Part shown: piece after piece, positions 1-64,000 of the stretch
How the letters are laid out: each line of letters starts with the position of its first letter
Numbering within the stretch: the stretch's first letter is position 1
From: an uncultured Planctomycetaceae bacterium
GTDB lineage: Bacteria > Planctomycetota > Planctomycetia > Pirellulales > Pirellulaceae
Direction of reading: 5' to 3'
DNA: 64,000 nt
Assembly: GCA_963844055.1 (NCBI GenBank)
Contig: CAWJMN010000002.1
Location: 2,181,586 to 2,245,585, forward strand
Made by a program: the position numbers and the translations under genes
Notes under the pieces: generated by a model
What the model was told of the DNA's origin: nothing
The model's input: only the letters and a program-made list of their open reading frames with translations
Database searches by the model: none

Positions 1-561
1 GCGCAAAAGGGTCCTAGCGATGCTCCTACTCTGGGCTCGTTCATGCCTCCCCTTGGCAACATCGCGCCGCCATCGCTACCGATTGATTCGAGCCCACCGC
101 CTTTGCCACCGCCGGGCTACAGTGGTCCGCGCGGGCCGATTGGGGCTGCACCGGGTGGATTTGGTCCGGGAGGTTTTGGACCTGGCGGAAATGCAGCGCC
201 TCCTCCTGGCTATGGCTTGCCGCCAGGAGCTCCGCCGGGCAGTTTCCCGCCTGCTAATCCTCCCCCTGGTTCAGTTCCACCAGGAACTGTTCCGCCGGGC
301 TATGGCTTTCCCACGATGGATCCAGCCACATCGGTAACGATCAAGGTGACCGGCGCAAAAGCGATGGATGACAATGCCGTTCGCGACGCACTAGGGAAGG
401 CGCGAGGAGCTTCGCAATCGTCTTCGTCACGGTCGGGCGATAATGCGACGTTTCAGCTGCAGTACACTGGCCCGCTGGCCAAGGTTGTACCGCTAATCAC
501 GTTTGGCACTGTCACCAAAGTAGACGACAAAGCCCGCACGATTCACGTGCAGGGAAAGTAA
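1..561 (+). CDS. 5'-truncated CDS; Pro/Gly-rich repeat protein (PPGYG/PPG repeats), C-terminal fragment
   Basis: Frame 1 is open from window position 1 with no upstream stop before the listed ORF 43..561. The sequence is low-complexity Pro/Gly-rich followed by a globular C-terminus. Confidence 0.45.
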   Translation, partial: AQKGPSDAPTLGSFMPPLGNIAPPSLPIDSSPPPLPPPGYSGPRGPIGAAPGGFGPGGFGPGGNAAPPPGYGLPPGAPPGSFPPANPPPGSVPPGTVPPGYGFPTMDPATSVTIKVTGAKAMDDNAVRDALGKARGASQSSSSRSGDNATFQLQYTGPLAKVVPLITFGTVTKVDDKARTIHVQGK

Positions 562-591
562 GCGTTGTTCGTTGCGGATGGATCAGCGAAC

Positions 592-1599
592 CTACTTAAA
601 AAACTTTTGAACGCTGAGGACCGCAGCGGGAAGATGGCGGATCACACTGTAGTGGCCGCCGTTGTACCACACGATTTCCGGTTTGCCGAACGATTGCCAA
701 AGGGAAACCGTACACGCTTTGGGGATGACCTCGTCTTCGGTCGCGTTGAGCATCAAAATCTTTTTGCCCGTTACTCGGTCGCCATACTTGGTGGGATCGA
801 TGTCTCCCAGGATTGCCAGGAACTCTTGCTGAGTCCCTCCCTTTTCCAGCCACTTTTTGCGAACCTTGTCGAGCTCTTTGGATTCCCAGGCAATCGTCCC
901 TAGGTCCCCCCCTGCCAACATCAGGCAGCCGCTTGTGAGTTGTGGATCAATCGCCAGCGCTAGTGAACCGGTAATGCCCCCCAGGCTAATTCCAAACACA
1001 CCCAGCCGATCGGGATCGACAAAATCTTGGCTGGCTAAGAATGCAGCGCCGGTGCGAATGTCGGCGATTGCCTGCGTCATACCTGCGAGCGTTTCTTGCG
1101 GGTCTTCACTGATCATCCGGCGAGGATGGTTCGGCGGGCGACGTGGACCGTAATAGGGAAGCTTCACAAAAAGTGCCGCAACCCCTTCATTGGCCAAAGC
1201 GTTGCAGAACAAACGCGACAGCGAAAAGTCGCCCCCCAAAATGTGAAGCACAACCACGCCGGGCATTTTACCTTCGCGTCGGCTTTTCCCTTGTGGCAGG
1301 TAAAGCTCTGTATGAACCGTGTTGTTACATTCGAACTCGGTTGTAACGGGGGAAGGAAAGCGAACCTCGGTTACGGAGCGATTCGTGGCCGACAACGGCA
1401 GCACATTGCTTTCATACCGGAAGGTTTTCTCGCCTAGGCGAAAACGCTCGGGGACATCCTTCTCATTCGCTTTCGGCACAAAGCGAAAGTCTCCACGCTC
1501 TGCAATGGTTAGCAGTTCCGCATCGGCAGCCAGCAAAGAACCACTCAGCGATGTCATCACCAGCAGTGCGGCCATGCGCACGACAAAAGGAAAGCTCAT
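592..1599 (-). CDS. secreted alpha/beta-hydrolase (dienelactone hydrolase/peptidase S9-like)
   Basis: ORF 592..1725 has an internal Met at 1599 that begins a signal peptide (MSFPFVVRMAALLVMTSLSGSLLA). A GISLGG nucleophile elbow and an HILGGDFS motif are present. Confidence 0.6.
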   Translation of the reverse strand: MSFPFVVRMAALLVMTSLSGSLLAADAELLTIAERGDFRFVPKANEKDVPERFRLGEKTFRYESNVLPLSATNRSVTEVRFPSPVTTEFECNNTVHTELYLPQGKSRREGKMPGVVVLHILGGDFSLSRLFCNALANEGVAALFVKLPYYGPRRPPNHPRRMISEDPQETLAGMTQAIADIRTGAAFLASQDFVDPDRLGVFGISLGGITGSLALAIDPQLTSGCLMLAGGDLGTIAWESKELDKVRKKWLEKGGTQQEFLAILGDIDPTKYGDRVTGKKILMLNATEDEVIPKACTVSLWQSFGKPEIVWYNGGHYSVIRHLPAAVLSVQKFFK

Positions 1600-1839
1600 G
1601 GTTGTAGCCTTACGAAAGCGAGAGGGTTCAAAAGGATTTCTTCGATGGGGCAAAAATTTGGTTGAGCCGCACCGTCCCACCGCATTATATTGATCAAGTT
1701 TGATGGATGGAAACAGCCCCAGCATACCATTGGAAAGAGTTCGCCGTGCCTACAAAGAGTTTCCTTCGCAAGATTGCGGTTCGTCGTTTACTCGGCTCCC
1801 TTTACGTCGGAGCGTCGCTGAGCACTAATCACCTGTGGA

Positions 1840-4191
1840 TTGTCCCAAACCGGCTTTGCCCAAGCCATTGGCGATGAGAATCCGCCGGAGGTCAAGCTGG
1901 TGCCGCAGGCCGAGCAGACGCCGTTTCCGGGGACGACCAAGCTTTCTAAAGAGGGCGATCTGGCCGACCAGTTGGTGCAAGGGGTAGATCGTTTTTTGCT
2001 GCGAGAGTTGGCAGAGTCGGTTAAGGCTCGCGATGCCTTTTGGAAACGGGACTTTACTTCGGCCGAGGCCTACAATCAATCAGTCGAAAAGAACCGTCAG
2101 CGACTCGCGTTCATCCTGGGGATTCGCGACTCGCGTGTTCCCTTTGCGGAGCCAGAGCTGGTTTCCACGCTGCACAATCCGGCCAAATTGGCGGAGATCG
2201 GAACGGTTAGCGAGGTCTATCATGTTCGCTGGCCGGTGGTGCGCGGGATTTGGGCCGAGGGGCTGCTTGCCATTCCCCACAAGGCCAATACGGCAGGAGT
2301 CGACGTCAAGCTTTCGACAGTAATTGCCATTCCGGATGCGGATGTAACGCCGCAGCAGTTTTTTGGCCTGAAGCCCGGCCTTGATCCCAGCCGACAACTG
2401 GCTCGCCAATTGGCAGAGCGTGGTCATCGTGTTTTGGTTCCCCAGCTTATTAGCCGAACGGTCAACCATCGTTCGTTCCATAGCCCTAATCAAGGCCCCA
2501 AGCTTAGCAATCGAGAGTTTGTCTATCGGCCCGCCTTTGAAATGGGGCGACAACTCGTTGGTTATGAAACGCAAGAAGTTTTGGCGGCCGTCGATTGGCT
2601 TGCCAAACAGAAGCGAGACACGATCAGCGTTGCGGGAACGGGCGAGGGGGGCCTGATTGCCTTGATGGCGGCAGCGCTAGATACTCGCGTGGATTCCTTG
2701 TTGGTGCGCGGCTTTTTTGGACCTCGCGAAGGTTCCTATCAAGAGCCAATCGACCGGAACGTGTTTGGTTTGCTGGAACAATTTGGTGGTGCAGAACTGC
2801 TGACGTTGGTGGCGCCTCGTCCTGTGGTGATTGATGCACAAGACTATCCGCACGTGACGCTGAAAAGCGAAGGGGGTGCGCCAGCCGAGCTGAAGGATGT
2901 GCCGCTCGAAGAGGTTGCCAGTGAAACCAGTCGTGCGGGGCAACTGCTACAAGCGGGCTTTGGAAAAATCACTCTAGCGACGACAGAGGGAGCCAATATT
3001 TCCGCCGCCGCGAAGGAAAAATTAGCAGCGGGCAAAGTGGCTGTCGTTCCGGATGGCGTGAGCACGCTTTTTGGTGCCGCACCCGCTAGTGGAGCTTCGG
3101 TCGTGAAGGTGCTTCGCCGCGAACTGCCCGACGAAGGCGCCATTGAACAGCATCTGATCCAAACGATCATGGATGACACGCAAGATTTGCTGGCGGTGAG
3201 CGATGCCGTGCGGACCAAGTTCATGAAGCCATTGCACGATAGTCCTACGCCCGAAGCGTATAACACCAAGCTGGAAGAGTATCGGCGCAAGTTTGCCACC
3301 GAAGTGATTGGCGAGTTTAACAACCCGCTCATTCCGCTCGACAAGGCGGAGCCACGGTCGCGTAAGACCTACGAGACCGACAAGTGGATTGGCTACGAAG
3401 TGGAGATGGACGTCTTTCCCGATGTAGTCGCGTATGGTGTTTTGATTGTGCCCAAGAACTTGCCCGCCGGAGAAAAGCGGCCCGTCATCGTTTGCCAGCA
3501 CGGATTGGAAGGACGCCCACAAGATGTGATCGGTCCGCAAATGAAGGATGCCTATAGCGGCTTTGCTGGCCGTCTTGCAGAGTTGGGCTACATCACGTTC
3601 TCGCCACAGAACTTGTACATCGGCAAGGACAAGTTCCGCACGTTGCAGCGGAAGGCCAACCCACTGGGCAAGACGCTATTCTCGGTGATCGTTCCGCAGC
3701 ACAAGCAGATTTGCAAATGGCTGAAGACGCTGCCCAATGTGGATGAGAAGCGGATCGCGTTTTACGGCCTCTCTTACGGTGGCAAAAGCGCGATGCGGAT
3801 TCCGCCGCTGGTAGATGACTATTGCTTGTCGATTTGCTCGGCCGACTTTAATGAGTGGGTCTACAAGAATGCCACGATTCGTGCGCCGTATAGCTATGTC
3901 TGGACCGGCGAGTACGAGATCTTTGAATTCGACATGGGGAACACGTTCAACTATGCCGAGATGGCGGCTCTGATTTGCCCACGCCCCTTCATGGTGGAGC
4001 GTGGCCACTTCGACGGCGTTGGCGTTGATGAATGGGTGGCGTTTGAATTTGCCAAGGTGCGAAATCACTATGAAGTGAAACGCCGCTTGCCTGATCATTG
4101 CGAGATCGCCTTTTTCATCGGCCCTCACAAGATCCACGGCCAAGCGACTTTTGCCTTCCTCAAGAAGCATCTGGGCTATCCCGAGAAGTAG
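1840..4191 (+). CDS. large two-module alpha/beta-hydrolase-fold protein
   Basis: The 783-aa ORF contains two hydrolase-like segments (AGTGEGGLIALMAA and FYGLSYGGKSAM, both GxSxG-type). Function is unknown. Confidence 0.55.
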   Translation: MSQTGFAQAIGDENPPEVKLVPQAEQTPFPGTTKLSKEGDLADQLVQGVDRFLLRELAESVKARDAFWKRDFTSAEAYNQSVEKNRQRLAFILGIRDSRVPFAEPELVSTLHNPAKLAEIGTVSEVYHVRWPVVRGIWAEGLLAIPHKANTAGVDVKLSTVIAIPDADVTPQQFFGLKPGLDPSRQLARQLAERGHRVLVPQLISRTVNHRSFHSPNQGPKLSNREFVYRPAFEMGRQLVGYETQEVLAAVDWLAKQKRDTISVAGTGEGGLIALMAAALDTRVDSLLVRGFFGPREGSYQEPIDRNVFGLLEQFGGAELLTLVAPRPVVIDAQDYPHVTLKSEGGAPAELKDVPLEEVASETSRAGQLLQAGFGKITLATTEGANISAAAKEKLAAGKVAVVPDGVSTLFGAAPASGASVVKVLRRELPDEGAIEQHLIQTIMDDTQDLLAVSDAVRTKFMKPLHDSPTPEAYNTKLEEYRRKFATEVIGEFNNPLIPLDKAEPRSRKTYETDKWIGYEVEMDVFPDVVAYGVLIVPKNLPAGEKRPVIVCQHGLEGRPQDVIGPQMKDAYSGFAGRLAELGYITFSPQNLYIGKDKFRTLQRKANPLGKTLFSVIVPQHKQICKWLKTLPNVDEKRIAFYGLSYGGKSAMRIPPLVDDYCLSICSADFNEWVYKNATIRAPYSYVWTGEYEIFEFDMGNTFNYAEMAALICPRPFMVERGHFDGVGVDEWVAFEFAKVRNHYEVKRRLPDHCEIAFFIGPHKIHGQATFAFLKKHLGYPEK

Positions 4192-4580
4192 GTCCTCCAC
4201 TTCGTGGAAGGGATATGCCTGGACAGAGCCGGAAGCATCCGCGACCGGCCCGACTGCCGCTGGATCACCCGCTGGCCGAGCAACGCCCGGGTGTTTGGGC
4301 CGGATTCTGCCAGTTGCCGGCTGGATGATCAGCCGCTAAGTGGGCGAGGAACTAGGTAGCCATTGGTCTAAGTGTCCAAGCGGGGCCGATTTGCGTCACG
4401 GCGGGGCATTGGCGTAGGTTTCGCGGCCGAAATTCGCTATATTTACCCCTAATTGCCATTCTGGGGTCAAAATTGCGCGAACATTGCCCCCGGGAGCCGA
4501 ATCCTTACAATAGTAGTCAAGCTAGTAGTGATTGCGCTTTCCAGCGTGATTGCTCGCGTTTCTCCCTCTTTGAACAGTAA

Positions 4581-6338
4581 TTGATTGCGACCATGACTGA
4601 CGCCACCCAATCCACAACTGCCCCCAAACTCAGCCCTGTTGAAGGGGTGAAGGATGAAAGCCGATTTCTGTTTGGGGAGATCGGTCCCGAGATGACGGAT
4701 GGGAACGACTTCTTTGGCAAGGGAAGCGAAGTCCTGCTGAAGTTCCACGGCACCTATCAACAGGATGACCGGGACGAGCGCGGCGGCGTTGCCGAAGATG
4801 GCAAAAAGAAGAAGTCTTACATCTTCATGGTTCGGTCGCGCATTCCAGGCGGCAAGTTGACCAGCGACCAATTGCTGGAACAACTCAACCTGTGCGATGA
4901 AATTGGAAATACCACGCTGCGGATCACGTCGCGCCAATCGCTGCAATTGCACGGCGTGCTAAAGTCGAATTTGAAGCAAGCGATTCGCCGGATCAACGAT
5001 TCTCAGCTCAGCACGTTGGCCGCTTGCGGCGACGTCAATCGTAACGTGATGAGCTGTCCTGCTCCCTACGCCAACAACCTCTACCGTGAGACACAAGCAT
5101 TGGCCGATCAAATCGCCATGCACTTCGCTCCACGAACCAAGGCCTATCATCAACTTTGGTTGACCGACACCGAGACCGGTGTGAAAGAATTGGTTGGTGG
5201 TGGCGATCCTGCCGGGGATGGGTTTGATGTCGAGCCACTTTACGGCAAGCATTACATGCCGCGCAAATTCAAGATGGGGATTGGCTTTGACTTCGACAAC
5301 TGCGTCGATCTCTATTCGCAAGACTTGGGGCTGATGGCGATCACCCAAGGACAGAAGATCCTCGGTTACAACGTGCTGGTGGGTGGTGGCTTTGGCGTGA
5401 CCCCTTCGGCCAAAAAGACCTTCCCACACTTGGGCAAGAAGCTAACGTTTGCCACGCCAGAAAACGTCATTGCCATTGTCGAAGCGGTGTTCAAGGTCCA
5501 GCGTGACTTTGGCAACCGTGAAGATCGCAAGGTGGCTCGTCTGAAATACGTCGTTGCCGGCTGGGGCATCGAAAAGTTCAAGGCCAAGGTCGAAGAGTAC
5601 TACGGCAGCAAGTTGCCTGAGCCCAATGCGGCCGATGTCCATGGATTTAACGACCACATGGGCTGGGACGAACAAGGGGATGGCAATTGGTTCTACGGCC
5701 TGAACGTAGAAAATGGCCGGATCAAGGACACCGCACAGATCAAGCTGAAAAGTGCGATTCGCGAGATCTGCCAAACGCTCAAGCCGAACATCCGTTTGAC
5801 TTCGCACCAAAGCATCCTGTTTACGGACGTCAAGCCAGACGACAAGGCCAAGCTGACGGCGATCTTGAAGAAGTTCAACGTCACGCTGACGGAAGAGATC
5901 TCGCTGGCTCGTCGCTATAGCATGGCGTGCGTAGCTTGGCCAACCTGCGGCCTTTCGATCACCGAAAGCGAACGGGCCTTGCCAGGGATCATCGACCATA
6001 TTGAAGTCGCACTGGCCAAGCTAGGCCTAGCGGGCGAACGCTTCACCATTCGTATGACCGGTTGCCCCAACGGCTGTGCACGTCCTTACAACAGTGACGT
6101 CGGCCTCGTTGGCAAGGCAAAGGGAAAATACACCTTGTTCCTCGGAGGTCGTTTGCTGGGTGATCGTCTCAACTTTATCTACAAGGACATGGTCCCTGAA
6201 GAGGAAGTTGCCGGCACGCTCACGCCGGTGTTTGCTTACTTCAAGCAATCCCGCGAAGCCAACGAGACCTTTGGTGACTTCTGTCATCGCAAGGGGGTTG
6301 AAGACTTGGCCGCATTTGCGGAGAAGTTCTCGGCCTAA
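4581..6338 (+). CDS. ferredoxin/NADPH-type sulfite (or nitrite) reductase hemoprotein subunit (siroheme-[4Fe-4S])
   Basis: The 585-aa ORF carries the KFHGTYQQDDRDER motif and the TGCPNGCARP siroheme/Fe-S cysteine cluster motif. Length is typical of CysI/Sir/NirA. Confidence 0.75.
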   Translation: MIATMTDATQSTTAPKLSPVEGVKDESRFLFGEIGPEMTDGNDFFGKGSEVLLKFHGTYQQDDRDERGGVAEDGKKKKSYIFMVRSRIPGGKLTSDQLLEQLNLCDEIGNTTLRITSRQSLQLHGVLKSNLKQAIRRINDSQLSTLAACGDVNRNVMSCPAPYANNLYRETQALADQIAMHFAPRTKAYHQLWLTDTETGVKELVGGGDPAGDGFDVEPLYGKHYMPRKFKMGIGFDFDNCVDLYSQDLGLMAITQGQKILGYNVLVGGGFGVTPSAKKTFPHLGKKLTFATPENVIAIVEAVFKVQRDFGNREDRKVARLKYVVAGWGIEKFKAKVEEYYGSKLPEPNAADVHGFNDHMGWDEQGDGNWFYGLNVENGRIKDTAQIKLKSAIREICQTLKPNIRLTSHQSILFTDVKPDDKAKLTAILKKFNVTLTEEISLARRYSMACVAWPTCGLSITESERALPGIIDHIEVALAKLGLAGERFTIRMTGCPNGCARPYNSDVGLVGKAKGKYTLFLGGRLLGDRLNFIYKDMVPEEEVAGTLTPVFAYFKQSREANETFGDFCHRKGVEDLAAFAEKFSA

Positions 6339-6375
6339 CGGTTTTGTCGAGTTCCGTGCTGAAGGAGGGCCATCC

Positions 6376-7599
6376 ATGCCGTCTTACTCTTGCTATTTGC
6401 AATGGCTAGGGCGACTGTCTTGGACAGGCTGCCTCCTACTAAGCAGTTGTTGGGCTAATAGCCATGCGGCCGAGGAGCCAGCTCCTCCCGCGAGTGCGGA
6501 GCAGATTCAAACCTGGGCCGATCAACTCGATAGCGCCAACTTTGCCGAGCGTGAAGATGCAACGATTGCCTTGGTGAAGCAAGGGGCTGCGGCAATTGGT
6601 CCAGTGGCCCAGCAGCTTTCTTCCCCCAGCTTAGAAGCAACCTCCCGCGCGCTCCATATTCTGCAAGAGCTAGCGCAGGTCGATAATCTAGACACACAAG
6701 CGGCCGCACGCGATGCGATTGTGGCTGCCGCACAAGAGGCGGGCCCGATGTCGCGGCGATTTGCCGTGGCGATTGCCGCGCTCAATCAAAAGCGATCGGC
6801 CAAGGCACTGCTCGACCTTGAACGACTGGGCGCCCGGATTGAACGGCGGACCGAACTGTTTGTGGCCGGGGTTCCCAACTTTGCCATTCAAGGGATTCCC
6901 AATGCAGCGAACTTTGGCATCGCGCTGCAGCTCGGCTCAGACTTCAAAGGAACCATCGGTGACTTGCGCCGGCTGGAGTGGCTAGAAAATGTTAGCCAGC
7001 TGGAGTTGTCGGGCGAAAAGGTGACCGATGCGATGGTGGCTATGGCGGTCAAAGTACCGGGCCTGGTTAGCCTGCACTTGTATGACACCGTGCAAGTGAC
7101 CGATCAAGGCTTGGCCGTTTTGCCGGAAGCGAAATCGCTGCGTGAGCTGGGGCTGTACTACATGCCAGCAACGGATGCCGCGGTTCCTTCGATTTCCAAA
7201 ATCATCAGCCTGAACGAGCTAAAGCTGTACGGAACCCAGATCACTGCCGAGAAGAAGGTCGAACTGGTTGCCTCGCTGATGGCGGTGCGCATCGACTATC
7301 GCCGCGGCGCCTTCTTGGGTGTTGGTGGACTTTCCAGCGAGAATGAACTTGTCGTCAACATCGTCCACGAAGGAAGCCCAGCCGAAAAAGCAGGTTTACA
7401 GCCAGGCGATGTGCTGCTCACGTTTGAAGGAAAGCCACTGGATCAGTTTGATACGCTGACCAAGCACATCTCGGAGCATAAGCCGGCCGACAAGGTGAAG
7501 ATCGAAGTGCGTCGCAGTGGGCAGGTCGATCCAATTGCGATCGAGGTCACGCTGGGACGCTGGGAACAGCGGCTCTCGGTTAGCAACCAGCGCCGCTAG
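6376..7599 (+). CDS. secreted leucine-rich-repeat protein with C-terminal PDZ domain
   Basis: The track ORF 6076..7599 overlaps the upstream gene. The in-frame Met at 6376 starts a signal-like N-terminus, LRR-like repeats follow, and the C-terminus is PDZ-like (GVGGLS...GLQPGDVLLTFEGKPL). Confidence 0.55.
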   Translation: MPSYSCYLQWLGRLSWTGCLLLSSCWANSHAAEEPAPPASAEQIQTWADQLDSANFAEREDATIALVKQGAAAIGPVAQQLSSPSLEATSRALHILQELAQVDNLDTQAAARDAIVAAAQEAGPMSRRFAVAIAALNQKRSAKALLDLERLGARIERRTELFVAGVPNFAIQGIPNAANFGIALQLGSDFKGTIGDLRRLEWLENVSQLELSGEKVTDAMVAMAVKVPGLVSLHLYDTVQVTDQGLAVLPEAKSLRELGLYYMPATDAAVPSISKIISLNELKLYGTQITAEKKVELVASLMAVRIDYRRGAFLGVGGLSSENELVVNIVHEGSPAEKAGLQPGDVLLTFEGKPLDQFDTLTKHISEHKPADKVKIEVRRSGQVDPIAIEVTLGRWEQRLSVSNQRR

Positions 7600-7620
7600 T
7601 TGGTAAGCATCGTCTGCGAC

Positions 7621-8526
7621 TTAGATCCGCGGACGAAAGATCACCGGAAGTAGTTCAACGGTGCGGATTGATCGCCCATTCTTTTTCGCGGGCTGAGCAC
7701 GCCACGCTTCGACCGCTTTTTTGGCCGCACTGTCAAGGATTGCAAAGCCGCTGCTGGTTTCAATCTTGGCTTCTACAACGGAGCCCGTTTCATCAATCGT
7801 GATACGCAGTAGCACGGTGCCATGCCAGCCGTTTTGCTGCGCGAGGGCTGGGTATTCCGGCGGAACATTGCCCGAGAAGACGGGACGTTCCATCTTTTCA
7901 AAGCCCGTCGCGATCGGTGGGATCGCGGGACTTGCAATGCTAGGGGGAGCCGCTGGTGCTCGGCGAGGTGTAACTGCTGCAACCGGCTCAGCAGGTTGCA
8001 ACGAAGGAGGCGATGAAGGTGTAGGCTCTGCGCGAGAGGGCTCCGCAGCGACGACGCCTTCTTGCGTCGCTACTTCCATCGCTTCGACCGCTTCGAGCGG
8101 AGGTGGCTCATCGGTTTGCTTTTCGGGCTGTGTGGTGGTTTCGCTAATCGTGGTCGCAACGTGTAGCGGCGAGGCGTCAACCGGAACGGCTGCGGCAGGT
8201 TCAGATGGAGCCGGCTGGGGTGCGACCTCAATCGCCACATCATCGATGGGCGGTTCCGCAGGAGCTTCGGCCGGGCTCGACGGGGCGCTAGAAAGCTGGA
8301 TGACGATCACGCCCGAACGGCCCGCAAGATCTGCCTCTTGATCGAGTTGCTTTTGAACGTACCACGATCCAACCATGAACGCACCAATCCCACAGGCGTG
8401 CACGAGCACGGAGGATTTCAGCGAGATCAGGGCCGTTGTCCAGGGACATCGCGGCAATCGAAACCAGGAAGAGACCAACGAACGCTTGCTCCCAATTGAC
8501 TGAGTGTGGAACTGCCGCCGTGGCAA
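7621..8526 (-). CDS. TonB family energy transducer
   Basis: It has an N-terminal TM segment, a Pro/Ala/Glu-rich spacer and a C-terminal TonB domain (FSGNVPPEYPALAQQNGWHGTVLLRITIDETGSVVEAKI). It is divergent from the TonB-dependent receptor gene. Confidence 0.7.
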   Translation of the reverse strand: MPRRQFHTQSIGSKRSLVSSWFRLPRCPWTTALISLKSSVLVHACGIGAFMVGSWYVQKQLDQEADLAGRSGVIVIQLSSAPSSPAEAPAEPPIDDVAIEVAPQPAPSEPAAAVPVDASPLHVATTISETTTQPEKQTDEPPPLEAVEAMEVATQEGVVAAEPSRAEPTPSSPPSLQPAEPVAAVTPRRAPAAPPSIASPAIPPIATGFEKMERPVFSGNVPPEYPALAQQNGWHGTVLLRITIDETGSVVEAKIETSSGFAILDSAAKKAVEAWRAQPAKKNGRSIRTVELLPVIFRPRI

Positions 8527-8868
8527 TGATTCCTAGGATGATTCATCGTACATCCAACGGGTAGACCTTTTCCTCCATCGGAACGTGTTCGCGGTCAAAA
8601 TTCCACCACCGGGATCGGTCAAAATCGTGCCAGCGTGGTGAAAAAATCGCCACGGCTTGAGAGAAAAACGAACGCCTTACGGAAATGGCACGTTTTTCGG
8701 CGTTTGGCTAACGCGCTAACCGTCAAATTCCGAACCTTTCTATCGGGTAAGGAACCAGAGGCTCCTTACTTAGGGTGGTTCTGCCAGAAACGCTAGCAAA
8801 GCGAGTTTCTGGTGAAGGCGAACCAGCCCCTAAGCATTGCAGGTTCTTTACAAGGTTTTTGATAGGCG

Positions 8869-11195
8869 ATGAACATCCGCAAACCTTTTCCTGGCCATCG
8901 CATTGGCTCCCTTGGGGGCATGCTGATTGGGCTGGCGCTACTTCATGGGGCAAACCTCTTTGCCCAGGAGAGCCTGCATATTGATGATGACGATGCGCCA
9001 ACGGTTGAGGCGACCGCCTTCCAGCAAGAATCGGCCGAGCCGATGGGAACGCTGCCAGCGGTGGAAGTGCAGCCCAGTGACCTGCCCTCTTCGGTTGTGA
9101 CCGGAGGCGAGATTGGCGAAGTTCCACAGTCCGGGGGACTGTTTGATTTACCCTTTAGCTACCCCTCGCTTTCGGATCAGTTGTTTGAAGGGGCAAGCTC
9201 GGGCGTACGCGGGCTGAATCGTTCGGTAGCCGACTTGCCCAACAATGCGACGATCATCGATCGCGCAACGATACAAGAGAAGCAAGCGCAGACGCTCATG
9301 CAAGCCTTGCAAAATGAGACAGGTGTGCTGGTGCAGCAAACCGGGCGTGGCCAGTCTTCGATCTTTATGCGCGGCGTGACTGGACAACAGGTGTTGATCT
9401 TGGTCGATGGCATTCGCGTGAACAATTCCACCTTGTCGCTGGCCCTAACCAGTACTCGGCTCTGTTTGATCCCGGCTCGATCGATCACATTGAAGTGATT
9501 CGCGGCTCGCAATCGACGATGTGGGGTGGCGACGCGATTGGTGGCGTGGTGAATATTGTCACGCGTGGGGCGAACCCCAACCGGGGCAACTATACCGGCA
9601 CGAACTTCCAGCAAACGTTTAGCTCGGCCGACCTGGGCACCTATAGCCGTGCGAGCCTCGAAGGTTGGGTGGGACGCCAAGGGCTGTATGCAGGTGGCAG
9701 CTATTTAGATAATGACAACTTGGATCGGGGCGGCGGCCTCGGGCGTCAGCCGGGAACCGAATATAGTCAGTACGCCTTTGACCTGAAGTACAACTTCTTA
9801 GTCAGCGATACCGACCTGTTAACGGTGGTGATGCAACATTTTGAGCAGCAGGATGTGCCACGGAGTGATCGCTTTGATCCTTTTGTGAAGCAGAACATTC
9901 CCACCGCTGCCGCTCGTCCTACCTATTTTGATCCACAGCAGCGCGACTTGATTTATGCTCGTCTGCAGGGCGAAGGAATGAACGCCTTTTACGATACCTA
10001 CGCGCACACGGTGTCGTGGCAGTTCAACAAAGAAGGAACGACCGAGCAGCAAGGGAATCAGCTGACCCGGGGTGAGTTCGACGTCAACACGTGGGGCTAT
10101 ACCATGACATTGACCAAAGACCTTGAGCACTTTGGCATCATCAGCTACGGCGGTGATTACTACAATGATGCGATTGACTCGGTGCGCTCACGCCGGGCGA
10201 ACAATGCGGCCCCGTTTGTGCCCGTGGCCTCCGCCCAGTATCCCAACGATGCCACTTATGATCGTGGCGGCGTCTATGCAACCTGGGATTTGCAAGTCTC
10301 TCAGCGGCTGAACATTTTGGCCGGCGGTCGCTACGAAAATGTGAACGCCCAAGCGACACCGCTGGTAACGCTTAACAATGTGGCCAATACGCCCTATCCG
10401 TTTGATCGCACCTATCAGGCTTGGGTTGGCAATATCGGCATGACCTACAACCTGACCGATCAGACCAACGTCGTGGGCGGTATCTATCAAGGTTTCCGCG
10501 CACCTTCGATTGACGACCTCACGGCCGACAAGACCTTCTTACAAAACGCACAGAACACACCCACCGTCGGTGCCCTTAGTGTTCAGCCGGAACATAGCCG
10601 GACGTATGAAGTCGGGCTGAAGCATGATGGCGAGCGTTTGCGTGGCGGCCTTTATCAATGGTGGATGAACATTGATGACTACATGACGCGCGTTCCCGAT
10701 GCCAACAATGTCGTCGTGCTGGGAAACAGCAATGCTGCCTTGCATGGTACTGAGCTCAATGGCGAGTACTTGCTTGATCCACAGTGGAGCCTGTACGGCA
10801 ACTTTTGGTACACCTGGGGCAATGACACCAACACGGGCGATGTCTTTCCACGAATTCCGCCCACCCAGGGAACGCTTGGCGCACGTTGGCGAGACGAAGC
10901 CCGCCTTACCTATGTCGATCTATATACCTGGATGGTCGATCAAGTGGAGGCCCGCCACTATCCACGCTCGCTCTTTAACAACTTGGGGCAATCGACCGAT
11001 GCCCGCTTTCCTACCGGTGGCACAGCCGGCTATGCGACGCTTAACCTGCGGATGGGGCGGACCTTTGGCGAAACCCAGGCCCATCGGATTAGCACAACGT
11101 TTTACAACATCACCGACAAGTACTATCGCGTGCTAGGTTCGGGCGTCGATGGCGAAGGGTTCAACGCCCTGATCACTTACGAGTACAAGCACTAG
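8869..11195 (+). CDS. TonB-dependent outer-membrane receptor, interrupted by an apparent frameshift near 9430-9450
   Basis: ORF 8869..9498 carries the signal peptide and plug domain (FMRGVTGQQVLILVDGIRVNN). ORF 9495..11195 (GTG-initiated in the track) carries IRGSQSTMWGGDAIGGVVNIVTRG plus the beta-barrel. The frame-0 continuation ...GPNQYSALFDPGSIDHIEVIRG reads through the junction. Confidence 0.7.
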
Positions 11196-12193
11196 TTCGA
11201 GCGGAATAGCTCGTGGCATTCGGTGCAGGCTTTGCCGATGACGGTGCCGGCCGAGCTGGCTGCGTCGAAGTTCTTTACCTTGCAAGCCTCGACAATGTCG
11301 CGCGAGGCTTTTTCGAGCGTCTTGCAAAAGGCCTTGTACTCGGCAGAGTCGGCGTCTTCCATCCCTTCCTTGGCGATGGCAGCGGCAATCGCTGCAAAGA
11401 CTTCTGCCTCGCGCGAGATCTTCTCGACATTGGCGGTGAACTGCCCCTTGTCGTTCAGGGAAGGTTTGAGGCTTGGCTCAAAGACATCTTCCAGATACTG
11501 CATCAAAGGTCCACGATCACAAACGGCCGCCCAGCTGGCCTTGGCGTCGGCCTCTTTGCCGCTGAACGGGTCACTACCGCCAACGAGGTCGGCCAGTTCG
11601 GTCTTGCGAAGCTTCGCTTCGGCAAAGACTTGGTCGGTACCCACCTTGGCATTGGCGGCCGTGCGTGAAAACGTGTCGCGGGCGGCAGCGGCCGACTTCT
11701 TCCAGCGCACATCCCCTTCGTACTCTCCCGCGATGGCAAACAGCATGGCCAGCATCGAGAAGTCGCGGCGGATGACGCGGTAGCCTTTTCCTTTGAAGTC
11801 GCTGGGGGTTGTGATGGCGCCATCGACCTTTAGTTTGATCGCCTTGATTTCATCTTCGATCGTTTGGGCCGAGATCACCGCCGACCAACCCGTTCCAGCA
11901 GCACCACCAGCGCTAGCGGCCGGCGTGTTGCCCCCTGTAGGTGCGCCGGTCGTGGCGGCTACGCTCTTGCCAAGGTCGGCCGGACGTTCGCCAACGAGTG
12001 CTTCTTTGAAGGCATCGGCAAAGAAGACGTCGGGCTCTGCAGCGAGCTTGGGAAGTTGCACGCGGCGAATCTTCTTGGGCCCTTTGGTTTGTGCCCAGAC
12101 GGCCGAGTTGCCAACATACATCCCGAAGATGCAGGTCACCCCGAGGATTGCTACCAGCAGGGCGGTCAACTTTGCAAATCGCTTGCGAGACAT
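11192..12193 (-). CDS. membrane-anchored protein with C-terminal CxxCH (class II cytochrome c / cytochrome c'-like four-helix domain)
   Basis: It has an N-terminal TM segment and an Ala/Gly/Thr-rich linker. The helical C-terminal ~150 aa end in ...GKACTECHELFRSN, the position typical of class II c-type cytochromes. Confidence 0.45.
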   Translation of the reverse strand: MSRKRFAKLTALLVAILGVTCIFGMYVGNSAVWAQTKGPKKIRRVQLPKLAAEPDVFFADAFKEALVGERPADLGKSVAATTGAPTGGNTPAASAGGAAGTGWSAVISAQTIEDEIKAIKLKVDGAITTPSDFKGKGYRVIRRDFSMLAMLFAIAGEYEGDVRWKKSAAAARDTFSRTAANAKVGTDQVFAEAKLRKTELADLVGGSDPFSGKEADAKASWAAVCDRGPLMQYLEDVFEPSLKPSLNDKGQFTANVEKISREAEVFAAIAAAIAKEGMEDADSAEYKAFCKTLEKASRDIVEACKVKNFDAASSAGTVIGKACTECHELFRSN

Positions 12194-12911
12194 TGCGTAA
12201 ACCCTTCGCAGGGCACCTTGGAGAGCTATCGAAAAACGACTGACCAGATTATCTACGGAAACTTGTCATGCATTCTTCGTAGGGTGGGTCGAGCCGCAGG
12301 CAATGACTCTCCATGTTTGAACGGCCAAAGGGGATTGGTCGTCCTACACTTTTCGAGAAGTTCGCATGATCGTTTTGTTCAGGCCCAACTAGCCTTCGGC
12401 GCTGGTGGGTCATCGCGGCGTTGCCGCTCGACGCCACCCTACAAAGGCACGAAACGGAATCGCTGGGAGGCACTACTTCAGTATGGCTTTTTACGGGGGC
12501 TCATGCAATTGGCATTTTTCCTCTACAAAACGGCAGGGGTGGCACGTACCTGGAGACGCAGGCAAAGGTCGTGGCCTTAGAGGTTCCGCCAAAACTTCTT
12601 CAAGCCGCCGGCATTGGCGCTTTTCCCGGAACGATGGTTTTCGCCTGGAATTTGGAATAAAACTGACGGCCTTGTCTGGTGATCGACGAACGGGGAGTCT
12701 AACCTTGCCGTTTACCGGGTAGCACAGAAGCTTGGTGGCGGCTGGGCAAATGCGAGGGCGTTTGTAAGCCTTCAACGGCGAAGGTGGCCGGGCCGGCGAA
12801 CCTAGGCCAACTTAGGGAACTCACAAGTTTAGTACTAGCAAAGTCTTCGACGAAACGAAACCGATTCAAAAACGGCTCGACCTTGGGCCTTGGCTGGAAT
12901 TAGAGCAAAGC

Positions 12912-14121
12912 ATGGAATGGACGGAAGCGCAAACCAAAATTGGCAAGCGGTTCAACCTTGCCATCGAAGAAAACAAGACGAAAGTAGTTCGCGAGCTAGT
13001 GCAGAAGCACTCCTGGCTCGTTCGGGATTACGAATGGAATAATCGTTCTACCTGGATGCGAACTGTAGGGCTCGTTGGTCATGTGGCGATGGCGGAAACG
13101 CTGTTGGACCTGGGTTTCAATATTGATGCCTTGAGTCTGCCAGAAAAATCTTCTGCCTTGTCTCTCGCTATTGCCTTTAAGCATTGGGATTTAGTTTGTT
13201 TTCTATTGGCAAAAGGGGCTAACCCTAACCTGGGGCGGGCGATGGTGTCGGCGATCAATTGCGAGGTTCCCGCCAAGCGTTTAGAACTGGTGATGTTGCT
13301 GGTAAAACATGGCGCCGACGTCAACCAGGTATATGACTTCATGGGTGACAAAGACACGGTATTCACAGTTCTAGATTGGACTGAAAAAAGTTCCGATGTC
13401 TACGCCTATCTGAAATCGGTGGGGGCCAAGCCCGCTTTCGAACTCAGAGGGAGTTCGAAAGATGTCGCAGCAACCGCTCCTGCCAAAAAAACGGCCGTCA
13501 AAAAGCGAGTTGGCGTTCCGACTGGGGAGCGGGAGGTGATCGACTATTTTCGTAAGGCCTTTGGGCCGGTCGATAAGAAAATTGTTAGCGAGGTGATTCC
13601 GACGGGGATTTCAGTAACGATCCATAGGATCAAGCCTTCCAAGGGGCGTCCGCACCTCACCTTATTTACAACCGGACTTTCGCAAGTCGCCATGCAGGTG
13701 CCTGCCGGCCAAGAGGAATATGCGCTGGCCGAGCTTTTCATTCAGCTACCCTACGACTGGAATGATGAGCAGCTTGGCAATCCAAAATGGAATTGGCCTT
13801 GGAAGTGGTTGCAAAAGGTGTCGCAGTATCCGCAGCAGAACCAGACTTGGCTGGGGGGGGCCGCTCACGATTGTGGCCAACGAAGAACCGCCCCGGCCGC
13901 TGGCCCCTCATACGAAGATGACGTCGCTGTTGCTTCTGGCCGAGAAGTCGTTCCAGCGAAAGGATGGCAAGGTGGTTCAGCTTTATCGGATGCTTCCACT
14001 ATTCACAGAAGAGCGAGCGCTCGAACAGCGTGAAGGTGCCCTTGCTTTGATGCAGGCCCTTGACCGGAACAAGGTCCCCTTTGTTGTCGACATGGCCCGC
14101 AAGAGCATCGCCAAAAAGTAG
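12912..14121 (+). CDS. ankyrin-repeat + SUFU-like (immunity-type) protein; frameshift in a G8 homopolymer at ~13849-13857
   Basis: The N-terminus has ankyrin-like repeats (LAKGANPN..., LVKHGADVNQ). A SUFU-like segment (HLTLFTTGLS...ELFIQLPYDWN...WNWPWKWL) continues after the poly-G in ORF 13720..14121 (WGGPLTIVANEEP...LYRMLPLFTEERALEQ...). Confidence 0.55.
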
Positions 14122-14123
14122 GC

Positions 14124-14156
14124 CGCCATGTGCTGGGGCGGCACGTTTTTGATCCG
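14124..14156 (+). terminator. candidate intrinsic terminator
   Basis: GCCGCC-ATGTGCTGG-GGCGGC hairpin followed by ACGTTTTTGA. Confidence 0.4.
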
Positions 14157-14163
14157 GCTTGGC

Positions 14164-14197
14164 CGGAAGAAATCGGCCGCGGGGTGAGGTAGGATAG
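14164..14197 (+). promoter_or_regulatory. conserved 34-nt upstream motif (copy 1) CGGAAGAAATCGGCCGCGGGGTGAGGTAGGATAG
   Basis: It lies about 45 nt upstream of paralog 1 and is near-identical to 18953..18986, which sits upstream of paralog 2. Confidence 0.5.
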
Positions 14198-14239
14198 TGA
14201 CAGTCATCGTTGGCAGTAGTTTGGCGGCGGGTTCTTATC

Positions 14240-15619
14240 ATGTCCAAATCAATTCGCCGACTACGCAATGTAATTGTTGTTATGGTGATGTGCTGGACTG
14301 CCGTCGCCGTGTTTGCCGCGAGGCGTTTCTATGTAGATCTGCGGGATAGCAAGCGGGTTACGGCCAAGATTGATACGCTCCGCGCTACTAGCCTTCCCGT
14401 CGATAATGCAACGATGGATAAGTGGTATCGTGATCATACCGATCCGGACCACATGGAAGCGTGGCTAAAAGTTCTTGAGACCCTTAGCTCTCGAACTTTT
14501 CGTGCACAATCCCGAGGCGTAGAAGGGTTTGATCGCAATGCCCGGGGCAATGCACGAACGGCCCATCAATGGCCAGGAGAGGCTGCTGCTCGAAAGTTGC
14601 TCGCGGAGACGACAGAATTGCGAGAAGAAATCCGACGCCTTGCCCAAACGCGAGTGCCGGTCCGATTTCCGATTGAGTTTCAATCGACGCGTACCAACCG
14701 AGGGCATATCCAGCCGCTAAGACAGGCTTCTCGATTGATTGCGCTGGAACTTAGTGCGGCCATCGCGGACAAAAATTCTGCGCAGATCGTTGCTGCTGTG
14801 CAAACCTTGCTTGATCTGGCAGTGGTTCTTCGTCGAGAGTATTTCAACGTCCAACAACTTTCGAATATCGCGATTCGAGATTTGGCCTTTCATGCCTTAA
14901 AAGAGTCGCTGGAGCGCGACCTGCTCGCATCAAAAGAACTAGAACTTCTCTCGCAGAGTTTGCCGCAAGAGCCAGTGCCGTTTGATTATCTTCAAGAGAT
15001 CGTCCAGGCTGAACGTGCGTTGCTGCTTCCCTTGTTCATAGAGCCGACAAGGCATTCTGAATCGAAGTTGAAAGAAGTTGTTTCTGGGGGAAAGCCCGTG
15101 ACCGGTAAGGCCGCGCCTCAAGATGTGCTGCATTTTTTAGAGCAGATGGAAAAGTATGAATCCCTAGATGGCATTTCGATGACGGATGCGCTGGCACGGC
15201 AAAGTCGATTTGAACAGCAGATGATGAAAGACATCCTAGCGACTGGCAAGGTGAGCCTTCGCGAGTGGCAAATGACAAAACAAGTGTTTCCTGCTTGGGG
15301 CTCTGTCCTCACGACCTTGTGCCACGATCGCCAGCGATTGAACATGGTTTTGCACGGCATAGCGATTCGGCGTTATCAGGATCAGTTTGGCAAATTCCCC
15401 CAGGACTTGGCCGCACTGAAAGACATTGGATTTAACGCCGATGACTATTTGCCCGTCGGGGGCAAACCCATGGGATACAAAATCGATGGGACCGATGTGA
15501 TTTTATGGTCCAATCGCCCCGCCGTAGGCGAGCAAACGTCCCCTCAGCCTCCCATCATCGGCCCAGCAGGCACCGGCGATTTCCGACAGGACCAACTGCT
15601 GTGGAAAATGGTCCCCTAA
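14240..15619 (+). CDS. hypothetical membrane-anchored protein, paralog 1 of a triplicated family
   Basis: Start chosen at MSKSIRRLRNV to match paralog 3. It has an N-terminal signal-anchor TM and a conserved C-terminus (HGIAIRRYQDQFGKFPQDLAALKDIGF...LWS...WKMVP). Confidence 0.6.
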   Translation: MSKSIRRLRNVIVVMVMCWTAVAVFAARRFYVDLRDSKRVTAKIDTLRATSLPVDNATMDKWYRDHTDPDHMEAWLKVLETLSSRTFRAQSRGVEGFDRNARGNARTAHQWPGEAAARKLLAETTELREEIRRLAQTRVPVRFPIEFQSTRTNRGHIQPLRQASRLIALELSAAIADKNSAQIVAAVQTLLDLAVVLRREYFNVQQLSNIAIRDLAFHALKESLERDLLASKELELLSQSLPQEPVPFDYLQEIVQAERALLLPLFIEPTRHSESKLKEVVSGGKPVTGKAAPQDVLHFLEQMEKYESLDGISMTDALARQSRFEQQMMKDILATGKVSLREWQMTKQVFPAWGSVLTTLCHDRQRLNMVLHGIAIRRYQDQFGKFPQDLAALKDIGFNADDYLPVGGKPMGYKIDGTDVILWSNRPAVGEQTSPQPPIIGPAGTGDFRQDQLLWKMVP

Positions 15620-15713
15620 TGTGGCCGCAGGGTGATGTTGGGATGCGTTGGCGGGAATTGGCAAGACGCCATTTACGTGCCTGCAAGCCGAGAGGTCGTT
15701 ACAGCGAAAAGTT

Positions 15714-15812
15714 GGCAAGGTGGTTCCACTTTGTCGGATGCTTCCACGATTCACAGAAGAGCGAGCGCTCGAACTGTTTGAAGGCTTGCCAAACGGGGGT
15801 GCTGTGTTTTGA
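15714..15812 (+). pseudogene. decayed fragment of a SUFU-like C-terminus (GKVVPLCRMLPRFTEERALELFEGL...)
   Basis: It is nucleotide-similar to 13961..14040 of the ankyrin-SUFU gene but has no start codon, so it reads as a truncated remnant. Confidence 0.5.
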
Positions 15813-16155
15813 CCTAAGAGGGGCCTGTCTCAAGGTCCTCATCCATTTTCCTTTTTGACGAAAAGAGGAAGGGGGTGCATTTTTTACATAAGGTGCCCTT
15901 TTGAGTGCTGTTGGCACAAATACACCGGGGGAATCCACAGTAAATAGACACTAACTCCTAATAGTCAGGCCGTCCTGCCGCCGCCAAATTTGATGGTACC
16001 AGTCGACCTACTTGTCTTGCGTACGTACCACCCGCAGAATACGTACTTTCCAGCATGTTCTCATGCTAAATCGATCGAGATTCTTGGATCATTCACTTTG
16101 ACGAATGCCCCTCCCTTTCTCCAAGATGATCCACGTTAACGAAGAGGGAATGTAG

Positions 16156-18821
16156 ATGGCGCTTTCAAGCGAGCAATTCCTGAATCAGATTGTCGCCAGC
16201 GGACTGCTGACTCAGGAAGAGGTTACGGCATTGTTAGGCACTTTGTCGCCTGAACGGCAACCCAAAGATGCCGAGCAGCTCAGCTCGCGAACTTGTTCGG
16301 CAGAAGAAGCTGACCAAGTATCAGGCCGAGCAGATTTATGCGGGCAAAGGCAAGACGCTGATTCTTGGCAACTATGTGGTGCTCGACAAGCTTGGCCAAG
16401 GCGGCATGGGAGTGGTGCTGAAGGCGGAGCACAAGCGGCTCAAGCGTCTGGTTGCTTTGAAGGTGATGTCTCCCAATCTGGTGAAGACACCGGATGCCTT
16501 GAAGCGGTTTCATCGTGAGGTCGAAGCGGCCGCCAAGTTACGTCATCCGAATGTCGTCGCAACGGACGACGCCGATGAAGCCAAGGGGACACACTTTCTG
16601 GTGATGGAGTATGTGCAAGGCAGTGACCTTTCGGAGCTCGTGAAAAAGAATGGTCCATTTACGGTGTCGCAGGCCGTGCAATGTATCCTGCAAGCGGCAC
16701 GCGGACTGGAGTACGCCCACAAACAGTCTGTGGTCCATCGCGACATCAAGCCAGCCAATTTGTTGCTTGATATTTCGGGTACCGTAAAGATTCTCGATAT
16801 GGGGCTGGCGCGAATCGAAGGGGATACGGGCAACCAGAGCGGACTGACCAGCACTGGCGCCGTGATGGGAACGGTGGATTATATGGCTCCCGAACAGGCT
16901 ATGAGTACGAAGCATGCCGATGCGCAGTGATATTTACAGCTTGGGGATTTCCTTATGGTATTTACTCACCGGTAGATGTGCCTACGACGGAGATACATTG
17001 ATGTCGAAACTACTGGCGCATCGCGATGCGCCCATTCCGTCGCTCGCTTCACTGGATCGTAAAATCCCGGCTGCGCTGGATAGCGTGTTTCGTAAGATGG
17101 TGGCGAAAAACGCCAGTGAGCGGTACCAGACGATGGCAGAGGTGATTCGCGACCTGGAGAGCTGTTCTGGCGGCTCCAGTTCGCCTTCCGAGGCAGGGGC
17201 GACAAGCGACCTGGAAAAGTTCAGCCAGTTTTCGCTTCATAGACAGCCCGCAGGTTCGCCATCTCCCATGACGGCAACGCAAACGATCTCGGCGCCAAGG
17301 GAGCAGACCAAGGCAAACACTCCGTTAGAAGCGACGTTGGTGGTCGCCAATGCTGCGATGGATACAAATCCGCAGACCGTCGCTTTGCTCCGCCCACAGG
17401 AGCGGTTGCCGACGGTTGGGCAATCGCCAGTTGCTGGTAAAACCACAGCGCCGCCATGGTATCGCAGTCCACTGGTGCTGCTTGCCGGAGGTGGTGCGGC
17501 AGCGCTGATCCTGTTGATGGTGGTGTTCCTGATGAAAACTCCGCATGGAACCTTGCGTGTGGAGATTCTCGATCCCAAAGTCGAGATGAAAGTAAAAGGT
17601 ACCGAAATCACGTTTCACTCGACGGACATCGAAGCGGTTTCGCTAGTTACGGGCGAAAAGAAACTAATCGTTAACCGGGGAGATCTCTCCTTTGAAACGG
17701 AGACCTTTGCGCTAAAGAAGGGAGCAGAGACCCTCGTCAAAGTAGAGCTGATTGGTGACCAACTTGTAGTGAATAGCGACGGCAAAGTGATTGCCGAGAA
17801 ACCGATCCCGCATCCACTCGCAAACAATGCACCGAAGGATATGACGAAGGAAACGATTCCTGTCGTGGCGACTCCGGTCGCAAGGCCTCCTGTGTCCAAG
17901 GATGGAATTCCGAATGCGGCGGTTGAACCGTTTGACACGGAACAGGCTCACGCCTATCAGGAAGCATGGGCGAAGTACCTTCAAGTGCCGGTTGAATTTA
18001 CAAACTCGGTAGGGATGAAGTTCATACTTGTCCCACCGGGAGAGTTTACGATGGGTGCTTCTGAGGCGGAAACAGATCGGATCGATATTTCAAACGACGA
18101 CGAGGAAATTCGAAAAATTGTGCGGCAAAAATTTGCTGAGTCTTCTCCACCACATCGGGTGAAAATCACGCGGCCGTTTTACATGCAGACACATGAAGTG
18201 AACAACGGTGTCTACCAGAAGCTGCTGGGAAAACTTCCTGAGGAAAACGACCCTGCGAGGCCCGAGATGCCAGTGATGGCAAACGTGTCCCTTAATGACG
18301 CCGTCTCGTTTTGCGATGCACTCAGCAAGCTGGAAGGTAAGACTCCTGCGTATCAACTGGTCCGTAATAAGCCAAAGCGGAATCTCGATGCGAATGGATA
18401 TCGATTGCCAACCGAAGCCGAATGGGAATATGCTTGTCGAGCTGGCACGACGACCCTTTGGCATTTCAAAACGGAACCCATGGTTCCGAAAAATCTTTTG
18501 GCGCTGAAAGAGTATCAGACAATTTGGAGTAAGGAAAATACACGCCCCAACCCCTTCGGCATCTATGACCAATATGCATCAAGTAGCGAATGGTGTTTCG
18601 ACCGTTTCCAGCCGTATTCCGATAAGACCGAAGTCGATCCATTCACTCCGCCCGATGAAGGTTACGCAGTCGTACGCGGGGGGAGTTTTTTTTCCAACGG
18701 CGGAGCAGACGCAGGAGACAACAACAGCTTCATTCGCATGGCCGGTATTGCAAGCCGATACACGGGCCTGGGGCGTGTCGTTCTCCCCCTTGAGATCAAG
18801 CAAGAGACCCCCAAGCCGTAA
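16156..18821 (+). CDS. Ser/Thr protein kinase fused to a formylglycine-generating-enzyme (SUMF1/FGE-sulfatase) domain; two apparent frameshifts (~16285-16295 and ~16920-16925)
   Basis: Kinase motifs [32 protein letters not shown] and APEQ are present. The frame breaks before subdomain I and at ...[16 protein letters not shown] segment follows, then an FGE domain ([20 protein letters not shown]...[20 protein letters not shown]). Confidence 0.7.
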
Positions 18822-18952
18822 CTGTCTCACTTGAGGCAACAACCTGTCGAATTGACCAGCCATTCAAAACGTTGACTTGTAGCGGCATCGTTAGGCGATG
18901 GGAGAATGAAGGGGCCACCGCGACCTAGTAAACCTGAGTTCTCTCACTCTTC

Positions 18953-18986
18953 TCGGAAGAAATCGGCCGCTGGGTGAGGTAGGATA
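18953..18986 (+). promoter_or_regulatory. conserved 34-nt upstream motif (copy 2)
   Basis: CGGAAGAAATCGGCCGCTGGGTGAGGTAGGATAG lies upstream of paralog 2 and differs by one nucleotide from 14164..14197. Confidence 0.5.
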
Positions 18987-19028
18987 GGCTCCTGGGACTT
19001 GGCAAGTCGTGGGGCAAGGGATTCGTAC

Positions 19029-20405
19029 ATGTCTACAACATTTCACCGCATGCTTATCGGCATTGTGGTTATGGTCGTCATTGGCTTTTTGCTGTGGGGA
19101 ATATTCCTTACGGCGTTTGCCGCATGGTATGCCTATGCAGATCGCGGGCGTCCGGAGGTCACCGCAAAACTGGATGCGCTCCGGGCGTCGGGCGTGCCCG
19201 TGGATAATGAATCGCTGGATGCTTGGTATCGAGAGCGTACCGATCCGGCCGACGCCCGAGCTTGGCAGGTGGTCTTTGCCAAGCTTCAATCGCCAGAGTT
19301 CAAATCGCTTACCCTAGGAATTGAAGGATTTGATCCACGAGCCAAAGACACCAAGCGAACCGCCGACAAATGGCCCGCAGAGGATGCCAGTCGTAGGCTT
19401 CTGGCAGGAACTACTGAGCTGCGCAAGGAGATTCATCGCCTAGCCAGCAAACAGGTGGCGGTGCAATTTCCGATTCAGTTTGATTCCATTCGTACCCAAC
19501 CAGATTATTTGCCGTTCATTCGAAACGCGTCGCGTTTGATTCAATTGGAGTCTGATGCAGCAATCCAAGATCAGAACTCACCCGAGATTGTCGCTTCCGC
19601 CAAAACGCAGATTGATCTGGCGATGGTTGTCAGCGGTGATGGTTCACTGATTGCACAATTGTATGCGAACGCCCTGCGAGGAACGGGGTTTAGGGCGCTG
19701 AAAGAAGCCTTAGAACGAGACTTGATCGATGCCGCCGATCTAGAAAGCTTAGCGACACAATTGTCGCAGCCTCAATTTTCAAGTACTCGATTTCGCGACG
19801 CAATACGATGCGAGAGAGCATCTGGCCTTCCCGCGTTTTTTGCCCCCGGCAAATACCTGAGCGACGGTGCCAGCGAGATACCAAAAAACTATCAGGCCGC
19901 GGCGCAAGACCTTTTGCACTATTTAGATTACATGGAGCGGCTAGAGACGCTTGAACAATTGCCCATGGCGGAGGCGATCGAGAAGGCGAAGCAAATCGAG
20001 TCCGATTTAAAAACCCGACGCGAGCAAGCTGGGATGTTGGGAACGCGTGAATGGATGCTGACGTGGCTGCTTGTGCCTACAACGGGTACGACCTTCTATT
20101 CCTTCTGCCGTGATCGCCAGGACTTTAACATGGTCATGCACGGCATTGCGATCCGTCGCTACCAAGACCAGTTGGGTGAATTTCCCCGCGATCTTTCGGC
20201 GCTGAATGACATTGGGTTTGATACCTTTGACTACATGCCGGTGGGCAAGCGTCCGATGGGCTATCGCCGTGACGGTGATGAAACCATCCTCTGGTCTACG
20301 CCTCCCTCGCTTGGATTGGAAACCACGCTTGAGCCTCTCACTCTCGAACCTAACGACCGGAATTATGACCTGATTCAGTCGATGATTTGGAAGTTTACTC
20401 CGTAG
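19029..20405 (+). CDS. hypothetical membrane-anchored protein, paralog 2
   Basis: Internal Met MSTTFHRMLIGIVVMVV starts the TM anchor. The C-terminus (MHGIAIRRYQDQLGEFPRDLSALNDIGF...) is conserved with paralogs 1 and 3. Confidence 0.6.
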   Translation: MSTTFHRMLIGIVVMVVIGFLLWGIFLTAFAAWYAYADRGRPEVTAKLDALRASGVPVDNESLDAWYRERTDPADARAWQVVFAKLQSPEFKSLTLGIEGFDPRAKDTKRTADKWPAEDASRRLLAGTTELRKEIHRLASKQVAVQFPIQFDSIRTQPDYLPFIRNASRLIQLESDAAIQDQNSPEIVASAKTQIDLAMVVSGDGSLIAQLYANALRGTGFRALKEALERDLIDAADLESLATQLSQPQFSSTRFRDAIRCERASGLPAFFAPGKYLSDGASEIPKNYQAAAQDLLHYLDYMERLETLEQLPMAEAIEKAKQIESDLKTRREQAGMLGTREWMLTWLLVPTTGTTFYSFCRDRQDFNMVMHGIAIRRYQDQLGEFPRDLSALNDIGFDTFDYMPVGKRPMGYRRDGDETILWSTPPSLGLETTLEPLTLEPNDRNYDLIQSMIWKFTP

Positions 20406-20460
20406 GCCAGGATTCATCCTGGCAAATTCTGCGGCTATGCCAGCAGGAAACAACAAGTTC

Positions 20461-20497
20461 GGCCATGGAAGGTCAATCGCTAGACGGGCGGCGCGAT
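20461..20497 (+). repeat. conserved 37-nt downstream motif (copy 1) GGCCATGGAAGGTCAATCGCTAGACGGGCGGCGCGAT
   Basis: It lies ~55 nt after the paralog 2 stop. A second copy at 22212..22249 lies after paralog 3. Confidence 0.5.
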
Positions 20498-20761
20498 TTG
20501 TAGTCCTTCGCGAACGGAATGTAAAACAGCGGCGAACCACGAAAAAGCGCGAAAGACACGAAAAAGCAATGCAGAGGTTCTTGTTTCGCGGATAGATCAG
20601 AAACAAGGTCATGCATCGCCAAGCACGAAACGGCTCTCTCCCTATTTATGTCTTTCGAGCTTGCAACTTCCGCCTACTCGTCACAGACTTAATGGTTCAC
20701 AGCGTCATAAGGCGAGATTGTCTTACAAGTTACAGCATCGGTTTGACGGCGGGGGCTTGTA

Positions 20762-22129
20762 ATGTCCAAATCCAATCGTCGACTACGCAATGTGTTTGTT
20801 GTTGTGGCGATGTGCTGGACTGCCGTTGCTTGTTTTACCATGGGGCGGGTCTATGTGGATCTGCGAGACAGCCTACGAGTCACGGCTAAACTCGATTCGC
20901 TACGAACTGCGGGGGTACCAGTCGATTACCAAATGCTAGATGTGTGGTATCGCAAGCGTACCGACCCCACAAACACCGAGGCTTGGTTAAAAGTATTGGA
21001 AACGTTGAACTCTCCCCAGTTCAAGGAACAATCTCAAGAAGTTGAGCGGTTTAGCGCAAAGTACACCTCTTCCAGTCGAACGCATGATCAGTGGCCCGGC
21101 GAAGCTTCAGTTCGAGACTTGCTCGCCCAAACAACGGAACTACGCGAGGAAATTCGACGTCTCTCAGAAGCACGCACCCCGGTCCAGTTTCCGACTCGGT
21201 TCACATCGATTTGGGCGGACTTAGAGCAATTGGGCTCGCTTCGGCGGGCCGCTAGGCTAATCGCCTTAGAGCTTGAGGCCGCAATCGTGGATCAAAATTC
21301 GGCTCAAATCGCTGCGTCTGCACAAACCCTTTTCAATCTATCCACGGTGTTTTGCGGGGAGGCGTTTATTATTCAGCGTTTTGTCGCTATTGCTGTTCGA
21401 GATTTGGCCTTTGAGGGCCTGAAAGAAGCGCTAGAACGGAATTTGCTGGATGCTGCAGAATTAGAGATGCTGGCACAAGGTATGTCGCAGGAGTCACCAC
21501 CGTTTAAAAACTTTTCCGACTGTGTCCATGGTGAACTTGGACTTGCACTTCCCCAATTTTTTATGCCGCTAGATATCTCGAAAAAGAATCCCCTAACGGG
21601 AACAAGGATGATGTATTTAGCAGCGTCTCAAGATACGCTTCGTTACGTCGAGTACATGGAAAAGTACCATGGCATTGATGGTAGCTCGATGGCAGACGCG
21701 CTGGAAAAACAAGAGACGTATGAATACCAATTAAAGAAGGAGATGCGGGCTGCCGGAGGATTGGGAATGCGAGAATGGTACGTTACAAGCGTTCTGCTTC
21801 CGAGTTGGCGGGAAGTTGTTGTAGCGATTTGCCGAGATTGTCAGTATAGGCACATGGTTTTGCATGGTGTTGCGATACGTCGCTATCAAAAGCAGTTTGG
21901 CGAATTCCCAAAGAACCTTGCCGCGCTAAAAAACGTTGGGTTTGATACCTACGAATTTCTGCCCGTTGGTGACAAGCCGATGGGGTATAAGCTAGAAGGA
22001 GACAACGTAGTACTCTGGTCGACTTCGCCAGCAAATGGAATGGAAACGATGGAGCAGCCCCCGGCTATCGACACTTTTCGTTCGCGAGATTTTGTCCAAG
22101 AGTACCTGATTTGGAAGATGGTGCCGTGA
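20762..22129 (+). CDS. hypothetical membrane-anchored protein, paralog 3
   Basis: MSKSNRRLRNVFVVVAMCWTAVA TM anchor. The C-terminus (LHGVAIRRYQKQFGEFPKNLAALKNVGF...IWKMVP) is conserved. Confidence 0.6.
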   Translation: MSKSNRRLRNVFVVVAMCWTAVACFTMGRVYVDLRDSLRVTAKLDSLRTAGVPVDYQMLDVWYRKRTDPTNTEAWLKVLETLNSPQFKEQSQEVERFSAKYTSSSRTHDQWPGEASVRDLLAQTTELREEIRRLSEARTPVQFPTRFTSIWADLEQLGSLRRAARLIALELEAAIVDQNSAQIAASAQTLFNLSTVFCGEAFIIQRFVAIAVRDLAFEGLKEALERNLLDAAELEMLAQGMSQESPPFKNFSDCVHGELGLALPQFFMPLDISKKNPLTGTRMMYLAASQDTLRYVEYMEKYHGIDGSSMADALEKQETYEYQLKKEMRAAGGLGMREWYVTSVLLPSWREVVVAICRDCQYRHMVLHGVAIRRYQKQFGEFPKNLAALKNVGFDTYEFLPVGDKPMGYKLEGDNVVLWSTSPANGMETMEQPPAIDTFRSRDFVQEYLIWKMVP

Positions 22130-22211
22130 CGTGCGTTGGTAAAACAGCAACGGACCGGCAAAAGGGCAACGTTCGTGCTTGTTTCTTCCGCCTTCGTGGC
22201 AACGATCTATT

Positions 22212-22249
22212 GGGCCATGAAAGGTCAATCGCTAGACGGGCGGCGCGAT
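22212..22249 (+). repeat. conserved 37-nt downstream motif (copy 2)
   Basis: GGGCCATGAAAGGTCAATCGCTAGACGGGCGGCGCGAT is followed by a perfect hairpin CTGTCCGGA-TTTA-TCCGGACAG. Confidence 0.5.
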
Positions 22250-22325
22250 AAAAGAGGGAGCGCCGAGGGCGCTGTCCGGATTTATCCGGACAGTTGTTAC
22301 AAGGGAGTGCCCGAACGCATGCCGA

Positions 22326-22700
22326 TTAATCAAGCTGGGCGGGGCTGAGGCCGACGTTGACGATGCTGCAAGCTTGAATCACGTTCAGCCCAAGCTTTTC
22401 GGCGGCCGCGACTACTTCGTCGCTTTCACTGCCGGGGTTCAGCCAAAGCTCGTTACAGCCACGGGCAGCGATCTCTGGCAAAACGTTCAGCAGAATCTTG
22501 GGAGGCAGATAAACGCTCACGCGATCTAACTGTCCGGCAGGAATTTCCGCGAGCGACGAATAGACTTCAAGACCCTCGATCTGCCCCCCTTTGGGATTGA
22601 TCGGATAAACCGTGAAGCCTTTTTGCAAATGGGCTCGGACCGATTTATTGCCGTACTTCGAGCGATCGGAACTGGCTCCTAGGATGGCGACGGTAGGCAT
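22326..22700 (-). CDS. CoA-binding domain protein (YccU-like)
   Basis: MPTVAILGASSDRSKYGNKSV...LPPKILLNVLPEIAARGCNELWLNPG. Start placed at the Met preceding VAILGAS. Confidence 0.6.
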   Translation of the reverse strand: MPTVAILGASSDRSKYGNKSVRAHLQKGFTVYPINPKGGQIEGLEVYSSLAEIPAGQLDRVSVYLPPKILLNVLPEIAARGCNELWLNPGSESDEVVAAAEKLGLNVIQACSIVNVGLSPAQLD

Positions 22701-22955
22701 GGCACAGGCTCTCTGCAAAGGAAATGGCGGACGGACTTTAGGTGAGATTATTCTGCCTGGCATTTTAGTGGATCAGACTGGTTTTCCCTAGCGGCAATCG
22801 TCGTTTTGCAGGGGCGTTAAGCAAAAATGCGTTTGTTAGGCCCTGCTGGCCGGAAGGGGTGGGTGTCTATAATGGAACTAGCCTTCAAGCTCGGTGGGTT
22901 TGTTGCTTGGGGCTGGCTCCTTTTGATGGAATAGGTCCGGCGCTGATGGCGCTGC

Positions 22956-24219
22956 ATGCTCATGTCGATTGCTGATACTTTGCCGCTAGACCCTTATCGC
23001 CTGCGGGCCGACTTTCCGATCCTTTCGCGAGAAGTGCATGAAGGTCGGCAGCTTGTCTATTTGGATAATGGCGCAACAACCCAACATCCGCGCAGCGTAA
23101 TCGATGCGCTCGTGGGAGTTTACGAAAAGCATTATGCGAACGTCCATCGTGGCATCCATACGCTGAGCGAAGAGAGCACCAGCCTGTATGAAGCGGCCCG
23201 CGAGGCGATTCAAAAGTTTATCCATGCGGCCAAGCTGGAAGAGATCGTCTTTACAAGTGGAACGACGGCCGGCGTGAACCTGGTTGCCCGAAGCTGGGGC
23301 GATGCGAACGTTCGCGCCGGGGATGAGATCTTACTGACGCTGATGGAGCACCATTCCAACATCGTTCCGTGGCAACAATTGGCCGAGCGAACCGGTTGCA
23401 CGATTCGATTTGTTCCGCTGACGACAGACTTGCAGCTGGACCTTGAGGCCTTTGAAAAATTGCTCTCGCCTAAGACCAAGCTGGTCGCCTTCACCGCGTG
23501 CAGCAATGTGTTGGGGGCTTATAACCCGGTTGAAAAGATGAATCGCTTGGCCCATGCGGCCGGAGCGCTAGTGCTGGTAGATGCGGCGCAGGCAGTGCCT
23601 CATGCCGAGCTGGACGTACAGAAGTGGGACGCCGATTTTGTCGTCTTCAGTGGGCACAAGATGCTAGGGCCTTCCGGCGTGGGAGTGTTGTATGGCAAAG
23701 AAGCACTGCTTGAGGCCATGCCGCCCTTCTTGGGAGGTGGCAGCATGATTCGTAGCGTCACGCTCAGGGGTTATGAAAACGCGATGCTTCCTGCGAAGTT
23801 TGAAGCAGGGACTCCGCCGATTGCGCCGGCCCTGGGAATGACAGCCGCGATTGAATACCTAACCGGTGTTGGCCTGGAGAACATTCATCGGCATGAGGCA
23901 CTGCTTGCCGAGCGCGATTCCGCTGCTAAAGAATGTGCCTGGGCTAACGCTGTTTACACCTCCGAGCGAAGCGGGGCATAGTGGGATTTTGTCGTTCGTG
24001 ATTGAAGGGCTGTCGTCACGTGACATTGCCGAGTATTTGGACATGCGAGGGATTGCGATCCGCGCAGGGCATCACTGCGCGATGCCGTTACATGAACGGC
24101 TTGGCGTTTCTACGACGTGTCGCGCGAGCTTCTACTTGTACAACACGCCCGAAGAGGTCGATCAATTAGCCGCAGCGCTGGTGAGTGCACAGCGGATCTT
24201 GTCGAAGCGGCGACGATAA
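22956..24219 (+). CDS. sufS: cysteine desulfurase SufS/CsdA family; apparent frameshift near 23915-23920
   Basis: PLP-lysine motif FSGHKMLGPSGVGVLYG is present. The C-terminal RAGHHCAMPLHERLGVSTTCRASFYLYNTPEEVDQL lies in the overlapping ORF 23866..24219. The junction reads ...LAER/AIPLLKNVPGL. Confidence 0.8.
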
Positions 24220-24239
24220 AATGTTCGCCGCGAGGAACG

Positions 24240-25211
24240 CTATTCTCTGATGATCACTTGCGCTGGTGGCGCAGCGGGGCGATTGACGATCGGCATAGCG
24301 ACGTCCGAAGGGCTGGTGGCCGCTTGGTCGGAAGCCTCGGTCGTATGGCCGGCTTGCAGGACTTTGCCTTCATCGCCCACGCTGGGCTTTTGAGGCTCAA
24401 ATGTTTCAGGAGCGCGGATCGCGCGGAAGTCGATCGCGCTGGAATAGGCGACGAGCGGATCAAGCGGATCTTTGTTCTTGGCCATTAGCCGCTGCGATGT
24501 GCCCAGCAGGTATCGCCGGCGTGCGCCACCGTTTTTGGTGTAGATATCGCCGCGCTGGAATGGCCCCATGCCAAATAGCCAAGACTCGCGGGACTTGCTG
24601 TTGCCGCTGGTGATGCCAGATTGCCAAACGCGTTCCATCGTCTCACGTTCATAGGCAAAGGCCGCCAATTTTGCAGCGCCCCATTGGTGGTTCTTTCTTC
24701 CCAGGGAGAATTCAGGAGCGGCAGCCGTTGTGATCGGCACGCCGGTCATCACTTGCGAGGCGGCAGAAAACGCGGCGATACCAGGAACGCCGTAGGTGGA
24801 TTCTGCACCGTCGGCGCCGAGGGCACCTAGGCGTGCTTCCAAGATGAACTCGGCATCTTCGGGCTTTTCCCGCAAACGCAAGTTGTAAGCGATCATCTGC
24901 TGACGCATCGAGCTGATAACGTACTCGACGTTGACATTCGATGGCGACTTTACCGAAGCAATGTATTTGGTGTCGAAGTAGACGTCGCGATCGGTAAGCG
25001 GACTAAAATCCATCCGGGCAATCGCTTGGTCGACGGCGTCGGTCACCAGAAGTTGTTCCGAAGCGAGGCGGAACTTTTGCACGCCGCAGCCACTAGCAAA
25101 TGCCATGAGGCATAGCCATCCACCCAGCCCCAAAAGAACCCGCAGCCGGCTTGAAGCGAGGCGCAGATTCTGGAGAGAGGATTTCACGAGATGGAGGTGC
25201 GAAGGAAACAT
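24240..25211 (-). CDS. hypothetical lipoprotein
   Basis: Signal peptide with lipobox (LMAFASGC). No recognisable domain. Confidence 0.45.
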   Translation of the reverse strand: MFPSHLHLVKSSLQNLRLASSRLRVLLGLGGWLCLMAFASGCGVQKFRLASEQLLVTDAVDQAIARMDFSPLTDRDVYFDTKYIASVKSPSNVNVEYVISSMRQQMIAYNLRLREKPEDAEFILEARLGALGADGAESTYGVPGIAAFSAASQVMTGVPITTAAAPEFSLGRKNHQWGAAKLAAFAYERETMERVWQSGITSGNSKSRESWLFGMGPFQRGDIYTKNGGARRRYLLGTSQRLMAKNKDPLDPLVAYSSAIDFRAIRAPETFEPQKPSVGDEGKVLQAGHTTEASDQAATSPSDVAMPIVNRPAAPPAQVIIRE

Positions 25212-25248
25212 GGCGTGGAAAAGGAAGTGCTTCTGGTGGAGGGACGGT

Positions 25249-25908
25249 TTAACGCATTTGATTCCAAATCTGCATGCCGATCAGTGCCAGAGCGGATGCA
25301 ACGGGTGCTTGCCACTCGCGATGCTTGGCCCATTGCGACCAAGAGAAACCTTCTGCCGATGGCAAAGCAAAGCGACAAGGAATGAAACGAGGCGTGGTCT
25401 TGATGTAGTCTTCCCACTCTTTTTCAAACATGGAGGACAGCCAAACTTCTTCTTGGCGAACCTTCAGCCAGTACATGAAAGCGAGCGGACCCAAGATGAC
25501 CCAGATGGTGTGGGCTTCTTGCATTAAGGCACAAAAGCCAAACATCATCAGGAAGGAACCGACATAAAGCGGATTGCGAACGAGTGCGTAAGGACCCGAA
25601 CGCGTAACGGTCTTTAGTTTGTGCAGCGTGCCAGCAGCCCAACTGCGAATTGTCACACCCAGCACGACCAAAACTTCCCCCAGTACGACAAGCGGATCGG
25701 AAAAGTTCAGCAGGTTTCGTGGCTTCACCTTGAACACAAACAGATCGAGCAGCACCAACGTGGTGAACAAGACCAAGCTGATGGCGATGCGGCGCTTCGT
25801 TAAGAAGTAGCCGATCCAGCTGAGCCAGGTTCCATCGTTGGTATACAGGTTGATCGGGGTGGCTGGTGTTGATCCAGAAACTTGTGAGGCCATCGCAGGG
25901 TCTTTCAT
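25249..25908 (-). CDS. membrane methyltransferase (isoprenylcysteine carboxyl / phospholipid methyltransferase family)
   Basis: Multi-TM protein with the RSGPYALVRNPLYVGSFLMMFG motif typical of ICMT/PEMT-family enzymes. Confidence 0.55.
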   Translation of the reverse strand: MKDPAMASQVSGSTPATPINLYTNDGTWLSWIGYFLTKRRIAISLVLFTTLVLLDLFVFKVKPRNLLNFSDPLVVLGEVLVVLGVTIRSWAAGTLHKLKTVTRSGPYALVRNPLYVGSFLMMFGFCALMQEAHTIWVILGPLAFMYWLKVRQEEVWLSSMFEKEWEDYIKTTPRFIPCRFALPSAEGFSWSQWAKHREWQAPVASALALIGMQIWNQMR

Positions 25909-26329
25909 ATAAATGCTCAGCTACAACAGCTGACTTGGAAGGCGGGGCAGCTTGGCAAGCGCCGACCGACCTTCATCAGGAGGACTTATAGGGTTTGTGG
26001 AAAAAATGGGCAATCGCAGTCCTGCGCCAAACGATTTTTGGCCGTATTCCGACCCTCTGCGGGAATGCGTTCGCACACGACGGCCAGGGGAAGAATGGCC
26101 CAGAAGTCGCCTTGGTCGGTCAGAGTTCGGCCGGCGGACGGCCAGGGCCCTAAAAGAGGCTTCCAGGAGGTGAAAATAGCGGTGGGATCGTCCGGTAAGG
26201 TGTGGTAAACTCATGCCACTCTTCCCAGATACCCAAGAGTGAAATCAGACTGCTGCTTTTTCCCGGACTGCGCATTCACCCCAGACTTCCTCAAAAGCCG
26301 GCCGTATTTCGTACCCTGAAGACTTCGCT

Positions 26330-27245
26330 ATGTCTCCCACCATCTTTCACAAGTTCTTGGCCGAGTTGCTGGGGACCTTTTTATTGGTTCTGTTTGGCTG
26401 CGGCGCGGTGCATGCCTCGGTGTTGGCGTCGGCTCCGCTGGGAAGTTGGCAGATTGGAATTGTGTGGGGCGTGGCGATCATGGCGATCGCGACGGTTTGC
26501 GGCGGGATCAGCGGCGCGCACTTGAACCCGGCGGTTACGCTGAGCGATGGCGCTATGGGGGCGGTTTCGCGGCAGCCACTTGCTGCCTTACATCTTTGCC
26601 CAATTCATCGGCGCATTCATGGCGGCGGTTACGTTGCACATGCTCTATGGCGGGTTGCTGCTGAAAAAGGATGCCGACCTGAACACGATGCGTGGTCAGC
26701 CGGGAAGCATTGTGACGGCCTCTTGTTATGGCCAGTACTTTCCTAGCCCCAGCACTTGGACACCAGGGGGAACGGCCAACGTTGTCAACTCGATGGGACA
26801 GCCGATTCGGATTGAGGTTGTTTCACAGCCGGTGGCCTTTTTGGCAGAGCTGCTTGGAACGGCGATCTTGGTGCTGGTGATCTTTGCGGTGACTGATCGA
26901 AAGAACCAGCATGCTCCGCCGAGCTGGATGGGGGCGGCCTATATCGGGCTAACGCTGGCGGCGCTAATCACTTTCCTTTCGCCGTTGACGCAGGCGGGCT
27001 TTAATCCGGCGCGGGACTTTTCGCCGCGATTGTTTGCCTACTTTGCGGGCTGGCGTGAAGTGGCGATGCCGGGCCCGAACGGAATTGGCTATATCACGGT
27101 CTATGTGATGGCCCCATTTTTGGGCGCGATTGTCGGGGGCGGGTTCTATGAGGCGATTTTTCGTCCCCTGTTAAGCGTGAAGCCCCGCGACATCGATCTT
27201 GATATGATCTTGCGCGATGGTCCCCGCGATGATGAGGATGAATAG
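26330..27245 (+). CDS. aquaporin/glycerol facilitator (MIP family); apparent frameshift near 26540-26550
   Basis: The first NPA box (GAHLNPAVTL) is in ORF 26330..26746. The continuation (MALWGRF...LPYIFAQFIGAF...) runs through a second half-repeat in ORF 26547..27245. Confidence 0.75.
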
Positions 27246-27346
27246 GGCTGTTAACTTTTGGCGAGGCATCTGTTGTGGTGAGCCTTGCCTGTTGCTGCGC
27301 TGGTTGCTTGTGACGTTCTTTCTTTTGTGCTTGGGAATTTGCCCGC

Positions 27347-27973
27347 ATGTATGACCTTCTGGTGTTTGATCTGGATGGGACGCTGAGCGATCCGCTGGAA
27401 GGAATTGGAAGGTCGATCAACTTTGCGCTGGAGCATTTTGGATATGCCACACACGAGCTAAGTTCGCTGGGGCGATTTGTAGGTCCGCCACTACTAGAAT
27501 CGTTTCGCGAATTGACCGGCGGTAGCGATGAGCAGGTGCAAAGGCTTGTCGAAAAGTATCGAGAGCGATATGCCGAAGTGGGCTACGCAGAAAATGTTTT
27601 GTACCCAGGGGTGAAAGAGGCCCTGACGGCCCTGGGCAACAGCAATGTGCCAATGGGCGTATGCACCGCGAAGCGAACGGACTTTGCCGAACAGATTTTG
27701 GAGATGTTCGAGATACGCCACCACTTTCGTTTTGTAGATGGTGGCGAGTCGGGAACGCCGAAATGGCAACAGATGGCGGGATTGCGAGCGAGTGGCAAAG
27801 TGAGCCCTGCTTCGCTAATGATTGGGGATCGTGCGTTTGACATGGTCGCGGCCCATCGCAGCGGGCTAACGGCGGCGGGGGTGCTGTGGGGCTATGGCTC
27901 GCCGGCGGAGTTGGCTCAGGAATCGCCGAAGTACATTCTGAATTCGCCCGGCGATTTATTGCGCTGGGCGTGA
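27347..27973 (+). CDS. HAD-superfamily hydrolase (phosphoglycolate phosphatase-like)
   Basis: Motif I LVFDLDGTLSD and a HAD core fold pattern. Confidence 0.65.
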   Translation: MYDLLVFDLDGTLSDPLEGIGRSINFALEHFGYATHELSSLGRFVGPPLLESFRELTGGSDEQVQRLVEKYRERYAEVGYAENVLYPGVKEALTALGNSNVPMGVCTAKRTDFAEQILEMFEIRHHFRFVDGGESGTPKWQQMAGLRASGKVSPASLMIGDRAFDMVAAHRSGLTAAGVLWGYGSPAELAQESPKYILNSPGDLLRWA

Positions 27974-28231
27974 GTACTTCTGGTCTGTTGGCCGCTTAAA
28001 CGGCGTCAAAACCGCGAAATGCCCGGGGAATGGCCGTGTTATTGCAGCGGCGAACGGCCCTGCGGGCTGGCTGGCACGGCCGGCGATGCGAAAAAATGAG
28101 CAGCGGACTGGCGATTTATTGTCACGTCATTTTTTCGCCTTTGGTCTGGAAACCGGGATTTTGATTCGCCAAAATGGGGACGTCTTTTTTCTTTACTATT
28201 CTGTTCGCTGCGTATTCGAAGGCGTGAAATC

Positions 28232-30472
28232 ATGAAACCTCAAGCAAGATCATGGCACTGGGTGATCGCCGCCGGGCTGGTGGCAATCTGCATGTTCGTT
28301 GTGCAACTCGGTTCGGCCACGGGGGCCGACAAGCTGCCCAAGTTCAAAAAAGGGGACAAGCTTGAAGTCGAGTTTTTGGGGAAGTGGATTCCTGCAGAGT
28401 TTGTCGAATACTTTCCAACGGGTTGGTTGACGGTGAAGCATGCCAACAATGTCAGTGGTGCACCGCCGATCCAACGGACCATTCCACCTGATAATTGTCG
28501 CGTTAGCAAAACGGCCAAACCAGCCGGTGGAAAATCGAGTTCGTCTAGCGCAAGCAGTTCGGAGCAAAAGGAGCGAACCTGGACCGACGTGACAGGCAAG
28601 CACAAGGTGGTAGCCAAGTTTAGCGCGGTCGCCGATGGCAAAGTGGTGTTGATCAAGGCCGACGGTAAAGAGGTGAAGATTCCACTGGATAAGCTTTCGG
28701 AAGCCGATCGTAAAATGGCGGACGAACTGGCCAAGGGGGGCGGTGACGACAATCCGTTTGAGTCGGCCGAAGAAGAGTCGATGCCCGAGAAAGAAGAAGT
28801 TACGAAGAAGAACCCCACCGATGGTGAGGACCCCGAAGGGATCACGCTGAAGACGCCTGATTGGACCGAAGGGGGCGCAATCACCGTTTTGGAAGGGACG
28901 CCCGAAATTCTGAAAGAAGATCCACAGCCTGCTGCCATGGGAACGTTGGCGAAGAAGGGGGCGGTACTTGCTGGTGGAAATCCCTCGGACGTTTTTGAAA
29001 ATGCGAAGGGGGTCTTTTTTGATCCGGCAACTTCTCGCTGTGTGATTGCCTACGTCGCGGAACGTCCTGGCCAATCGAAGACGATCGAGCTAGAAACGGT
29101 TGATCTGGTTGCGGGGAAGTCGCTGGGTAAGACGGCACTAAAAGGAAATGGAACGCCACGTTCGCTATCGCCATCGGGCAAGATGCTGATTTGTCGTTCG
29201 GATGCGTTGCATTCGGGAACGAAGGCTCGCGTCGATGTTTGGAGCTTGGATGGTTCGGAAGCGAAGAGTGTGATGAGCTTTAAGCCGCACGGCGATAAAG
29301 ACGTTCATCAACGCGACGTGAAAACGACGGCGTTCATTAACGACAAGATGTTTTATACGGTCGATCATCAAGGGCAGCTTACAACGTGGGATTTGGCCGG
29401 CGTAAAGGCGCTCTATTCGTTTGGTTTGGCCGGGTCTGGCGCTGATTCTGCTCCTGTGGCGGTTAGCGGAACAGGCAAGTACATGGCACTACTGACCAAG
29501 TCGGGCGTGTGTGTGGTTGATCCTGCGAATGGCACCATCTTGGCCAAGTACGAATGCCCGACGATCTTTGATGCACGGCTTTCGTTTAGCCCCGATGGCA
29601 AGTTCTTGGCGGTAGCAGCTGCTTATCAGCTGTTGGTGTGGGACATCACCACGGGCGTGCAAGTGCACGACATTTTTGTTCCTTCGGGCGTGGCCTCGAA
29701 TCTTTTGACGTCACCCGATGCTGCCATTGAATGGGTGGCCAACGGTTATGTCTTGCTGGGAGGCCGTTCGCTGGTGGACCTTAACAAGAAGATCTTGCTG
29801 TGGGATTATGCCCACACGGCCGAGGCGTTTGGCGCCTTTGGTGGTTATCACTGGTATGTTCAAAAGAGTGATGATCGCAGCAAGCGAGGGTTGTTCCACG
29901 TTACGCTGCCGCATGGTGGCGCATCGCAAGCGGCCGAGAAGCTTGATCCCGAAACGATGATGGTGATTAAGCCCGGCACGGAAATTGCGCTGAACATCAG
30001 TGCGGCCATGCCCGATGCGGATCGTCAAAAGGTGTTCAATGGGATGACGCAGCGCTTGACGGAAATGGGCATGCGTGTTGTTCCTCAAGCGAAGATCACG
30101 ATTGACGCGTTTTCTCAGCCGGGGACGCCGCGGCAAGTGAGCTATCGTTCGATCGGTGGTTTTGGCCGTAATCCCTTTGGCGGTGGCGATGGCACGTTTA
30201 CGGCCACGCCTGTCACGATGACGTTTGGGATTCGTGAAGGTGACACCGTTTTGTGGAAGACCAGCGTGACCCGCGATGTGCCGTTTGTGCTGCATACGGA
30301 CAACAACAAGACGATGCAACAAGCGGCCGATGAATCGGTACGGCCAACGCCTGAGTTCTACTTGGGCCAGCCGTTGCCTAAATTCATGGCCCGTCCCGGC
30401 AAGGCGAACGGTGCGTTTGGCAGCAGCAAGCTAACCAGCTCGGGCGTGGAACTGAGCGGGCCAGCGTTGTAG
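28232..30472 (+). CDS. secreted protein with SHD1 (SLA1-homology) domain and WD40/beta-propeller-like repeats
   Basis: Signal peptide. SHD1-like TWTDVTGKHKVVAKFSAVADGKVVLIKADGKEVKIPLDKLSEAD. Repeated ...VWS/TTWDLAG/VWDITTG motifs. Confidence 0.5.
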   Translation: MKPQARSWHWVIAAGLVAICMFVVQLGSATGADKLPKFKKGDKLEVEFLGKWIPAEFVEYFPTGWLTVKHANNVSGAPPIQRTIPPDNCRVSKTAKPAGGKSSSSSASSSEQKERTWTDVTGKHKVVAKFSAVADGKVVLIKADGKEVKIPLDKLSEADRKMADELAKGGGDDNPFESAEEESMPEKEEVTKKNPTDGEDPEGITLKTPDWTEGGAITVLEGTPEILKEDPQPAAMGTLAKKGAVLAGGNPSDVFENAKGVFFDPATSRCVIAYVAERPGQSKTIELETVDLVAGKSLGKTALKGNGTPRSLSPSGKMLICRSDALHSGTKARVDVWSLDGSEAKSVMSFKPHGDKDVHQRDVKTTAFINDKMFYTVDHQGQLTTWDLAGVKALYSFGLAGSGADSAPVAVSGTGKYMALLTKSGVCVVDPANGTILAKYECPTIFDARLSFSPDGKFLAVAAAYQLLVWDITTGVQVHDIFVPSGVASNLLTSPDAAIEWVANGYVLLGGRSLVDLNKKILLWDYAHTAEAFGAFGGYHWYVQKSDDRSKRGLFHVTLPHGGASQAAEKLDPETMMVIKPGTEIALNISAAMPDADRQKVFNGMTQRLTEMGMRVVPQAKITIDAFSQPGTPRQVSYRSIGGFGRNPFGGGDGTFTATPVTMTFGIREGDTVLWKTSVTRDVPFVLHTDNNKTMQQAADESVRPTPEFYLGQPLPKFMARPGKANGAFGSSKLTSSGVELSGPAL

Positions 30473-30505
30473 TTGACTGACGCGGATTGTTGAAACGCGA
30501 ATGTA

Positions 30506-30548
30506 AGAGAGCTCCCTTGGCCAATTGGCAGGGGAGCTTTTTTTGTGC
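30506..30548 (+). terminator. intrinsic terminator
   Basis: AGCTCCCTTGGCC-AATT-GGCAGGGGAGCT stem-loop immediately followed by TTTTTTTGTG. Confidence 0.6.
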
Positions 30549-30612
30549 GCGCTTCACGGAGAGTGGTCAGGGCTAGGCATTTGCGAGCGGTGGTTTTTTC
30601 GCAGCGAACAGG

Positions 30613-30665
30613 AGACCTCTGATGGCCTGCGGCCTCACTGGTTCAAGAACCGGTGCTACTCGATG
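30613..30665 (+). repeat. short hairpin repeat, family 'GACCTC..ATGGCCTGCGGCC.CAC-hairpin-GGTGCTAC'
   Basis: It is similar to 43289..43314, 46814..46867 and 47062..47114, with a central perfect hairpin (ACTGGTTCAAGAACCGGT here, CACCGGATCAAGATCCGGTG elsewhere). Confidence 0.5.
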
Positions 30666-31327
30666 AATAAAGAAGCGGCGACACGATTAGAAAAGTCAAT
30701 TAGCGATGGCGTAGAATTTTCTTCGCGGCAGTATGCAGCTTTCAGGGGTCCGTGGGGATTTGCGGGATAGCTGATGTTAAGGCTTGTCGAATCAGGAGTT
30801 AGGTTCGATAGTCTAGAAATCGGATCGAGAATTCTCGGTTGAAAAAAACAGCGAGCGCTTGAAGTCGCGAGGGGCGCTGTTAGCATTTTACTAAGGCTTG
30901 CGTATCACTACGGGCCGGTTGCGGAACTTGTTTCCGAAGGGAAAATCTGCAACTGAGTCACCCATGCATTCTTTGGCAGCGTGGGGAAAACGAACGACGT
31001 AGGAACGACAAGTGAGCATGCGAGGGACTGCTGGTGTCTTGTAGCACCGCGGCCTAAGCATCAGAACGCTCAAGCTAGTTTTCGCGAAAGCACAGACTGG
31101 CCTGGCACAAAAGAAGGACGCCATGAATCTGTTGTTCGGCATTATGCCAACGGCAATGGGGCGCACACAAACCAAGTTGCAAGTGGCAACTCTGGCTCGC
31201 TGATTCTTGCTTTTGAGCGTAGGGACGAAGCCACGCTGGCTATCGCTCCGCCGCGGTGAAACCTGCCTACACGGTGTTTGGCCGTGCTGCACTTCTACAC
31301 CCGGTCACTCTCGCTGGAGAAGGAAAT

Positions 31328-32674
31328 ATGTACGTAGTTAACCATTGGTACAAGTTTGTCATGGTCGTGGTCTTGGTAGCTGGCTATTCGATTGGCACCT
31401 CTCTTTATCGAGAGGAGCTATCGAGCCGTAAGACGGAAGAATCGCTTGCGCAACTGCGCGAAGAGAATGAGGCGGCTTCGCATGAAGTTCGCCGGGAGCA
31501 TTTTGTGGAGAACAATTTGTACGCGTTAGGCTGGGGTGTTGTGGGGCTACTTGTGTTTTTGACCTTTGTTGGTGATGTGCGGCGAGGATTGTCTGCACGA
31601 TCGAGCGTGGCAACGATCTTGATGCTGGCGATGCTTGGTTTAACGGGCTGTTATCGTCCGTTTGAGCCGGTACAGCTGGAGGTGATCAATCCGAATGAAG
31701 AAGCTTTTTTGCTGCCCTACTTAGGTGACACGAAAAAGCAGACCTCTTCGGATAATGAAGAGTATCTGAAGGCGAGTCTGGTCTATACCAAGCAAGTAAA
31801 GATTCCTCAGCAGTGGGTTCCACGGGGGTTTGAAACGTTTGGTGCTAACGGTGTTTGGCAGCCGGCCGCTGTTCTGGTGAAGGTGGATAAATCGCCTGTC
31901 ACTCGTGAGTGGACGGCTGATCCGAGCAGTGGAACGAGCAACAAGAACGAAGCGATTTGGGTGATGACGAGTGATCAGGTCGAGTTCTCAACGGGTTGGA
32001 CGATTACGGCCCGAATCGCAACGCGGGATGATGCCGTCAAGTTTTTGCACAACTATCCTAACGGTTCGCTCAAGGAGGTGATGGACTCGGAAGTGCGGTC
32101 GAAGATTCAGGCGGATTTTGGTTTAGAAGTGACCGACCTGCCGATGGACACGCTGCGTAAGGCGGCTACTCCACACATCACGAATGTGACGAAGAATGTC
32201 GAGTCGTTTTTTAAAGAACGTGGAATCACGATTACGAACCTGGGTATCAGCGGTGGTTTTATCTATAAGGACAAGACCATTCTGGAAACGATGGTGAAGG
32301 TGTTCAATGCTGAGCAGGAGAAGTCGGTTGCTGCTGCCGAAAGCGCTGCTCAAGAGGAGCGTAATAAGAAAGTGATTTTGGAAGCGACTGGTAAGGCCGA
32401 TGCTTTGCTGAAGACCAAAGAGGCCGAGGCCGAAGGTATCAAGCTGGTGGCCGACGCCAAGATCTACGAACTGGAAAAGTCGACAGAGAACTGGGAGTCG
32501 TACCTGGCTTTGAAGCAGGTTGAACTGCAAAAGGAATTGCTGACCAAATGGGATGGCGCTTATCCACGCTATTTCATGGGAGGCAGCAATGCCGGTAGCA
32601 CGCCGAACTTTTTGCTACAGCTTCCTTCGCTGGACATGCCTGCAAAAACAGAGGTTAAGCCAGTCGTGAAATAG
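31328..32674 (+). CDS. SPFH/band-7 (flotillin-like) domain membrane protein
   Basis: Start set at MYVVNHWYKFVMVVVLVAGY (TM). C-terminal coiled-coil EA-repeat region (EQEKSVAAAESAAQEERNK...AEAEGIKLVADAKIYELEK). Confidence 0.5.
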   Translation: MYVVNHWYKFVMVVVLVAGYSIGTSLYREELSSRKTEESLAQLREENEAASHEVRREHFVENNLYALGWGVVGLLVFLTFVGDVRRGLSARSSVATILMLAMLGLTGCYRPFEPVQLEVINPNEEAFLLPYLGDTKKQTSSDNEEYLKASLVYTKQVKIPQQWVPRGFETFGANGVWQPAAVLVKVDKSPVTREWTADPSSGTSNKNEAIWVMTSDQVEFSTGWTITARIATRDDAVKFLHNYPNGSLKEVMDSEVRSKIQADFGLEVTDLPMDTLRKAATPHITNVTKNVESFFKERGITITNLGISGGFIYKDKTILETMVKVFNAEQEKSVAAAESAAQEERNKKVILEATGKADALLKTKEAEAEGIKLVADAKIYELEKSTENWESYLALKQVELQKELLTKWDGAYPRYFMGGSNAGSTPNFLLQLPSLDMPAKTEVKPVVK

Positions 32675-32825
32675 CTAGTAGACCATCTGCGTTAATTTGT
32701 CGTGGTCTTCTTAGAGCAACGCGGCTCGTTAGGCACGGGGATGACCGGGCGCTTACGCTTCCGGCTCTGAAAATGCATGACATTTAAATGCAGTGGTGGC
32801 ACTCGAGGTTGACGACGAATCCATG

Positions 32826-32872
32826 AATCCCTGGTAGGTGAGGCGACTCGCGTGCCAGGGATTTTTTGTAGA
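32826..32872 (+). terminator. candidate intrinsic terminator
   Basis: ATCCCTGG ... CCAGGGAT stem followed by TTTTTTGTAG. Confidence 0.4.
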
Positions 32873-33054
32873 GGCAGGGGCTGTTAGGGTTTCGGCCGAA
32901 GGCCTGACTGGCGGGAGGAAAGGCGAATGGAGGATTGGTGCCCGTAGCGGCGTTTTAGAGGTGGTTCGCGGTGTCGATTTTTCCCTTAGGGCGAGCTGGA
33001 AGAGTGCCCGTGAACGGAGAAGACTGGCGGAAGGGATAATTTGCTTGACTTGGG

Positions 33055-33933
33055 GTGGAAGGTATTCTAATAATAGAACGTATTCTACCCATGGAAATAA
33101 TCATGCCCGCCACACCTCCCTCCAAACGCGTTTCTTCAGCGACGGCCTCTGCGGTAAATGCCGTGGAAATGGCTGCGGATGCCAGCCAGGCACCTGCGGT
33201 GGATCGCGCGCTCGACATTCTGGAACACTTGGCCGGTTTGCCCAAAGGGGCAACGCTTAGTGAACTGAGCGAGACGCTTTCTTTGCCCAAGAATGCGATC
33301 TTTCGGATTACCAAGTCGCTGGCCGACCGGGGATACATCACCCGGGAGGAATCGACGCTGCGATTCTTTTTGACGGGAAAGCTGTTGGCCCTGGCGCAGC
33401 CACGAAGTGGTGACAAGACGCTTTCGGAACTGGCGATTCCGACGATGCGGCAACTGCGCGATGAATGTCGCGAGACGGTGCAGCTGGGGATTCGGAGCGG
33501 GCAAGGGGGCGTTGTCCTTGAGAAGCTGGAAGGGCTATTTCCTTTGCGGATCTCGGTCGATGTGGGACTGCGATTCAAGCTGCATAACAATGCACCGGGG
33601 AAAGTGCTGCTGGCGCATGTTTCGGCCGAGCAGCGCGACGAGCTTCTGGGGAAAGAGCCGCTAGAGGCATCAACCGAACGTACGATCACCGATCGGGCCG
33701 AGCTGGGGCGTGAGTGCGAGCGGATTTTACGAATGGGCTATTCGACGGATTACGCCGAAGCGGATGATGGAATTCACTGTGTGGCGGCGCCGATCTTGGA
33801 TCGGCATCAAGAGCTGGCGGGGGTGCTGTGGATTTCGGGGCCGGCGAGACGGCTGACGAAAGAGCAGTTTGCCTTACGTGGGCGGCAGGTCAAAGCGGCT
33901 GCGGCCGAAATCTCCCAGCGGATGCGAGGGTAA
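33055..33933 (+). CDS. IclR-family transcriptional regulator
   Basis: wHTH (VDRALDILEHLAGLPKGATLSELSETLSLPKNAIFRITKSLADRGYI) plus a C-terminal effector domain. The start may be Met 33091. Confidence 0.7.
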   Translation: MEGILIIERILPMEIIMPATPPSKRVSSATASAVNAVEMAADASQAPAVDRALDILEHLAGLPKGATLSELSETLSLPKNAIFRITKSLADRGYITREESTLRFFLTGKLLALAQPRSGDKTLSELAIPTMRQLRDECRETVQLGIRSGQGGVVLEKLEGLFPLRISVDVGLRFKLHNNAPGKVLLAHVSAEQRDELLGKEPLEASTERTITDRAELGRECERILRMGYSTDYAEADDGIHCVAAPILDRHQELAGVLWISGPARRLTKEQFALRGRQVKAAAAEISQRMRG

Positions 33934-33939
33934 ACGGCG

Positions 33940-36900
33940 ATGAAGATCCTCTCCTTAATACGATGTGCCTTGGGGTTGCTGGCGGTTGCCGGTGCACCAC
34001 TTTCGGTTTCTGCAAATGAGCTTCCTGCGCCTGCGGGGCAAGCGGTGGACTTTGCCAAAGAGGTTCAGCCGATCTTGGTGAAGAACTGCTTTGCCTGCCA
34101 TGGTCCGGAGAAGCAGCGCAGCAGCTTTCGGCTGGATCAAAAGGCCAAGGCGCTGGCTGGTGGTGATCTGGGGCAAGCGATTGTGCCGGGCAAAAGTGCC
34201 GATAGCCCGCTGGTGCGGATGGTGGCGGGGCTGGAAGAAGGATTGCGGATGCCGCCCGAAGGGGCGATGCTTTCTGCGGCAGAAATCGGCGTTTTGCGGC
34301 GCTGGATTGATGATGGTGCGAACTGGCCCGACACGCTCGGCGGAGAGGCGGCGGGGAATCCGGCCGACTGGTGGTCGCTGCGTCCAATAACGGCGGTTTC
34401 CGTGCCAACGCTTTCGCCCGAGCAAGCAAAATGGGCACGCACGCCGATCGATGCGTTTATTTTGGATCGCCTGAAGCAGGAAGGGCTAACGCCTACTGTC
34501 GAAGCGGATCGTCGCACGCTGATTCGGCGGTTGTCGTTTGACTTGCATGGCTTGCCACCAACGCCGGAAGAGACGCAGGCGTTTGTGAATGACCCATCGC
34601 CACAAGCGTATGAAAAGTTGGTGGATCGTTTGCTGGATGATCCACGCTATGGAGAGCGCTGGGCGCGGCACTGGTTGGATGTGGCGCACTACGCAGACTC
34701 CCATGGGCAAGATCAAGATCGACCACGGCCCAATAGTTGGCCGTACCGAGATTATTTGATCAAGGCGTTTAACAGCAATAAGCCGTACGCGCGGTTCCTT
34801 TCCGAGCAAGTGGCTGGCGATGTGCTGTTTCCTACGGAACCTGAAGCGATTGTGGCGACCGGCTTTTTGGCGGCAGGCCCCTGGGATGAAAGCACGCTGC
34901 GCGACATTCGTGAGGACTCGATTGACCGCCTTGCAGGACAGAACTTGGATCGGGACGACATGGTCACATCGACGATGTCTACGTTTGCTGGAATGACGGT
35001 GGGATGTGCGCGCTGTCACGACCATAAGTTTGATCCGATCACGCAGGAGGATTACTATTCGCTGCAAGCGGTGTTTGCAGGGATTGATAAGGCCGAGCGG
35101 GCCTTTGATGCGGACCCCAAGCTCGCGCAGCAGCGGAAGGCCTTGAAAGCGGAGTTAGACAGGCTGACAAGCTTGAAGGACAAAGTAGAGCCCCGTTTGC
35201 TGGCGGCAGATGTGCAAGCGGAAGTGGCCAAGATTGAACTTGCGCAGCAAGCGATTGCAAGTCGCTGGAAGACGCTGGTTCCGCGGAGCTGGAAGTCGCA
35301 GGATGGAGCCGTACTGAAAGCGCTGCTGGATTACTCGATCTTGGCGATGGGAATGCGGCCTGAGAAAGATACCTATGAAGTGCTGGCGCCGGTTGAAATG
35401 CCCAAGGTGACGGCGCTGCGGCTGGAAGTTTTGGCGGATGAAACATTGCCGATGAAGGGACCGGGACGTTGTGACAACGGCAACTTGCACCTGTCAGAAA
35501 TTCAGGTGACGGTGATTAGTGCGAACAATCCGGCCGAGAATCGCAATGTCAAACTGACGAAAGCGGTGGCGGACTTTGATCAGGCGGGCTGGGGAATTGC
35601 GCGGTCGCTGGACGGTGATCCTGCAACGGCTTGGGGCATTCATCCGCAGGTGGGACAGTCGCACCAAGCGGTGTTTCAGCTGGAGCAGCCGTTGACGCTG
35701 GCGGCAGGTGAAACGCTGAAAGTGGTTTTGCAACAATTACATGGCGGCGGGCACTTGATTGGTCGGTTTCGGCTTTCCGTGACCGATGCTGCGGATGCAT
35801 TGGCTCCGACCGTGGCAGGCGCACCGGCGGCGATGCAGGATCTATTCGCGATACCTGTAGCGCAGCGGGGAGACGTGCATAAGGCCGAGCTGGGGCGATT
35901 GGTTCTGGAACAAAAAGCAAAGGGAGAGCTGGCGGCGTTGCCACCAGAGCAGAAGGTGTACTGTGGAACAAACCAGTTCACTGCGGATGGAAGCTTTCGT
36001 CCGGTTGCGATGCCACGCAAGGTGCAGGTGCTAACGCGCGGGGACATCAACAAGCCCAAGGGGGTGGCACTGCCTGGTGCGCTGCAGGTGATTTCCACGT
36101 TGCCTTCACGGTTTGCCACGGATGAAAGTATGCCGGACGGCCCACGGCGTGCGGCGCTTGCTAAGTGGCTAACCGACCCGAACAATCCGTTGACTTGGCG
36201 AGTGATTGTGAATCGTGTCTGGCATTACCACTTTGGTAAGGGAATTGTCGAAACGCCCAATGACATGGGAAAAATGGGAGGCAAGCCTTCGCACCCCGAG
36301 CTATTGGAATGGCTGGCGAACGAGTTTCGCCGCGATGGGGGTTCACTGAAGGATTTGCATCGGCTGATTGTGTGCAGCAGCGTCTATCGGCAGGCTTGTA
36401 ATGGTAATGTGAAGGCAGAAGCGGTGGATTCCAACAATCGGCTGCTATGGCGAATGAATCGTGGCAAGCTGGATGCAGAGTCGCTGCGTGATGCGGTTCT
36501 TTTGGTGAGCGGGCGACTCGATCCGACGATGTATGGTCCGCCGGTCATGCACTTCCTGATGAAGCCGGCAATCCATGTGACTCCTGGTGCGGATTACGAG
36601 CAGTTTGATGTGGATAGTGCCGCAGCAAGGCGGCGCAGCGTTTATCGGTTTGTGTTTCGGACACAGCCGGACCCGCTTTTGGAAGTGCTCGATTGCCCGG
36701 ATGCTTCGCAGGCAGCGCCCGTGCGAACGACGTCGTTCAGCGGCCTGCAAGCGCTGACCCTGTGGAACAATAAGTTCATGCTGCGAAATGCAGAGCACCT
36801 GGCAGAGCTGGGTGTTAGTCGTTCGCCCGATTTGGCAACGCAAGTGGCTGTTGTGAGTGAGCGAGTGTTTTGCCGTAAGCCAACCTTGGAAGAGCAAACG

Positions 36901-36987
36901 GCCTGGACGAAGTATGCGCAAGAGTTCGGTTTGGCCAATTTGTGCCGCGTGCTGCTCAACAGCAGCGAGTTCTTGTTTATTGAGTAG
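33940..36987 (+). CDS. PSCyt1/PSCyt2(DUF1549)/PSD1(DUF1553) Planctomycete cytochrome-C-domain protein
   Basis: Signal peptide. CFACHGPEKQRSSFRLD (PSCyt1 CxxCH). The DUF1549 region has DAFILDRL. The C-terminal DUF1553-like region ends LLNSSEFLFIE. Confidence 0.75.
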   Translation: MKILSLIRCALGLLAVAGAPLSVSANELPAPAGQAVDFAKEVQPILVKNCFACHGPEKQRSSFRLDQKAKALAGGDLGQAIVPGKSADSPLVRMVAGLEEGLRMPPEGAMLSAAEIGVLRRWIDDGANWPDTLGGEAAGNPADWWSLRPITAVSVPTLSPEQAKWARTPIDAFILDRLKQEGLTPTVEADRRTLIRRLSFDLHGLPPTPEETQAFVNDPSPQAYEKLVDRLLDDPRYGERWARHWLDVAHYADSHGQDQDRPRPNSWPYRDYLIKAFNSNKPYARFLSEQVAGDVLFPTEPEAIVATGFLAAGPWDESTLRDIREDSIDRLAGQNLDRDDMVTSTMSTFAGMTVGCARCHDHKFDPITQEDYYSLQAVFAGIDKAERAFDADPKLAQQRKALKAELDRLTSLKDKVEPRLLAADVQAEVAKIELAQQAIASRWKTLVPRSWKSQDGAVLKALLDYSILAMGMRPEKDTYEVLAPVEMPKVTALRLEVLADETLPMKGPGRCDNGNLHLSEIQVTVISANNPAENRNVKLTKAVADFDQAGWGIARSLDGDPATAWGIHPQVGQSHQAVFQLEQPLTLAAGETLKVVLQQLHGGGHLIGRFRLSVTDAADALAPTVAGAPAAMQDLFAIPVAQRGDVHKAELGRLVLEQKAKGELAALPPEQKVYCGTNQFTADGSFRPVAMPRKVQVLTRGDINKPKGVALPGALQVISTLPSRFATDESMPDGPRRAALAKWLTDPNNPLTWRVIVNRVWHYHFGKGIVETPNDMGKMGGKPSHPELLEWLANEFRRDGGSLKDLHRLIVCSSVYRQACNGNVKAEAVDSNNRLLWRMNRGKLDAESLRDAVLLVSGRLDPTMYGPPVMHFLMKPAIHVTPGADYEQFDVDSAAARRRSVYRFVFRTQPDPLLEVLDCPDASQAAPVRTTSFSGLQALTLWNNKFMLRNAEHLAELGVSRSPDLATQVAVVSERVFCRKPTLEEQTAWTKYAQEFGLANLCRVLLNSSEFLFIE

Positions 36988-37010
36988 GCTGCTGGAAGGC
37001 GAGGAAGTTT

Positions 37011-38498
37011 ATGAACCGTTCTATCCCTCAGCGTGACGCGAATGCGGATTCGATCCTGCCGACACGGCGCGATGCGATGTTGCGAGCGATGCAAGGACTT
37101 GCAGGACTAGGCCTGGGGGGGATTGGGTTGCAGGAGATGGCGCTGTCGCAGCTATTGGCGGCGGAAGATGCACCCGCCAAGACTGCTGGCGGGCTGCTTC
37201 CAGGGAACTTGCATCATCCTCCCAAGGTGAAGCGCGTGTTGCAGCTATTCATGAATGGCGGCGTGAGTCAGATGGATACGTTTGACTATAAGTCCGAGCT
37301 AGAAAAGCGGCATGGTCAAATCGTCGATGTGGGGCTGAAAGCGACGGTGACCGGGACGGTGGGACCGGTGATGAAATCCCCCTTTGCGTTCAAGCAGTAT
37401 GGAGAGTGCGGTCGCTGGGTGAGCGACGTTTTTCCGCACATGGCGACCTGTGTGGATGATATGGCGTTTTTGATGGCGATGGCCTCGAAGACGAATGTGC
37501 ATGGTCCTGCCAGTTATTTGCAGACGACCGGGTTCTTGTTGCCGGGCTTTCCCTGCTTTGGTGCTTGGGTCGGCTATGCCCTGGGGAGTATCTCGAATAA
37601 TCTGCCGACGTTTGTGGTGCTGCCCGATCCACGCGGACTTCCTTACAACGGGATGGGAGATTTCTCGGCGGGCTTTTTGCCTGCCATTCATCAAGGGACG
37701 GTCATCAACCCAGCAGCGACGGTGCCGATTGCCGACCTCAAGCCGGCGGCGGGGGCCAAGTATGTGAGTGATGCGGCCTCGGCTGAGGGGCTGAAACTGT
37801 TGCAGGCGATGAACAAGCAATATGCGAGCGGCCATCCTGAGGATTCGCGGCTTGAAGCGCGCGTGGCCTCTTATGAATTGGCGGCGCGGATGCAACTGGC
37901 AGCGCCAGAGGCGTTTGACCTTTCGAAAGAGACGGAGCAATCCCACAAGCTGTATGGAACCGATCGCGCGGGCCAAGAGGGTGGCTTTGCACGGAATTGC
38001 TTGCTGGCGCGACGGCTGCTAGAGCGTGATGTTCGGTTTGTGCAGGTATGGAGTGGAGCGGGAGGACCTTCGCAGAACTGGGATAATCACGGCAGCATTC
38101 CGGCCGAGTTGCCACCGATTGCGAAGCAAGTCGATCAGCCGATTGCGGCGCTGCTGAAGGATATGAAGGCACGCGGCATGATGGAAGATACGCTGGTGAT
38201 TTTTACGACGGAGTTCGGCCGGATGCCATTCACGCAGGGGAGCGTGGGGCGCGATCACAACGGAGGCACGTTTGTCACGTGGCTTGCGGGAGCGGGGATC
38301 AAGGGAGGAACCTCGATTGGTGAAAGCGATGAGTTCTCTTACTTGGCCGCGAATGACAAGACGACCTGCTACGACATGCATGCCACGGCGCTGCACCTGA
38401 TGGGAATCAACCACGAGAAGCTATCGGTGCGGCAAAATGGCGTGGATCGCCGGCTAACCGATGTGCATGGACATGTGCTGAAAAAGATTCTGTCGTAA
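37011..38498 (+). CDS. DUF1501 (sulfatase-like) protein with Tat signal
   Basis: TRRDAMLRAMQGLAGLGLGG Tat motif. DUF1501 core (FTTEFGRMP...DHN). It sits at the canonical position after the DUF1553 partner. Confidence 0.75.
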   Translation: MNRSIPQRDANADSILPTRRDAMLRAMQGLAGLGLGGIGLQEMALSQLLAAEDAPAKTAGGLLPGNLHHPPKVKRVLQLFMNGGVSQMDTFDYKSELEKRHGQIVDVGLKATVTGTVGPVMKSPFAFKQYGECGRWVSDVFPHMATCVDDMAFLMAMASKTNVHGPASYLQTTGFLLPGFPCFGAWVGYALGSISNNLPTFVVLPDPRGLPYNGMGDFSAGFLPAIHQGTVINPAATVPIADLKPAAGAKYVSDAASAEGLKLLQAMNKQYASGHPEDSRLEARVASYELAARMQLAAPEAFDLSKETEQSHKLYGTDRAGQEGGFARNCLLARRLLERDVRFVQVWSGAGGPSQNWDNHGSIPAELPPIAKQVDQPIAALLKDMKARGMMEDTLVIFTTEFGRMPFTQGSVGRDHNGGTFVTWLAGAGIKGGTSIGESDEFSYLAANDKTTCYDMHATALHLMGINHEKLSVRQNGVDRRLTDVHGHVLKKILS

Positions 38499-38517
38499 GG
38501 AAATCAAACGCTAGGGG

Positions 38518-39150
38518 TTATTTGCCAGAAGTTTTGGCGACGTCGAGCAGGAAAGAGACTTCGCCGCGAAAGCCGATGTCCTGCGTCCCCTGCCCTGCAT
38601 TCCAGTGCAGCGTGACTTCACGCTTGCCGGCTGCTGAGCACTTTAGCGAAAGGAGTCGGTACTCCATTTCTGCTCCGGTTAGGGCGACAGAAAGTGGGTG
38701 CGGATTGTTGTTCGTTTGGACGATGGCCACTTCGAAAGGGTTTTTGCCGGCGCCTACGTACGTGCTGTGGGGAGCGATGGTTTGTTGTCCCCCGCTTTGG
38801 TTGAAGACCTGAACCAGTGCGAACGAGGGTTGCCCTTGAACCATGGGAAGCTCGGCCGGGCCGCGTGCGACTTTGACACGCCCTTCGGGATTGATGGTCA
38901 CAATACAGAAGACCGATTTTTCAAGCAGTTCTTCCATGGCAAAGATGTTCTTCTTTTGAAGAGCGGCTTGCACCTTGGAAAGCAACGGCTGGTTGGCAGT
39001 TTCTGCCCCCTTTTGGGAACGAATGGCCCCTTCAACCGCTTGGAGATTGCTTTGCAGCGGGAGGAACTGGGCGTCGGAGTCGGCGGCGCGGGTCTCTGCC
39101 AGGAAGGCGAGCAGCGTTACCAGTAAAGAAAGCAAGATTCGAGTCGCCAT
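38518..39150 (-). CDS. hypothetical secreted protein
   Basis: Signal peptide MATRILLSLLVTLLAFLAETRA. No recognisable domain. Confidence 0.45.
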   Translation of the reverse strand: MATRILLSLLVTLLAFLAETRAADSDAQFLPLQSNLQAVEGAIRSQKGAETANQPLLSKVQAALQKKNIFAMEELLEKSVFCIVTINPEGRVKVARGPAELPMVQGQPSFALVQVFNQSGGQQTIAPHSTYVGAGKNPFEVAIVQTNNNPHPLSVALTGAEMEYRLLSLKCSAAGKREVTLHWNAGQGTQDIGFRGEVSFLLDVAKTSGK

Positions 39151-39272
39151 AGGATTCTCCCGAGTGTTGGTATCCCTTATCTTAGGCGGAAGCTGACCCG
39201 AATTGTATCAGGCGAGCGTCGATGTTTTTCGCACGCCTTCCAACCTACCTCTCTGCATATCGTGAGTCCCTC

Positions 39273-41921
39273 ATGAATGGTCGCTATCTACTTCAATTGG
39301 TGAGTGGCTGTCTGGTGGCATTGGGTGCGACGGTTTCGCTTTCTGCACAAGAGGCCAAGTGGCCGAGTGCCAAGGCGGTTCCGGCGCAGCCACTTCTTTC
39401 GCAGGTGTTGCGGCTTTCGCAAGCGATGGAAGCACTAGGCCAACCTTTGCCAGAGTCTGTGACCAAAGCATTGGCTGCGCTTTCCGAAGATTCGGGCGAT
39501 GCCAAGGTAACTCAGATTGTGCAGGAGCAGCTCGACCCACTATGCATGACGGCTGTCGATATTGGTGACGATGGAGTGGCCAGCGTTGTTCCGGCGGCGA
39601 AGTCGATCCCGCTGCTAGAGCAAGGTTGGCAGCTAATGCTGGTGAAGGTGAATAATCGAGTAGGAGCGAAGGCGGTATTGCGGGCCGATAGTCCCAATGC
39701 GCGTCCCTTGCCAAATTCTCCTGCGGATGAAGTGGAGAATCGCTGGATGGGACTGTTGCCCTATACGGGGCAGCCACTGCTGCCAACGTTAAGTGGTCTG
39801 GGTTTGGAATACACGCTGCTGCAAGTCTTTTCGCGTGATACGGGAGCGAAGACCGCCGAGATCCGCTTTAGCTTGGAAGGCTGGAAGAAGGAAGGTCAAG
39901 AGAAAGGAAACCTGATCCGGCAGTGGAAGTTTGACAAAGACACCGATGGCTGGATGGCGCAAAAGAATTGTGAACTGGAGGCGGTGGATGGTTCGCTGAA
40001 GGTGAAGATCACCAGTGAAGATCCCTACTTTGCGACGAATGTCGTTGCCAAGGAAGGAACGTTGGTCTTGCGATTTTGGGCACACTTCAATAAGCCGGGC
40101 GTTGGGCAGATCTTCTGGTGGACCAAAAAGCACAACATGCCCGATGGGTCGCGGCTGGTCAACTTCATGCTGGAACCAGGGCGCGGCGCCGAATATATGA
40201 TTCGGATACCTGTGCAGGAAGAATTGGCAGGGGTGCGGATTGATCCCGGGAATGACCCCGATGTGGTGAAGTTTGACTGGATCTCTTTAAGCTATGAAAA
40301 GAATCCCAACAGCAATGTTGCGGGCGCTAAGTTTGCGTTTGATGTAAGTCCTGCCAATACGGTGACGTTTGACGTGACCGAAGAAGATGGCACGTTGGCG
40401 ATGGCTGCGTTTTTGATCAAGGACAAGGATGGCCGTGTCTATCCGCCGCAGGCCAAGCGTCTGGCGCCGGACTTCTTCTTTCAGCCGCAGGTCTATCGGG
40501 CAACGGGAGAGACCGTAAAGCTGCCCAAGGGTAAATACACGGTGGTTTGCTCGCGTGGGCCGGAATCGATTCCGGAACTACAAGAGTTAGTGGTAGGAGA
40601 TGGCCCTGCCAAGCTGAAGTATGTGGTGAAACGCTGGGCTGATCCGTCGCTGCGTGGTTGGTGGAGTGGTGATCACCATATTCATGCGGCCGGCTGCTTG
40701 CACTATGACAACCCGACCGAAGGTGTGCTCCCTTCGGACATGCTACGGCATATTCAGGGCGAAGATTTGAAGGTTGGCTGCTGCTTGACGTGGGGACCTT
40801 GCTTCGACTATCAGAAGCGGTTCTTTACCGGAAAGCCTGACGATGTTTCGCAGTATCCGTATTTGCTGCGGTACGACATTGAAGTGAGCGGCTTTGGATC
40901 GCAAGCTTCGGGACACCTGAACCTGTTGCGATTGACGGAACAGATTCCGCCGGGGGGGGGATCGAAACACCATTGGCCGACACTAGGCATGAATACGCTC
41001 CGCTGGGCCAAAAAGCAGGGGGCCGTTTGCGGACCTGCTCACTCGGGCAATGGACTAACACGCTGGGTGGGGCGCGTGGACGGAGCCGTTGATGGTCCGC
41101 ACTTGGTGCCGAACTATAACATCCCGGCCTACGATGGGATTGGGGCCAATGAGTTTGTGGTTCAGGCGGCGCTGAAGGTTCCTGGGCCGGACGGCAAGGC
41201 GGTTCCAGCGGTGGACTTCATCAGCACGATGAATACGGATCGGGTTTCCGAATGGTCGATGTGGTATCACGTGCTGAATTGCGGGCTGCGGGTTCGCGCC
41301 AGTGGCGAAACCGACTTTCCTTGCCTGACCGGCGAACGTGTAGGGATTGGCCGCGTCTATGTGAAGCTCGATGGCAAGTTGGACTTTGATACTTGGGCTC
41401 AAGGGATTGCCGATGGTCGCTGCTATGTGAGCGATGGGACGACGCATCTGATGGATTATGTTGCCACCAGTAACGGCAAAAACTATGAGGTGGGGCTCAA
41501 CGGCAGTGAGATCAAGCTGGACAAGGCGGGAAGAGTTTCGCTTTCGGTGCTCGCTTCAGCCCGGCAGCCGGGAAAGAAAACAGTGCCAGTGGATTTGGTG
41601 GTAAATGGTTTGCCCGTGGAAACGAAAGAGTTGATCTGCGATGGTCGCTCGCAGACGCTGTCGTTTGAAACGGAGATTACCAAAAGCAGCTGGGTCGCGA
41701 TTCGCGTGTTCCCTTCGGCCCATACGAACCCCTTCTTTGTGATTGTGGACGACAAGCCGATTCGTGCCAGCAAGATGAGTGCCCAGTGGTGTTTGCAAGG
41801 GATCGATCAGTGCTGGCAGATGAAGCGTGACAGCTATCGCCAGGATGAGTTCAAGCAGGCCGAAGAGGATTATGAAGCGGCCCGCAAGGTCTATCGCCAG
41901 ATCTTGGCGGAAAGCAAGTAA
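39273..41921 (+). CDS. large secreted hypothetical protein with PHP/metallo-phosphoesterase-like His cluster (WWSGDHHIHAAGC)
   Basis: Internal Met MNGRYLLQLVSGCLVALGATVSLSA starts the signal peptide. The ORF is ~880 aa. Confidence 0.45.
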   Translation: MNGRYLLQLVSGCLVALGATVSLSAQEAKWPSAKAVPAQPLLSQVLRLSQAMEALGQPLPESVTKALAALSEDSGDAKVTQIVQEQLDPLCMTAVDIGDDGVASVVPAAKSIPLLEQGWQLMLVKVNNRVGAKAVLRADSPNARPLPNSPADEVENRWMGLLPYTGQPLLPTLSGLGLEYTLLQVFSRDTGAKTAEIRFSLEGWKKEGQEKGNLIRQWKFDKDTDGWMAQKNCELEAVDGSLKVKITSEDPYFATNVVAKEGTLVLRFWAHFNKPGVGQIFWWTKKHNMPDGSRLVNFMLEPGRGAEYMIRIPVQEELAGVRIDPGNDPDVVKFDWISLSYEKNPNSNVAGAKFAFDVSPANTVTFDVTEEDGTLAMAAFLIKDKDGRVYPPQAKRLAPDFFFQPQVYRATGETVKLPKGKYTVVCSRGPESIPELQELVVGDGPAKLKYVVKRWADPSLRGWWSGDHHIHAAGCLHYDNPTEGVLPSDMLRHIQGEDLKVGCCLTWGPCFDYQKRFFTGKPDDVSQYPYLLRYDIEVSGFGSQASGHLNLLRLTEQIPPGGGSKHHWPTLGMNTLRWAKKQGAVCGPAHSGNGLTRWVGRVDGAVDGPHLVPNYNIPAYDGIGANEFVVQAALKVPGPDGKAVPAVDFISTMNTDRVSEWSMWYHVLNCGLRVRASGETDFPCLTGERVGIGRVYVKLDGKLDFDTWAQGIADGRCYVSDGTTHLMDYVATSNGKNYEVGLNGSEIKLDKAGRVSLSVLASARQPGKKTVPVDLVVNGLPVETKELICDGRSQTLSFETEITKSSWVAIRVFPSAHTNPFFVIVDDKPIRASKMSAQWCLQGIDQCWQMKRDSYRQDEFKQAEEDYEAARKVYRQILAESK

Positions 41922-42149
41922 CGTCGCTGACCAGCAGCGGTAAACGGCCATGTCCTTTCAATGCGATTGGGGCACACTGGCCAGCCCCGAAACTGGTCAT
42001 TCCCAATAGCCAGGTGTACTCTCGGGGAACTTGCCAGTGCCACCCAATGAAATACCTGACAAATGTGCGTAGACGGTCTTGTCGGTTTTGAGCTGGCGGT
42101 TTGATGCTTTTTATGGCTCCTCTCCGGGTCGTGCTAACCAAGGAATCCC

Positions 42150-43250
42150 GTGATGCATCTTCCGAACGTTGAATATAGTCGTCGCCGATGGCTGCAAGCC
42201 TCTTTGTGTGCGGGGGCGATGCTTCCTGCGTGGTCGTTGCTGGCAGCGGAAGAGCCTTTGCCGCCCCATGCGGATCTGACTTGGTACCCGGGAAAAGATG
42301 GAGCGCCGCAACGGCCACTAAAGACCCAGGGAGATTGGCAAAAGCGTCGCGAGGCAATCTTGGCCAACGTGAAGTTGGTGATGGGGACGTTGCCGGCACC
42401 GAAGGAACCGGTACCGCTGGCGATGGAAGTGCTCGAAACGACGCAGTTGGATTTCGGGACGCGGCAGAAGGTGCGGTACCATACGGACAAGGAGGATGCT
42501 TGGGTGCATGCGCATCTGTTCCGGCCTAAAGGGAAGGGGCAACTGCCTGCCGTGCTGTGTTTGCACCAAACCAACAATGTTGGCAAGGATGAACCAGCAG
42601 GGCTGGGGGGCAAGGAGAGTTTGCACTATGCCTTGGAGTTGGCCAAAGAGGGTTTTGTGACGCTAGCGCCGGACTATCCTTCGTTTGGCGAGTACAAGTA
42701 CGACTTTGCCAGCGACGATCGCTACATCAGCGGCACACTTAAAGCGGTTTACGACAACATGCGTGCGATTGATCTGCTGATCTCGCTGGGGTTCGTCAAC
42801 GCGAAGCAAATCGGCTGCATCGGGCATTCGCTGGGGGGGCACAATACGATCTTTACGATGGTGCATGACCAGCGGATTCAAGCCGGTGTGAGCTGCTGCG
42901 GCTTTACCCGTTTTCATAAGTACTATGCAGGAGATTTGAACGGCTGGACGAGTGCTCGGTATATGCCGCGGATCAAAGAGGTGTATGGGAATAGCCCGGA
43001 CAAGGTTCCGTTTGATTTTCCGGAGTTGTTGGCTTGCCTTGCGCCGCGTGCGTTTCTGACCGTTAGCCCCACGCGCGACAATAACTTTGAAGTCTCGGGC
43101 GTAAAGGATTCCATCGCCAGCGCTCAGCCGATCTTTGACCTGCTAGGGGCGGGGAAGAAGCTGCAGGCCCTGTACCCAGAGGCAGAGCACGACTTTCCCG
43201 AGGAATCGCGCAAGGCTGCTTATGCTTTTTTGAAAGAGCAGCTAGGGTAG
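42150..43250 (+). CDS. Tat-secreted alpha/beta hydrolase (dienelactone hydrolase / acetyl-xylan-esterase-like)
   Basis: SRRRWLQASLCAGAMLPAWSLLAA Tat signal. GHSLGGHN nucleophile elbow. Confidence 0.6.
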   Translation: MMHLPNVEYSRRRWLQASLCAGAMLPAWSLLAAEEPLPPHADLTWYPGKDGAPQRPLKTQGDWQKRREAILANVKLVMGTLPAPKEPVPLAMEVLETTQLDFGTRQKVRYHTDKEDAWVHAHLFRPKGKGQLPAVLCLHQTNNVGKDEPAGLGGKESLHYALELAKEGFVTLAPDYPSFGEYKYDFASDDRYISGTLKAVYDNMRAIDLLISLGFVNAKQIGCIGHSLGGHNTIFTMVHDQRIQAGVSCCGFTRFHKYYAGDLNGWTSARYMPRIKEVYGNSPDKVPFDFPELLACLAPRAFLTVSPTRDNNFEVSGVKDSIASAQPIFDLLGAGKKLQALYPEAEHDFPEESRKAAYAFLKEQLG

Positions 43251-43418
43251 TGGCGGACGCAGCCGAACTATAAGGCCGAATCGGGCATGACCTCCCATGG
43301 CCTGCGGCCACACCTACCCGCTGCATCCTTTCTAGAGCAATTATTGTGTCGATTGGTTAAATCGCTTGGCGAGCAAAAGGGCAACCAGTTCGGACGCAAC
43401 GGAAGCAGTACGGCAAGT

Positions 43419-43832
43419 ATGGCTCGAATTAAGCACTATGAACTCGGTATTTCGGAACTTCAAAAGCATCCGGTATGGACATGGTTCTATGGTGATTTGG
43501 AGGAGCCAGAGAACATGGTTGTCCCTGTTGAAATGACGGAGGAGGGGTTAGCAGAAGCAGATGTCCTCATGATCTACTCTCAATTTAAGACCGCTGCCGG
43601 CAATGAACACGATGGCTATGTAGTATTTGATCCAGACTTAGGGGAAGTTTTTGCAATTAACATATTCGTTCCTGGGTGCAGGATTCCTTTCAACATTCGA
43701 TTAGCAGATCTGGCCCCAGAGCAGCTCCAACAATACGCAAAGGCGACGGGCTATTCCGCGAGTGATGTACTGCCAATCAAATATCGAACGAGGGCTTCGC
43801 TGTTAGATGTTGTCGGAGAATTTGGCTACTGA
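43419..43832 (+). CDS. hypothetical small protein (cassette-like ORF 1)
   Basis: MARIKHYELG... ~137 aa. It lies within the AT-richer islet and is preceded by a partial copy of the islet repeat. Confidence 0.4.
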   Translation: MARIKHYELGISELQKHPVWTWFYGDLEEPENMVVPVEMTEEGLAEADVLMIYSQFKTAAGNEHDGYVVFDPDLGEVFAINIFVPGCRIPFNIRLADLAPEQLQQYAKATGYSASDVLPIKYRTRASLLDVVGEFGY

Positions 43833-43887
43833 ATTAAACGGATAGTAGCCATGCCCCAAGTAATGGCTTGTGACACATATAGCCCTT

Positions 43888-43965
43888 ATAGTAGCATACC
43901 CAAGTGGCAAGGCTGCCTCTTGTAAACCCCGTTTGGCGAGCAAAGGGGGCCACCCGCGTCTTTCG
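43888..43965 (+). repeat. islet repeat element copy B (AAGTGGCA.GG.TGCC...GTAAA....TTGGCGAGCAAAGGGGGCCACCCG)
   Basis: It shares a ~70-nt core with 45611..45697, 46733..46812 and 46984..47060, and contains 2-3 hairpins. Confidence 0.6.
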
Positions 43966-43989
43966 ATCTCGTTGTTGGTAATAACGTGT

Positions 43990-44394
43990 ATGCAAACTAT
44001 TAAGTTTCGTGACAGGTGTGTAATTTTATTCTTAGCGTATTATGCTGGGGCTGCTATAGGCTCTTTAGCTGGCAGCCTTTTTAGTCCATTTTGGCAAAAC
44101 CCTTCGTTTTTTGAACGAGTATTTATTTTCTTTGGTATTCCAGTTATTAACCTGGCTACACTCTTAATTGCTCCGCTTGTAGTAATTGGAACTTTTAGAT
44201 TGCAAAATGAAAATGAGCGAATGTTTAGTATGGCTGTTATTCCTGCTGACCTGGCTGTAATTGCTTTATCAATATTTCTTTTGAAGTCAAAACAATTGAG
44301 TGCAATACACGTTTTGTTAGTTGTGTTTGCCTCTCTCGTTTTTAATCTGTGTTATGTAGCTTCAAATGTCATTGTTTTAGGCAATAGACTTTAG
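43990..44394 (+). CDS. hypothetical small polytopic membrane protein (cassette-like ORF 2)
   Basis: MQTIKFRDRCVILFLAYYAGAAIGSLAGSLF... about four hydrophobic segments. The DNA is very AT-rich relative to the rest of the window. Confidence 0.45.
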   Translation: MQTIKFRDRCVILFLAYYAGAAIGSLAGSLFSPFWQNPSFFERVFIFFGIPVINLATLLIAPLVVIGTFRLQNENERMFSMAVIPADLAVIALSIFLLKSKQLSAIHVLLVVFASLVFNLCYVASNVIVLGNRL

Positions 44395-44405
44395 TGCGAT
44401 ATTGC

Positions 44406-44437
44406 GCCGGGTGCCACTGCTGGCTTGTCCAGCAGTG
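44406..44437. repeat. 32-bp inverted repeat, left arm
   Basis: GCCGGGTGCCACTGCTGGCTTGTCCAGCAGTG. Its reverse complement recurs at 44622..44653 with one mismatch. Each arm is itself a 9-bp-stem hairpin. Confidence 0.6.
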
Positions 44438-44621
44438 TGGATGTTGCGAACGGGTGGAATAGAAGTGAATAACCAAAGCTCGATGACGAGGAGATGGTGC
44501 ATTAGGAATTGACGTTCTCTCGCTACTACCGGACGCCCTTGTTGACCTAGGATGTTTGGCAAGAACTGCTTGCCGAGAGCTTCGACGTTCCGTTACTCAG
44601 AGAAAGGCACCGGCGATTACC

Positions 44622-44653
44622 GCACTGCTGGACGAGCCAGCAGTGGCACCCGG
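44622..44653. repeat. 32-bp inverted repeat, right arm
   Basis: CACTGCTGGACGAGCCAGCAGTGGCACCCGGC. Confidence 0.6.
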
Positions 44654-44699
44654 CATCGATCATCAACAACAGTCGATTCATAAATGGAGTTCCGTTGCC

Positions 44700-45101
44700 A
44701 TGAGGAATCGCAATGCCTATGGACAGCTGCAACGTTACGTTGGCGTAGTTATTCAGAATCTTCGTGTAGAGTATTGGTCGGACCCTCCAAATGCTTTGGA
44801 CCATTTAATTTGTGTTGCAATCGAGTTCGCCAACGGAGACAGCTTGATCCTATCCTGTGCTGGTGACGGTGGAATCTCTGTTCGTAAGGGCAAGCTCGAA
44901 GGTGCTACAGGGAATCGGCAACTACGAACGATTCACCAAACGCTGGGGCAAGTTATCCGCTTTATCGAGTGTGATTGCGACAGCGTCACCTTGTTTATGA
45001 CAGAACATCAGGTCAGGCTCTCTAATCACGACGACGAATTGGAGATGACAGTGAACGGCCGTAAGGTGAGCGACTCGCTTGATGATTCGGCTATGGACTG
45101 A
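44700..45101 (+). CDS. hypothetical small protein (cassette-like ORF 3)
   Basis: The track ORF 44556..45101 overlaps the right IR arm. Met 44700 (MRNRNAYGQLQ...) is the first start downstream of it. Confidence 0.35.
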   Translation: MRNRNAYGQLQRYVGVVIQNLRVEYWSDPPNALDHLICVAIEFANGDSLILSCAGDGGISVRKGKLEGATGNRQLRTIHQTLGQVIRFIECDCDSVTLFMTEHQVRLSNHDDELEMTVNGRKVSDSLDDSAMD

Positions 45102-45167
45102 TCGTAGCTGTGGCACTCGGCGAGATTCCGTTTGAAACTGGCAAGCATTACCGAGAGATGTCACACC

Positions 45168-45527
45168 ATGAGCAAAAACACCGATCTTATCGAACAATAC
45201 TATGCAGTTCGCAAGGGAGATTTTGGTTACCTCGAACGTATTGAGCTAGTTCAGGACGTTGATCCAGTGAAGTGTAATGGCTTTCAACTGACGATCGTCC
45301 TTAGGTCTGGAACGGATTCGTCGTCGCCTGCCCTTCGATTGGAATTTAAGGGAGCGCGCGATATTCGCATTGGGGATTTAGGGGGCCTCGTTTGTTACAT
45401 GCTAGAGATTCGGTGCATCGAGGAGAGGCAATTGGAAGGCCTTCGATTTGAGGTAACAGAATCTGAATATGACGCTTTTTCGTTCGTATGCGAAGCATTT
45501 GCGTTTGTGAGTGAGACGGGGGAATAG
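45168..45527 (+). CDS. hypothetical small acidic protein (cassette-like ORF 4)
   Basis: MSKNTDLIEQYYAVRKGDFGYLERIEL... ~119 aa. The track ORF begins at a TTG, and the first ATG is at 45168. Confidence 0.4.
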   Translation: MSKNTDLIEQYYAVRKGDFGYLERIELVQDVDPVKCNGFQLTIVLRSGTDSSSPALRLEFKGARDIRIGDLGGLVCYMLEIRCIEERQLEGLRFEVTESEYDAFSFVCEAFAFVSETGE

Positions 45528-45610
45528 CCATTATGCAAGGCTCAGCAGTCACATTGCCGACCGCATGGATTGACTGCTGGTAAATGTAGTAGGTTGCAAT
45601 GACAATGGCG

Positions 45611-45697
45611 TAGGATAGTCAAGTGGCAGGGCTGCCTCTTGTAAATCCCGCTTGGCGAGCAAGCGGGGCCATCCGAGATGGCCCGTAGTAGTAAATG
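45611..45697 (+). repeat. islet repeat element copy C
   Basis: CAAGTGGCAGGGCTGCCTCTTGTAAATCCCGCTTGGCGAGCAAGCGGGGCCATCCGAGATGGCC has three consecutive perfect hairpins (GGCAG/CTGCC, CCCGCTTG/CAAGCGGG, GGCCATC/GATGGCC). Confidence 0.6.
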
Positions 45698-45708
45698 AAG
45701 ATGTTTGA

Positions 45709-46557
45709 ATGCCGATGAAACCCAAGACGTTTTACCAAGTTTGGCTACTACTGCCTTTGATGATTTGTGTGGTACTTTTGGCAGGCTACTTTCGAATCGT
45801 TCGCGCGGCAGCCAGGTCTCAGATTGCACTTTTCAAGATTGCTTCACGCCATGATCCGCTGTTTGAGTATGATGTGGAAAAACCGTCAACGTTTTCGTTT
45901 GCGCAAACACTTGGCCTTGCTGCTCCAAAGTATGGCACTAAGTTGATGCTTAGCTCGTCTGACGTTTCAGATGTAGAGCTGCGCATGCTTTGCGATCTTA
46001 AAAATATAACAAAGCTGCACCTTGAAGAGACAGCAATATCCGATAGTGGTCTTGAAAGGATAGCTTTGCTGCAGGATTTAAAGTCGCTTCGGATTAAGTC
46101 GACACGGGTAGGGGATGTGGCTGCAAATCATATTTCTCATCTGAAACAACTTGAGTCATTAAACCTAAAGAACACTCTTATAACTGATGAAGGTGTTCAG
46201 CTCATTGCTTCGATGCCCAAGCTAAAAGATCTTACGATTGGCAGCCCTTCGCTGACTGACAAAAGCTTGATGAGTATTGGCAGTATGTATTCACTTAAGG
46301 ATCTAGCGATCAGCTCTCCTCGGGTGTCCGACGAAGGGTTGAAGCATCTCGACAAGCTGACAAACCTTGAGTGGCTAGATTTGACTAATACGTCAGTGTC
46401 TGATAGTGGATTAGTTCATTTGGAGACGTTGCCTCGCCTTGCGAGCCTATTTGTAGAGGGCAGCAACGTTACGATGGAAGGAGCTGCATTCCTGAAAGAA
46501 AGAATGAGTTCTTTGAAGTATGTGGACATTCTTCCGCGTCCTGCGGCCTCAAGATAA
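45709..46557 (+). CDS. membrane-anchored leucine-rich-repeat protein (cassette-like ORF 5)
   Basis: N-terminal TM (VWLLLPLMICVVLLAGYF) followed by ~8 LRR units (LxxLxLxxTxIxDxGL). Confidence 0.55.
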   Translation: MPMKPKTFYQVWLLLPLMICVVLLAGYFRIVRAAARSQIALFKIASRHDPLFEYDVEKPSTFSFAQTLGLAAPKYGTKLMLSSSDVSDVELRMLCDLKNITKLHLEETAISDSGLERIALLQDLKSLRIKSTRVGDVAANHISHLKQLESLNLKNTLITDEGVQLIASMPKLKDLTIGSPSLTDKSLMSIGSMYSLKDLAISSPRVSDEGLKHLDKLTNLEWLDLTNTSVSDSGLVHLETLPRLASLFVEGSNVTMEGAAFLKERMSSLKYVDILPRPAASR

Positions 46558-46625
46558 TCGCGTGCATTCTATTGCGAAAAGGAAGCATGGCTCACGGTGG
46601 TCAGTCTGGATACCTGTGTTCCAGA

Positions 46626-47114
46626 GATTGTCTCTTGCGACCACTAGGAAGAGACTTCGATGGGTTCCAGCTTGGAACAACCGCGCCCTAACAAGAGGGA
46701 AAACGCATAGGACGCGGCAAGAGGGCGCGTCGACGAAGTGGCATGGATTGCCCGCGGGTAAATGTCGAAGCTTGGCGAGCAAACAGGGCCGCCCGCGAGG
46801 TAGTAGCGGGGCGTGACCTCCAATGGCCTGCGGCCACACCGGATCAAGATCCGGTGCTACCCACTGGTTCTAGACATTGTCTCTTGCGATCGCTGGGGAG
46901 AGACTTCGATGGGTTCCAGGTTGGAACAACCGCGCCCTAACAAGAGGGAAAACGCATGGGACGCGGCAAGATGCCGCGTCGACGAAGTGGCATGGATTGC
47001 CTGCGGGTAAATGTCGAAGCTTGGCGAGCAAACGGGCCACCCGTGAGGTGGTAGCGGGGCATGACCTCCAGTGGCCTGCGGCCACACCGGATCAAGATCC
47101 GGTGCTACCCAATG
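46626..47114 (+). repeat. tandem duplication of a ~245-bp hairpin-rich unit (copy 1 ~46626-46872, copy 2 ~46873-47114)
   Basis: The two units are near-identical. Each contains GTCTCTT..AAGAGAC and GTTCCA..TGGAAC hairpins, the islet core motif (46733-46812; 46984-47060) and the CACCGGATCAAGATCCGGTG hairpin repeat. Confidence 0.7.
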
Positions 47115-47156
47115 AAGGGCATGTAGCCCAAAGAAGTGGAAACGGGCGGCGGGGTG

Positions 47157-47967
47157 CTACTCGGCAGATTCTTTCAGCAAGATGCCGATGCGAGCGGGGG
47201 GATAGTCGCGGATGTCCCAGTTGTCGTTGTCGTGTGTCAGGTCGGGCCACAGCTCGATCGGATTCACGCGAGTATCGCATTCGATCACTAGCACGCTTCG
47301 ATCTGGGGCGGCATTCCAGAGTCCCCGCACGAGGGCATCCATGTCTTCCGCGCGAGAGATAAAACTCGTACGGCGGCGAGCAGAAGATCAACCAAGGAAG
47401 GCCGTTTTGCAGGAAGCGAATGTTCGATGCTTGGCCAGGGATCACCTTGCGTGGTGCGGGAGCGACCCCTTCGCCAGCCACTTCTGGATGGAGCTTCTCC
47501 ATGGCGCGGCGGACCCACAAGAACGTGTCGGCAAAGCAGACTTCGCAGGCTTCCTTCTCGTGAAGGGACTCGACGTTCTTGGAGATGGTGATCGAGGTGG
47601 GGAGGTGCTTTTCTAGAAGGATCGCCTGGGAGCAGCCCCGGCTGATTGCTTCAAGCCCCAAAGCTCCGGTCCCTGCAAAGAGGTCAATCGCCACGCGCCC
47701 TTCGCAAAAGGTGCTGACGAGGTTGAACAGCGACTCGCGAACGCGGTCCTTCATGGGGCGTGTGCGAACGTCACCACTGTAGACGAGGGTTCGGCCGCGA
47801 TGCTTGCCACCAATAATGCGAACGGTGCCGGGGCCTTCTTGGGCCTCTGGGGCTGGCCGTCCGGCACGCTCGGGGGACTCGGCCCCTTCGGCGGCCTCGC
47901 GGCCTTCGGGCGCATCGTGGTCACGGCGTTTGGAGCGGGGAGGACGAGAATCGCGTTTGGCGGGCAT
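47157..47967 (-). CDS. rsmD: 16S rRNA (guanine966-N2)-methyltransferase RsmD; apparent frameshift near 47340-47360
   Basis: VRIIGGKHRGRTLVYSGDVRTRPMKDRVRESLFN, DLFAGTGALGLEAISRG and IFCSPPYEF are in ORF 47092..48096. The C-terminus (MDALVRGLWN...VLVIECD...) is in ORF 47157..47342. The start is approximated at MPAKRD. Confidence 0.7.
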
Positions 47968-48200
47968 GTCGCAAGGCTTGCAAAAAGGGACGAGCAGAAA
48001 GGGGAAGGCCCCCCTCTGAAAAAAACCGGGCGAAATGCCTGACAATGGCGACGAACCATGCAGCAGCTTGGTTCGTACAAACAAGGTCGTGGGCACTACT
48101 TCGGGGTGGTGTCCAGGAGGTTGCCACGTGGCTTAATTCCCGGCTGAATGTATGGTAACCTACCGGTCTACAAGATTCGATTCGTAGGGAGTAAAGTTCC

Positions 48201-49371
48201 ATGAAGAACACCAAAAAACGTGCTTGGCTCAGGCTTTTGTCGGTTGTGGCAATCCAGGGATCGCTGGTTTTAGGCGGCTGGGATCTGTTTCAACCAGGGG
48301 GGGCGATGGCCCAAGAGGCGGCTCCAGCCGAGGCTGCTGCGGCACCGGGACCCGCTAGGGCGGAGTTCGAAAAGGTGTTTGGCGAGTGGAAGCAGGTCCT
48401 TAATGACCTGCGCGGTCAAGCAAAAGTACAATTCGGCCGACAAAGATGCCGACATCACTCCCTTCCGCGAGCAATGGAAGGCCCTGATCGCCAAGGGGAA
48501 TAAGCAGTTGGCCAAACTGCGTGAAGCGGCAATGGCCGCCTATGCAGAAGCGCCCAATACCGATCCGCAAATCACGCGGACGTTGGTAAAGATGGCCAAC
48601 GATGCCTCGGCCAATGATGATTGGGCCGCGGCTGCAGAGGTGAGCAAGCTGCTACTGGATAATGGCTGCGATGAAACCTCGCTGTTTAGCGTGGCGGGCA
48701 TGGCGGCCTTTGGCATGGATGATTACGAAGCGGCCGACAAGTTCTTCAAGCAGGCGGAAGGGGTTGGCAAGCTTTCCAACGCCGCGGCTGAGTTTCAAAC
48801 GTTCGTGGGCGACCAAAAGGACCTGTGGGCCAAGGAACAAGAGATTCGCAAGGCCGAAGCCGCCAAGGATGATCTTCCTCGCGTGAAATTCACGACCGGC
48901 AAGGGAGACATTGTGATCGAGCTGTTTGAGAACGAAGCGCCGGAAACTGTTGGCAACTTTGTGAACCTGGTAGAGAAGGGCTTTTATAACGGCCTGTCGT
49001 TCCATCGCGTGCTGGCGAACTTCATGGCCCAAGGTGGTGACCCGAAGGGAACCGGCGAAGGGGGCCCAGGCTACAACATCTACTGCGAATGCTACAAGCC
49101 AGAGTATCGTCGGCACTTTGCAGGCAGCCTCAGCATGGCCCATCGCGGCCGTGATACGGGTGGTTCGCAATTCTTTTTGACGTTCCGCGCTACGCCGCAC
49201 CTCAATGGCAAGCACACTTGCTTTGGTCGCGTAGTCGAAGGGATGGATGTTTTGGCTCACCTGCAAAAGCGTGATCCCGAAGGGGAAGGCTCGCCTGAGC
49301 CTGACAAGATCATCAAGGCAGATGTCATTCGCAAACGCGATCATGCCTACGTTCCCAAGAAGGTGGACTAA
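48201..49371 (+). CDS. cyclophilin-type peptidyl-prolyl cis-trans isomerase with N-terminal helical/TPR-like domain; apparent frameshift near 48410-48420
   Basis: The signal-bearing N-terminus is in ORF 48201..48503. The remainder, including the cyclophilin core (FHRVLANFMAQGGDP...GGSQFFLTF), is in ORF 48379..49371. It is colinear with the intact paralog downstream. Confidence 0.75.
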
Positions 49372-49451
49372 CCCGCGCCGGGTTAGTTTGGGGACGGAAA
49401 TTAAACGGATTGTGGCGTAGGGTAGGGCCGTTTCGGAGAGGGAGTTCTGGC

Positions 49452-50612
49452 ATGCGAGTTCGCTGGGGTTTGGCGGGGCTGTTGTCGCTTGGATGTCTCG
49501 TGCAAGGTGGCGCGATTTCGGGGCTTGGTTTGCCGCTACGTACGACCACGGCCCAAGAAGCGGCTGCCGAGGCGGCCGGTGATCCTGTCGAGAAATTCCG
49601 CGTGGTCTTTGCCAGCTGGAACGCGCGTGACAAGCAGCTTGCGGAGATTGCCGAGAAGTACGCCGCTTCTACCAAACGCGACGAACAAGCCAAGCTTCGC
49701 AAGGAGTATTTGGCCCTGATTGCCGAGAGCGATGCCAAGATTGCTGAGCTAGAAAAGGTGGCCCAAGCGGCGTTTGCTGCGGCCCCTAACCTGGATAGCG
49801 AAGTGACCAAGGTCATGATTGGGCTGGTGAACTATCACTATGGCCGAGATGACTTTGAAGGAGCTACGGCCCTGGGCAAGCAATTGCAAGAAGCGGGCGT
49901 GAAAGAGCCTGCCTTGCTGGCGATTTTGGGACGCACCGCCTACAGCATGGATGATTACGATCTGGCGGAGAAGCTGCTGACGGCGGCGAAGGATGCGGGC
50001 AAGCTTGATCCTGAGGGACGTAGCGACCTGGAAGAACTGCCTGCGCGAAAGAAGCAATGGGCGGCCGAGTTGGCCAAGCGTGAACGGGATGCTGCCAAGA
50101 ACGATTTACCACGCGTGAAGATCGAAACCAAAAAGGGGACGATCATTGTGGAGCTATTTGAAGAAGAAGCTCCTGGGGCGGTAGGCAACTTTGTCAGCCT
50201 CGTTGAAAAGGGCTTCTACAACGGCACCTCGTTTCATCGTGTGCTTTCTGGGTTTATGGCCCAAGGGGGCGATCCGAAGGGGGATGGAACTGGCGGCCCG
50301 GGCTATCAGATCTTTTGCGAATGTGAACGGCCCGACCATCGCAACCACTTCCGTGGCACGCTCAGCATGGCACATGCGGGGAAAGATACGGGAGGCTCGC
50401 AGTTCTTTTTGACGTTCCGCGCGACGCCCAATTTGAACGGTCGTCATACGGCCTTTGGTCGCGTGATTGAAGGGCTGCCGGTGTTGGCTTTGATTCAGCG
50501 CCGTGATCCGAATGCGGCCGACAAGCCTGAGCCCGAAAAGATTGTGAAGATGGAAGTGATTCGCAAGCGCGATCACGAATACAAGCCGAAGAAATCCGCC
50601 GACAAGGATTAG
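49452..50612 (+). CDS. cyclophilin-type peptidyl-prolyl cis-trans isomerase with N-terminal helical/TPR-like domain (paralog)
   Basis: FHRVLSGFMAQGGDPKGDGTGGPGY...GGSQFFLTFRATPNLNGRHTAFGRV. Start at MRVRWGLAGLL (signal). Confidence 0.8.
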   Translation: MRVRWGLAGLLSLGCLVQGGAISGLGLPLRTTTAQEAAAEAAGDPVEKFRVVFASWNARDKQLAEIAEKYAASTKRDEQAKLRKEYLALIAESDAKIAELEKVAQAAFAAAPNLDSEVTKVMIGLVNYHYGRDDFEGATALGKQLQEAGVKEPALLAILGRTAYSMDDYDLAEKLLTAAKDAGKLDPEGRSDLEELPARKKQWAAELAKRERDAAKNDLPRVKIETKKGTIIVELFEEEAPGAVGNFVSLVEKGFYNGTSFHRVLSGFMAQGGDPKGDGTGGPGYQIFCECERPDHRNHFRGTLSMAHAGKDTGGSQFFLTFRATPNLNGRHTAFGRVIEGLPVLALIQRRDPNAADKPEPEKIVKMEVIRKRDHEYKPKKSADKD

Positions 50613-50895
50613 TAGGCGAGGTGATGGCTGGGCATTTTCAGAGCCGGAAGCGTCAGCGACGGCCATCCCTCGGTGAAGTCGCCGTTGGCACCGCGCGGCT
50701 GTTGGCCAGGAAGCGGGGGAACACTGGCCAGGCTCGAAAAGAGCTTTGAATAATGGCGGCCCCTGTTTCGAGCAACTTGCCAGTGCCACCACAACCAATG
50801 CATCGCAGATTTGCATTGATGGTTGGAAGCGCAGGGCGGAAGGTTGCCCGTGGTTTGCGTAGCGTCGTTAGGTCTGTCGGCGCTAACCTACTCGA

Positions 50896-51273
50896 CTAAG
50901 AAGTGGGAGAGGTGCACTTGCCGGCGGGGGTGAGGGTGTCGATTTTGGCAGCAAGGATGAAGTCGTTCTCGCTAAGGCCGCCGATGGCGTGGGTATAGGT
51001 CTCGATCCAGACGTTGCGATAGCTTTCCAGATGCAGGTCGGGATGGTGCTGGTCTTCTTCGGCGATTTGGCCGACCGCTTCCAGAAACTTCATGGCGGCT
51101 AAGAAATCTTTCATGCGCCAGTCTTTGCGAATTCGCTCGCCGGCGTGCGTCAGATACCAGCCGGGAAGTTGTGCCAGTTGGGCGTTAACCACATCGACCG
51201 GAACGATCATTACGCCTCCTTCGCAGGGGACGCACTTCTTCTGCGTGAGCTGATTGCCGGATTGGACATCCAT
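50896..51273 (-). CDS. pterin-4a-carbinolamine dehydratase (PCD/DCoH)
   Basis: ...EEDQHHPDLHLESYRNVWIETYTHAIGGLSENDFILAAKID is the characteristic PCD motif. Confidence 0.7.
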   Translation of the reverse strand: MDVQSGNQLTQKKCVPCEGGVMIVPVDVVNAQLAQLPGWYLTHAGERIRKDWRMKDFLAAMKFLEAVGQIAEEDQHHPDLHLESYRNVWIETYTHAIGGLSENDFILAAKIDTLTPAGKCTSPTS

Positions 51274-51391
51274 GATCGACCTCGTTCTTATGTTCGATGA
51301 GACGACGAAAAAAGGCTCCCCGACCTTCGCCGCGGAGCCTTTTGAATGGAAATGGTTTAGGTCAGGCTGCTAAGCACCCTGCGGCCAACGA

Positions 51392-52375
51392 CTAGAAATC
51401 GCCACTGCTCAGCGCGGTACGCTGAATCACTTGGATTGCACTCCAGCTTCCAGGAGGGGCCATCGAACGGGTGTAGCCAGCAGGCCAAACCTTTTGGCCG
51501 TTGCTGCTAAGCAAGCGAGCGTAGACGTTGTAGCTGATCTTTTCGGTCACGAAGCGGACCGAGGTGTCGGCCATTGCCACATTGAAACCCTTGGAGTGAA
51601 AGCTCGAAGGTTGGGCGTTGTTGGTGTCGAGGGTTGGATTGGTGCGATTGGAATTGAGTGGCAAATTGAAGGCATTGTTGCCGAGCATAGTGGCATCCCA
51701 GATCACGCCCATCTTCAACTCGCTGGTTGCATCTTGCCAGCTGTTGGTGACAACGTTTTCGGTGAACATGATCGTGTTCGAAACGCCGTCGCCATTGTTG
51801 ATGTCGGCACGAGAGGTCATGGCCGAGTAGCCGGCATTGCCAATGCGATCATCCATGGCACCATTTTCTGGCCAGTCGGCGGGATTGGCGTTGTAGACGT
51901 TTTCCATGCCGTTGTTACAGGCGTAAGAAAGGGGCGTGTTGTCGGTGAGGCTGGTGGCATCGCTGGGGCAAACGAGGATTCGAATGATCTTGGAGATTTC
52001 AGGGCTGGTGTAAGGATTGATCCCGCTGCGATCAAGCTGATCGATGCGTGTCGACAGCGAGTTTTCACCCAGCGAATCCAGCAGGATGGTTGGCCAGCCG
52101 TAAATGCTGTTGTTGACGTTGGTGTTGTCACCCATCGCAATGCGAACTTTTGTTGCAGGCGAATAAGTACGCGACGGAGGCAAGTTGCCACGTCCCGTTT
52201 CGTATTCGAGTGCGGCCTGCGCTACTTGACGCATGTTGCTGCTGCACTGGGTGCGACGAGCAGTCTCACGCGCGACTTGAATCGCGGGGAGCAACAGTCC
52301 CATCAACAACACAACGATAGAAATGACGACGAGCAGCTCCACGATGGTGAAGCCAATGCGCATGCGACGAGCCAT
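51392..52375 (-). CDS. DUF1559 (H-X9-DG) protein with prepilin-type N-terminal cleavage/methylation domain
   Basis: N-terminus RIGFTIVELLVVISIVVLLMGLLLPAIQVARETARRTQCSSNMRQV. Confidence 0.8.
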   Translation of the reverse strand: MARRMRIGFTIVELLVVISIVVLLMGLLLPAIQVARETARRTQCSSNMRQVAQAALEYETGRGNLPPSRTYSPATKVRIAMGDNTNVNNSIYGWPTILLDSLGENSLSTRIDQLDRSGINPYTSPEISKIIRILVCPSDATSLTDNTPLSYACNNGMENVYNANPADWPENGAMDDRIGNAGYSAMTSRADINNGDGVSNTIMFTENVVTNSWQDATSELKMGVIWDATMLGNNAFNLPLNSNRTNPTLDTNNAQPSSFHSKGFNVAMADTSVRFVTEKISYNVYARLLSSNGQKVWPAGYTRSMAPPGSWSAIQVIQRTALSSGDF

Positions 52376-53008
52376 GGAAGATACCTCTATTAAATGCCTG
52401 CCCTTGTTCCGAGGGTGGTAAGCGAACGCTCACCATTTAGATAATACCTGTAATTCTCACCGTTCTCCAAGCATTTGTCGAGACAATTGTCAAGTAAAAG
52501 CAGCTCTTTTTGCTTGAGGATCCACCGCTACGGCCCGCCTGGCACCCGGCGACGTCGGTTTATGGGTGCGCGTGCTCCCTTAACTTTTGGCATCTCTAGA
52601 CAACCTCGCTTAGGTGGGGAGTGTGGATTGGTGGGTGAAGCCGTAAGCCTTTTCCGTGTCTAGAGTTGCGCCCCAATGGCGAAAAGAGGAGGGCTCTGGG
52701 CATCCAAGGTAGCGTTGTGGCCGTACAGAGAGGGTGGACGAATGGCCCCTGAGCGATGTCCGGCTCTGTCCAACGTGAAAACAGGGGCATGGGTGGGTTA
52801 TGAGGCGGAACGTCACAAGTCGGCTCTACGGGGCAATAATGTGGGCCTGCGGGCCTGGGATGTTGCTTCCCGGGTCGGTTGGGGGGATGCTGAGCCAGGG
52901 TCGACGTTGACCCCGCAAGAATCAAACGCCTAGAATTCCGGTGCTCGGCCTGATCGTCACGAGGAATGGTTCTTGGTGGCCGTCAGACAAGGGAAGTGGG
53001 TACTTAGG

Positions 53009-55507
53009 ATGTCTGTTGTATTGAATCGCCATGGGGCGCTGTCGTTTCTGTTGGCGTTTGTTCTGCCTTTGCTAGGGATCTGGCAAGGGGTGGGCTACGG
53101 CCAAGAGGGGTCGGTCGATCCACTGGGGACCAATGCGCCGCCAGGGCTGGGAGGAGTTGCCGAAGATTTTCCGCTGCCGACCGGCAAAGGGCCGCGTCCC
53201 AAGCTCAACCTGTCTGGCATTCCCGGACTGGATGGAGGCGGGGGCGATGATGCGGACGTAACCTTTGACGCAGAGTGGAAGTTAGAAGCGGGAACGCGAA
53301 CCGGCCGGCTGACTGTGACCGCGACGATTCCTGAAAACTGGCATATCTATTCCATCACTCAGCCTACTGGTGGGCCGCAGAAATCTAAGCTGGATTTTGC
53401 CAATGGGAGTGCGGTGAAACTGGCAGATCCTTTTGTTGCCAATCCGCCGCCCCATGTGATTCCGCCCGGTGGTGACTACTCTTTTGAGGTGAATAGTGAA
53501 GAGCATGAAGAGACCGTCACTTGGAGCGCGCCAATTACCTTTACTGGCAGCGAAGATCCCAAGTCGATCCCCGTCGTTTTGAATTTCTCGGGGCAGCGGT
53601 GCAAGAACGGCGGAAGCTGCGTGCTAATTAACGCCAAGATCACGGCGAAGTTTGCGGGGGAGTTTACGCGCAGCCAGCCGATTGGAAAGTACGTCCCGAA
53701 AAAGGGATCGGCCGAAGTGGTCTGGCAGGGAGAGATTTCGGCCGAGCAAGTCGCGCCGGGTAAAAGCGTGAAGCTGCTGCTGCAAGCTACGCCGACCAAG
53801 GGCTATCACGTTTACGAATACCAAGCGGTCGATGCCGATACACCTGGCGCAGGGAAGCCAACGTTGATTGTGCTGAACCTGCCTGCCGGCTGGAAGCATC
53901 GAGTGCCAAGTCCCTCACTTGCGCCAACGGGATCGGCGACGCAAGGGAGTTCGGGCGTTGCCGATGTGCGCCATCATGATCAGGCGGTGACTTGGACAAC
54001 CGAGATCATCGTTCCAGGAGATGCCAAGCCGGGCAAGTTGCCGATCAGTGGCTATTTGGGATTTCAAACTTGCAATGATGCGAATTGTTTGCCTCCTACG
54101 GCGGCGCAGTTCACGGTTTCGGTGGAGGTGGCAAGTGAAGTTGGGACGAACGCCGCCAAGCCGCTGGAGTTTGAAAGCTTAAAAGGGGGCTACGACGAGG
54201 TGGCGAAACTGGCCAAGACTGCGCCGGCTCCGTTTGGGCAATTCCATTTGGCAACCCTGCTGGCACAGATGGGAATTGGTTTTGTGGGGGGGATTCTGCT
54301 GAATTTCATGCCCTGCGTATTGCCCGTGCTGGGGCTGAAGTTGTTGTCGATTGCACAGCAAGCAGGCCAAAGCCGGATGAAGGTGTTGATGCAGAATTTG
54401 TGGTACACGGCGGGCCTACTGGTGGTATTTATGACACTGGCAACGCTGGCAGCGTTTTTGAACTTTGGCTGGGGGCAGCACTTTCAATCGCTGTGGTTCC
54501 GCATTGGAATGTTGCTACTGACGTTTGCGATGGCGCTGAGCTTTTTAGGCACCTGGGAGATTCCCATCCCGGGCTTTGCCACGTCTGACAAAGCGAGCGA
54601 ACTACAAACGCAAGAAGGCGCGCTGGGGGCTTTTTTCAAAGGGATCTTCACGACGATTTTAGGCGTCTCGTGCAGCGGTCCGTTTTTAGGGGCCGTGTTT
54701 GGCTATACCCTTTCGCAAGAGTGGTATGTGACGTACGCCATTTTTGGTGCGGTGGGCATTGGCATGGCTTCGCCCTTTTTTGCCGTCGGATTGTTGCCGG
54801 GCGTGCGAAAGGTGATTCCTAAGCCGGGCAACTGGATGGATACTTTCAAGAGCTTGATGGGCTTTGGTCTGTTGGGGGTGGTGGTGTTCTTGTTCTCGAC
54901 GCTGGATAGCAAGCTGTTTATCCCGACGCTTGCCTTGGTGGTTGGTGTTTGGTTTGCATGCTGGTGGATTGGCCAGGTCCATGCGTACGAGGGATGGAAG
55001 ACGGTGATGGTTCCTTGGGTGGGCGGTACGGCGGTCGCAGCGCTGACGGGCTATCTTTCGTTCACCTACTTAGGCCCCCAGGTAGAGATGTTTGAGTGGG
55101 AGAAGTACTCGGAGGCGCGCCTAGTCGAGCTGCAAAAGGAAGGCAAGACGGTCATGCTGGACTTTACCGCCGACTGGTGCTTGAACTGTCATGTGAACTA
55201 TCGCAACGCGATCAACACGCAGGCAACCAAGCAAATCATTGAGAAGAACAAGGTTGTCGCGATGAAGGCGGATTGGACCAACAAGGATGACAGCGTTGTT
55301 TTAGCGAAGCTCAATGCGCTGGATAGCAAGTCGATCCCTGTTTTGGTGTTTTATCCGGCCGGCAAGCCGGAAGAGGCGGTGATCTTGCGCGATCTTGTCA
55401 CGCAGCAGCAGGTGCTGGATGAACTGATCAAGGCAGGTCCTTCTCGCGATGAGAAGGCGAGCGCCTCTAAAGGAAGCAATCAGGCGAAGGAGCCCGCATC
55501 GACCTAA
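53009..55507 (+). CDS. thiol:disulfide interchange protein DsbD-like (protein-disulfide reductase)
   Basis: Periplasmic N-domain. The CcdA/DsbD TM core (ILLNFMPCVLPVLGLK) is present. C-terminal thioredoxin fold with DFTADWCLNCHVN. Start taken at MSVVLNRHG. Confidence 0.75.
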   Translation: MSVVLNRHGALSFLLAFVLPLLGIWQGVGYGQEGSVDPLGTNAPPGLGGVAEDFPLPTGKGPRPKLNLSGIPGLDGGGGDDADVTFDAEWKLEAGTRTGRLTVTATIPENWHIYSITQPTGGPQKSKLDFANGSAVKLADPFVANPPPHVIPPGGDYSFEVNSEEHEETVTWSAPITFTGSEDPKSIPVVLNFSGQRCKNGGSCVLINAKITAKFAGEFTRSQPIGKYVPKKGSAEVVWQGEISAEQVAPGKSVKLLLQATPTKGYHVYEYQAVDADTPGAGKPTLIVLNLPAGWKHRVPSPSLAPTGSATQGSSGVADVRHHDQAVTWTTEIIVPGDAKPGKLPISGYLGFQTCNDANCLPPTAAQFTVSVEVASEVGTNAAKPLEFESLKGGYDEVAKLAKTAPAPFGQFHLATLLAQMGIGFVGGILLNFMPCVLPVLGLKLLSIAQQAGQSRMKVLMQNLWYTAGLLVVFMTLATLAAFLNFGWGQHFQSLWFRIGMLLLTFAMALSFLGTWEIPIPGFATSDKASELQTQEGALGAFFKGIFTTILGVSCSGPFLGAVFGYTLSQEWYVTYAIFGAVGIGMASPFFAVGLLPGVRKVIPKPGNWMDTFKSLMGFGLLGVVVFLFSTLDSKLFIPTLALVVGVWFACWWIGQVHAYEGWKTVMVPWVGGTAVAALTGYLSFTYLGPQVEMFEWEKYSEARLVELQKEGKTVMLDFTADWCLNCHVNYRNAINTQATKQIIEKNKVVAMKADWTNKDDSVVLAKLNALDSKSIPVLVFYPAGKPEEAVILRDLVTQQQVLDELIKAGPSRDEKASASKGSNQAKEPAST

Positions 55508-55561
55508 AGGAAATGCCTGGTGTTGGTTGGGTGGTGATGGGTTGGTAGAAGGGCTTGGCTA

Positions 55562-56353
55562 GTGATGAAAGCTTTGGGATTCATGAACGTCATTCAAGAG
55601 CGGTTCGGCCTTTCAGCAGCATGGCAAATCCTGGCGGGGATGTTGCTGGCCGGCCTGTTGGTGGGCTGCAAGCCTTCGACCATGCCAGACGCCGTAATCC
55701 CTGTCGAAGAAAGTAAATCGTCGGCGAAGGTGGACGAGGAACCGGAAGCAGCCAAGCCCCCCGAGGCTAAACCTGCGGAGGATAAACCTGCCGTTCAGGA
55801 AGCACCAGCGACGGAAACGCCAGCCACTGCAGGTTCGGCCGAAGGAACGCCGGCGGCAGTACCTGCGGAATCGACCGAGCCATCGACCGCAGCGCAAGAG
55901 AAGCCGAAGGAGAAGGGGACTGATGGTGTGCCTGCCGGGGGACGCCCGCTGGCGGATCGTGAAAAGCCCAAGCCGGGCGAGGCTTATAAGATTAGCTTTG
56001 ATGACCTGATCATCGGCATGCAGGCCGATATTCCGTTTCGTCCTTGGATGATGGAAGGGAAGCGAGCGGAAGAACTGGACGGCCAGAAGGTGCGGATCAG
56101 TGGCCTCATGCATGGTGGCGCTGCCGGCCAGAGTAAGATCAAAGAGTTTGTGCTACTGCGGAACTTGGAATGCAAGTTTGGACCCGGTGGGCAGGCCGAT
56201 CACTTGGCCCGCATTCAGTTGGCCGAAGGGGAGAAGACGCAGTACACCAACAAGACGCTGATTGTCGAAGGTCGTTTGCACATTGATCCCTATGCTGGCC
56301 CTGATGGCAACACCTGGGCGATCTATCGGATCAGCGAAGCCAAGCTGAAGTAG
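55562..56353 (+). CDS. hypothetical lipoprotein with low-complexity Pro/Ala/Glu-rich linker
   Basis: Lipobox LLVGC. PEAKPAEDKPAVQEAPATETPAT linker. Globular C-terminus. Confidence 0.45.
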   Translation: MMKALGFMNVIQERFGLSAAWQILAGMLLAGLLVGCKPSTMPDAVIPVEESKSSAKVDEEPEAAKPPEAKPAEDKPAVQEAPATETPATAGSAEGTPAAVPAESTEPSTAAQEKPKEKGTDGVPAGGRPLADREKPKPGEAYKISFDDLIIGMQADIPFRPWMMEGKRAEELDGQKVRISGLMHGGAAGQSKIKEFVLLRNLECKFGPGGQADHLARIQLAEGEKTQYTNKTLIVEGRLHIDPYAGPDGNTWAIYRISEAKLK

Positions 56354-56679
56354 GGGCTGGTCAATCGTCCGAGGGGGCGAGGCAAGTTCCTGGCGGCACA
56401 ATTTCTGTGTGGCGAGGGCATTAACGGAGCCTGCAGGCCCATTTCGTAGCCCTTTTTACGGGGTTAGCGGCTTGAATCTGGCCTTCCGCTAGATGACAAT
56501 TGCCAGACGGGAGAATTCCACCGGTTATTGGCGAGTACTCTGGTGCTGGAATCTCCTTTAAGGTTGGCTTCGCTTGCCGCTATGTTTCGTCGGCGTGCAG
56601 GGCGCTTTGCGCGATCGGGAAATGCCCGCCGCCAACCACTATCCCCCCTCCTGTTTGCTTTCCTTTTGGAACCTCTGCG

Positions 56680-59304
56680 ATGCGTGCATTGAATTGGCCG
56701 TCGGTTTCTGTGGCGTTGTGCTGGCTGGTGCTGGCCGCCCTGGGTGTCTCTCCTGCATGGGCTGAGGCCCCTGCCCTCAAGCTTGCCAAGGGGAACCATG
56801 TCGTTCTGATTGGCAATACCTTGGCCGAGCGGATGCAGTATCACGGCAATTTTGAAACGCAGCTGCATAGCCGTTTTCCTGACTTGGAACTGGTCGTGCG
56901 TGATCTGGGTTGGTCGGCCGACGAAGTGAACCTTCGTCCTCGCTCGCAAGACTTCAAAGATCACGGCCACAACCTGGAAGACCACAAGGCTGACGTGATC
57001 TTGGCCTTCTTTGGTTTCAACGAGTCGTTCGGCGGCGAAAAGGGATTGCCCAAATTCCGTGGCGACCTGGAAAAGTTCGTCACCACCACCAAGGCCGCCA
57101 AGTACAACGGCACTTCAGCACCGCAATTGGTGCTGTTCTCGCCGATTGCTCATGAAAACCTCGGCAAGCGCGAGCTGCCTGATGGATCGGCCAACAACAA
57201 GAACATTGCCCTGTACTCGGCTGCGATGAAAGAGATCGCCGCCAAGCACGATGTGCTGTTTGTGGACATCTTCACGCCAACGCAAAAGGCGATGGCCGAA
57301 GCCAAGCAAAAGTGGACGATCAACGGCATTCACCTCAACACGTTTGGTGATGCACAGCTCGCCACGATCTTGGATACTTCGCTGTTTGGCGCACGCCCTG
57401 CCGGCAGCGAGAAGGTCAATATGGAAAAGCTGCACGCCGAGGTGCAAGAGAAGAACCTGCAGTTCTTCTACGACTATCGTGCCGTCAATGGCTTTTACAT
57501 CTACGGTGGCCGTAAGAATCCCTTCGGCACGGTCAACTTCCCCAAGGAATTTGCCAAGCTCCGAAAGATGATCGCCAATCGTGATGCTCGGATTTGGGCC
57601 GTTGCCCAAGGGAAAGAAGTTCCCGCCAAGATTGATGACAGCAACACGGGCGACATCACGCCGATCGAGACCAACGCAAAAAATCCTGCACCTTTCACGA
57701 CGGCCGAAGAGTCGCAAAAGAAGATGCAGCTGCCTGAAGGTTATGCGGTCAACCTGTTTGCTTCCGAAGCAGAATTTCCTGACCTGCAAAACCCTGTGCA
57801 GTTTGCCTTTGACGCCAAGGGACGCTTGTGGGTCACGACGATGCCGTCGTACCCGATGTACCTGCCTGGCGTGCCTGTGAATGACAAGGTTCTGATCCTG
57901 GAAGACACCAATGGTGACGGCAAGGCCGACAAGCAAACCGTGTTTGCGGATGGCTTGCATGTGCCAACTGGTATTGAGCTGGGTGACGGTGGCGCTTATG
58001 TGGCCAACCAACCGAACCTCCTGTTTTTGAAGGACACCAATGGGGATGACAAGGCCGACTCACGAGAAATCGTGCTACACGGTTTTGATTCGGCCGACTC
58101 GCATCACTCGATCAGTGCGTTTACTTGGGATCAGGGTGGAGCTCTCTACTTTGAGGAAGGAACCTTCCATCACACGCAAGTCGAATCGCCTTATGGCCCT
58201 GTTCGCTGCATGAATGCGGGTGTATTCCGTTTTGAGCCACGCACTTGCCGCTTTAGCGTGTTTGTTTCCTATGGGTTTGCCAATCCTTGGGGGCACATTG
58301 TGGATGGTTGGGGCCAAAACTTTGTGGCCGATGCCTCGGGTGGTGCCAACTATTACGGCACGGCTTTCTCGGGCGATGTGGACTATCCTCACAAGCACGG
58401 TGGCCTGAAGGAATTCCTGAAGAAGCAGTGGCGTCCAACGGCTGGCTGCGAGCTGGTTACCAGCCGCAACTTCCCCGATGAAGCCCAAGGGAACTACCTG
58501 CTGAATAACTGCATTGGTTTCCAAGGGGTGCTGCAATACAAGATGAAGGATGCTGGTTCGGGCTTTGCTGCCGATCCACAAGAACCTTTGCTGCAATCGA
58601 GCGACGTCAATTTCCGTCCTGTGGATATTGAGTTTGGTCCCGATGGTGCTTTGTACCTTTGCGACTGGTTCAACCCGCTGGTAGGTCACATGCAACATTC
58701 GCTGCGTGATCCGAATCGCGATAAGAACCACGGCCGTATTTGGCGTGTCTCTTACACGAAGAAGCCTTTGGTGAAGCCGGCAAAGATCCATGGCGAATCG
58801 ATCCCCAGCTTGCTCGCTCAGCTGAAGAGTGAGCCAGAAGAGCGTACCCGCAGCCGTATTCGTATTGAACTGCGTAGCCGTGACACGAACGAAGTTTTGG
58901 CTGCCTTCAAGAGCTGGCTTGGCTCGATCGACAAGGCCGACAAGGAATACGAGCACTGCAAGCTGGAAGCTTTGTGGATGCATCAACAACATGATGTCGT
59001 GAATGAAGACTTCCTCAAGGAAGTGCTTCGTTCGCCTGACTATCGTGCTCGTGCTGCGGCGACTCGCGTGCTTTGCTACTGGCGTGATCGCGTGAAGGAG
59101 CCTTTGGCTCTTCTAAAGGTTCAAGTCAATGATGAGCATCCACGCGTTCGCTTGGAAGCCGTTCGTGCCCTGAGCTTCTTCCATTCGCAAGATGCGATCG
59201 ACATTGCGACCGAGTCTTTGGTGTACGACCAGGATGACTACCTGAAGTACACGCTACAAGAGACGATGAACACGCTGGAACGCCGCGTGAAGAACGCCAA
59301 GTAA
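56680..59304 (+). CDS. membrane-bound-dehydrogenase-domain protein (SGNH-like N-terminus + beta-propeller + HEAT repeats), PVC-type
   Basis: Start at MRALNWPSVSVALCWLVLAALG (signal). SGNH-like HVVLIGNTLAERMQY...DLGWSADE. Propeller region DAKGRLWVTT...LCDWFNP. C-terminal HEAT-like repeats (PRVRLEAVRALSFF). Confidence 0.6.
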   Translation: MRALNWPSVSVALCWLVLAALGVSPAWAEAPALKLAKGNHVVLIGNTLAERMQYHGNFETQLHSRFPDLELVVRDLGWSADEVNLRPRSQDFKDHGHNLEDHKADVILAFFGFNESFGGEKGLPKFRGDLEKFVTTTKAAKYNGTSAPQLVLFSPIAHENLGKRELPDGSANNKNIALYSAAMKEIAAKHDVLFVDIFTPTQKAMAEAKQKWTINGIHLNTFGDAQLATILDTSLFGARPAGSEKVNMEKLHAEVQEKNLQFFYDYRAVNGFYIYGGRKNPFGTVNFPKEFAKLRKMIANRDARIWAVAQGKEVPAKIDDSNTGDITPIETNAKNPAPFTTAEESQKKMQLPEGYAVNLFASEAEFPDLQNPVQFAFDAKGRLWVTTMPSYPMYLPGVPVNDKVLILEDTNGDGKADKQTVFADGLHVPTGIELGDGGAYVANQPNLLFLKDTNGDDKADSREIVLHGFDSADSHHSISAFTWDQGGALYFEEGTFHHTQVESPYGPVRCMNAGVFRFEPRTCRFSVFVSYGFANPWGHIVDGWGQNFVADASGGANYYGTAFSGDVDYPHKHGGLKEFLKKQWRPTAGCELVTSRNFPDEAQGNYLLNNCIGFQGVLQYKMKDAGSGFAADPQEPLLQSSDVNFRPVDIEFGPDGALYLCDWFNPLVGHMQHSLRDPNRDKNHGRIWRVSYTKKPLVKPAKIHGESIPSLLAQLKSEPEERTRSRIRIELRSRDTNEVLAAFKSWLGSIDKADKEYEHCKLEALWMHQQHDVVNEDFLKEVLRSPDYRARAAATRVLCYWRDRVKEPLALLKVQVNDEHPRVRLEAVRALSFFHSQDAIDIATESLVYDQDDYLKYTLQETMNTLERRVKNAK

Positions 59305-59457
59305 AAGGGCCATACTGGGGAGGTTTTCGAGCCTCCCCAGGGGCTGGACCCGATGGTAAAATGAAGTAGGTTTTCAAGAGCCACGCAGGCCTTTCCAGGT
59401 CGGCATGGCTCTTGGCGTTTTCGGATGGTGGAATTTCGGAAAAGAGAGTGGTGGGTT

Positions 59458-61326
59458 ATGTCGTCTTCGCCAAAGCAGGCTCGTGTTGGAATTTTCGGAG
59501 GCGCAATCGCCCGCAAGCTTTTGCAAACGGCAGTGACCAGTGCTTTTGCCACCACCTTGCTGGCTGGAAGTGTCGTGGTGGGTTCGATGTGCGCTGCAAG
59601 CCATGCCGCCTTCGCCCAGGAGGAAGGTGCCGAAGCAAGCCCGGCCGCCCCCTTGATGAAGCTACTGAAAAGTGGACGCCTGCCCCCCGAGCGCCAAGCC
59701 ACCGTAGTCGAAATGATTTGCAAACGGGGAAATGGTGGCGACCTCGCCTACATCGCAGAGCAACTTGCCAAGCCAGATGGCTTTCCGGCCGAGCAACGCG
59801 CAAAGGTTGCCCAGTGGTTGGCCGAAGCGACGCAGACCCGCAAAGTGGTTCCAACGGGCAACGTGACTGCGATTGGCCAATTGATGGCCAGTGATGATCC
59901 GGCATTGCAACAAGCGGGGATCAAGCTGGCGGCACTGTGGAAGGTGAAGGGAGTGGCTTCGCAGCTCGATTCGCTGTTAGCAAAGCCAAAGCTGGGGGCC
60001 GCATTGCAGCGAGCCGCCATTGAAGGGCTTGTCGCTTTGGATGACGATGCGGCGCGGGCTACCCTGGAAAAGTTGGCCGGCAGCAGCAGTCCCTTGAAGC
60101 TGCGGATTTTGGCGGTCGCTGGTTGGGCGAAGCGTGATTCGGCGAAGGCGGCACCTGTTGCGGCAGATGTACTCGTCGCCTGCACCGGAAGCGACAACTT
60201 GGAACCCCTCCTGGATGCGTTCCTTGGCAGGAAGAGTGGCGCGGATGAACTGGCAACGGCGCTGGGGGGCAAGCAGCTTTCTGCCGATGTTGCCAAGTTG
60301 GCCTTGCGATACATGTACTCGATTGGGCGAAGTGATGCGGGCCTTTCGAATGTTTTGAGCCAAGCAGCAGGAATTGCTGCCGATCCACCGCTTCCGACGC
60401 AAGAAGAAGTGGCCAAGATTGCGGCCGAAGTGCAAGAGAAGGGAGATGCGGTTCGAGGCGAGAAAGTCTTTCGTTCGAAGAGCGTCAGCTGCTTCAAATG
60501 CCACGCCCTAAGCCAAGCAGGAGGCAACGTTGGCCCTGAACTGAGCGCGCTGGGCTCGATTTCGCCTGTGGATTATGTGGTGAACTCGATTTTGAATCCG
60601 AATCTGGCAATCAAAGAGCAGTTTGTTACCAAGACGATTGTGACCAGCGAAGGCAATGTGGTGACGGGCGTTGTCGTTGATCGTGATACAAGCCGACTGC
60701 GTATGAAGGATGCCAGCGGTAACATCCTGATCATCCCGGCCGAAGACATTGATACCGAGGTGGAAGGCAAGTCGCTGATGCCACAAGGGCTAACGAAGTT
60801 TTTGACCCACCAAGAAACGCTCGACTTGATGAAGTTTGTGTCGCTACTGGGAAAGCCGGGCCCTTACGCCATTCGCAAGGCCGAGACGATGCAGCGGTGG
60901 CGTGTCCTGCGCGAACCAGCGGCCGAAGTGCTAAGCGAAGTCCCCAATGTAGAAATCGTACGGGCCAAGATTCTGGAGCTTCCTGCCGATGGTTGGGATC
61001 CCGCCTATGCCCAGGTTGCCGGGGAGTTTCCTCTGGCAGAAGTTCGCCCCGCGGAGGGTCCATCCGTGGTGATCTTGCAAGGCGAAGTCGATGTGACCGA
61101 AGAAGGGGCTTTGAAGGTCGACATCAAGACCAAGGAGAAGTTCCAAGTCTGGTTTGATGCCGAGCCGTTTGGAGACTCCGCCCAGTTTGAAGTGGTGGCC
61201 ACCAAGGGACTGCACAAAGTGACGATCCGCGTGGAGCTAAGCGATCAGGCCGATCCTACACTGCGGCTAGAGCTGGTACGGCTGATTGGCTCTTCGGCGC
61301 AGTTTGTGGCAGTCGCTGGGAAGTAG
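59458..61326 (+). CDS. HEAT-repeat protein with C-terminal c-type cytochrome domain (PVC-type heme-binding CxxCH family)
   Basis: Signal peptide. HEAT/armadillo-like helices. CFKCHALSQAGGNVGPELS heme motif. Confidence 0.6.
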   Translation: MSSSPKQARVGIFGGAIARKLLQTAVTSAFATTLLAGSVVVGSMCAASHAAFAQEEGAEASPAAPLMKLLKSGRLPPERQATVVEMICKRGNGGDLAYIAEQLAKPDGFPAEQRAKVAQWLAEATQTRKVVPTGNVTAIGQLMASDDPALQQAGIKLAALWKVKGVASQLDSLLAKPKLGAALQRAAIEGLVALDDDAARATLEKLAGSSSPLKLRILAVAGWAKRDSAKAAPVAADVLVACTGSDNLEPLLDAFLGRKSGADELATALGGKQLSADVAKLALRYMYSIGRSDAGLSNVLSQAAGIAADPPLPTQEEVAKIAAEVQEKGDAVRGEKVFRSKSVSCFKCHALSQAGGNVGPELSALGSISPVDYVVNSILNPNLAIKEQFVTKTIVTSEGNVVTGVVVDRDTSRLRMKDASGNILIIPAEDIDTEVEGKSLMPQGLTKFLTHQETLDLMKFVSLLGKPGPYAIRKAETMQRWRVLREPAAEVLSEVPNVEIVRAKILELPADGWDPAYAQVAGEFPLAEVRPAEGPSVVILQGEVDVTEEGALKVDIKTKEKFQVWFDAEPFGDSAQFEVVATKGLHKVTIRVELSDQADPTLRLELVRLIGSSAQFVAVAGK

Positions 61327-61343
61327 TCGATAGCAGGCATGTT

Positions 61344-62435
61344 CTAGAGTGGAGCGATCCAGAGGAACGGCTTGTCGGCTTCGTCAATGCGAACTTCGTA
61401 TTTAAGACGAGCCGGAAAGAGGATACGGTCAAGGATCTTGCCGTAGAACATGCGAGCCTTGGGCAGATCGGCCTTCGTTTCTTTCAGGTCGATCTTTTTG
61501 CGGGCCAGGCCATTGTGGTCGATCAGCAGAGGGGCTTTTAGCTTGCCGGCGATGGCCGTTAGTGCCTCGGCCAGCGGCGTCGCCTTTAGTTCCACATTCA
61601 GATAGTTCATGATGGCCGGGAGTGCATCGCTAGGCCGATCTTTGGGGGGCCAGCCGACAGGCCATGCTTCGGGCACCTCTTTTGTCGTGCCGACGGTAAT
61701 GCGAAACTTGCCTCCTTGTCCCTTCTCAGGTGCAAAGACAAGTCCTGCCGGGCGCAGGATGGCGGCGAGGGCGGTCCCGCAGGAAACGCCTTGCAGTTCG
61801 TCACGCACTTCTCCTTCGCCGCGCAAGGCCTCTTCTACTTGGGGGCTCATTCGCAGGTCTAAATCGGGCGCTAGGTTTTTGGCAATCGCCTGCACCATGC
61901 GGACAGCGTCTTCACCCTTAGTGGTTTGCAGTAAGGGAGTGGCCAGTGCCGTATGGATTGCAACCAGGTCTTTGGGATAAAGGCCAAAGGCGCTGGGCTT
62001 CGCGGTTAGTTGTTCTTCACCCCCAGCTTTGAGCTTTTCGATCCATTTGCGAATCTTGGCGGAATCGGCCAGCGAGAATTTGCCCTGTGGCACAATCAGC
62101 TGGTTGTTGTCCGTTAGTAATCCGCGTACGGCATAGACGGTGCTTGCACCTTTGCCGCGGGCGACCACTTCGGGCCGGTCGCCAGGGCGTCCACTACGAA
62201 TACGGAGGTTGCCCACATCCATTTTGCCTAGCAGCTCCAGCCAGGCCCGTTGGCCATCGATGGGGAAGTCAGGCTCGGTGGCTAGTTCCATCTCCACGCG
62301 GGGCTGGGCCCAGGCCAAGGCGGCCAGCGAAAGCCAAACGCAGGTCGACAGGAACCCCCAGCGAACCATGGCGCTGATGCCGCTTTGTGGCGTTGCCATG
62401 GGAGAGAGGGCCTGAGGCTTGGTGAATGCTTGCAT
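61344..62435 (-). CDS. hypothetical secreted protein
   Basis: Signal-like MVRWGFLSTCVWLSLAALAWAQP (an internal Met could be the true start). No recognisable domain. Confidence 0.4.
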   Translation of the reverse strand: MQAFTKPQALSPMATPQSGISAMVRWGFLSTCVWLSLAALAWAQPRVEMELATEPDFPIDGQRAWLELLGKMDVGNLRIRSGRPGDRPEVVARGKGASTVYAVRGLLTDNNQLIVPQGKFSLADSAKIRKWIEKLKAGGEEQLTAKPSAFGLYPKDLVAIHTALATPLLQTTKGEDAVRMVQAIAKNLAPDLDLRMSPQVEEALRGEGEVRDELQGVSCGTALAAILRPAGLVFAPEKGQGGKFRITVGTTKEVPEAWPVGWPPKDRPSDALPAIMNYLNVELKATPLAEALTAIAGKLKAPLLIDHNGLARKKIDLKETKADLPKARMFYGKILDRILFPARLKYEVRIDEADKPFLWIAPL

Positions 62436-62784
62436 GAATTCCGACCTTGCTGAGCAACGATAGTAAAAGTGCCGCCTAGTGAGTTTTTCGGGCGACGCCT
62501 GCCAGCGGCATTATAGTCTTGAGCCTGCCATTCTGCGAAATGCCAGCTGTAGCGAATGTCGGGCTCGGTCCTGCAAATGGGGTTTTGGCGAATATTCCTT
62601 CAATCCGGGTGGCGACATGCGCCGATGGATTCCTTAGACCCAGTTAGTACAGCGACGATTCGCGCTAGTTTTGCGCGAGGATGCAGGTGCCAACTGGCAG
62701 GGGTATGTTGGCGATCCACGTCTTGTAGGGCCAGACCCAAATCAGGGCCGAGGCGTGGAAGAGTATAGGTTAGGGGGAACCAAA

Positions 62785-63111
62785 ATGTTTCGTCGCGCGT
62801 TGCTATTGTTGGCGGCCCTGGTCCTAGTGACCAGCGTTTCCGCTACGAGTGTGCAGGCTCAAGAACGAGCCTACAATCGAGTATGGGGCGGAGCCACTGG
62901 CCAGCAAGACTGGAACCGGTTCTATCACTACCCCTACGTTTATTATCCACAGAACTTCTACGGCAATGAGTATTACCGTAGCAGCCAAGACATGTACCAT
63001 CGCTATCCGCAAGAGATGCGGACGCCTGTCTACAATCGTCAATGGCACAACGAATATCCGCAGTCCCGGAAGTATCACTCCGGACACCATTTCATTTTGG
63101 ACGTGTTCTAA
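62785..63111 (+). CDS. small secreted Tyr/Gln/Asn-rich protein
   Basis: Signal MFRRALLLLAALVLVTSVSATSVQA. Mature ~83 aa rich in Tyr (YHYPYVYYPQNFYGNEYY). Confidence 0.45.
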   Translation: MFRRALLLLAALVLVTSVSATSVQAQERAYNRVWGGATGQQDWNRFYHYPYVYYPQNFYGNEYYRSSQDMYHRYPQEMRTPVYNRQWHNEYPQSRKYHSGHHFILDVF

Positions 63112-63154
63112 GCGTTCCTGATGATGGTATGGCGTAAAGCCACCGCAAACAAAG

Positions 63155-63215
63155 CAAGGCTTTGCTTCCCGATGGGTTGCAAAGCCTTGCTTGTTTTCTT
63201 GGCTAGGATGTGTCG
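63155..63215. terminator. candidate bidirectional intrinsic terminator
   Basis: ~14-bp stem AAGCAAGGCTTTGC ... GCAAAGCCTTGCTT followed by GTTTTCTTGG. It lies between convergent genes. Confidence 0.45.
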
Positions 63216-63279
63216 CCTGCTGATTCTGCCGCTATGAATTTCGAGATTCACCGCTGGAGCATATCTGGCTGAATCTTGC

Positions 63280-64000
63280 TTAGAACTTGTGACCGCGCTG
63301 CGGACCATCTTTGGTCAGCGTGAGAATTTCATAGCCGGTCTCTGTAATCATGACCGTATGCTCAAATTGGGCGCTTAGGCCGCCATCTCGCGTGCGAACG
63401 GTCCAGCCATCACGCTTGCTGAGCATGGTTTCGTGCGTGCCGGTGTTGATCATCGGCTCAATCGTGAAGCAGATGCCAGGCTCTAGCTTTTGACGACGTG
63501 ATTCAGGCGTAGGGTTGTGCGGAATGGAGGGGGGCTGATGGAAGACCCGACCCAGGCCGTGGCCAACGTATTCTTGGACGACGCCAAACTTCTCGCGCTC
63601 GGCGATGTCCAAAATCGCATCGCCGATATCCGAAATACGCATGTTGGGTTTCAAAACGCTGATACCCGCCCACAAGCAATCAAATGAGCACTGCGTGACA
63701 CGGCGTGCCAGATCGGAAACTTCACCGATCAAGAAACGTTTCAGACTGATCGCCGTACCAGCCATCCACAATGGAGGTGATGTCGACGTTGCAGATGTCC
63801 CCATCCTTGAGGGCGACGGGAGCAGGAATGCCGTGGCAGATCACATCGTTGATGCTGGTGCAGCAGCTCTTTGGATAGGGGCAAATGTGTCCGGGGTAGC
63901 CCAGCGTCGCCGGCTTGTGGCCGTGGTCCAAGGTGTACGTATGCACGAACTTGTCAATCGCTTCGGTCGTGATGCCCGGCTTAACGATCTTTCGAATCTC
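63280..64000 (-). CDS. map: methionine aminopeptidase type I, 5'-partial (N-terminus beyond window end); apparent frameshift near 63750-63800
   Basis: ORF 63722..63946 ([34 protein letters not shown]...[19 protein letters not shown]) and ORF 63280..63804 (...[20 protein letters not shown]...[10 protein letters not shown]...[17 protein letters not shown]) are colinear with Map. Confidence 0.75.

Follow-up and report, generated by a model that had tools for sequence, protein, structure and literature searches.

The window analyzed here is a 64,000-nt stretch of a 2,349,368-bp contig. The deposited sequence of the window contains nine reading-frame breaks in eight of its approximately 45 genes, with two of the breaks in a Ser/Thr kinase gene. 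The affected genes and their lesions are as follows.

8869..11195, plus strand: TonB-dependent receptor, split at 9435-9437; the window is 1 nt short at 9436.
12912..14121, plus strand: ankyrin-SUFU gene, split at a G8 run (13853-13860); G7 restores the frame.
16156..18821, plus strand: Ser/Thr kinase with a fused FGE-sulfatase domain; one nucleotide too many at 16281 (site 1) and two too few between 16923 and 16924 (site 2).
22962..24219, plus strand: sufS cysteine desulfurase gene; 2 nt missing between 23914 and 23915.
26330..27245, plus strand: MIP/aquaporin; extra A at 26543 (CTGAGCG vs. CTG-GCG).
47157..47967, minus strand: RsmD-like methyltransferase (Cons_hypoth95); 2 nt missing between 47348 and 47349.
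48201..49371, plus strand: secreted cyclophilin whose N-terminus carries a long extension; the window lacks 2 nt between 48412 and 48413.
63280..64000, minus strand: type I methionine aminopeptidase gene (map); one extra A/T in a run of three at 63734-63736, with the N-terminus beyond the window end.

The breaks were recognized by Pfam as the colinear halves of one domain in neighboring ORFs of different frames: the receptor has its Plug in ORF 8869-9498 and its barrel in ORF 9495-11195, and the profile positions are 4-88 and then 85-172 for SUFU, 1-286 and then 290-371 for Aminotran_5 of sufS, 6-81 and then 81-222 for MIP, and 47-97 and then 97-208 for Peptidase_M24 of map. The Pkinase match of the kinase ends at position 172 of 263, and the Cons_hypoth95 match of the RsmD-like gene ends at 106 of 182 (99 bits vs. 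a cutoff of 24). In the cyclophilin gene, the frame changes between the N-terminus with its signal peptide and the Pro_isomerase part. The N-termini of the kinase (~16290) and the cyclophilin (~48412) have no Pfam support, and the breaks there were confirmed by the intact proteins of relatives. Frame changes in a codon-usage frame plot coincide with the break points indicated by Pfam. The exact lesions were then placed by alignment with close relatives or with contigs of the same strain. Five of the nine are 1-nt indels; the remaining ones, at kinase site 2 and in sufS, RsmD-like, and cyclophilin, are deletions of 2 nt. The initial annotation, made from the sequence alone, had reported single-nucleotide frameshifts in at least nine genes; nine is the number of lesions, but the genes are eight because the kinase is hit twice, and "single-nucleotide" describes five of the lesions but not the four 2-nt deletions. 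All nine breaks that it listed are present, within ~10 nt of where it put them except for map, whose lesion (63734-63736) lies ~15 nt lower than the region 63750-63800 given there. Its rate of about one indel per 7 kb agrees with nine lesions in 64 kb.

The fragment ORFs P0001, P0244, P0268, P0271, P0273, and P0275 are annotated on the 2,349,368-bp contig in NCBI and ENA; among them, P0244 (220 aa) and P0001 (635 aa) are fragments of the kinase. The lesions were therefore already in the public record and did not enter the sequence later. Two further gene pairs were inspected as candidates. The overlap of 4581-6338 with 6076-7599 was rejected as a frameshift, because the two are separate genes (581 aa and 407 aa) in relatives, and the same-frame pair 56500-59304 and 59425-61326 gave no sign of an in-frame stop error.

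We compared the window with relatives from three other samples, at 92-96% nucleotide identity (~95%). All seven comparable genes are intact there as single ORFs, including those for the receptor (775 aa), the kinase (882 aa; P0241), SufS (419 aa), the aquaporin (304 aa), the RsmD-like protein (270 aa), and the cyclophilin (390 aa); the ankyrin-SUFU gene is absent from these ~95% relatives. At the lesions, the window reads TTG-TCGCTGG in the receptor gene, GAGCG--CGATT in sufS, and CTGCG--CGGTC in the cyclophilin gene, where the relatives read TTGCGGGCTGG, GAGCGTGCGATT, and CTGCGAGCGGTC, respectively. Over an alignment of ~43 kb, the only coding indels with a length that is not a multiple of three are the seven predicted ones, and every other gene common to the window and the relatives keeps one frame, with no further frameshift in any of them. 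This comparison bears on programmed ribosomal frameshifting or transcriptional slippage, by which the sequence as it stands would yield full-length proteins. Slippage is conceivable at the G8 run, and both halves of every gene are conserved, but seven of the nine sites have no slippery heptamer, and four would need a 2-nt shift. Moreover, such a shift is not conserved, since the relatives carry all seven comparable genes in frame, and the same strain reads otherwise at three sites (see below). We consider this explanation extremely improbable.

One minimal edit per site gave full-length ORFs in all eight genes, with lengths matching those of the relatives' or homologues' proteins, and after these edits no additional stops or indels were found downstream of the breaks. 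The repaired proteins are ~98-99.7% identical to those of the relatives, at a DNA identity of ~95%; the aquaporin is at 99.7%, the cyclophilin is at 97.9% over its whole length, and the repaired RsmD-like ORF has 270 aa as in the relatives. The repaired SufS aligned end to end with SufS structures (PDB 1t3i, E=1e-127) and passed TIGR01979 (553 bits vs. a cutoff of 475.1). The repaired aquaporin passed TIGR00861 (174.6 vs. 171.25 bits), and so did the repaired partial map protein with TIGR00500 (251.8 vs. 171.35 bits). The repaired RsmD-like protein scored below the cutoff of TIGR00095 (90.1 vs. 117.5 bits), with only its N-terminal half aligned owing to an insertion, and therefore "RsmD-like" is the safe name. 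Homologues of the ankyrin-SUFU protein have 390-402 aa (P0276, 68%), and the junction TWLGGPLTI(I/V)AN is conserved in them. Six repaired full-length sequences (two start variants of SufS, MIP, cyclophilin, RsmD-like, and ankyrin-SUFU) had no exact match in the protein collection; hence, no intact copy from the same strain is at hand there for sufS, MIP, cyclophilin, and RsmD-like. In a separate scan of a genome collection, relatives of sufS were at most 60% identical among the matches listed.

Selection was assessed by dN/dS, which was 0.00-0.06 downstream of the breaks vs. 0.02-0.16 in intact control genes. Values after the break were 0.017 for the receptor and 0.0 for the RsmD-like gene, and in sufS the value was 0.014 upstream and 0.052 downstream. 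If all or most of the lesions were real, the lineage would be in decay or hypermutation, and sufS, map, and the RsmD-like gene would be among the genes being lost. The lesions do stand in the deposited assembly, and 2-nt deletions outside homopolymers are not a classic sequencing error. Nevertheless, genes of essential single function (SufS and type I methionine aminopeptidase) are affected, each site has one lesion with no secondary damage, dN/dS is no higher than in intact genes, the relatives are intact, and the map site and kinase site 1 are in frame in same-strain contigs. Genuine mutation throughout is thus very unlikely. The initial annotation had argued in the same direction: it is implausible that sufS, map, and other housekeeping genes were all inactivated at once, which points to indel errors in the consensus.

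A second assembly of the same strain, a comparison that the initial annotation had suggested, was available as Logan contigs of run ERR12037365, which cover 22.7 kb of the window at 99.88-100% identity. Four lesion sites are covered, and at three of them the contigs differ from the window. At the map site, the contig L085 is shorter by one T, and the frame is continuous; at 16281, another (L093) has one nucleotide fewer and the kinase frame is restored; at 9436/9437 in the receptor gene, L093 lacks one further nucleotide and is still out of frame. The G8 run is the only site identical in both assemblies, and it may be either an error or real. The lesions are therefore reproduced at G8, not reproduced at map and kinase site 1, and present with a different length in the receptor gene, in data sets that may not be independent. 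The chance of three of the five indel differences falling on the four predicted sites is ~2e-8. Contig ends behave similarly: L093 terminates exactly at 16923, which is kinase site 2, another end lies at an intergenic indel (52889-52892), and the contig L082 begins at 26555, 12 nt beyond the aquaporin lesion. The Logan contigs also carry damaging errors of their own, namely, a frameshift at 63369 in the conserved SAQFEHT motif of map and a dinucleotide swap at 16812-16813 that changes LARIEG of the kinase to LAQIEG, which indicates noisy reads rather than clean strain variants. Since these contigs disagree or break at the lesion sites and contain such errors, the reads appear to be ambiguous at those positions. 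Together with the intact relatives and the selection that is not relaxed downstream of the breaks, this supports the earlier view of the frameshifts as indel errors.

The same contigs raise a mixed case, in which most lesions are artefacts and one or two in accessory genes are real: the G8 tract of ankyrin-SUFU, which would be either a true frameshift or a tract of variable length, and perhaps the receptor lesion. The G8 run is the same in the window and in L093, the 373-aa ankyrin-SUFU fragment (P0270) is recorded in NCBI, ENA, and Logan, the gene seems dispensable because it is deleted in the ~95% relatives, and neither assembly has the receptor in frame. If ERR12037365 consists of accurate short reads, the receptor and G8 lesions would be real in that population, since the contigs of the run have both genes out of frame as well. 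However, both assemblies probably share one noisy read set, in which case their agreement is not independent, and a run of eight G is a classic site of miscounting. The length at the receptor site differs between the assemblies, with the low dN/dS after the break given above, and the part of ankyrin-SUFU beyond G8 still fits the conserved family sequence. On balance, we regard the mixed case as unlikely.

The sequence context of the lesions was also analyzed. With a homopolymer defined as a run of three or more, only two of the nine lesions lie in homopolymers (G8 at 13853-13860 and the run of three at 63734-63736), and the other seven touch runs of two at most. The initial annotation had asked whether the indels fall in homopolymers; for the most part, they do not. 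Contexts of the GCGC/CGCG type are enriched instead. The motif GCGC occurs within 8 nt of six of 12 error sites, compared with 6.5% of random positions (p=5e-5, ~0.007 corrected), and the four 2-nt deletions reduce GCGTGC, GCGAGC, or GCACGC to GCGC. The window reads GCTCAGC or GCTGAGC at four indel sites (16281, 26543, 52892, and 62454). Systematic miscalling of the palindrome GCTAGC was rejected as a general rule, because four GCTAGC sites are read normally and the 22 existing GCTSAGC sites lie mostly within intact genes. An enrichment of CGAT/ATCG was weak (p=0.008 uncorrected) and was lost after correction.

Wrong consensus lengths could also arise at divergent spots when reads of slightly divergent co-occurring strains are merged, rather than from basecalling. 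Close relatives are present in other samples, and some indels adjoin substitutions relative to the comparators: at the receptor site (CGGG vs. TCG), at kinase site 1 (TT-A vs. CTCA), at 63369, and at 62454. On the other hand, SNPs between the window and the same-strain contigs are very few, and identity is otherwise 99.9-100%, which gives little sign of a second strain, and the GCGC enrichment points to a sequence-specific error. We regard such a strain mixture as improbable.

We conclude that errors in the assembly consensus, rather than gene decay, very probably account for the nine frame breaks. The 2.35-Mb contig to which the window belongs comes from an uncultured Pirellulaceae-like planctomycete, and small indel errors would occur in its consensus at about one per 7 kb. 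Each break would be a miscount of 1 or 2 nt that arose in sequencing or consensus building. Apart from the G8 run and the run of three, the contexts affected are mainly short and rich in G+C, contain GCG, and are not homopolymers. The eight genes would most likely be intact in the living organism. The underlying reads were probably noisy long reads, presumably from Nanopore. The context bias suggests a systematic problem of basecalling or polishing, in which base modification or mixed strains are possibly involved. Some observations temper the conclusion that the breaks are errors: the non-homopolymer lesions and the four 2-nt deletions do not match the textbook error profile of long reads. 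For sufS, RsmD-like, and cyclophilin, what suggests an error is the intact relatives and the low dN/dS, and a very recent real mutation would also give both. It is doubtful, but somewhat less so than the mixed case or the strain mixture, that base modification of GCG-rich motifs disturbs basecalling, so that the errors report a real property of the DNA, and, separately, that G8 is a genuine length-variable switch.

The finding is a warning about data quality. In these 64 kb, approximately one gene in six would wrongly be called a pseudogene or a pair of fragments, and separate protein entries for such fragments already exist in the source annotation. Until the genome is polished, pseudogene counts, completeness and coding-density statistics, and protein-family clustering are biased, as are claims of phase variation or programmed frameshifting; the earlier caution against reading the frameshifts of accessory genes as biology holds. 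The unusual error contexts, that is, 2-nt deletions and GCGC, may interest developers of polishing tools but hold no new biology by themselves.

Several known systems resemble the window in part. The high share of disrupted genes is like the genome decay of reduced or host-restricted bacteria. Here, however, there is no relaxation of selection, no site has more than one lesion, the damage extends to essential genes, some sites are in frame in the same strain, and the lineage is of the large-genome, free-living planctomycete type. As in phase-variable contingency loci, ankyrin-SUFU has a G8 tract in its coding region, where a length change switches the frame; unlike in such loci, no variation in tract length was seen between the two same-strain assemblies, which both have G8, there is no evidence that ankyrin-SUFU is a surface or host-interaction factor, and eight other frameshifts outside tracts lie around it. 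Homopolymer length errors of pyrosequencing and semiconductor sequencing spread frameshifts across many genes. The G8 and run-of-three lesions would fit them, but seven of the nine sites are non-homopolymer, and a contig of 2.35 Mb is untypical for these platforms. Indel errors in the consensus of Nanopore-only genome and metagenome assemblies split ORFs and look like pseudogenes. The usual Nanopore profile is dominated by homopolymers and differs from the two homopolymer lesions and the four 2-nt deletions in GCG-rich contexts found here, where the platform itself is presumed. In other respects, the window is like assemblies from long reads only (Nanopore): many genes, including essential ones, are broken by indels of 1-2 nt at one per several kilobases, both halves of the genes are conserved, and an alternative assembly disagrees at the same sites.

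Colinear halves of a single Pfam domain lay in adjacent, differently framed ORFs for the TonB-dependent receptor, the ankyrin-SUFU gene, sufS, the MIP channel and map, and the kinase and the rsmD-like methyltransferase carried truncated Pfam domains. After training on the window's long ORFs, a codon-usage frame plot changed frame at the same eight places, and the junctions were directly visible in three-frame translations. At the N-termini of the kinase (~16290) and the cyclophilin (~48412), which lack Pfam support, the break was confirmed by comparison with close relatives, whose proteins are intact. The frame breaks reported in the initial annotation are thus real, with corrections: nine lesions affect eight genes rather than nine, four of the nine are 2-nt deletions rather than single-nucleotide changes, and the coordinates were accurate to ~10 nt except for map, whose lesion had been placed at 63750-63800.

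Frame breaks in the window. Differences are from pairwise alignment to ~95%-identical relatives unless stated otherwise; lengths are those of the single ORF in relatives; dN/dS refers to the segment downstream of the break.
TonB-dependent receptor, 9436: window lacks 1 nt; 775 aa; dN/dS 0.017
Ankyrin-SUFU gene, G8 run at 13853-13860: reading as G7 gives the conserved family junction
Kinase site 1, 16281: 1 surplus nt in window; 882 aa
Kinase site 2, 16923/16924: window lacks 2 nt; 882 aa
sufS, 23914/23915: window lacks 2 nt; 419 aa; dN/dS 0.052
MIP channel, 26543: surplus A in window; 304 aa; dN/dS 0.010
rsmD-like methyltransferase, 47348/47349: window lacks 2 nt; 270 aa; dN/dS 0.0
Cyclophilin, 48412/48413: window lacks 2 nt; 390 aa; dN/dS 0.062
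map, 63734-63736: lesion site; same-strain contig has one T fewer

The relatives were reached with the repaired kinase (the window ORF after one minimal edit per lesion) as query, which hit a protein of 93% identity in the Logan assemblies for SRR25018371, SRR25018378 and SRR25018389; further proteins of the same organism were obtained by cluster look-ups. Their contigs (L081, L083, L084, L087, L088, L090-L092) cover ~43 kb of the window at 92-96% DNA identity. Across this alignment the remaining 1-2-nt indels were all intergenic, and the remaining coding indels were all multiples of three (3, 6 or 12 nt). No other frame change was found among the genes common to the window and the relatives, all of which map in a single frame. 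The frameshift survey applies to these shared genes; a low-G+C strain-specific island at 43250-47146 (0.47 at 44-46 kb) differs in content, with several ORFs of 130-180 aa and an LRR protein of 282 aa in the window, and an LRR protein of 464 aa plus a 72-aa ORF in the relatives.

A single minimal edit at each site gave uninterrupted ORFs of the same lengths as in the relatives, and the repaired proteins were 98-99.7% identical to theirs (kinase, 93%) at a DNA divergence of ~5%. The lengths expected for the intact ankyrin-SUFU and kinase proteins of the window are 402 and 888 aa. dN/dS values downstream of each break, calculated by the Nei-Gojobori method, showed no sign of relaxed selection when compared with eight intact control genes (0.02-0.16); the only higher value, 0.28, came from the kinase's variable linker. 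This leaves two readings of the lesions: they arose very recently, or they are not real. Repaired sufS, map and channel proteins scored above the curated NCBIfam cutoffs (TIGR01979, TIGR00500 and the MIP model, respectively). The repaired methyltransferase fell below the NCBIfam RsmD cutoff and is best called RsmD-like. The cyclophilin belongs to a tandem pair of secreted proteins at 48201-50612 (390 and 386 aa, 51% identical), which is kept in the relatives; both members have a ~230-aa N-terminal extension before the Pro_isomerase domain.

Several intact window proteins recur unchanged in Logan contigs from another run, ERR12037365. Five contigs of this run, 99.88-100% identical to the window, span 22.7 kb of it, and comparison with such a same-strain assembly was a check proposed in the initial annotation. 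The two assemblies differed at the map, kinase site 1 and receptor sites. At map, one T fewer lets the gene read through; at kinase site 1, one nucleotide fewer restores the frame, with a substitution adjoining. At the receptor site the contig has a third length, falling one nucleotide short of the window and two short of the relatives, and this gene may carry genuine damage. Of the 5 indel differences in the 22.7 kb, three lay no more than 3 nt from one of four predicted sites (P ~2e-8). Moreover, one contig stopped precisely at kinase site 2 (16923), one ended at 52889, adjoining an intergenic indel relative to the relatives, and one started 12 nt past the MIP site. The Logan contigs contain errors of their own: a frameshift at 63369, within the conserved map motif SAQFEHT, and a dinucleotide swap altering the kinase motif LARIEG (16812-16813), at both of which the window has the conserved sequence. 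Each assembly is wrong at different places, and both disagree or break at the same short sequences, as expected of ambiguous, error-prone reads. Inside the intact gene 59425-61326, the left end of the same-strain contig L085 falls on a C6 run (window 59684), perhaps a further ambiguity at the read level that the window's consensus chanced to resolve in frame.

The G8 run was the only predicted site identical in both assemblies. The ankyrin-SUFU gene is missing from the ~95% relatives; in the wider family (390-402 aa) the sequence TWLGGPLTI(I/V)AN is conserved across the junction and is recovered in the window if the run is read as G7. The tract may represent a genuine frameshift or may vary in length. 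Its surroundings (12240-19170) are locally rearranged with respect to L081, L083 and L084, from which the ankyrin-SUFU gene (~12981-14032) is absent, and a 469-aa gene (14205-15628) precedes the kinase in the window but follows it in the relatives. The window's order was confirmed by the same-strain contig L093. The 469-aa gene has two paralogues, at 18999-20405 and 20762-22129 (44% and 54% aa identity).

The kinase (16156-18821) combines a Ser/Thr kinase domain, a transmembrane segment and a C-terminal FGE-sulfatase domain; fusions of PF00069 with PF03781 are widespread in Planctomycetota, with hundreds of matches. At L081 position 11954 (~window 18120), a single C to T between the relative's contigs from two samples converts a Gln codon to a stop, giving 651 aa + 181 aa compared with 882 aa in L083 and L084. 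Possibly this is a true nonsense polymorphism, in a gene with two window errors.

The initial annotation had also raised homopolymers as a possible location of the indels, but only 2 of the 9 lesions touched a run of at least 3. Local G+C was raised (0.66 versus 0.55). Among 12 error sites, made up of the nine lesions and three further same-strain differences, GCGC lay within 8 nt at 6/12, compared with 6.5% of random positions (p=5e-5, or roughly 0.007 corrected for 136 tetramers). In three 2-nt deletions, GCGTGC, GCGAGC or GCACGC of the relatives became GCGC in the window. Possible causes are a systematic bias in basecalling or polishing, modified bases, or the merging of strain variants. 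GCTCAGC or GCTGAGC occurred at four window sites with one extra base (16281, 26543, 52892, 62454); removal of the surplus base gives GCTAGC at 16281 and 52892, and at 26543 and 62454 only if one more difference from the comparator is assumed. General miscalling of GCTAGC was rejected, as four GCTAGC sites are read normally.

Taken together, the intact relatives, low dN/dS and same-strain disagreement at the lesions support an assembly artefact, that is, the indel errors in the consensus already suspected. The estimate of about one per 7 kb holds, as does the warning that pseudogene calls are unsafe. In the case of sufS, the cyclophilin and the rsmD-like gene, the breaks would be artefacts on two lines of evidence, relatives and selection.

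The organism is uncultured and Pirellulaceae-like. The gene content (PSCyt1/PSCyt2/PSD1, DUF1501, DUF1559) is typical of Planctomycetota, G+C is ~0.55, and the best sufS matches among those listed from a species-representative genome collection, Pirellulaceae and Mariniblastus MAGs, reach only ~60% identity. GC skew is positive throughout, reaching 0.18 between 26 and 56 kb, and the + strand carries most genes, which suggests that it is the leading strand across the whole window.

The biological interest of the breaks is low, and the unusual error contexts have some technical interest. The fragment ORFs are on record in NCBI and ENA, all on a single 2,349,368-bp contig; therefore, the window belongs to a publicly available assembly of very high contiguity. 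A literature search found no paper citing ERR12037365. The window assembly could plausibly come from the kind of source represented by a large Nanopore-only MAG catalogue, whose assemblies were polished against indel errors and which was inspected for Nanopore-associated errors (PMC12313526).

What the first reader, a model, noticed from the sequence alone, without database searches (positions are those of the whole stretch)
43280..47115. AT-richer islet of five small same-strand ORFs punctuated by a conserved hairpin-rich ~70-80-nt element: integron-like cassette array without integrase (CALIN-like) or novel mobile repeat family
Between a housekeeping-type hydrolase gene and rsmD, the base composition drops visibly (long AT-rich stretches, for example 43990-44394 and 45900-46500). 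Five short ORFs (137-282 aa: two hypotheticals, a 4-TM protein, a small acidic protein and an LRR protein) all sit on the + strand. A conserved element with core AAGTGGCA.GG.TGCC...GTAAA...TTGGCGAGCAA..GGGCC.CCCG recurs at ORF boundaries: a partial copy at 43358-43390, full copies at 43888-43965, 45611-45697 and 46733-46812, and the tandem duplicate at 46984-47060. Copy C folds into three consecutive perfect hairpins. Copies B and C show compensatory-looking differences in the middle stem (CCCCGTTTG/CAAAGGGGG versus CCCGCTTG/CAAGCGGG). No tyrosine recombinase is present in the window. The layout (one ORF, one structured site, repeated) is that of integron gene cassettes or of a MITE/REP-like family seeding an islet.
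Basis: seen in the sequence. Interest (0 to 1): 0.8.

Follow-up and report, generated by a model that had tools for sequence, protein, structure and literature searches.

The report
Gene-cassette array with non-integron sites
Between two housekeeping genes of a Pirellulales (Planctomycetes) genome lies a hypervariable array in which each small foreign gene is followed by the same ~70-nt structured DNA site; the layout resembles integron cassettes, but the site is not an integron attC and no integrase is nearby.

Summary
The region 43.3-47.1 kb is AT-richer (GC 0.49 against 0.556). It carries five small + strand ORFs and five + strand copies of a ~70-nt element (M1), which occurs nowhere else in the 64-kb window.

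Comparison with relatives decided the question. In five related Pirellulales assemblies the same interval, alpha/beta-hydrolase to rsmD, holds different small ORFs each time. M1 occurs only in that interval, across about 197 kb surveyed. In four lineages the first M1 overlaps the hydrolase stop codon. One MAG shows M1-ORF-M1-ORF-M1-ORF-M1-ORF-M1.

Two cassettes are shared between genomes at different array positions. One is window ORF4 plus M1-C, which is the first cassette of L074 (90% over 511 nt). The other is a 202-aa ORF plus M1 shared by L073 and L074. Both shared blocks run from the 3' edge of one M1 to the 3' edge of the next.

M1 fails the attC tests I could run. It has no RYYYAAC/GTTRRRY cores, and it forms two local hairpins that fold better on the top strand rather than one long hairpin. 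No recombinase gene lies within reach.

Best reading: a lineage-specific, integron-like cassette platform with its own site type and an unknown recombinase acting in trans. The array is well supported; the mechanism is inferred.

The parts
42150..43250 (+). Conserved alpha/beta-hydrolase (Peptidase_S9/DLH) gene, the left anchor of the array. In four related lineages its stop codon lies inside the first M1 copy.
   Evidence: Pfam hit. Orthologues of 80-93% nt identity in L048, L051, L071, L073, L074 and L075. M1 overlaps the stop codon in L051, L048, L071 and L074.
43283..43314 (+). M2a', the first 32 nt of repeat M2. It marks the left edge of the variable region here, and also in L073 and L075. 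It is a direct repeat of 46809-46840 and 47057-47088.
   Evidence: (family D4)
43355..43389 (+). M1-A: only the right half of M1 (H2 core TTGGCGAGCAA plus GGGC..CC). It lies 53 nt upstream of the ORF1 start.
   Evidence: nhmmer E=6e-6; sequence
43419..43832 (+). Cassette ORF1 (137 aa). It belongs to a small real protein family of about 140-aa proteins with no known domain.
   Evidence: 67 cluster representatives with E<=1e-3 among 1.84 billion proteins; no Pfam or NCBIfam hit; singleton 90% cluster
43890..43957 (+). M1-B, a full copy: H1 is AAGtGGCA-AGGC-TGCCtCTT, then GTAAAC, then H2 CCCCGTTTG-GCGAG-CAAAgGGGG, then CCACCCGCG. It is 93-94% identical to the hydrolase-adjacent M1 of L051 and L071.
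43990..44394 (+). Cassette ORF2 (134 aa, hydrophobic, GC about 0.36)
44406..44654 (.). Unrelated 249-nt element with 35-nt inverted arms (REPIN/MITE-like) inserted in the array. Its arm hairpin is a widespread repeat.
   Evidence: (pair I1)
44700..45101 (+). Cassette ORF3 (133 aa)
45105..45150 (+). Possible decayed M1 (GTAGC..GTGGCA..TTTGAAAC-TGGCAAGCA) between ORF3 and ORF4. It was seen only in an alignment to L074 M1a and falls below the profile threshold.
   Evidence: alignment A4; not detected
45168..45527 (+). Cassette ORF4 (119 aa). It is the same cassette as the first cassette of MAG L074 (87% aa identity).
45528..45676 (+). Composite 3' site of the ORF4 cassette: conserved upstream blocks (ATGCAAGGC.., ATGGATTG..CTGGTAAATG, TTGCAAkGACAATGGC.TAG) followed by M1-C (45609-45676). 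The same composite follows three different ORFs in L073 and L074.
   Evidence: (alignment A8)
45709..46557 (+). Cassette ORF5 (282 aa, N-terminal hydrophobic segment plus leucine-rich repeats)
46618..46866 (+). Terminal unit 1: 'up' module (46618-46723), M1-D (type II left half, 46724-46796), a linker, and M2 (46809-46866)
46867..47114 (+). Terminal unit 2, a tandem duplicate (93%): 'up' module, M1-E (46975-47044), M2 (47057-47114)
47157..47970 (-). rsmD (16S rRNA methyltransferase), the right anchor of the array. Here it carries a 2-nt deletion at about 47348 relative to the closest relative.
   Evidence: it is the right anchor in L071, L073, L074 and L075

Best explanation
The interval between the hydrolase gene and rsmD is a chromosomal gene-cassette array. 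Each cassette consists of a short leader, one small low-GC ORF of mostly unknown function, and a conserved 3' site whose core is M1. M1 is about 70 nt: two top-strand hairpins, H1 and H2, separated by CTTGTAAAC and followed by GGCCACCCG. H2 is 8-9 bp around the nearly invariant loop GCGAG. In many cassettes M1 is preceded by about 60-100 nt of further conserved blocks.

The primary copy of the site overlaps the stop codon of the hydrolase gene, in the position that attI occupies in an integron.

I propose the following mechanism. A recombinase encoded elsewhere in the genome recognises M1 and exchanges strands at or within a few nucleotides of its 3' edge (...CCACCCGCN|). A free, probably circular, cassette carrying one M1 then integrates at a resident M1 and duplicates the site. 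Recombination between two M1 copies excises or deletes cassettes. Repeated rounds build arrays that differ between close relatives. All cassettes point the same way as the hydrolase gene, so read-through transcription could express them.

Shown: the array architecture, its hypervariability, the shared cassettes at different positions, the junctions at M1 3' ends, the confinement of M1 to this locus, and the bias towards top-strand folding.

Inferred: the recombinase, the circular intermediate, the exact crossover point, and expression.
For: 1. Locus specificity. An nhmmer profile of M1 run over the window plus eight related loci (about 197 kb) gives significant hits only between the hydrolase gene and rsmD, all on the + strand.

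2. Array architecture. L074: hydrolase stop 13797 | M1 13792-13860 | ORF119 | M1 14326-14391 | ORF156 | M1 15200-15266 | ORF202 | M1 16014-16071 | ORF131 | M1' 16634-16664 | M2 | rsmD. The window has the same layout.

3. Hypervariability. The window, L075, L071, L073 and L074 carry different ORF sets between orthologous anchors that are 77-97% nt identical. L048, whose contig ends inside the islet, shares its cargo with L071. All five complete islets have GC 0.48-0.50 against 0.555-0.564 for their flanks.

4. Shared cassettes in different positions. Window 45168-45678 matches L074 13883-14393 at 90% over 511 nt; it is the 4th ORF in the window and the 1st in L074 (proteins 87% identical). L074 15265-16070 matches L073 13847-14651 at 91% over 806 nt; it is the 3rd cassette in L074 and the only one in L073.

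5. Junctions. Both shared blocks, and the Exo_endo_phos module shared by L071 and L072, begin within about 2 nt of the 3' end of the preceding M1. Both cassette blocks end at the 3' end of the following M1.

6. Mobility of cargo. L048 and L071 cargo is 98% identical while their flanks are 89-92%. The Exo_endo_phos module also sits in an unrelated ybeY/phoH neighbourhood in L072.

7. Site duplication. In L071 the cargo is flanked by direct repeats of about 100 nt, made of 33 nt of hydrolase 3' coding sequence plus M1.

8. Conservation. M1-B is 93-94% identical to the M1 of L051 and L071, whereas the adjacent hydrolase coding sequence is 80-82% identical.

9. Structure. In 11 copies, 91.5% of stem cells pair, against 43-55% when the 3' partners are slid by 1-3 columns. 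Two pairs show changes on both sides. There are 17 G.U cells that pair only on the + strand, against 2 A.C cells. The + strand folds better than the - strand in all five copies tested.

10. GGCGAGC at the centre of H2 is unchanged in 12 of 16 copies, including copies whose left halves are otherwise decayed.
Against: No recombinase was found in the window or within 10 kb of the array in four relatives, so the enzyme is hypothetical.

The junctions are not all at one nucleotide. Some cassettes carry 20-30-nt 'tails' after M1. In the window, L073 and L075 the left edge lies in M2, not M1. L075, the closest relative, has no M1 at all. That imprecision fits homologous recombination or decay as well as site-specific exchange.

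The covariation support is modest: 10-11 of 500 shuffles reach the observed value, and the copies are related to one another.

The only evidence for movement is comparative. No circular form or empty site was seen.

The whole source genome could not be searched, so other arrays, or M1 copies elsewhere, cannot be excluded.

The MAG and metagenome contigs could in principle be mis-joined across repeats. Against that, independent assemblies agree on the shared cassettes.
Confidence: 0.55

Rival explanations
1. There is no dedicated recombinase. M1 is a conserved intercistronic or 3'-UTR RNA element (for example an mRNA-stabilising or processing hairpin pair), and its repeated copies merely provide 70-170 nt of portable homology. 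Cassettes would then be swapped, duplicated and deleted by general homologous recombination after uptake of DNA from relatives, as proposed for the 'minimal mobile elements' of Neisseria (my own knowledge).
For: The wobble bias and the better folding on the transcribed strand fit an RNA role. The junctions are fuzzy, with tails and with M2 sometimes serving as the edge. Left-flank alleles are shared across clades: the L073 left flank resembles the window's although its hydrolase is closest to that of L074. No recombinase was found.
Against: This model does not explain how unrelated foreign ORFs each acquired the same 3' site. It also does not explain why three independent left junctions coincide within about 2 nt of the M1 3' edge. 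Loop and linker sequences (GCGAG, CTTGTAAAC, GGCCACCCG) are as conserved as the stems, which suggests sequence-specific recognition.
Confidence: 0.25
2. The islet is the decayed remnant of one or several larger integrative elements that targeted the hydrolase 3' end, in the manner of tycheposon or phage integration. On this view the M1 copies are leftover attL/attR scars and there is no cassette system as such.
For: In L071 the cargo is flanked by a duplicated hydrolase 3' end plus M1, the classic signature of integration into a gene end, and it contains an IS5-family fragment.
Against: The spacing between M1 copies is 0.25-1.7 kb, mostly with one ORF per interval, across several genomes. Single cassettes are shared in different array positions. 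No integrase remnant was found in any version. The sequences upstream of internal M1 copies show no significant similarity to the hydrolase 3' end.
Confidence: 0.1
3. It is a genuine integron cassette array (CALIN) whose attC sites are simply atypical, with the IntI integrase encoded elsewhere in the genome.
For: The layout is one ORF plus one structured site, co-oriented, variable, with small genes of unknown function. CALINs lacking a nearby intI are common (PMC4889954).
Against: No RYYYAAC...GTTRRRY pair exists anywhere in 43200-47200. No inverted 7-mers of the AAC/GTT type recur at any consistent position in 11 spacers. The site folds as two or three local hairpins, better on the top strand, rather than as one bottom-strand hairpin.
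Confidence: 0.05
4. M1 is a REP/MITE-like selfish repeat that happens to have accumulated in a variable region.
For: Two other small structured repeats of that kind are present in the islet: M2 and the 44406-44654 element.
Against: M1 is absent from all other intergenic regions in about 197 kb. It was not recovered by the exact-core pattern scans of genome contigs, metagenome contigs and viral contigs (the pattern tolerates no change in TTGGCGAGCAA or GTGGCA, and the source genome itself was not recovered, so it is evidently not held there). It has a single orientation and no terminal inverted repeats or target-site duplications.
Confidence: 0.05

Closest known systems
[quoted passage not shown] 2016, PMC4889954)
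   Same: One promoterless-looking small ORF plus one structured site of about 60-170 nt per cassette. All cassettes are co-oriented. The sites within an array are similar to one another. The array sits at a fixed chromosomal locus and its content differs between close relatives. Cassettes are shared in different positions. Cargo is mostly of unknown function. No integrase is adjacent, as in CALIN.
   Different: The site lacks the R''/L''/L'/R' architecture and the AAC/GTT cores. It folds into two or three short local hairpins rather than one long hairpin, and the top strand is favoured rather than the bottom strand. The primary site overlaps the stop codon of a housekeeping gene instead of lying next to intI. 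No IntI is known.
dif modules (pdif-flanked modules) of Acinetobacter plasmids (PMC6449649, PMC13141974)
   Same: Small gene modules without a recombinase of their own, bounded by short conserved sites and shuffled between replicons, presumably by host-encoded recombinases acting in trans.
   Different: pdif sites are 28-bp XerC/XerD sites in alternating orientation on plasmids. M1 is about 70 nt, always in direct orientation, chromosomal, shows no XerC-6-XerD pattern, and does not lie at a GC-skew switch.
Tycheposon-built genomic islands of Prochlorococcus (bioRxiv 10.1101/2020.12.28.424599)
   Same: Islands at fixed gene 3' ends with repeated partial copies of the attachment site separating cargo that lacks an integrase. 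In L071 the hydrolase 3' end is duplicated together with M1.
   Different: Tycheposons are multi-kilobase elements with their own integrase or transposase, and they mostly target tRNA genes. Here the units are single ORFs, no integrase remnant is seen, and the site is a protein-gene end plus a structured repeat.
REP/BIME/REPIN elements
   Same: Short GC-rich intergenic hairpins lying between gene ends.
   Different: REPs are dispersed genome-wide in both orientations. M1 is confined to one locus in one orientation and marks cassette boundaries.

Membership tests
Integron attC site / CALIN | Inverted core sites R'' (RYYYAAC) and R' (GTTRRRY) at the two ends of each site | tested here: not met
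   There are 0 RYYYAAC and 2 GTTRRRY on the + strand of 43200-47200, and no pair 50-160 nt apart on either strand. A relaxed AAC/GTT inverted 7-mer scan of 11 spacers in the window, L073 and L074 gave only 2 hits, at or below chance and not associated with M1.
Integron attC site / CALIN | The whole site folds, on the bottom strand, into one imperfect hairpin with extrahelical bases | tested here: not met
   The consensus and single-copy folds give two local hairpins (a third in copy C). The + strand has the better z-score in all 5 of 5 copies. There are 17 wobble cells that pair only on the + strand.
Integron attC site / CALIN | Score above threshold with the IntegronFinder attC covariance model | not testable with these tools
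   The model is not available here. Rfam gave no hit.
Integron attC site / CALIN | At least two sites within 4 kb, co-oriented, each following one ORF; array content variable between strains | tested here: met
Complete integron | intI (a tyrosine recombinase with the IntI-specific domain) adjacent to the array, with attI | tested here: not met
   No PF00589 or other recombinase hit in 52 window ORFs, nor in the gene tables of L071, L073, L074 and L075 within 10 kb of the array.
REP / REPIN / MITE | Many copies dispersed in intergenic regions, in both orientations; for MITEs, terminal inverted repeats and target-site duplications | tested here: not met
   M1 occurs only in the hydrolase-rsmD interval in about 197 kb, always on the + strand, and has no terminal inverted repeats. 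The whole genome was not searched.
Xer/dif-type modules | 28-bp XerC arm - 6 nt - XerD arm site; for chromosomal dif, a position at the GC-skew switch | tested here: not met
   GC skew stays positive across the islet. Only a GTAAA resemblance to the XerD arm is visible on reading the sequence.
Integrative element inserted in a gene 3' end (attL/attR duplication) | Direct repeat of the target gene's 3' end flanking the inserted DNA, and an integrase inside the element | tested here: inconclusive
   The repeat is present in L071: 33 nt of hydrolase coding sequence plus M1. It is absent upstream of the internal copies in the window and L074. No integrase was found in any version.
Known structured RNA family (Rfam 15) | Match to a covariance model at or near the gathering score | tested here: not met
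   No hit in the whole window at the gathering threshold. With E up to 10 on 43200-47200, only two chance snoRNA matches appeared.

The most novel reading that the evidence does not exclude
This is a previously undescribed gene-cassette capture system, distinct from integrons. It would have a new class of roughly 70-170-nt recombination site, folded on the top strand, with an H2 core of 8-9-bp arms around the nearly invariant GCGAG. Its primary site would be embedded in the end of a housekeeping gene, and it would be served by a recombinase of unknown family encoded elsewhere. It would generate strain-level gene-content variation in Pirellulales.
Probability: 0.4. Interest if true: 0.85.

Novelty: new variant of a known kind. 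Interest (0 to 1): 0.72.

Why it matters
Integrons are the only well-established system that stockpiles single-gene cassettes at a fixed site, and their attC sites define how cassette arrays are searched for. An array that behaves like an integron but uses an unrelated site would be invisible to attC-based tools. It would show that cassette platforms evolved more than once, and it would point to an undiscovered recombinase-site pair. It would also explain part of the strain-level gene-content variation in Planctomycetes, a phylum whose mobile elements are poorly known. The system is directly testable: the six versions of the locus recovered here supply primers and junction sequences for detecting circles and alternative junctions in existing read sets.

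Tried and rejected
1. Exact-core M1 pattern scans of genome contigs and metagenome contigs returned 20 and 26 stretches, all chance matches on inspection. The pattern missed relatives whose core differs by one base, and the source genome is evidently not in those collections.

2. I translated the 249-nt unit in six frames and searched it as a 'protein' to catch spurious ORFs over other copies. Nothing was found.

3. I concatenated the cargo ORFs with X spacers as a single protein query. Nothing was found, even though the ORFs are in the collection. This was a technical failure, and it cost the last homologue search.

4. Viral-contig scans for M1 and M2 gave only chance hits or none. Plasmid and phage BLAST searches with whole arrays gave no match.

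5. Promoter reading of M1: no sigma-70-like site lies in M1 (1 site in 4.4 kb against 4.4 expected). Sigma-54 and ECF spacings did not fit on reading the sequence.

6. M1 as an intrinsic terminator: there is no T-run after H2.

7. M2 as a tRNA or tmRNA fragment: ARAGORN found nothing, and its hairpin has a 7-8-bp stem with a 4-nt loop, which is not a T-arm.

8. The idea that internal cassette sites carry decayed copies of the hydrolase 3' end: the local alignments are no better than shuffles.

9. A small ORF running through the composite site: its frame and stop codon are not conserved among copies (reading).

10. dif/Xer reading: see the membership table.

Full report
**What is in the window.** The interval 43.25-47.16 kb lies between an alpha/beta-hydrolase gene (42150-43250, +; Peptidase_S9/DLH) and rsmD (-; Cons_hypoth95). 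Its GC is 0.489 against 0.556 for the rest of the window, with a minimum of 0.36. It holds five + strand ORFs. ORF5 is a leucine-rich-repeat protein. ORF1-4 have no Pfam, NCBIfam or PADLOC match, and each is a singleton 90% cluster. ORF1 does have 67 distant relatives of about 140 aa among 1.84 billion cluster representatives, so it is a real gene from a sparse family.

A profile built from its copies finds five + strand copies in the islet (43355-43389 right half only, 43890-43957, 45609-45676, 46724-46796, 46975-47044). Nothing else in the 64 kb scores better than E=4.

**Anatomy of M1.** Reading 5' to 3': GTAGCATACCC; hairpin H1 (AAGtGGCA / TGCCtCTT around a 4-nt loop); GTAAAC; hairpin H2 (CCCCGTTTG / CAAACGGGG around GCGAG); then CCACCCGCG.

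**Other repeats present.**
- M2 has two hairpins (GGCCTGCGGCC and CACCGGATCAAGATCCGGTG). It flanks the islet as a 32-nt direct repeat (43283, 46809, 47057) and also occurs at 30612 and in relatives between gene ends. It is a dispersed REP-like element.
- A 249-nt tandem unit ('up' module, M1, M2) ends the array.
- An unrelated 249-nt element with 35-nt inverted arms lies at 44406-44654. Its arm hairpin occurs verbatim in 11 IMG/VR stretches.
- Rfam has no match, and there is no tRNA or tmRNA.
- No recombinase or transposase domain occurs in any of 52 window ORFs.

**Finding relatives.** Pattern scans of the public collections for the M1 core gave only chance hits. Homologues of the hydrolase, and members of the 90% clusters of neighbouring proteins, led instead to contigs that carry the same locus:
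- L075/L076: Logan contigs; the closest relative, with the hydrolase 93% nt identical.
- L071: MAG GCA_046349835.1, Pirellulales.
- L048-L051: Logan contigs.
- L073: JGI metagenome 3300028830.
- L074: MAG GCA_053550735.1.

Upstream synteny (IclR, PSCyt/PSD1, DUF1501, an 881-899-aa protein, the hydrolase) and downstream synteny (rsmD, two cyclophilins) are conserved at 72-97% nt.

**The locus is hypervariable, and M1 punctuates it.** Between the two anchors each lineage has different content, always at GC 0.48-0.50:

| Version | Content between hydrolase and rsmD |
|---|---|
| Window | ORF1-5 |
| L075 | a 464-aa LRR protein and a 72-aa ORF |
| L071, L048 | an Exo_endo_phos gene plus two reverse-strand ORFs |
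| L073 | one 202-aa ORF |
| L074 | four + strand ORFs of 119, 156, 202 and 131 aa |

The M1 profile, run over about 197 kb (the window plus eight loci), hits only inside this interval and only on the + strand. In L051, L048, L071 and L074 the first copy overlaps the hydrolase stop codon (GGG TAG CAT ACC CAA GTG GC..).

L074 is the clearest array: M1 | ORF119 | M1 | ORF156 | M1 | ORF202 | M1 | ORF131 | M1' | M2 | rsmD. There are 23-60 nt from each M1 to the next start codon.

**Cassettes are discrete and occupy different positions.**
- Window 45168-45678 (ORF4, its downstream spacer and M1-C) matches L074 13883-14393 at 90% over 511 nt, and the proteins are 87% identical. The hydrolase genes of the two genomes are 84.6% nt and 82% aa identical. 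The cassette is the fourth ORF in the window and the first in L074.
- L074 15265-16070 (ORF202 plus M1) matches L073 13847-14651 at 91% over 806 nt. It is the third cassette in L074 and the only one in L073.
- In both cases the homologous block starts within about 2 nt of the 3' end of the preceding M1 and ends at the 3' end of the following M1.
- The Exo_endo_phos module shared by L071 and L072 also starts at the M1 3' edge in L071. In L072 it sits in an unrelated ybeY/phoH neighbourhood.
- The cargo of L048 and L071 is 98% identical, although their flanks are 89-92% identical.
- In L071 the cargo is bracketed by a direct repeat of about 100 nt, made of the last 33 nt of the hydrolase coding sequence plus M1.
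- Cassette-internal sites are longer than M1. Three different ORFs are followed by the same conserved blocks upstream of M1, giving a composite of about 125-170 nt.

**Nature of the site.** M1-B is 93-94% identical to the M1 of L051 and L071, more conserved than the adjoining coding sequence (80-82%).

In 11 full copies, 91.5% of stem cells pair, against 43-55% when the 3' partners are slid by 1-3 columns. Two pairs change on both sides (A-T to G-C in H1, T-A to C-G in H2). Seventeen cells are G.U pairs that exist only on the + strand, against two A.C cells. The shuffle control is only moderately exceeded: 10-11 of 500 shuffles reach the observed value. As single-stranded DNA the + strand has the better z-score in all five copies tested. 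The site therefore probably acts as a folded + strand, either the mRNA or the top DNA strand.

Loops and linkers (GCGAG, CTTGTAAAC, GGCCACCCG) are as conserved as the stems. GGCGAGC survives in 12 of 16 copies, even where the left half has decayed. That points to sequence-specific recognition. It would also fit a double-stranded core of two 8-bp inverted arms around a 7-bp overlap; this last point is my inference.

**Is it an integron?** Functionally it looks like one. As membership, it fails. There is no RYYYAAC/GTTRRRY pair anywhere in the islet, and no recurrent AAC/GTT inverted 7-mers in 11 spacers. There is no single long hairpin. The favoured strand is the top strand. There is no intI in the window or within 10 kb in four relatives. 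The IntegronFinder attC model could not be run. The CALIN definition requires attC sites (PMC4889954), so I do not file the array as a CALIN.

**What weakens the site-specific model.** Junctions are not all at one nucleotide. The ORF4 and ORF202 sites carry 20-30-nt tails ending in ..TGA. The left edge of the variable region lies in M2 in the window, L073 and L075. L075 has no M1. General homologous recombination between repeated M1 copies could therefore shuffle cassettes without a dedicated enzyme. It would not explain how unrelated genes each acquired the site. No circular form, empty site or enzyme has been seen.

**Verdict.**

| Reading | Confidence |
|---|---|
| M1 is the recombination junction, by whatever mechanism | about 0.75 |
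| A dedicated recombinase acting in trans does the exchange (best explanation) | about 0.55 |
| M1 is an RNA element and exchange is homology-driven | about 0.25 |
| Decayed integrative elements | about 0.1 |
| Atypical true attC | about 0.05 |
| REP/MITE | about 0.05 |

The system was seen only in a narrow Pirellulales lineage. It was not recovered by the exact-core M1 pattern scans of the genome (GTDB-representative), JGI-metagenome and IMG/VR collections, nor by BLAST of whole arrays against the plasmid and phage collections. I rate it a new variant of a known kind: an integron-like cassette platform with a non-attC site.

Noticed in passing
window 44406-44654; L060-L070: A 249-nt element with 35-nt inverted arms. 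Each arm is itself a hairpin, GGTGCCACTGCTGGCTTGYCCAGCAGTG. The same 28-mer, with its loop conserved, occurs exactly in 11 IMG/VR stretches of GC 0.57-0.67, sometimes as inverted pairs. This is a widespread REP/REPIN-like family. The Logan contig L001 breaks exactly at one arm.
   Followed up: partly
window 30612-30668; L048 5219-5271 (-); L074 7922-7965 (-): M2 (GACCTCC..TGGCCTGCGGCC.CAC.GG.TCAAGA.CCGGTGCTACC) is a separate, dispersed two-hairpin repeat found between gene ends. The copy at 30612 keeps its second stem through an A-T to T-A change.
   Followed up: partly
window about 47348 (rsmD); 9495-9498; 16914-16930: rsmD has a 2-nt deletion relative to L075, which splits the gene. A TonB-dependent receptor (Plug ORF and barrel ORF) and a kinase/FGE-sulfatase pair are also split into overlapping ORFs. 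These are either pseudogenes or an assembly prone to indel errors.
   Followed up: partly
window 32738-32783 and 50635-50670 (-); L072 1056-1102: Another short intergenic repeat (GGCTGGCCGCTCGCTCACGCTTCCGGCTCTGA...), shared between the window and an unrelated locus of a relative.
   Followed up: no
window 22326-27245 compared with L071 15845-20723, L073 18378-22646 and L074 20417-22646: The block CoA_binding / Aminotran_5 / DUF6655 / PEMT / MIP lies about 20 kb upstream of the array in the window. In three relatives it lies directly downstream of the cyclophilin genes. This is a rearrangement between lineages.
   Followed up: no
L073 13908-14516; L074 15326-15934: The shared 202-aa cassette protein contains an R-x4-H motif (RNGLAH), reminiscent of HEPN nucleases. 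It has no Pfam hit, and the structure tools could not be used on sequences from outside the window.
   Followed up: no
L071 11847-12017: An N-terminal fragment of an IS5-family (DUF4096) transposase abuts the right-hand M1 copy. The Logan contigs L048, L049 and L050 all end exactly where this IS sequence begins.
   Followed up: partly
tool behaviour: Queries made of several sequences joined by runs of X returned no hit from the search for homologous proteins, even for proteins shown to be in the collection.
   Followed up: no
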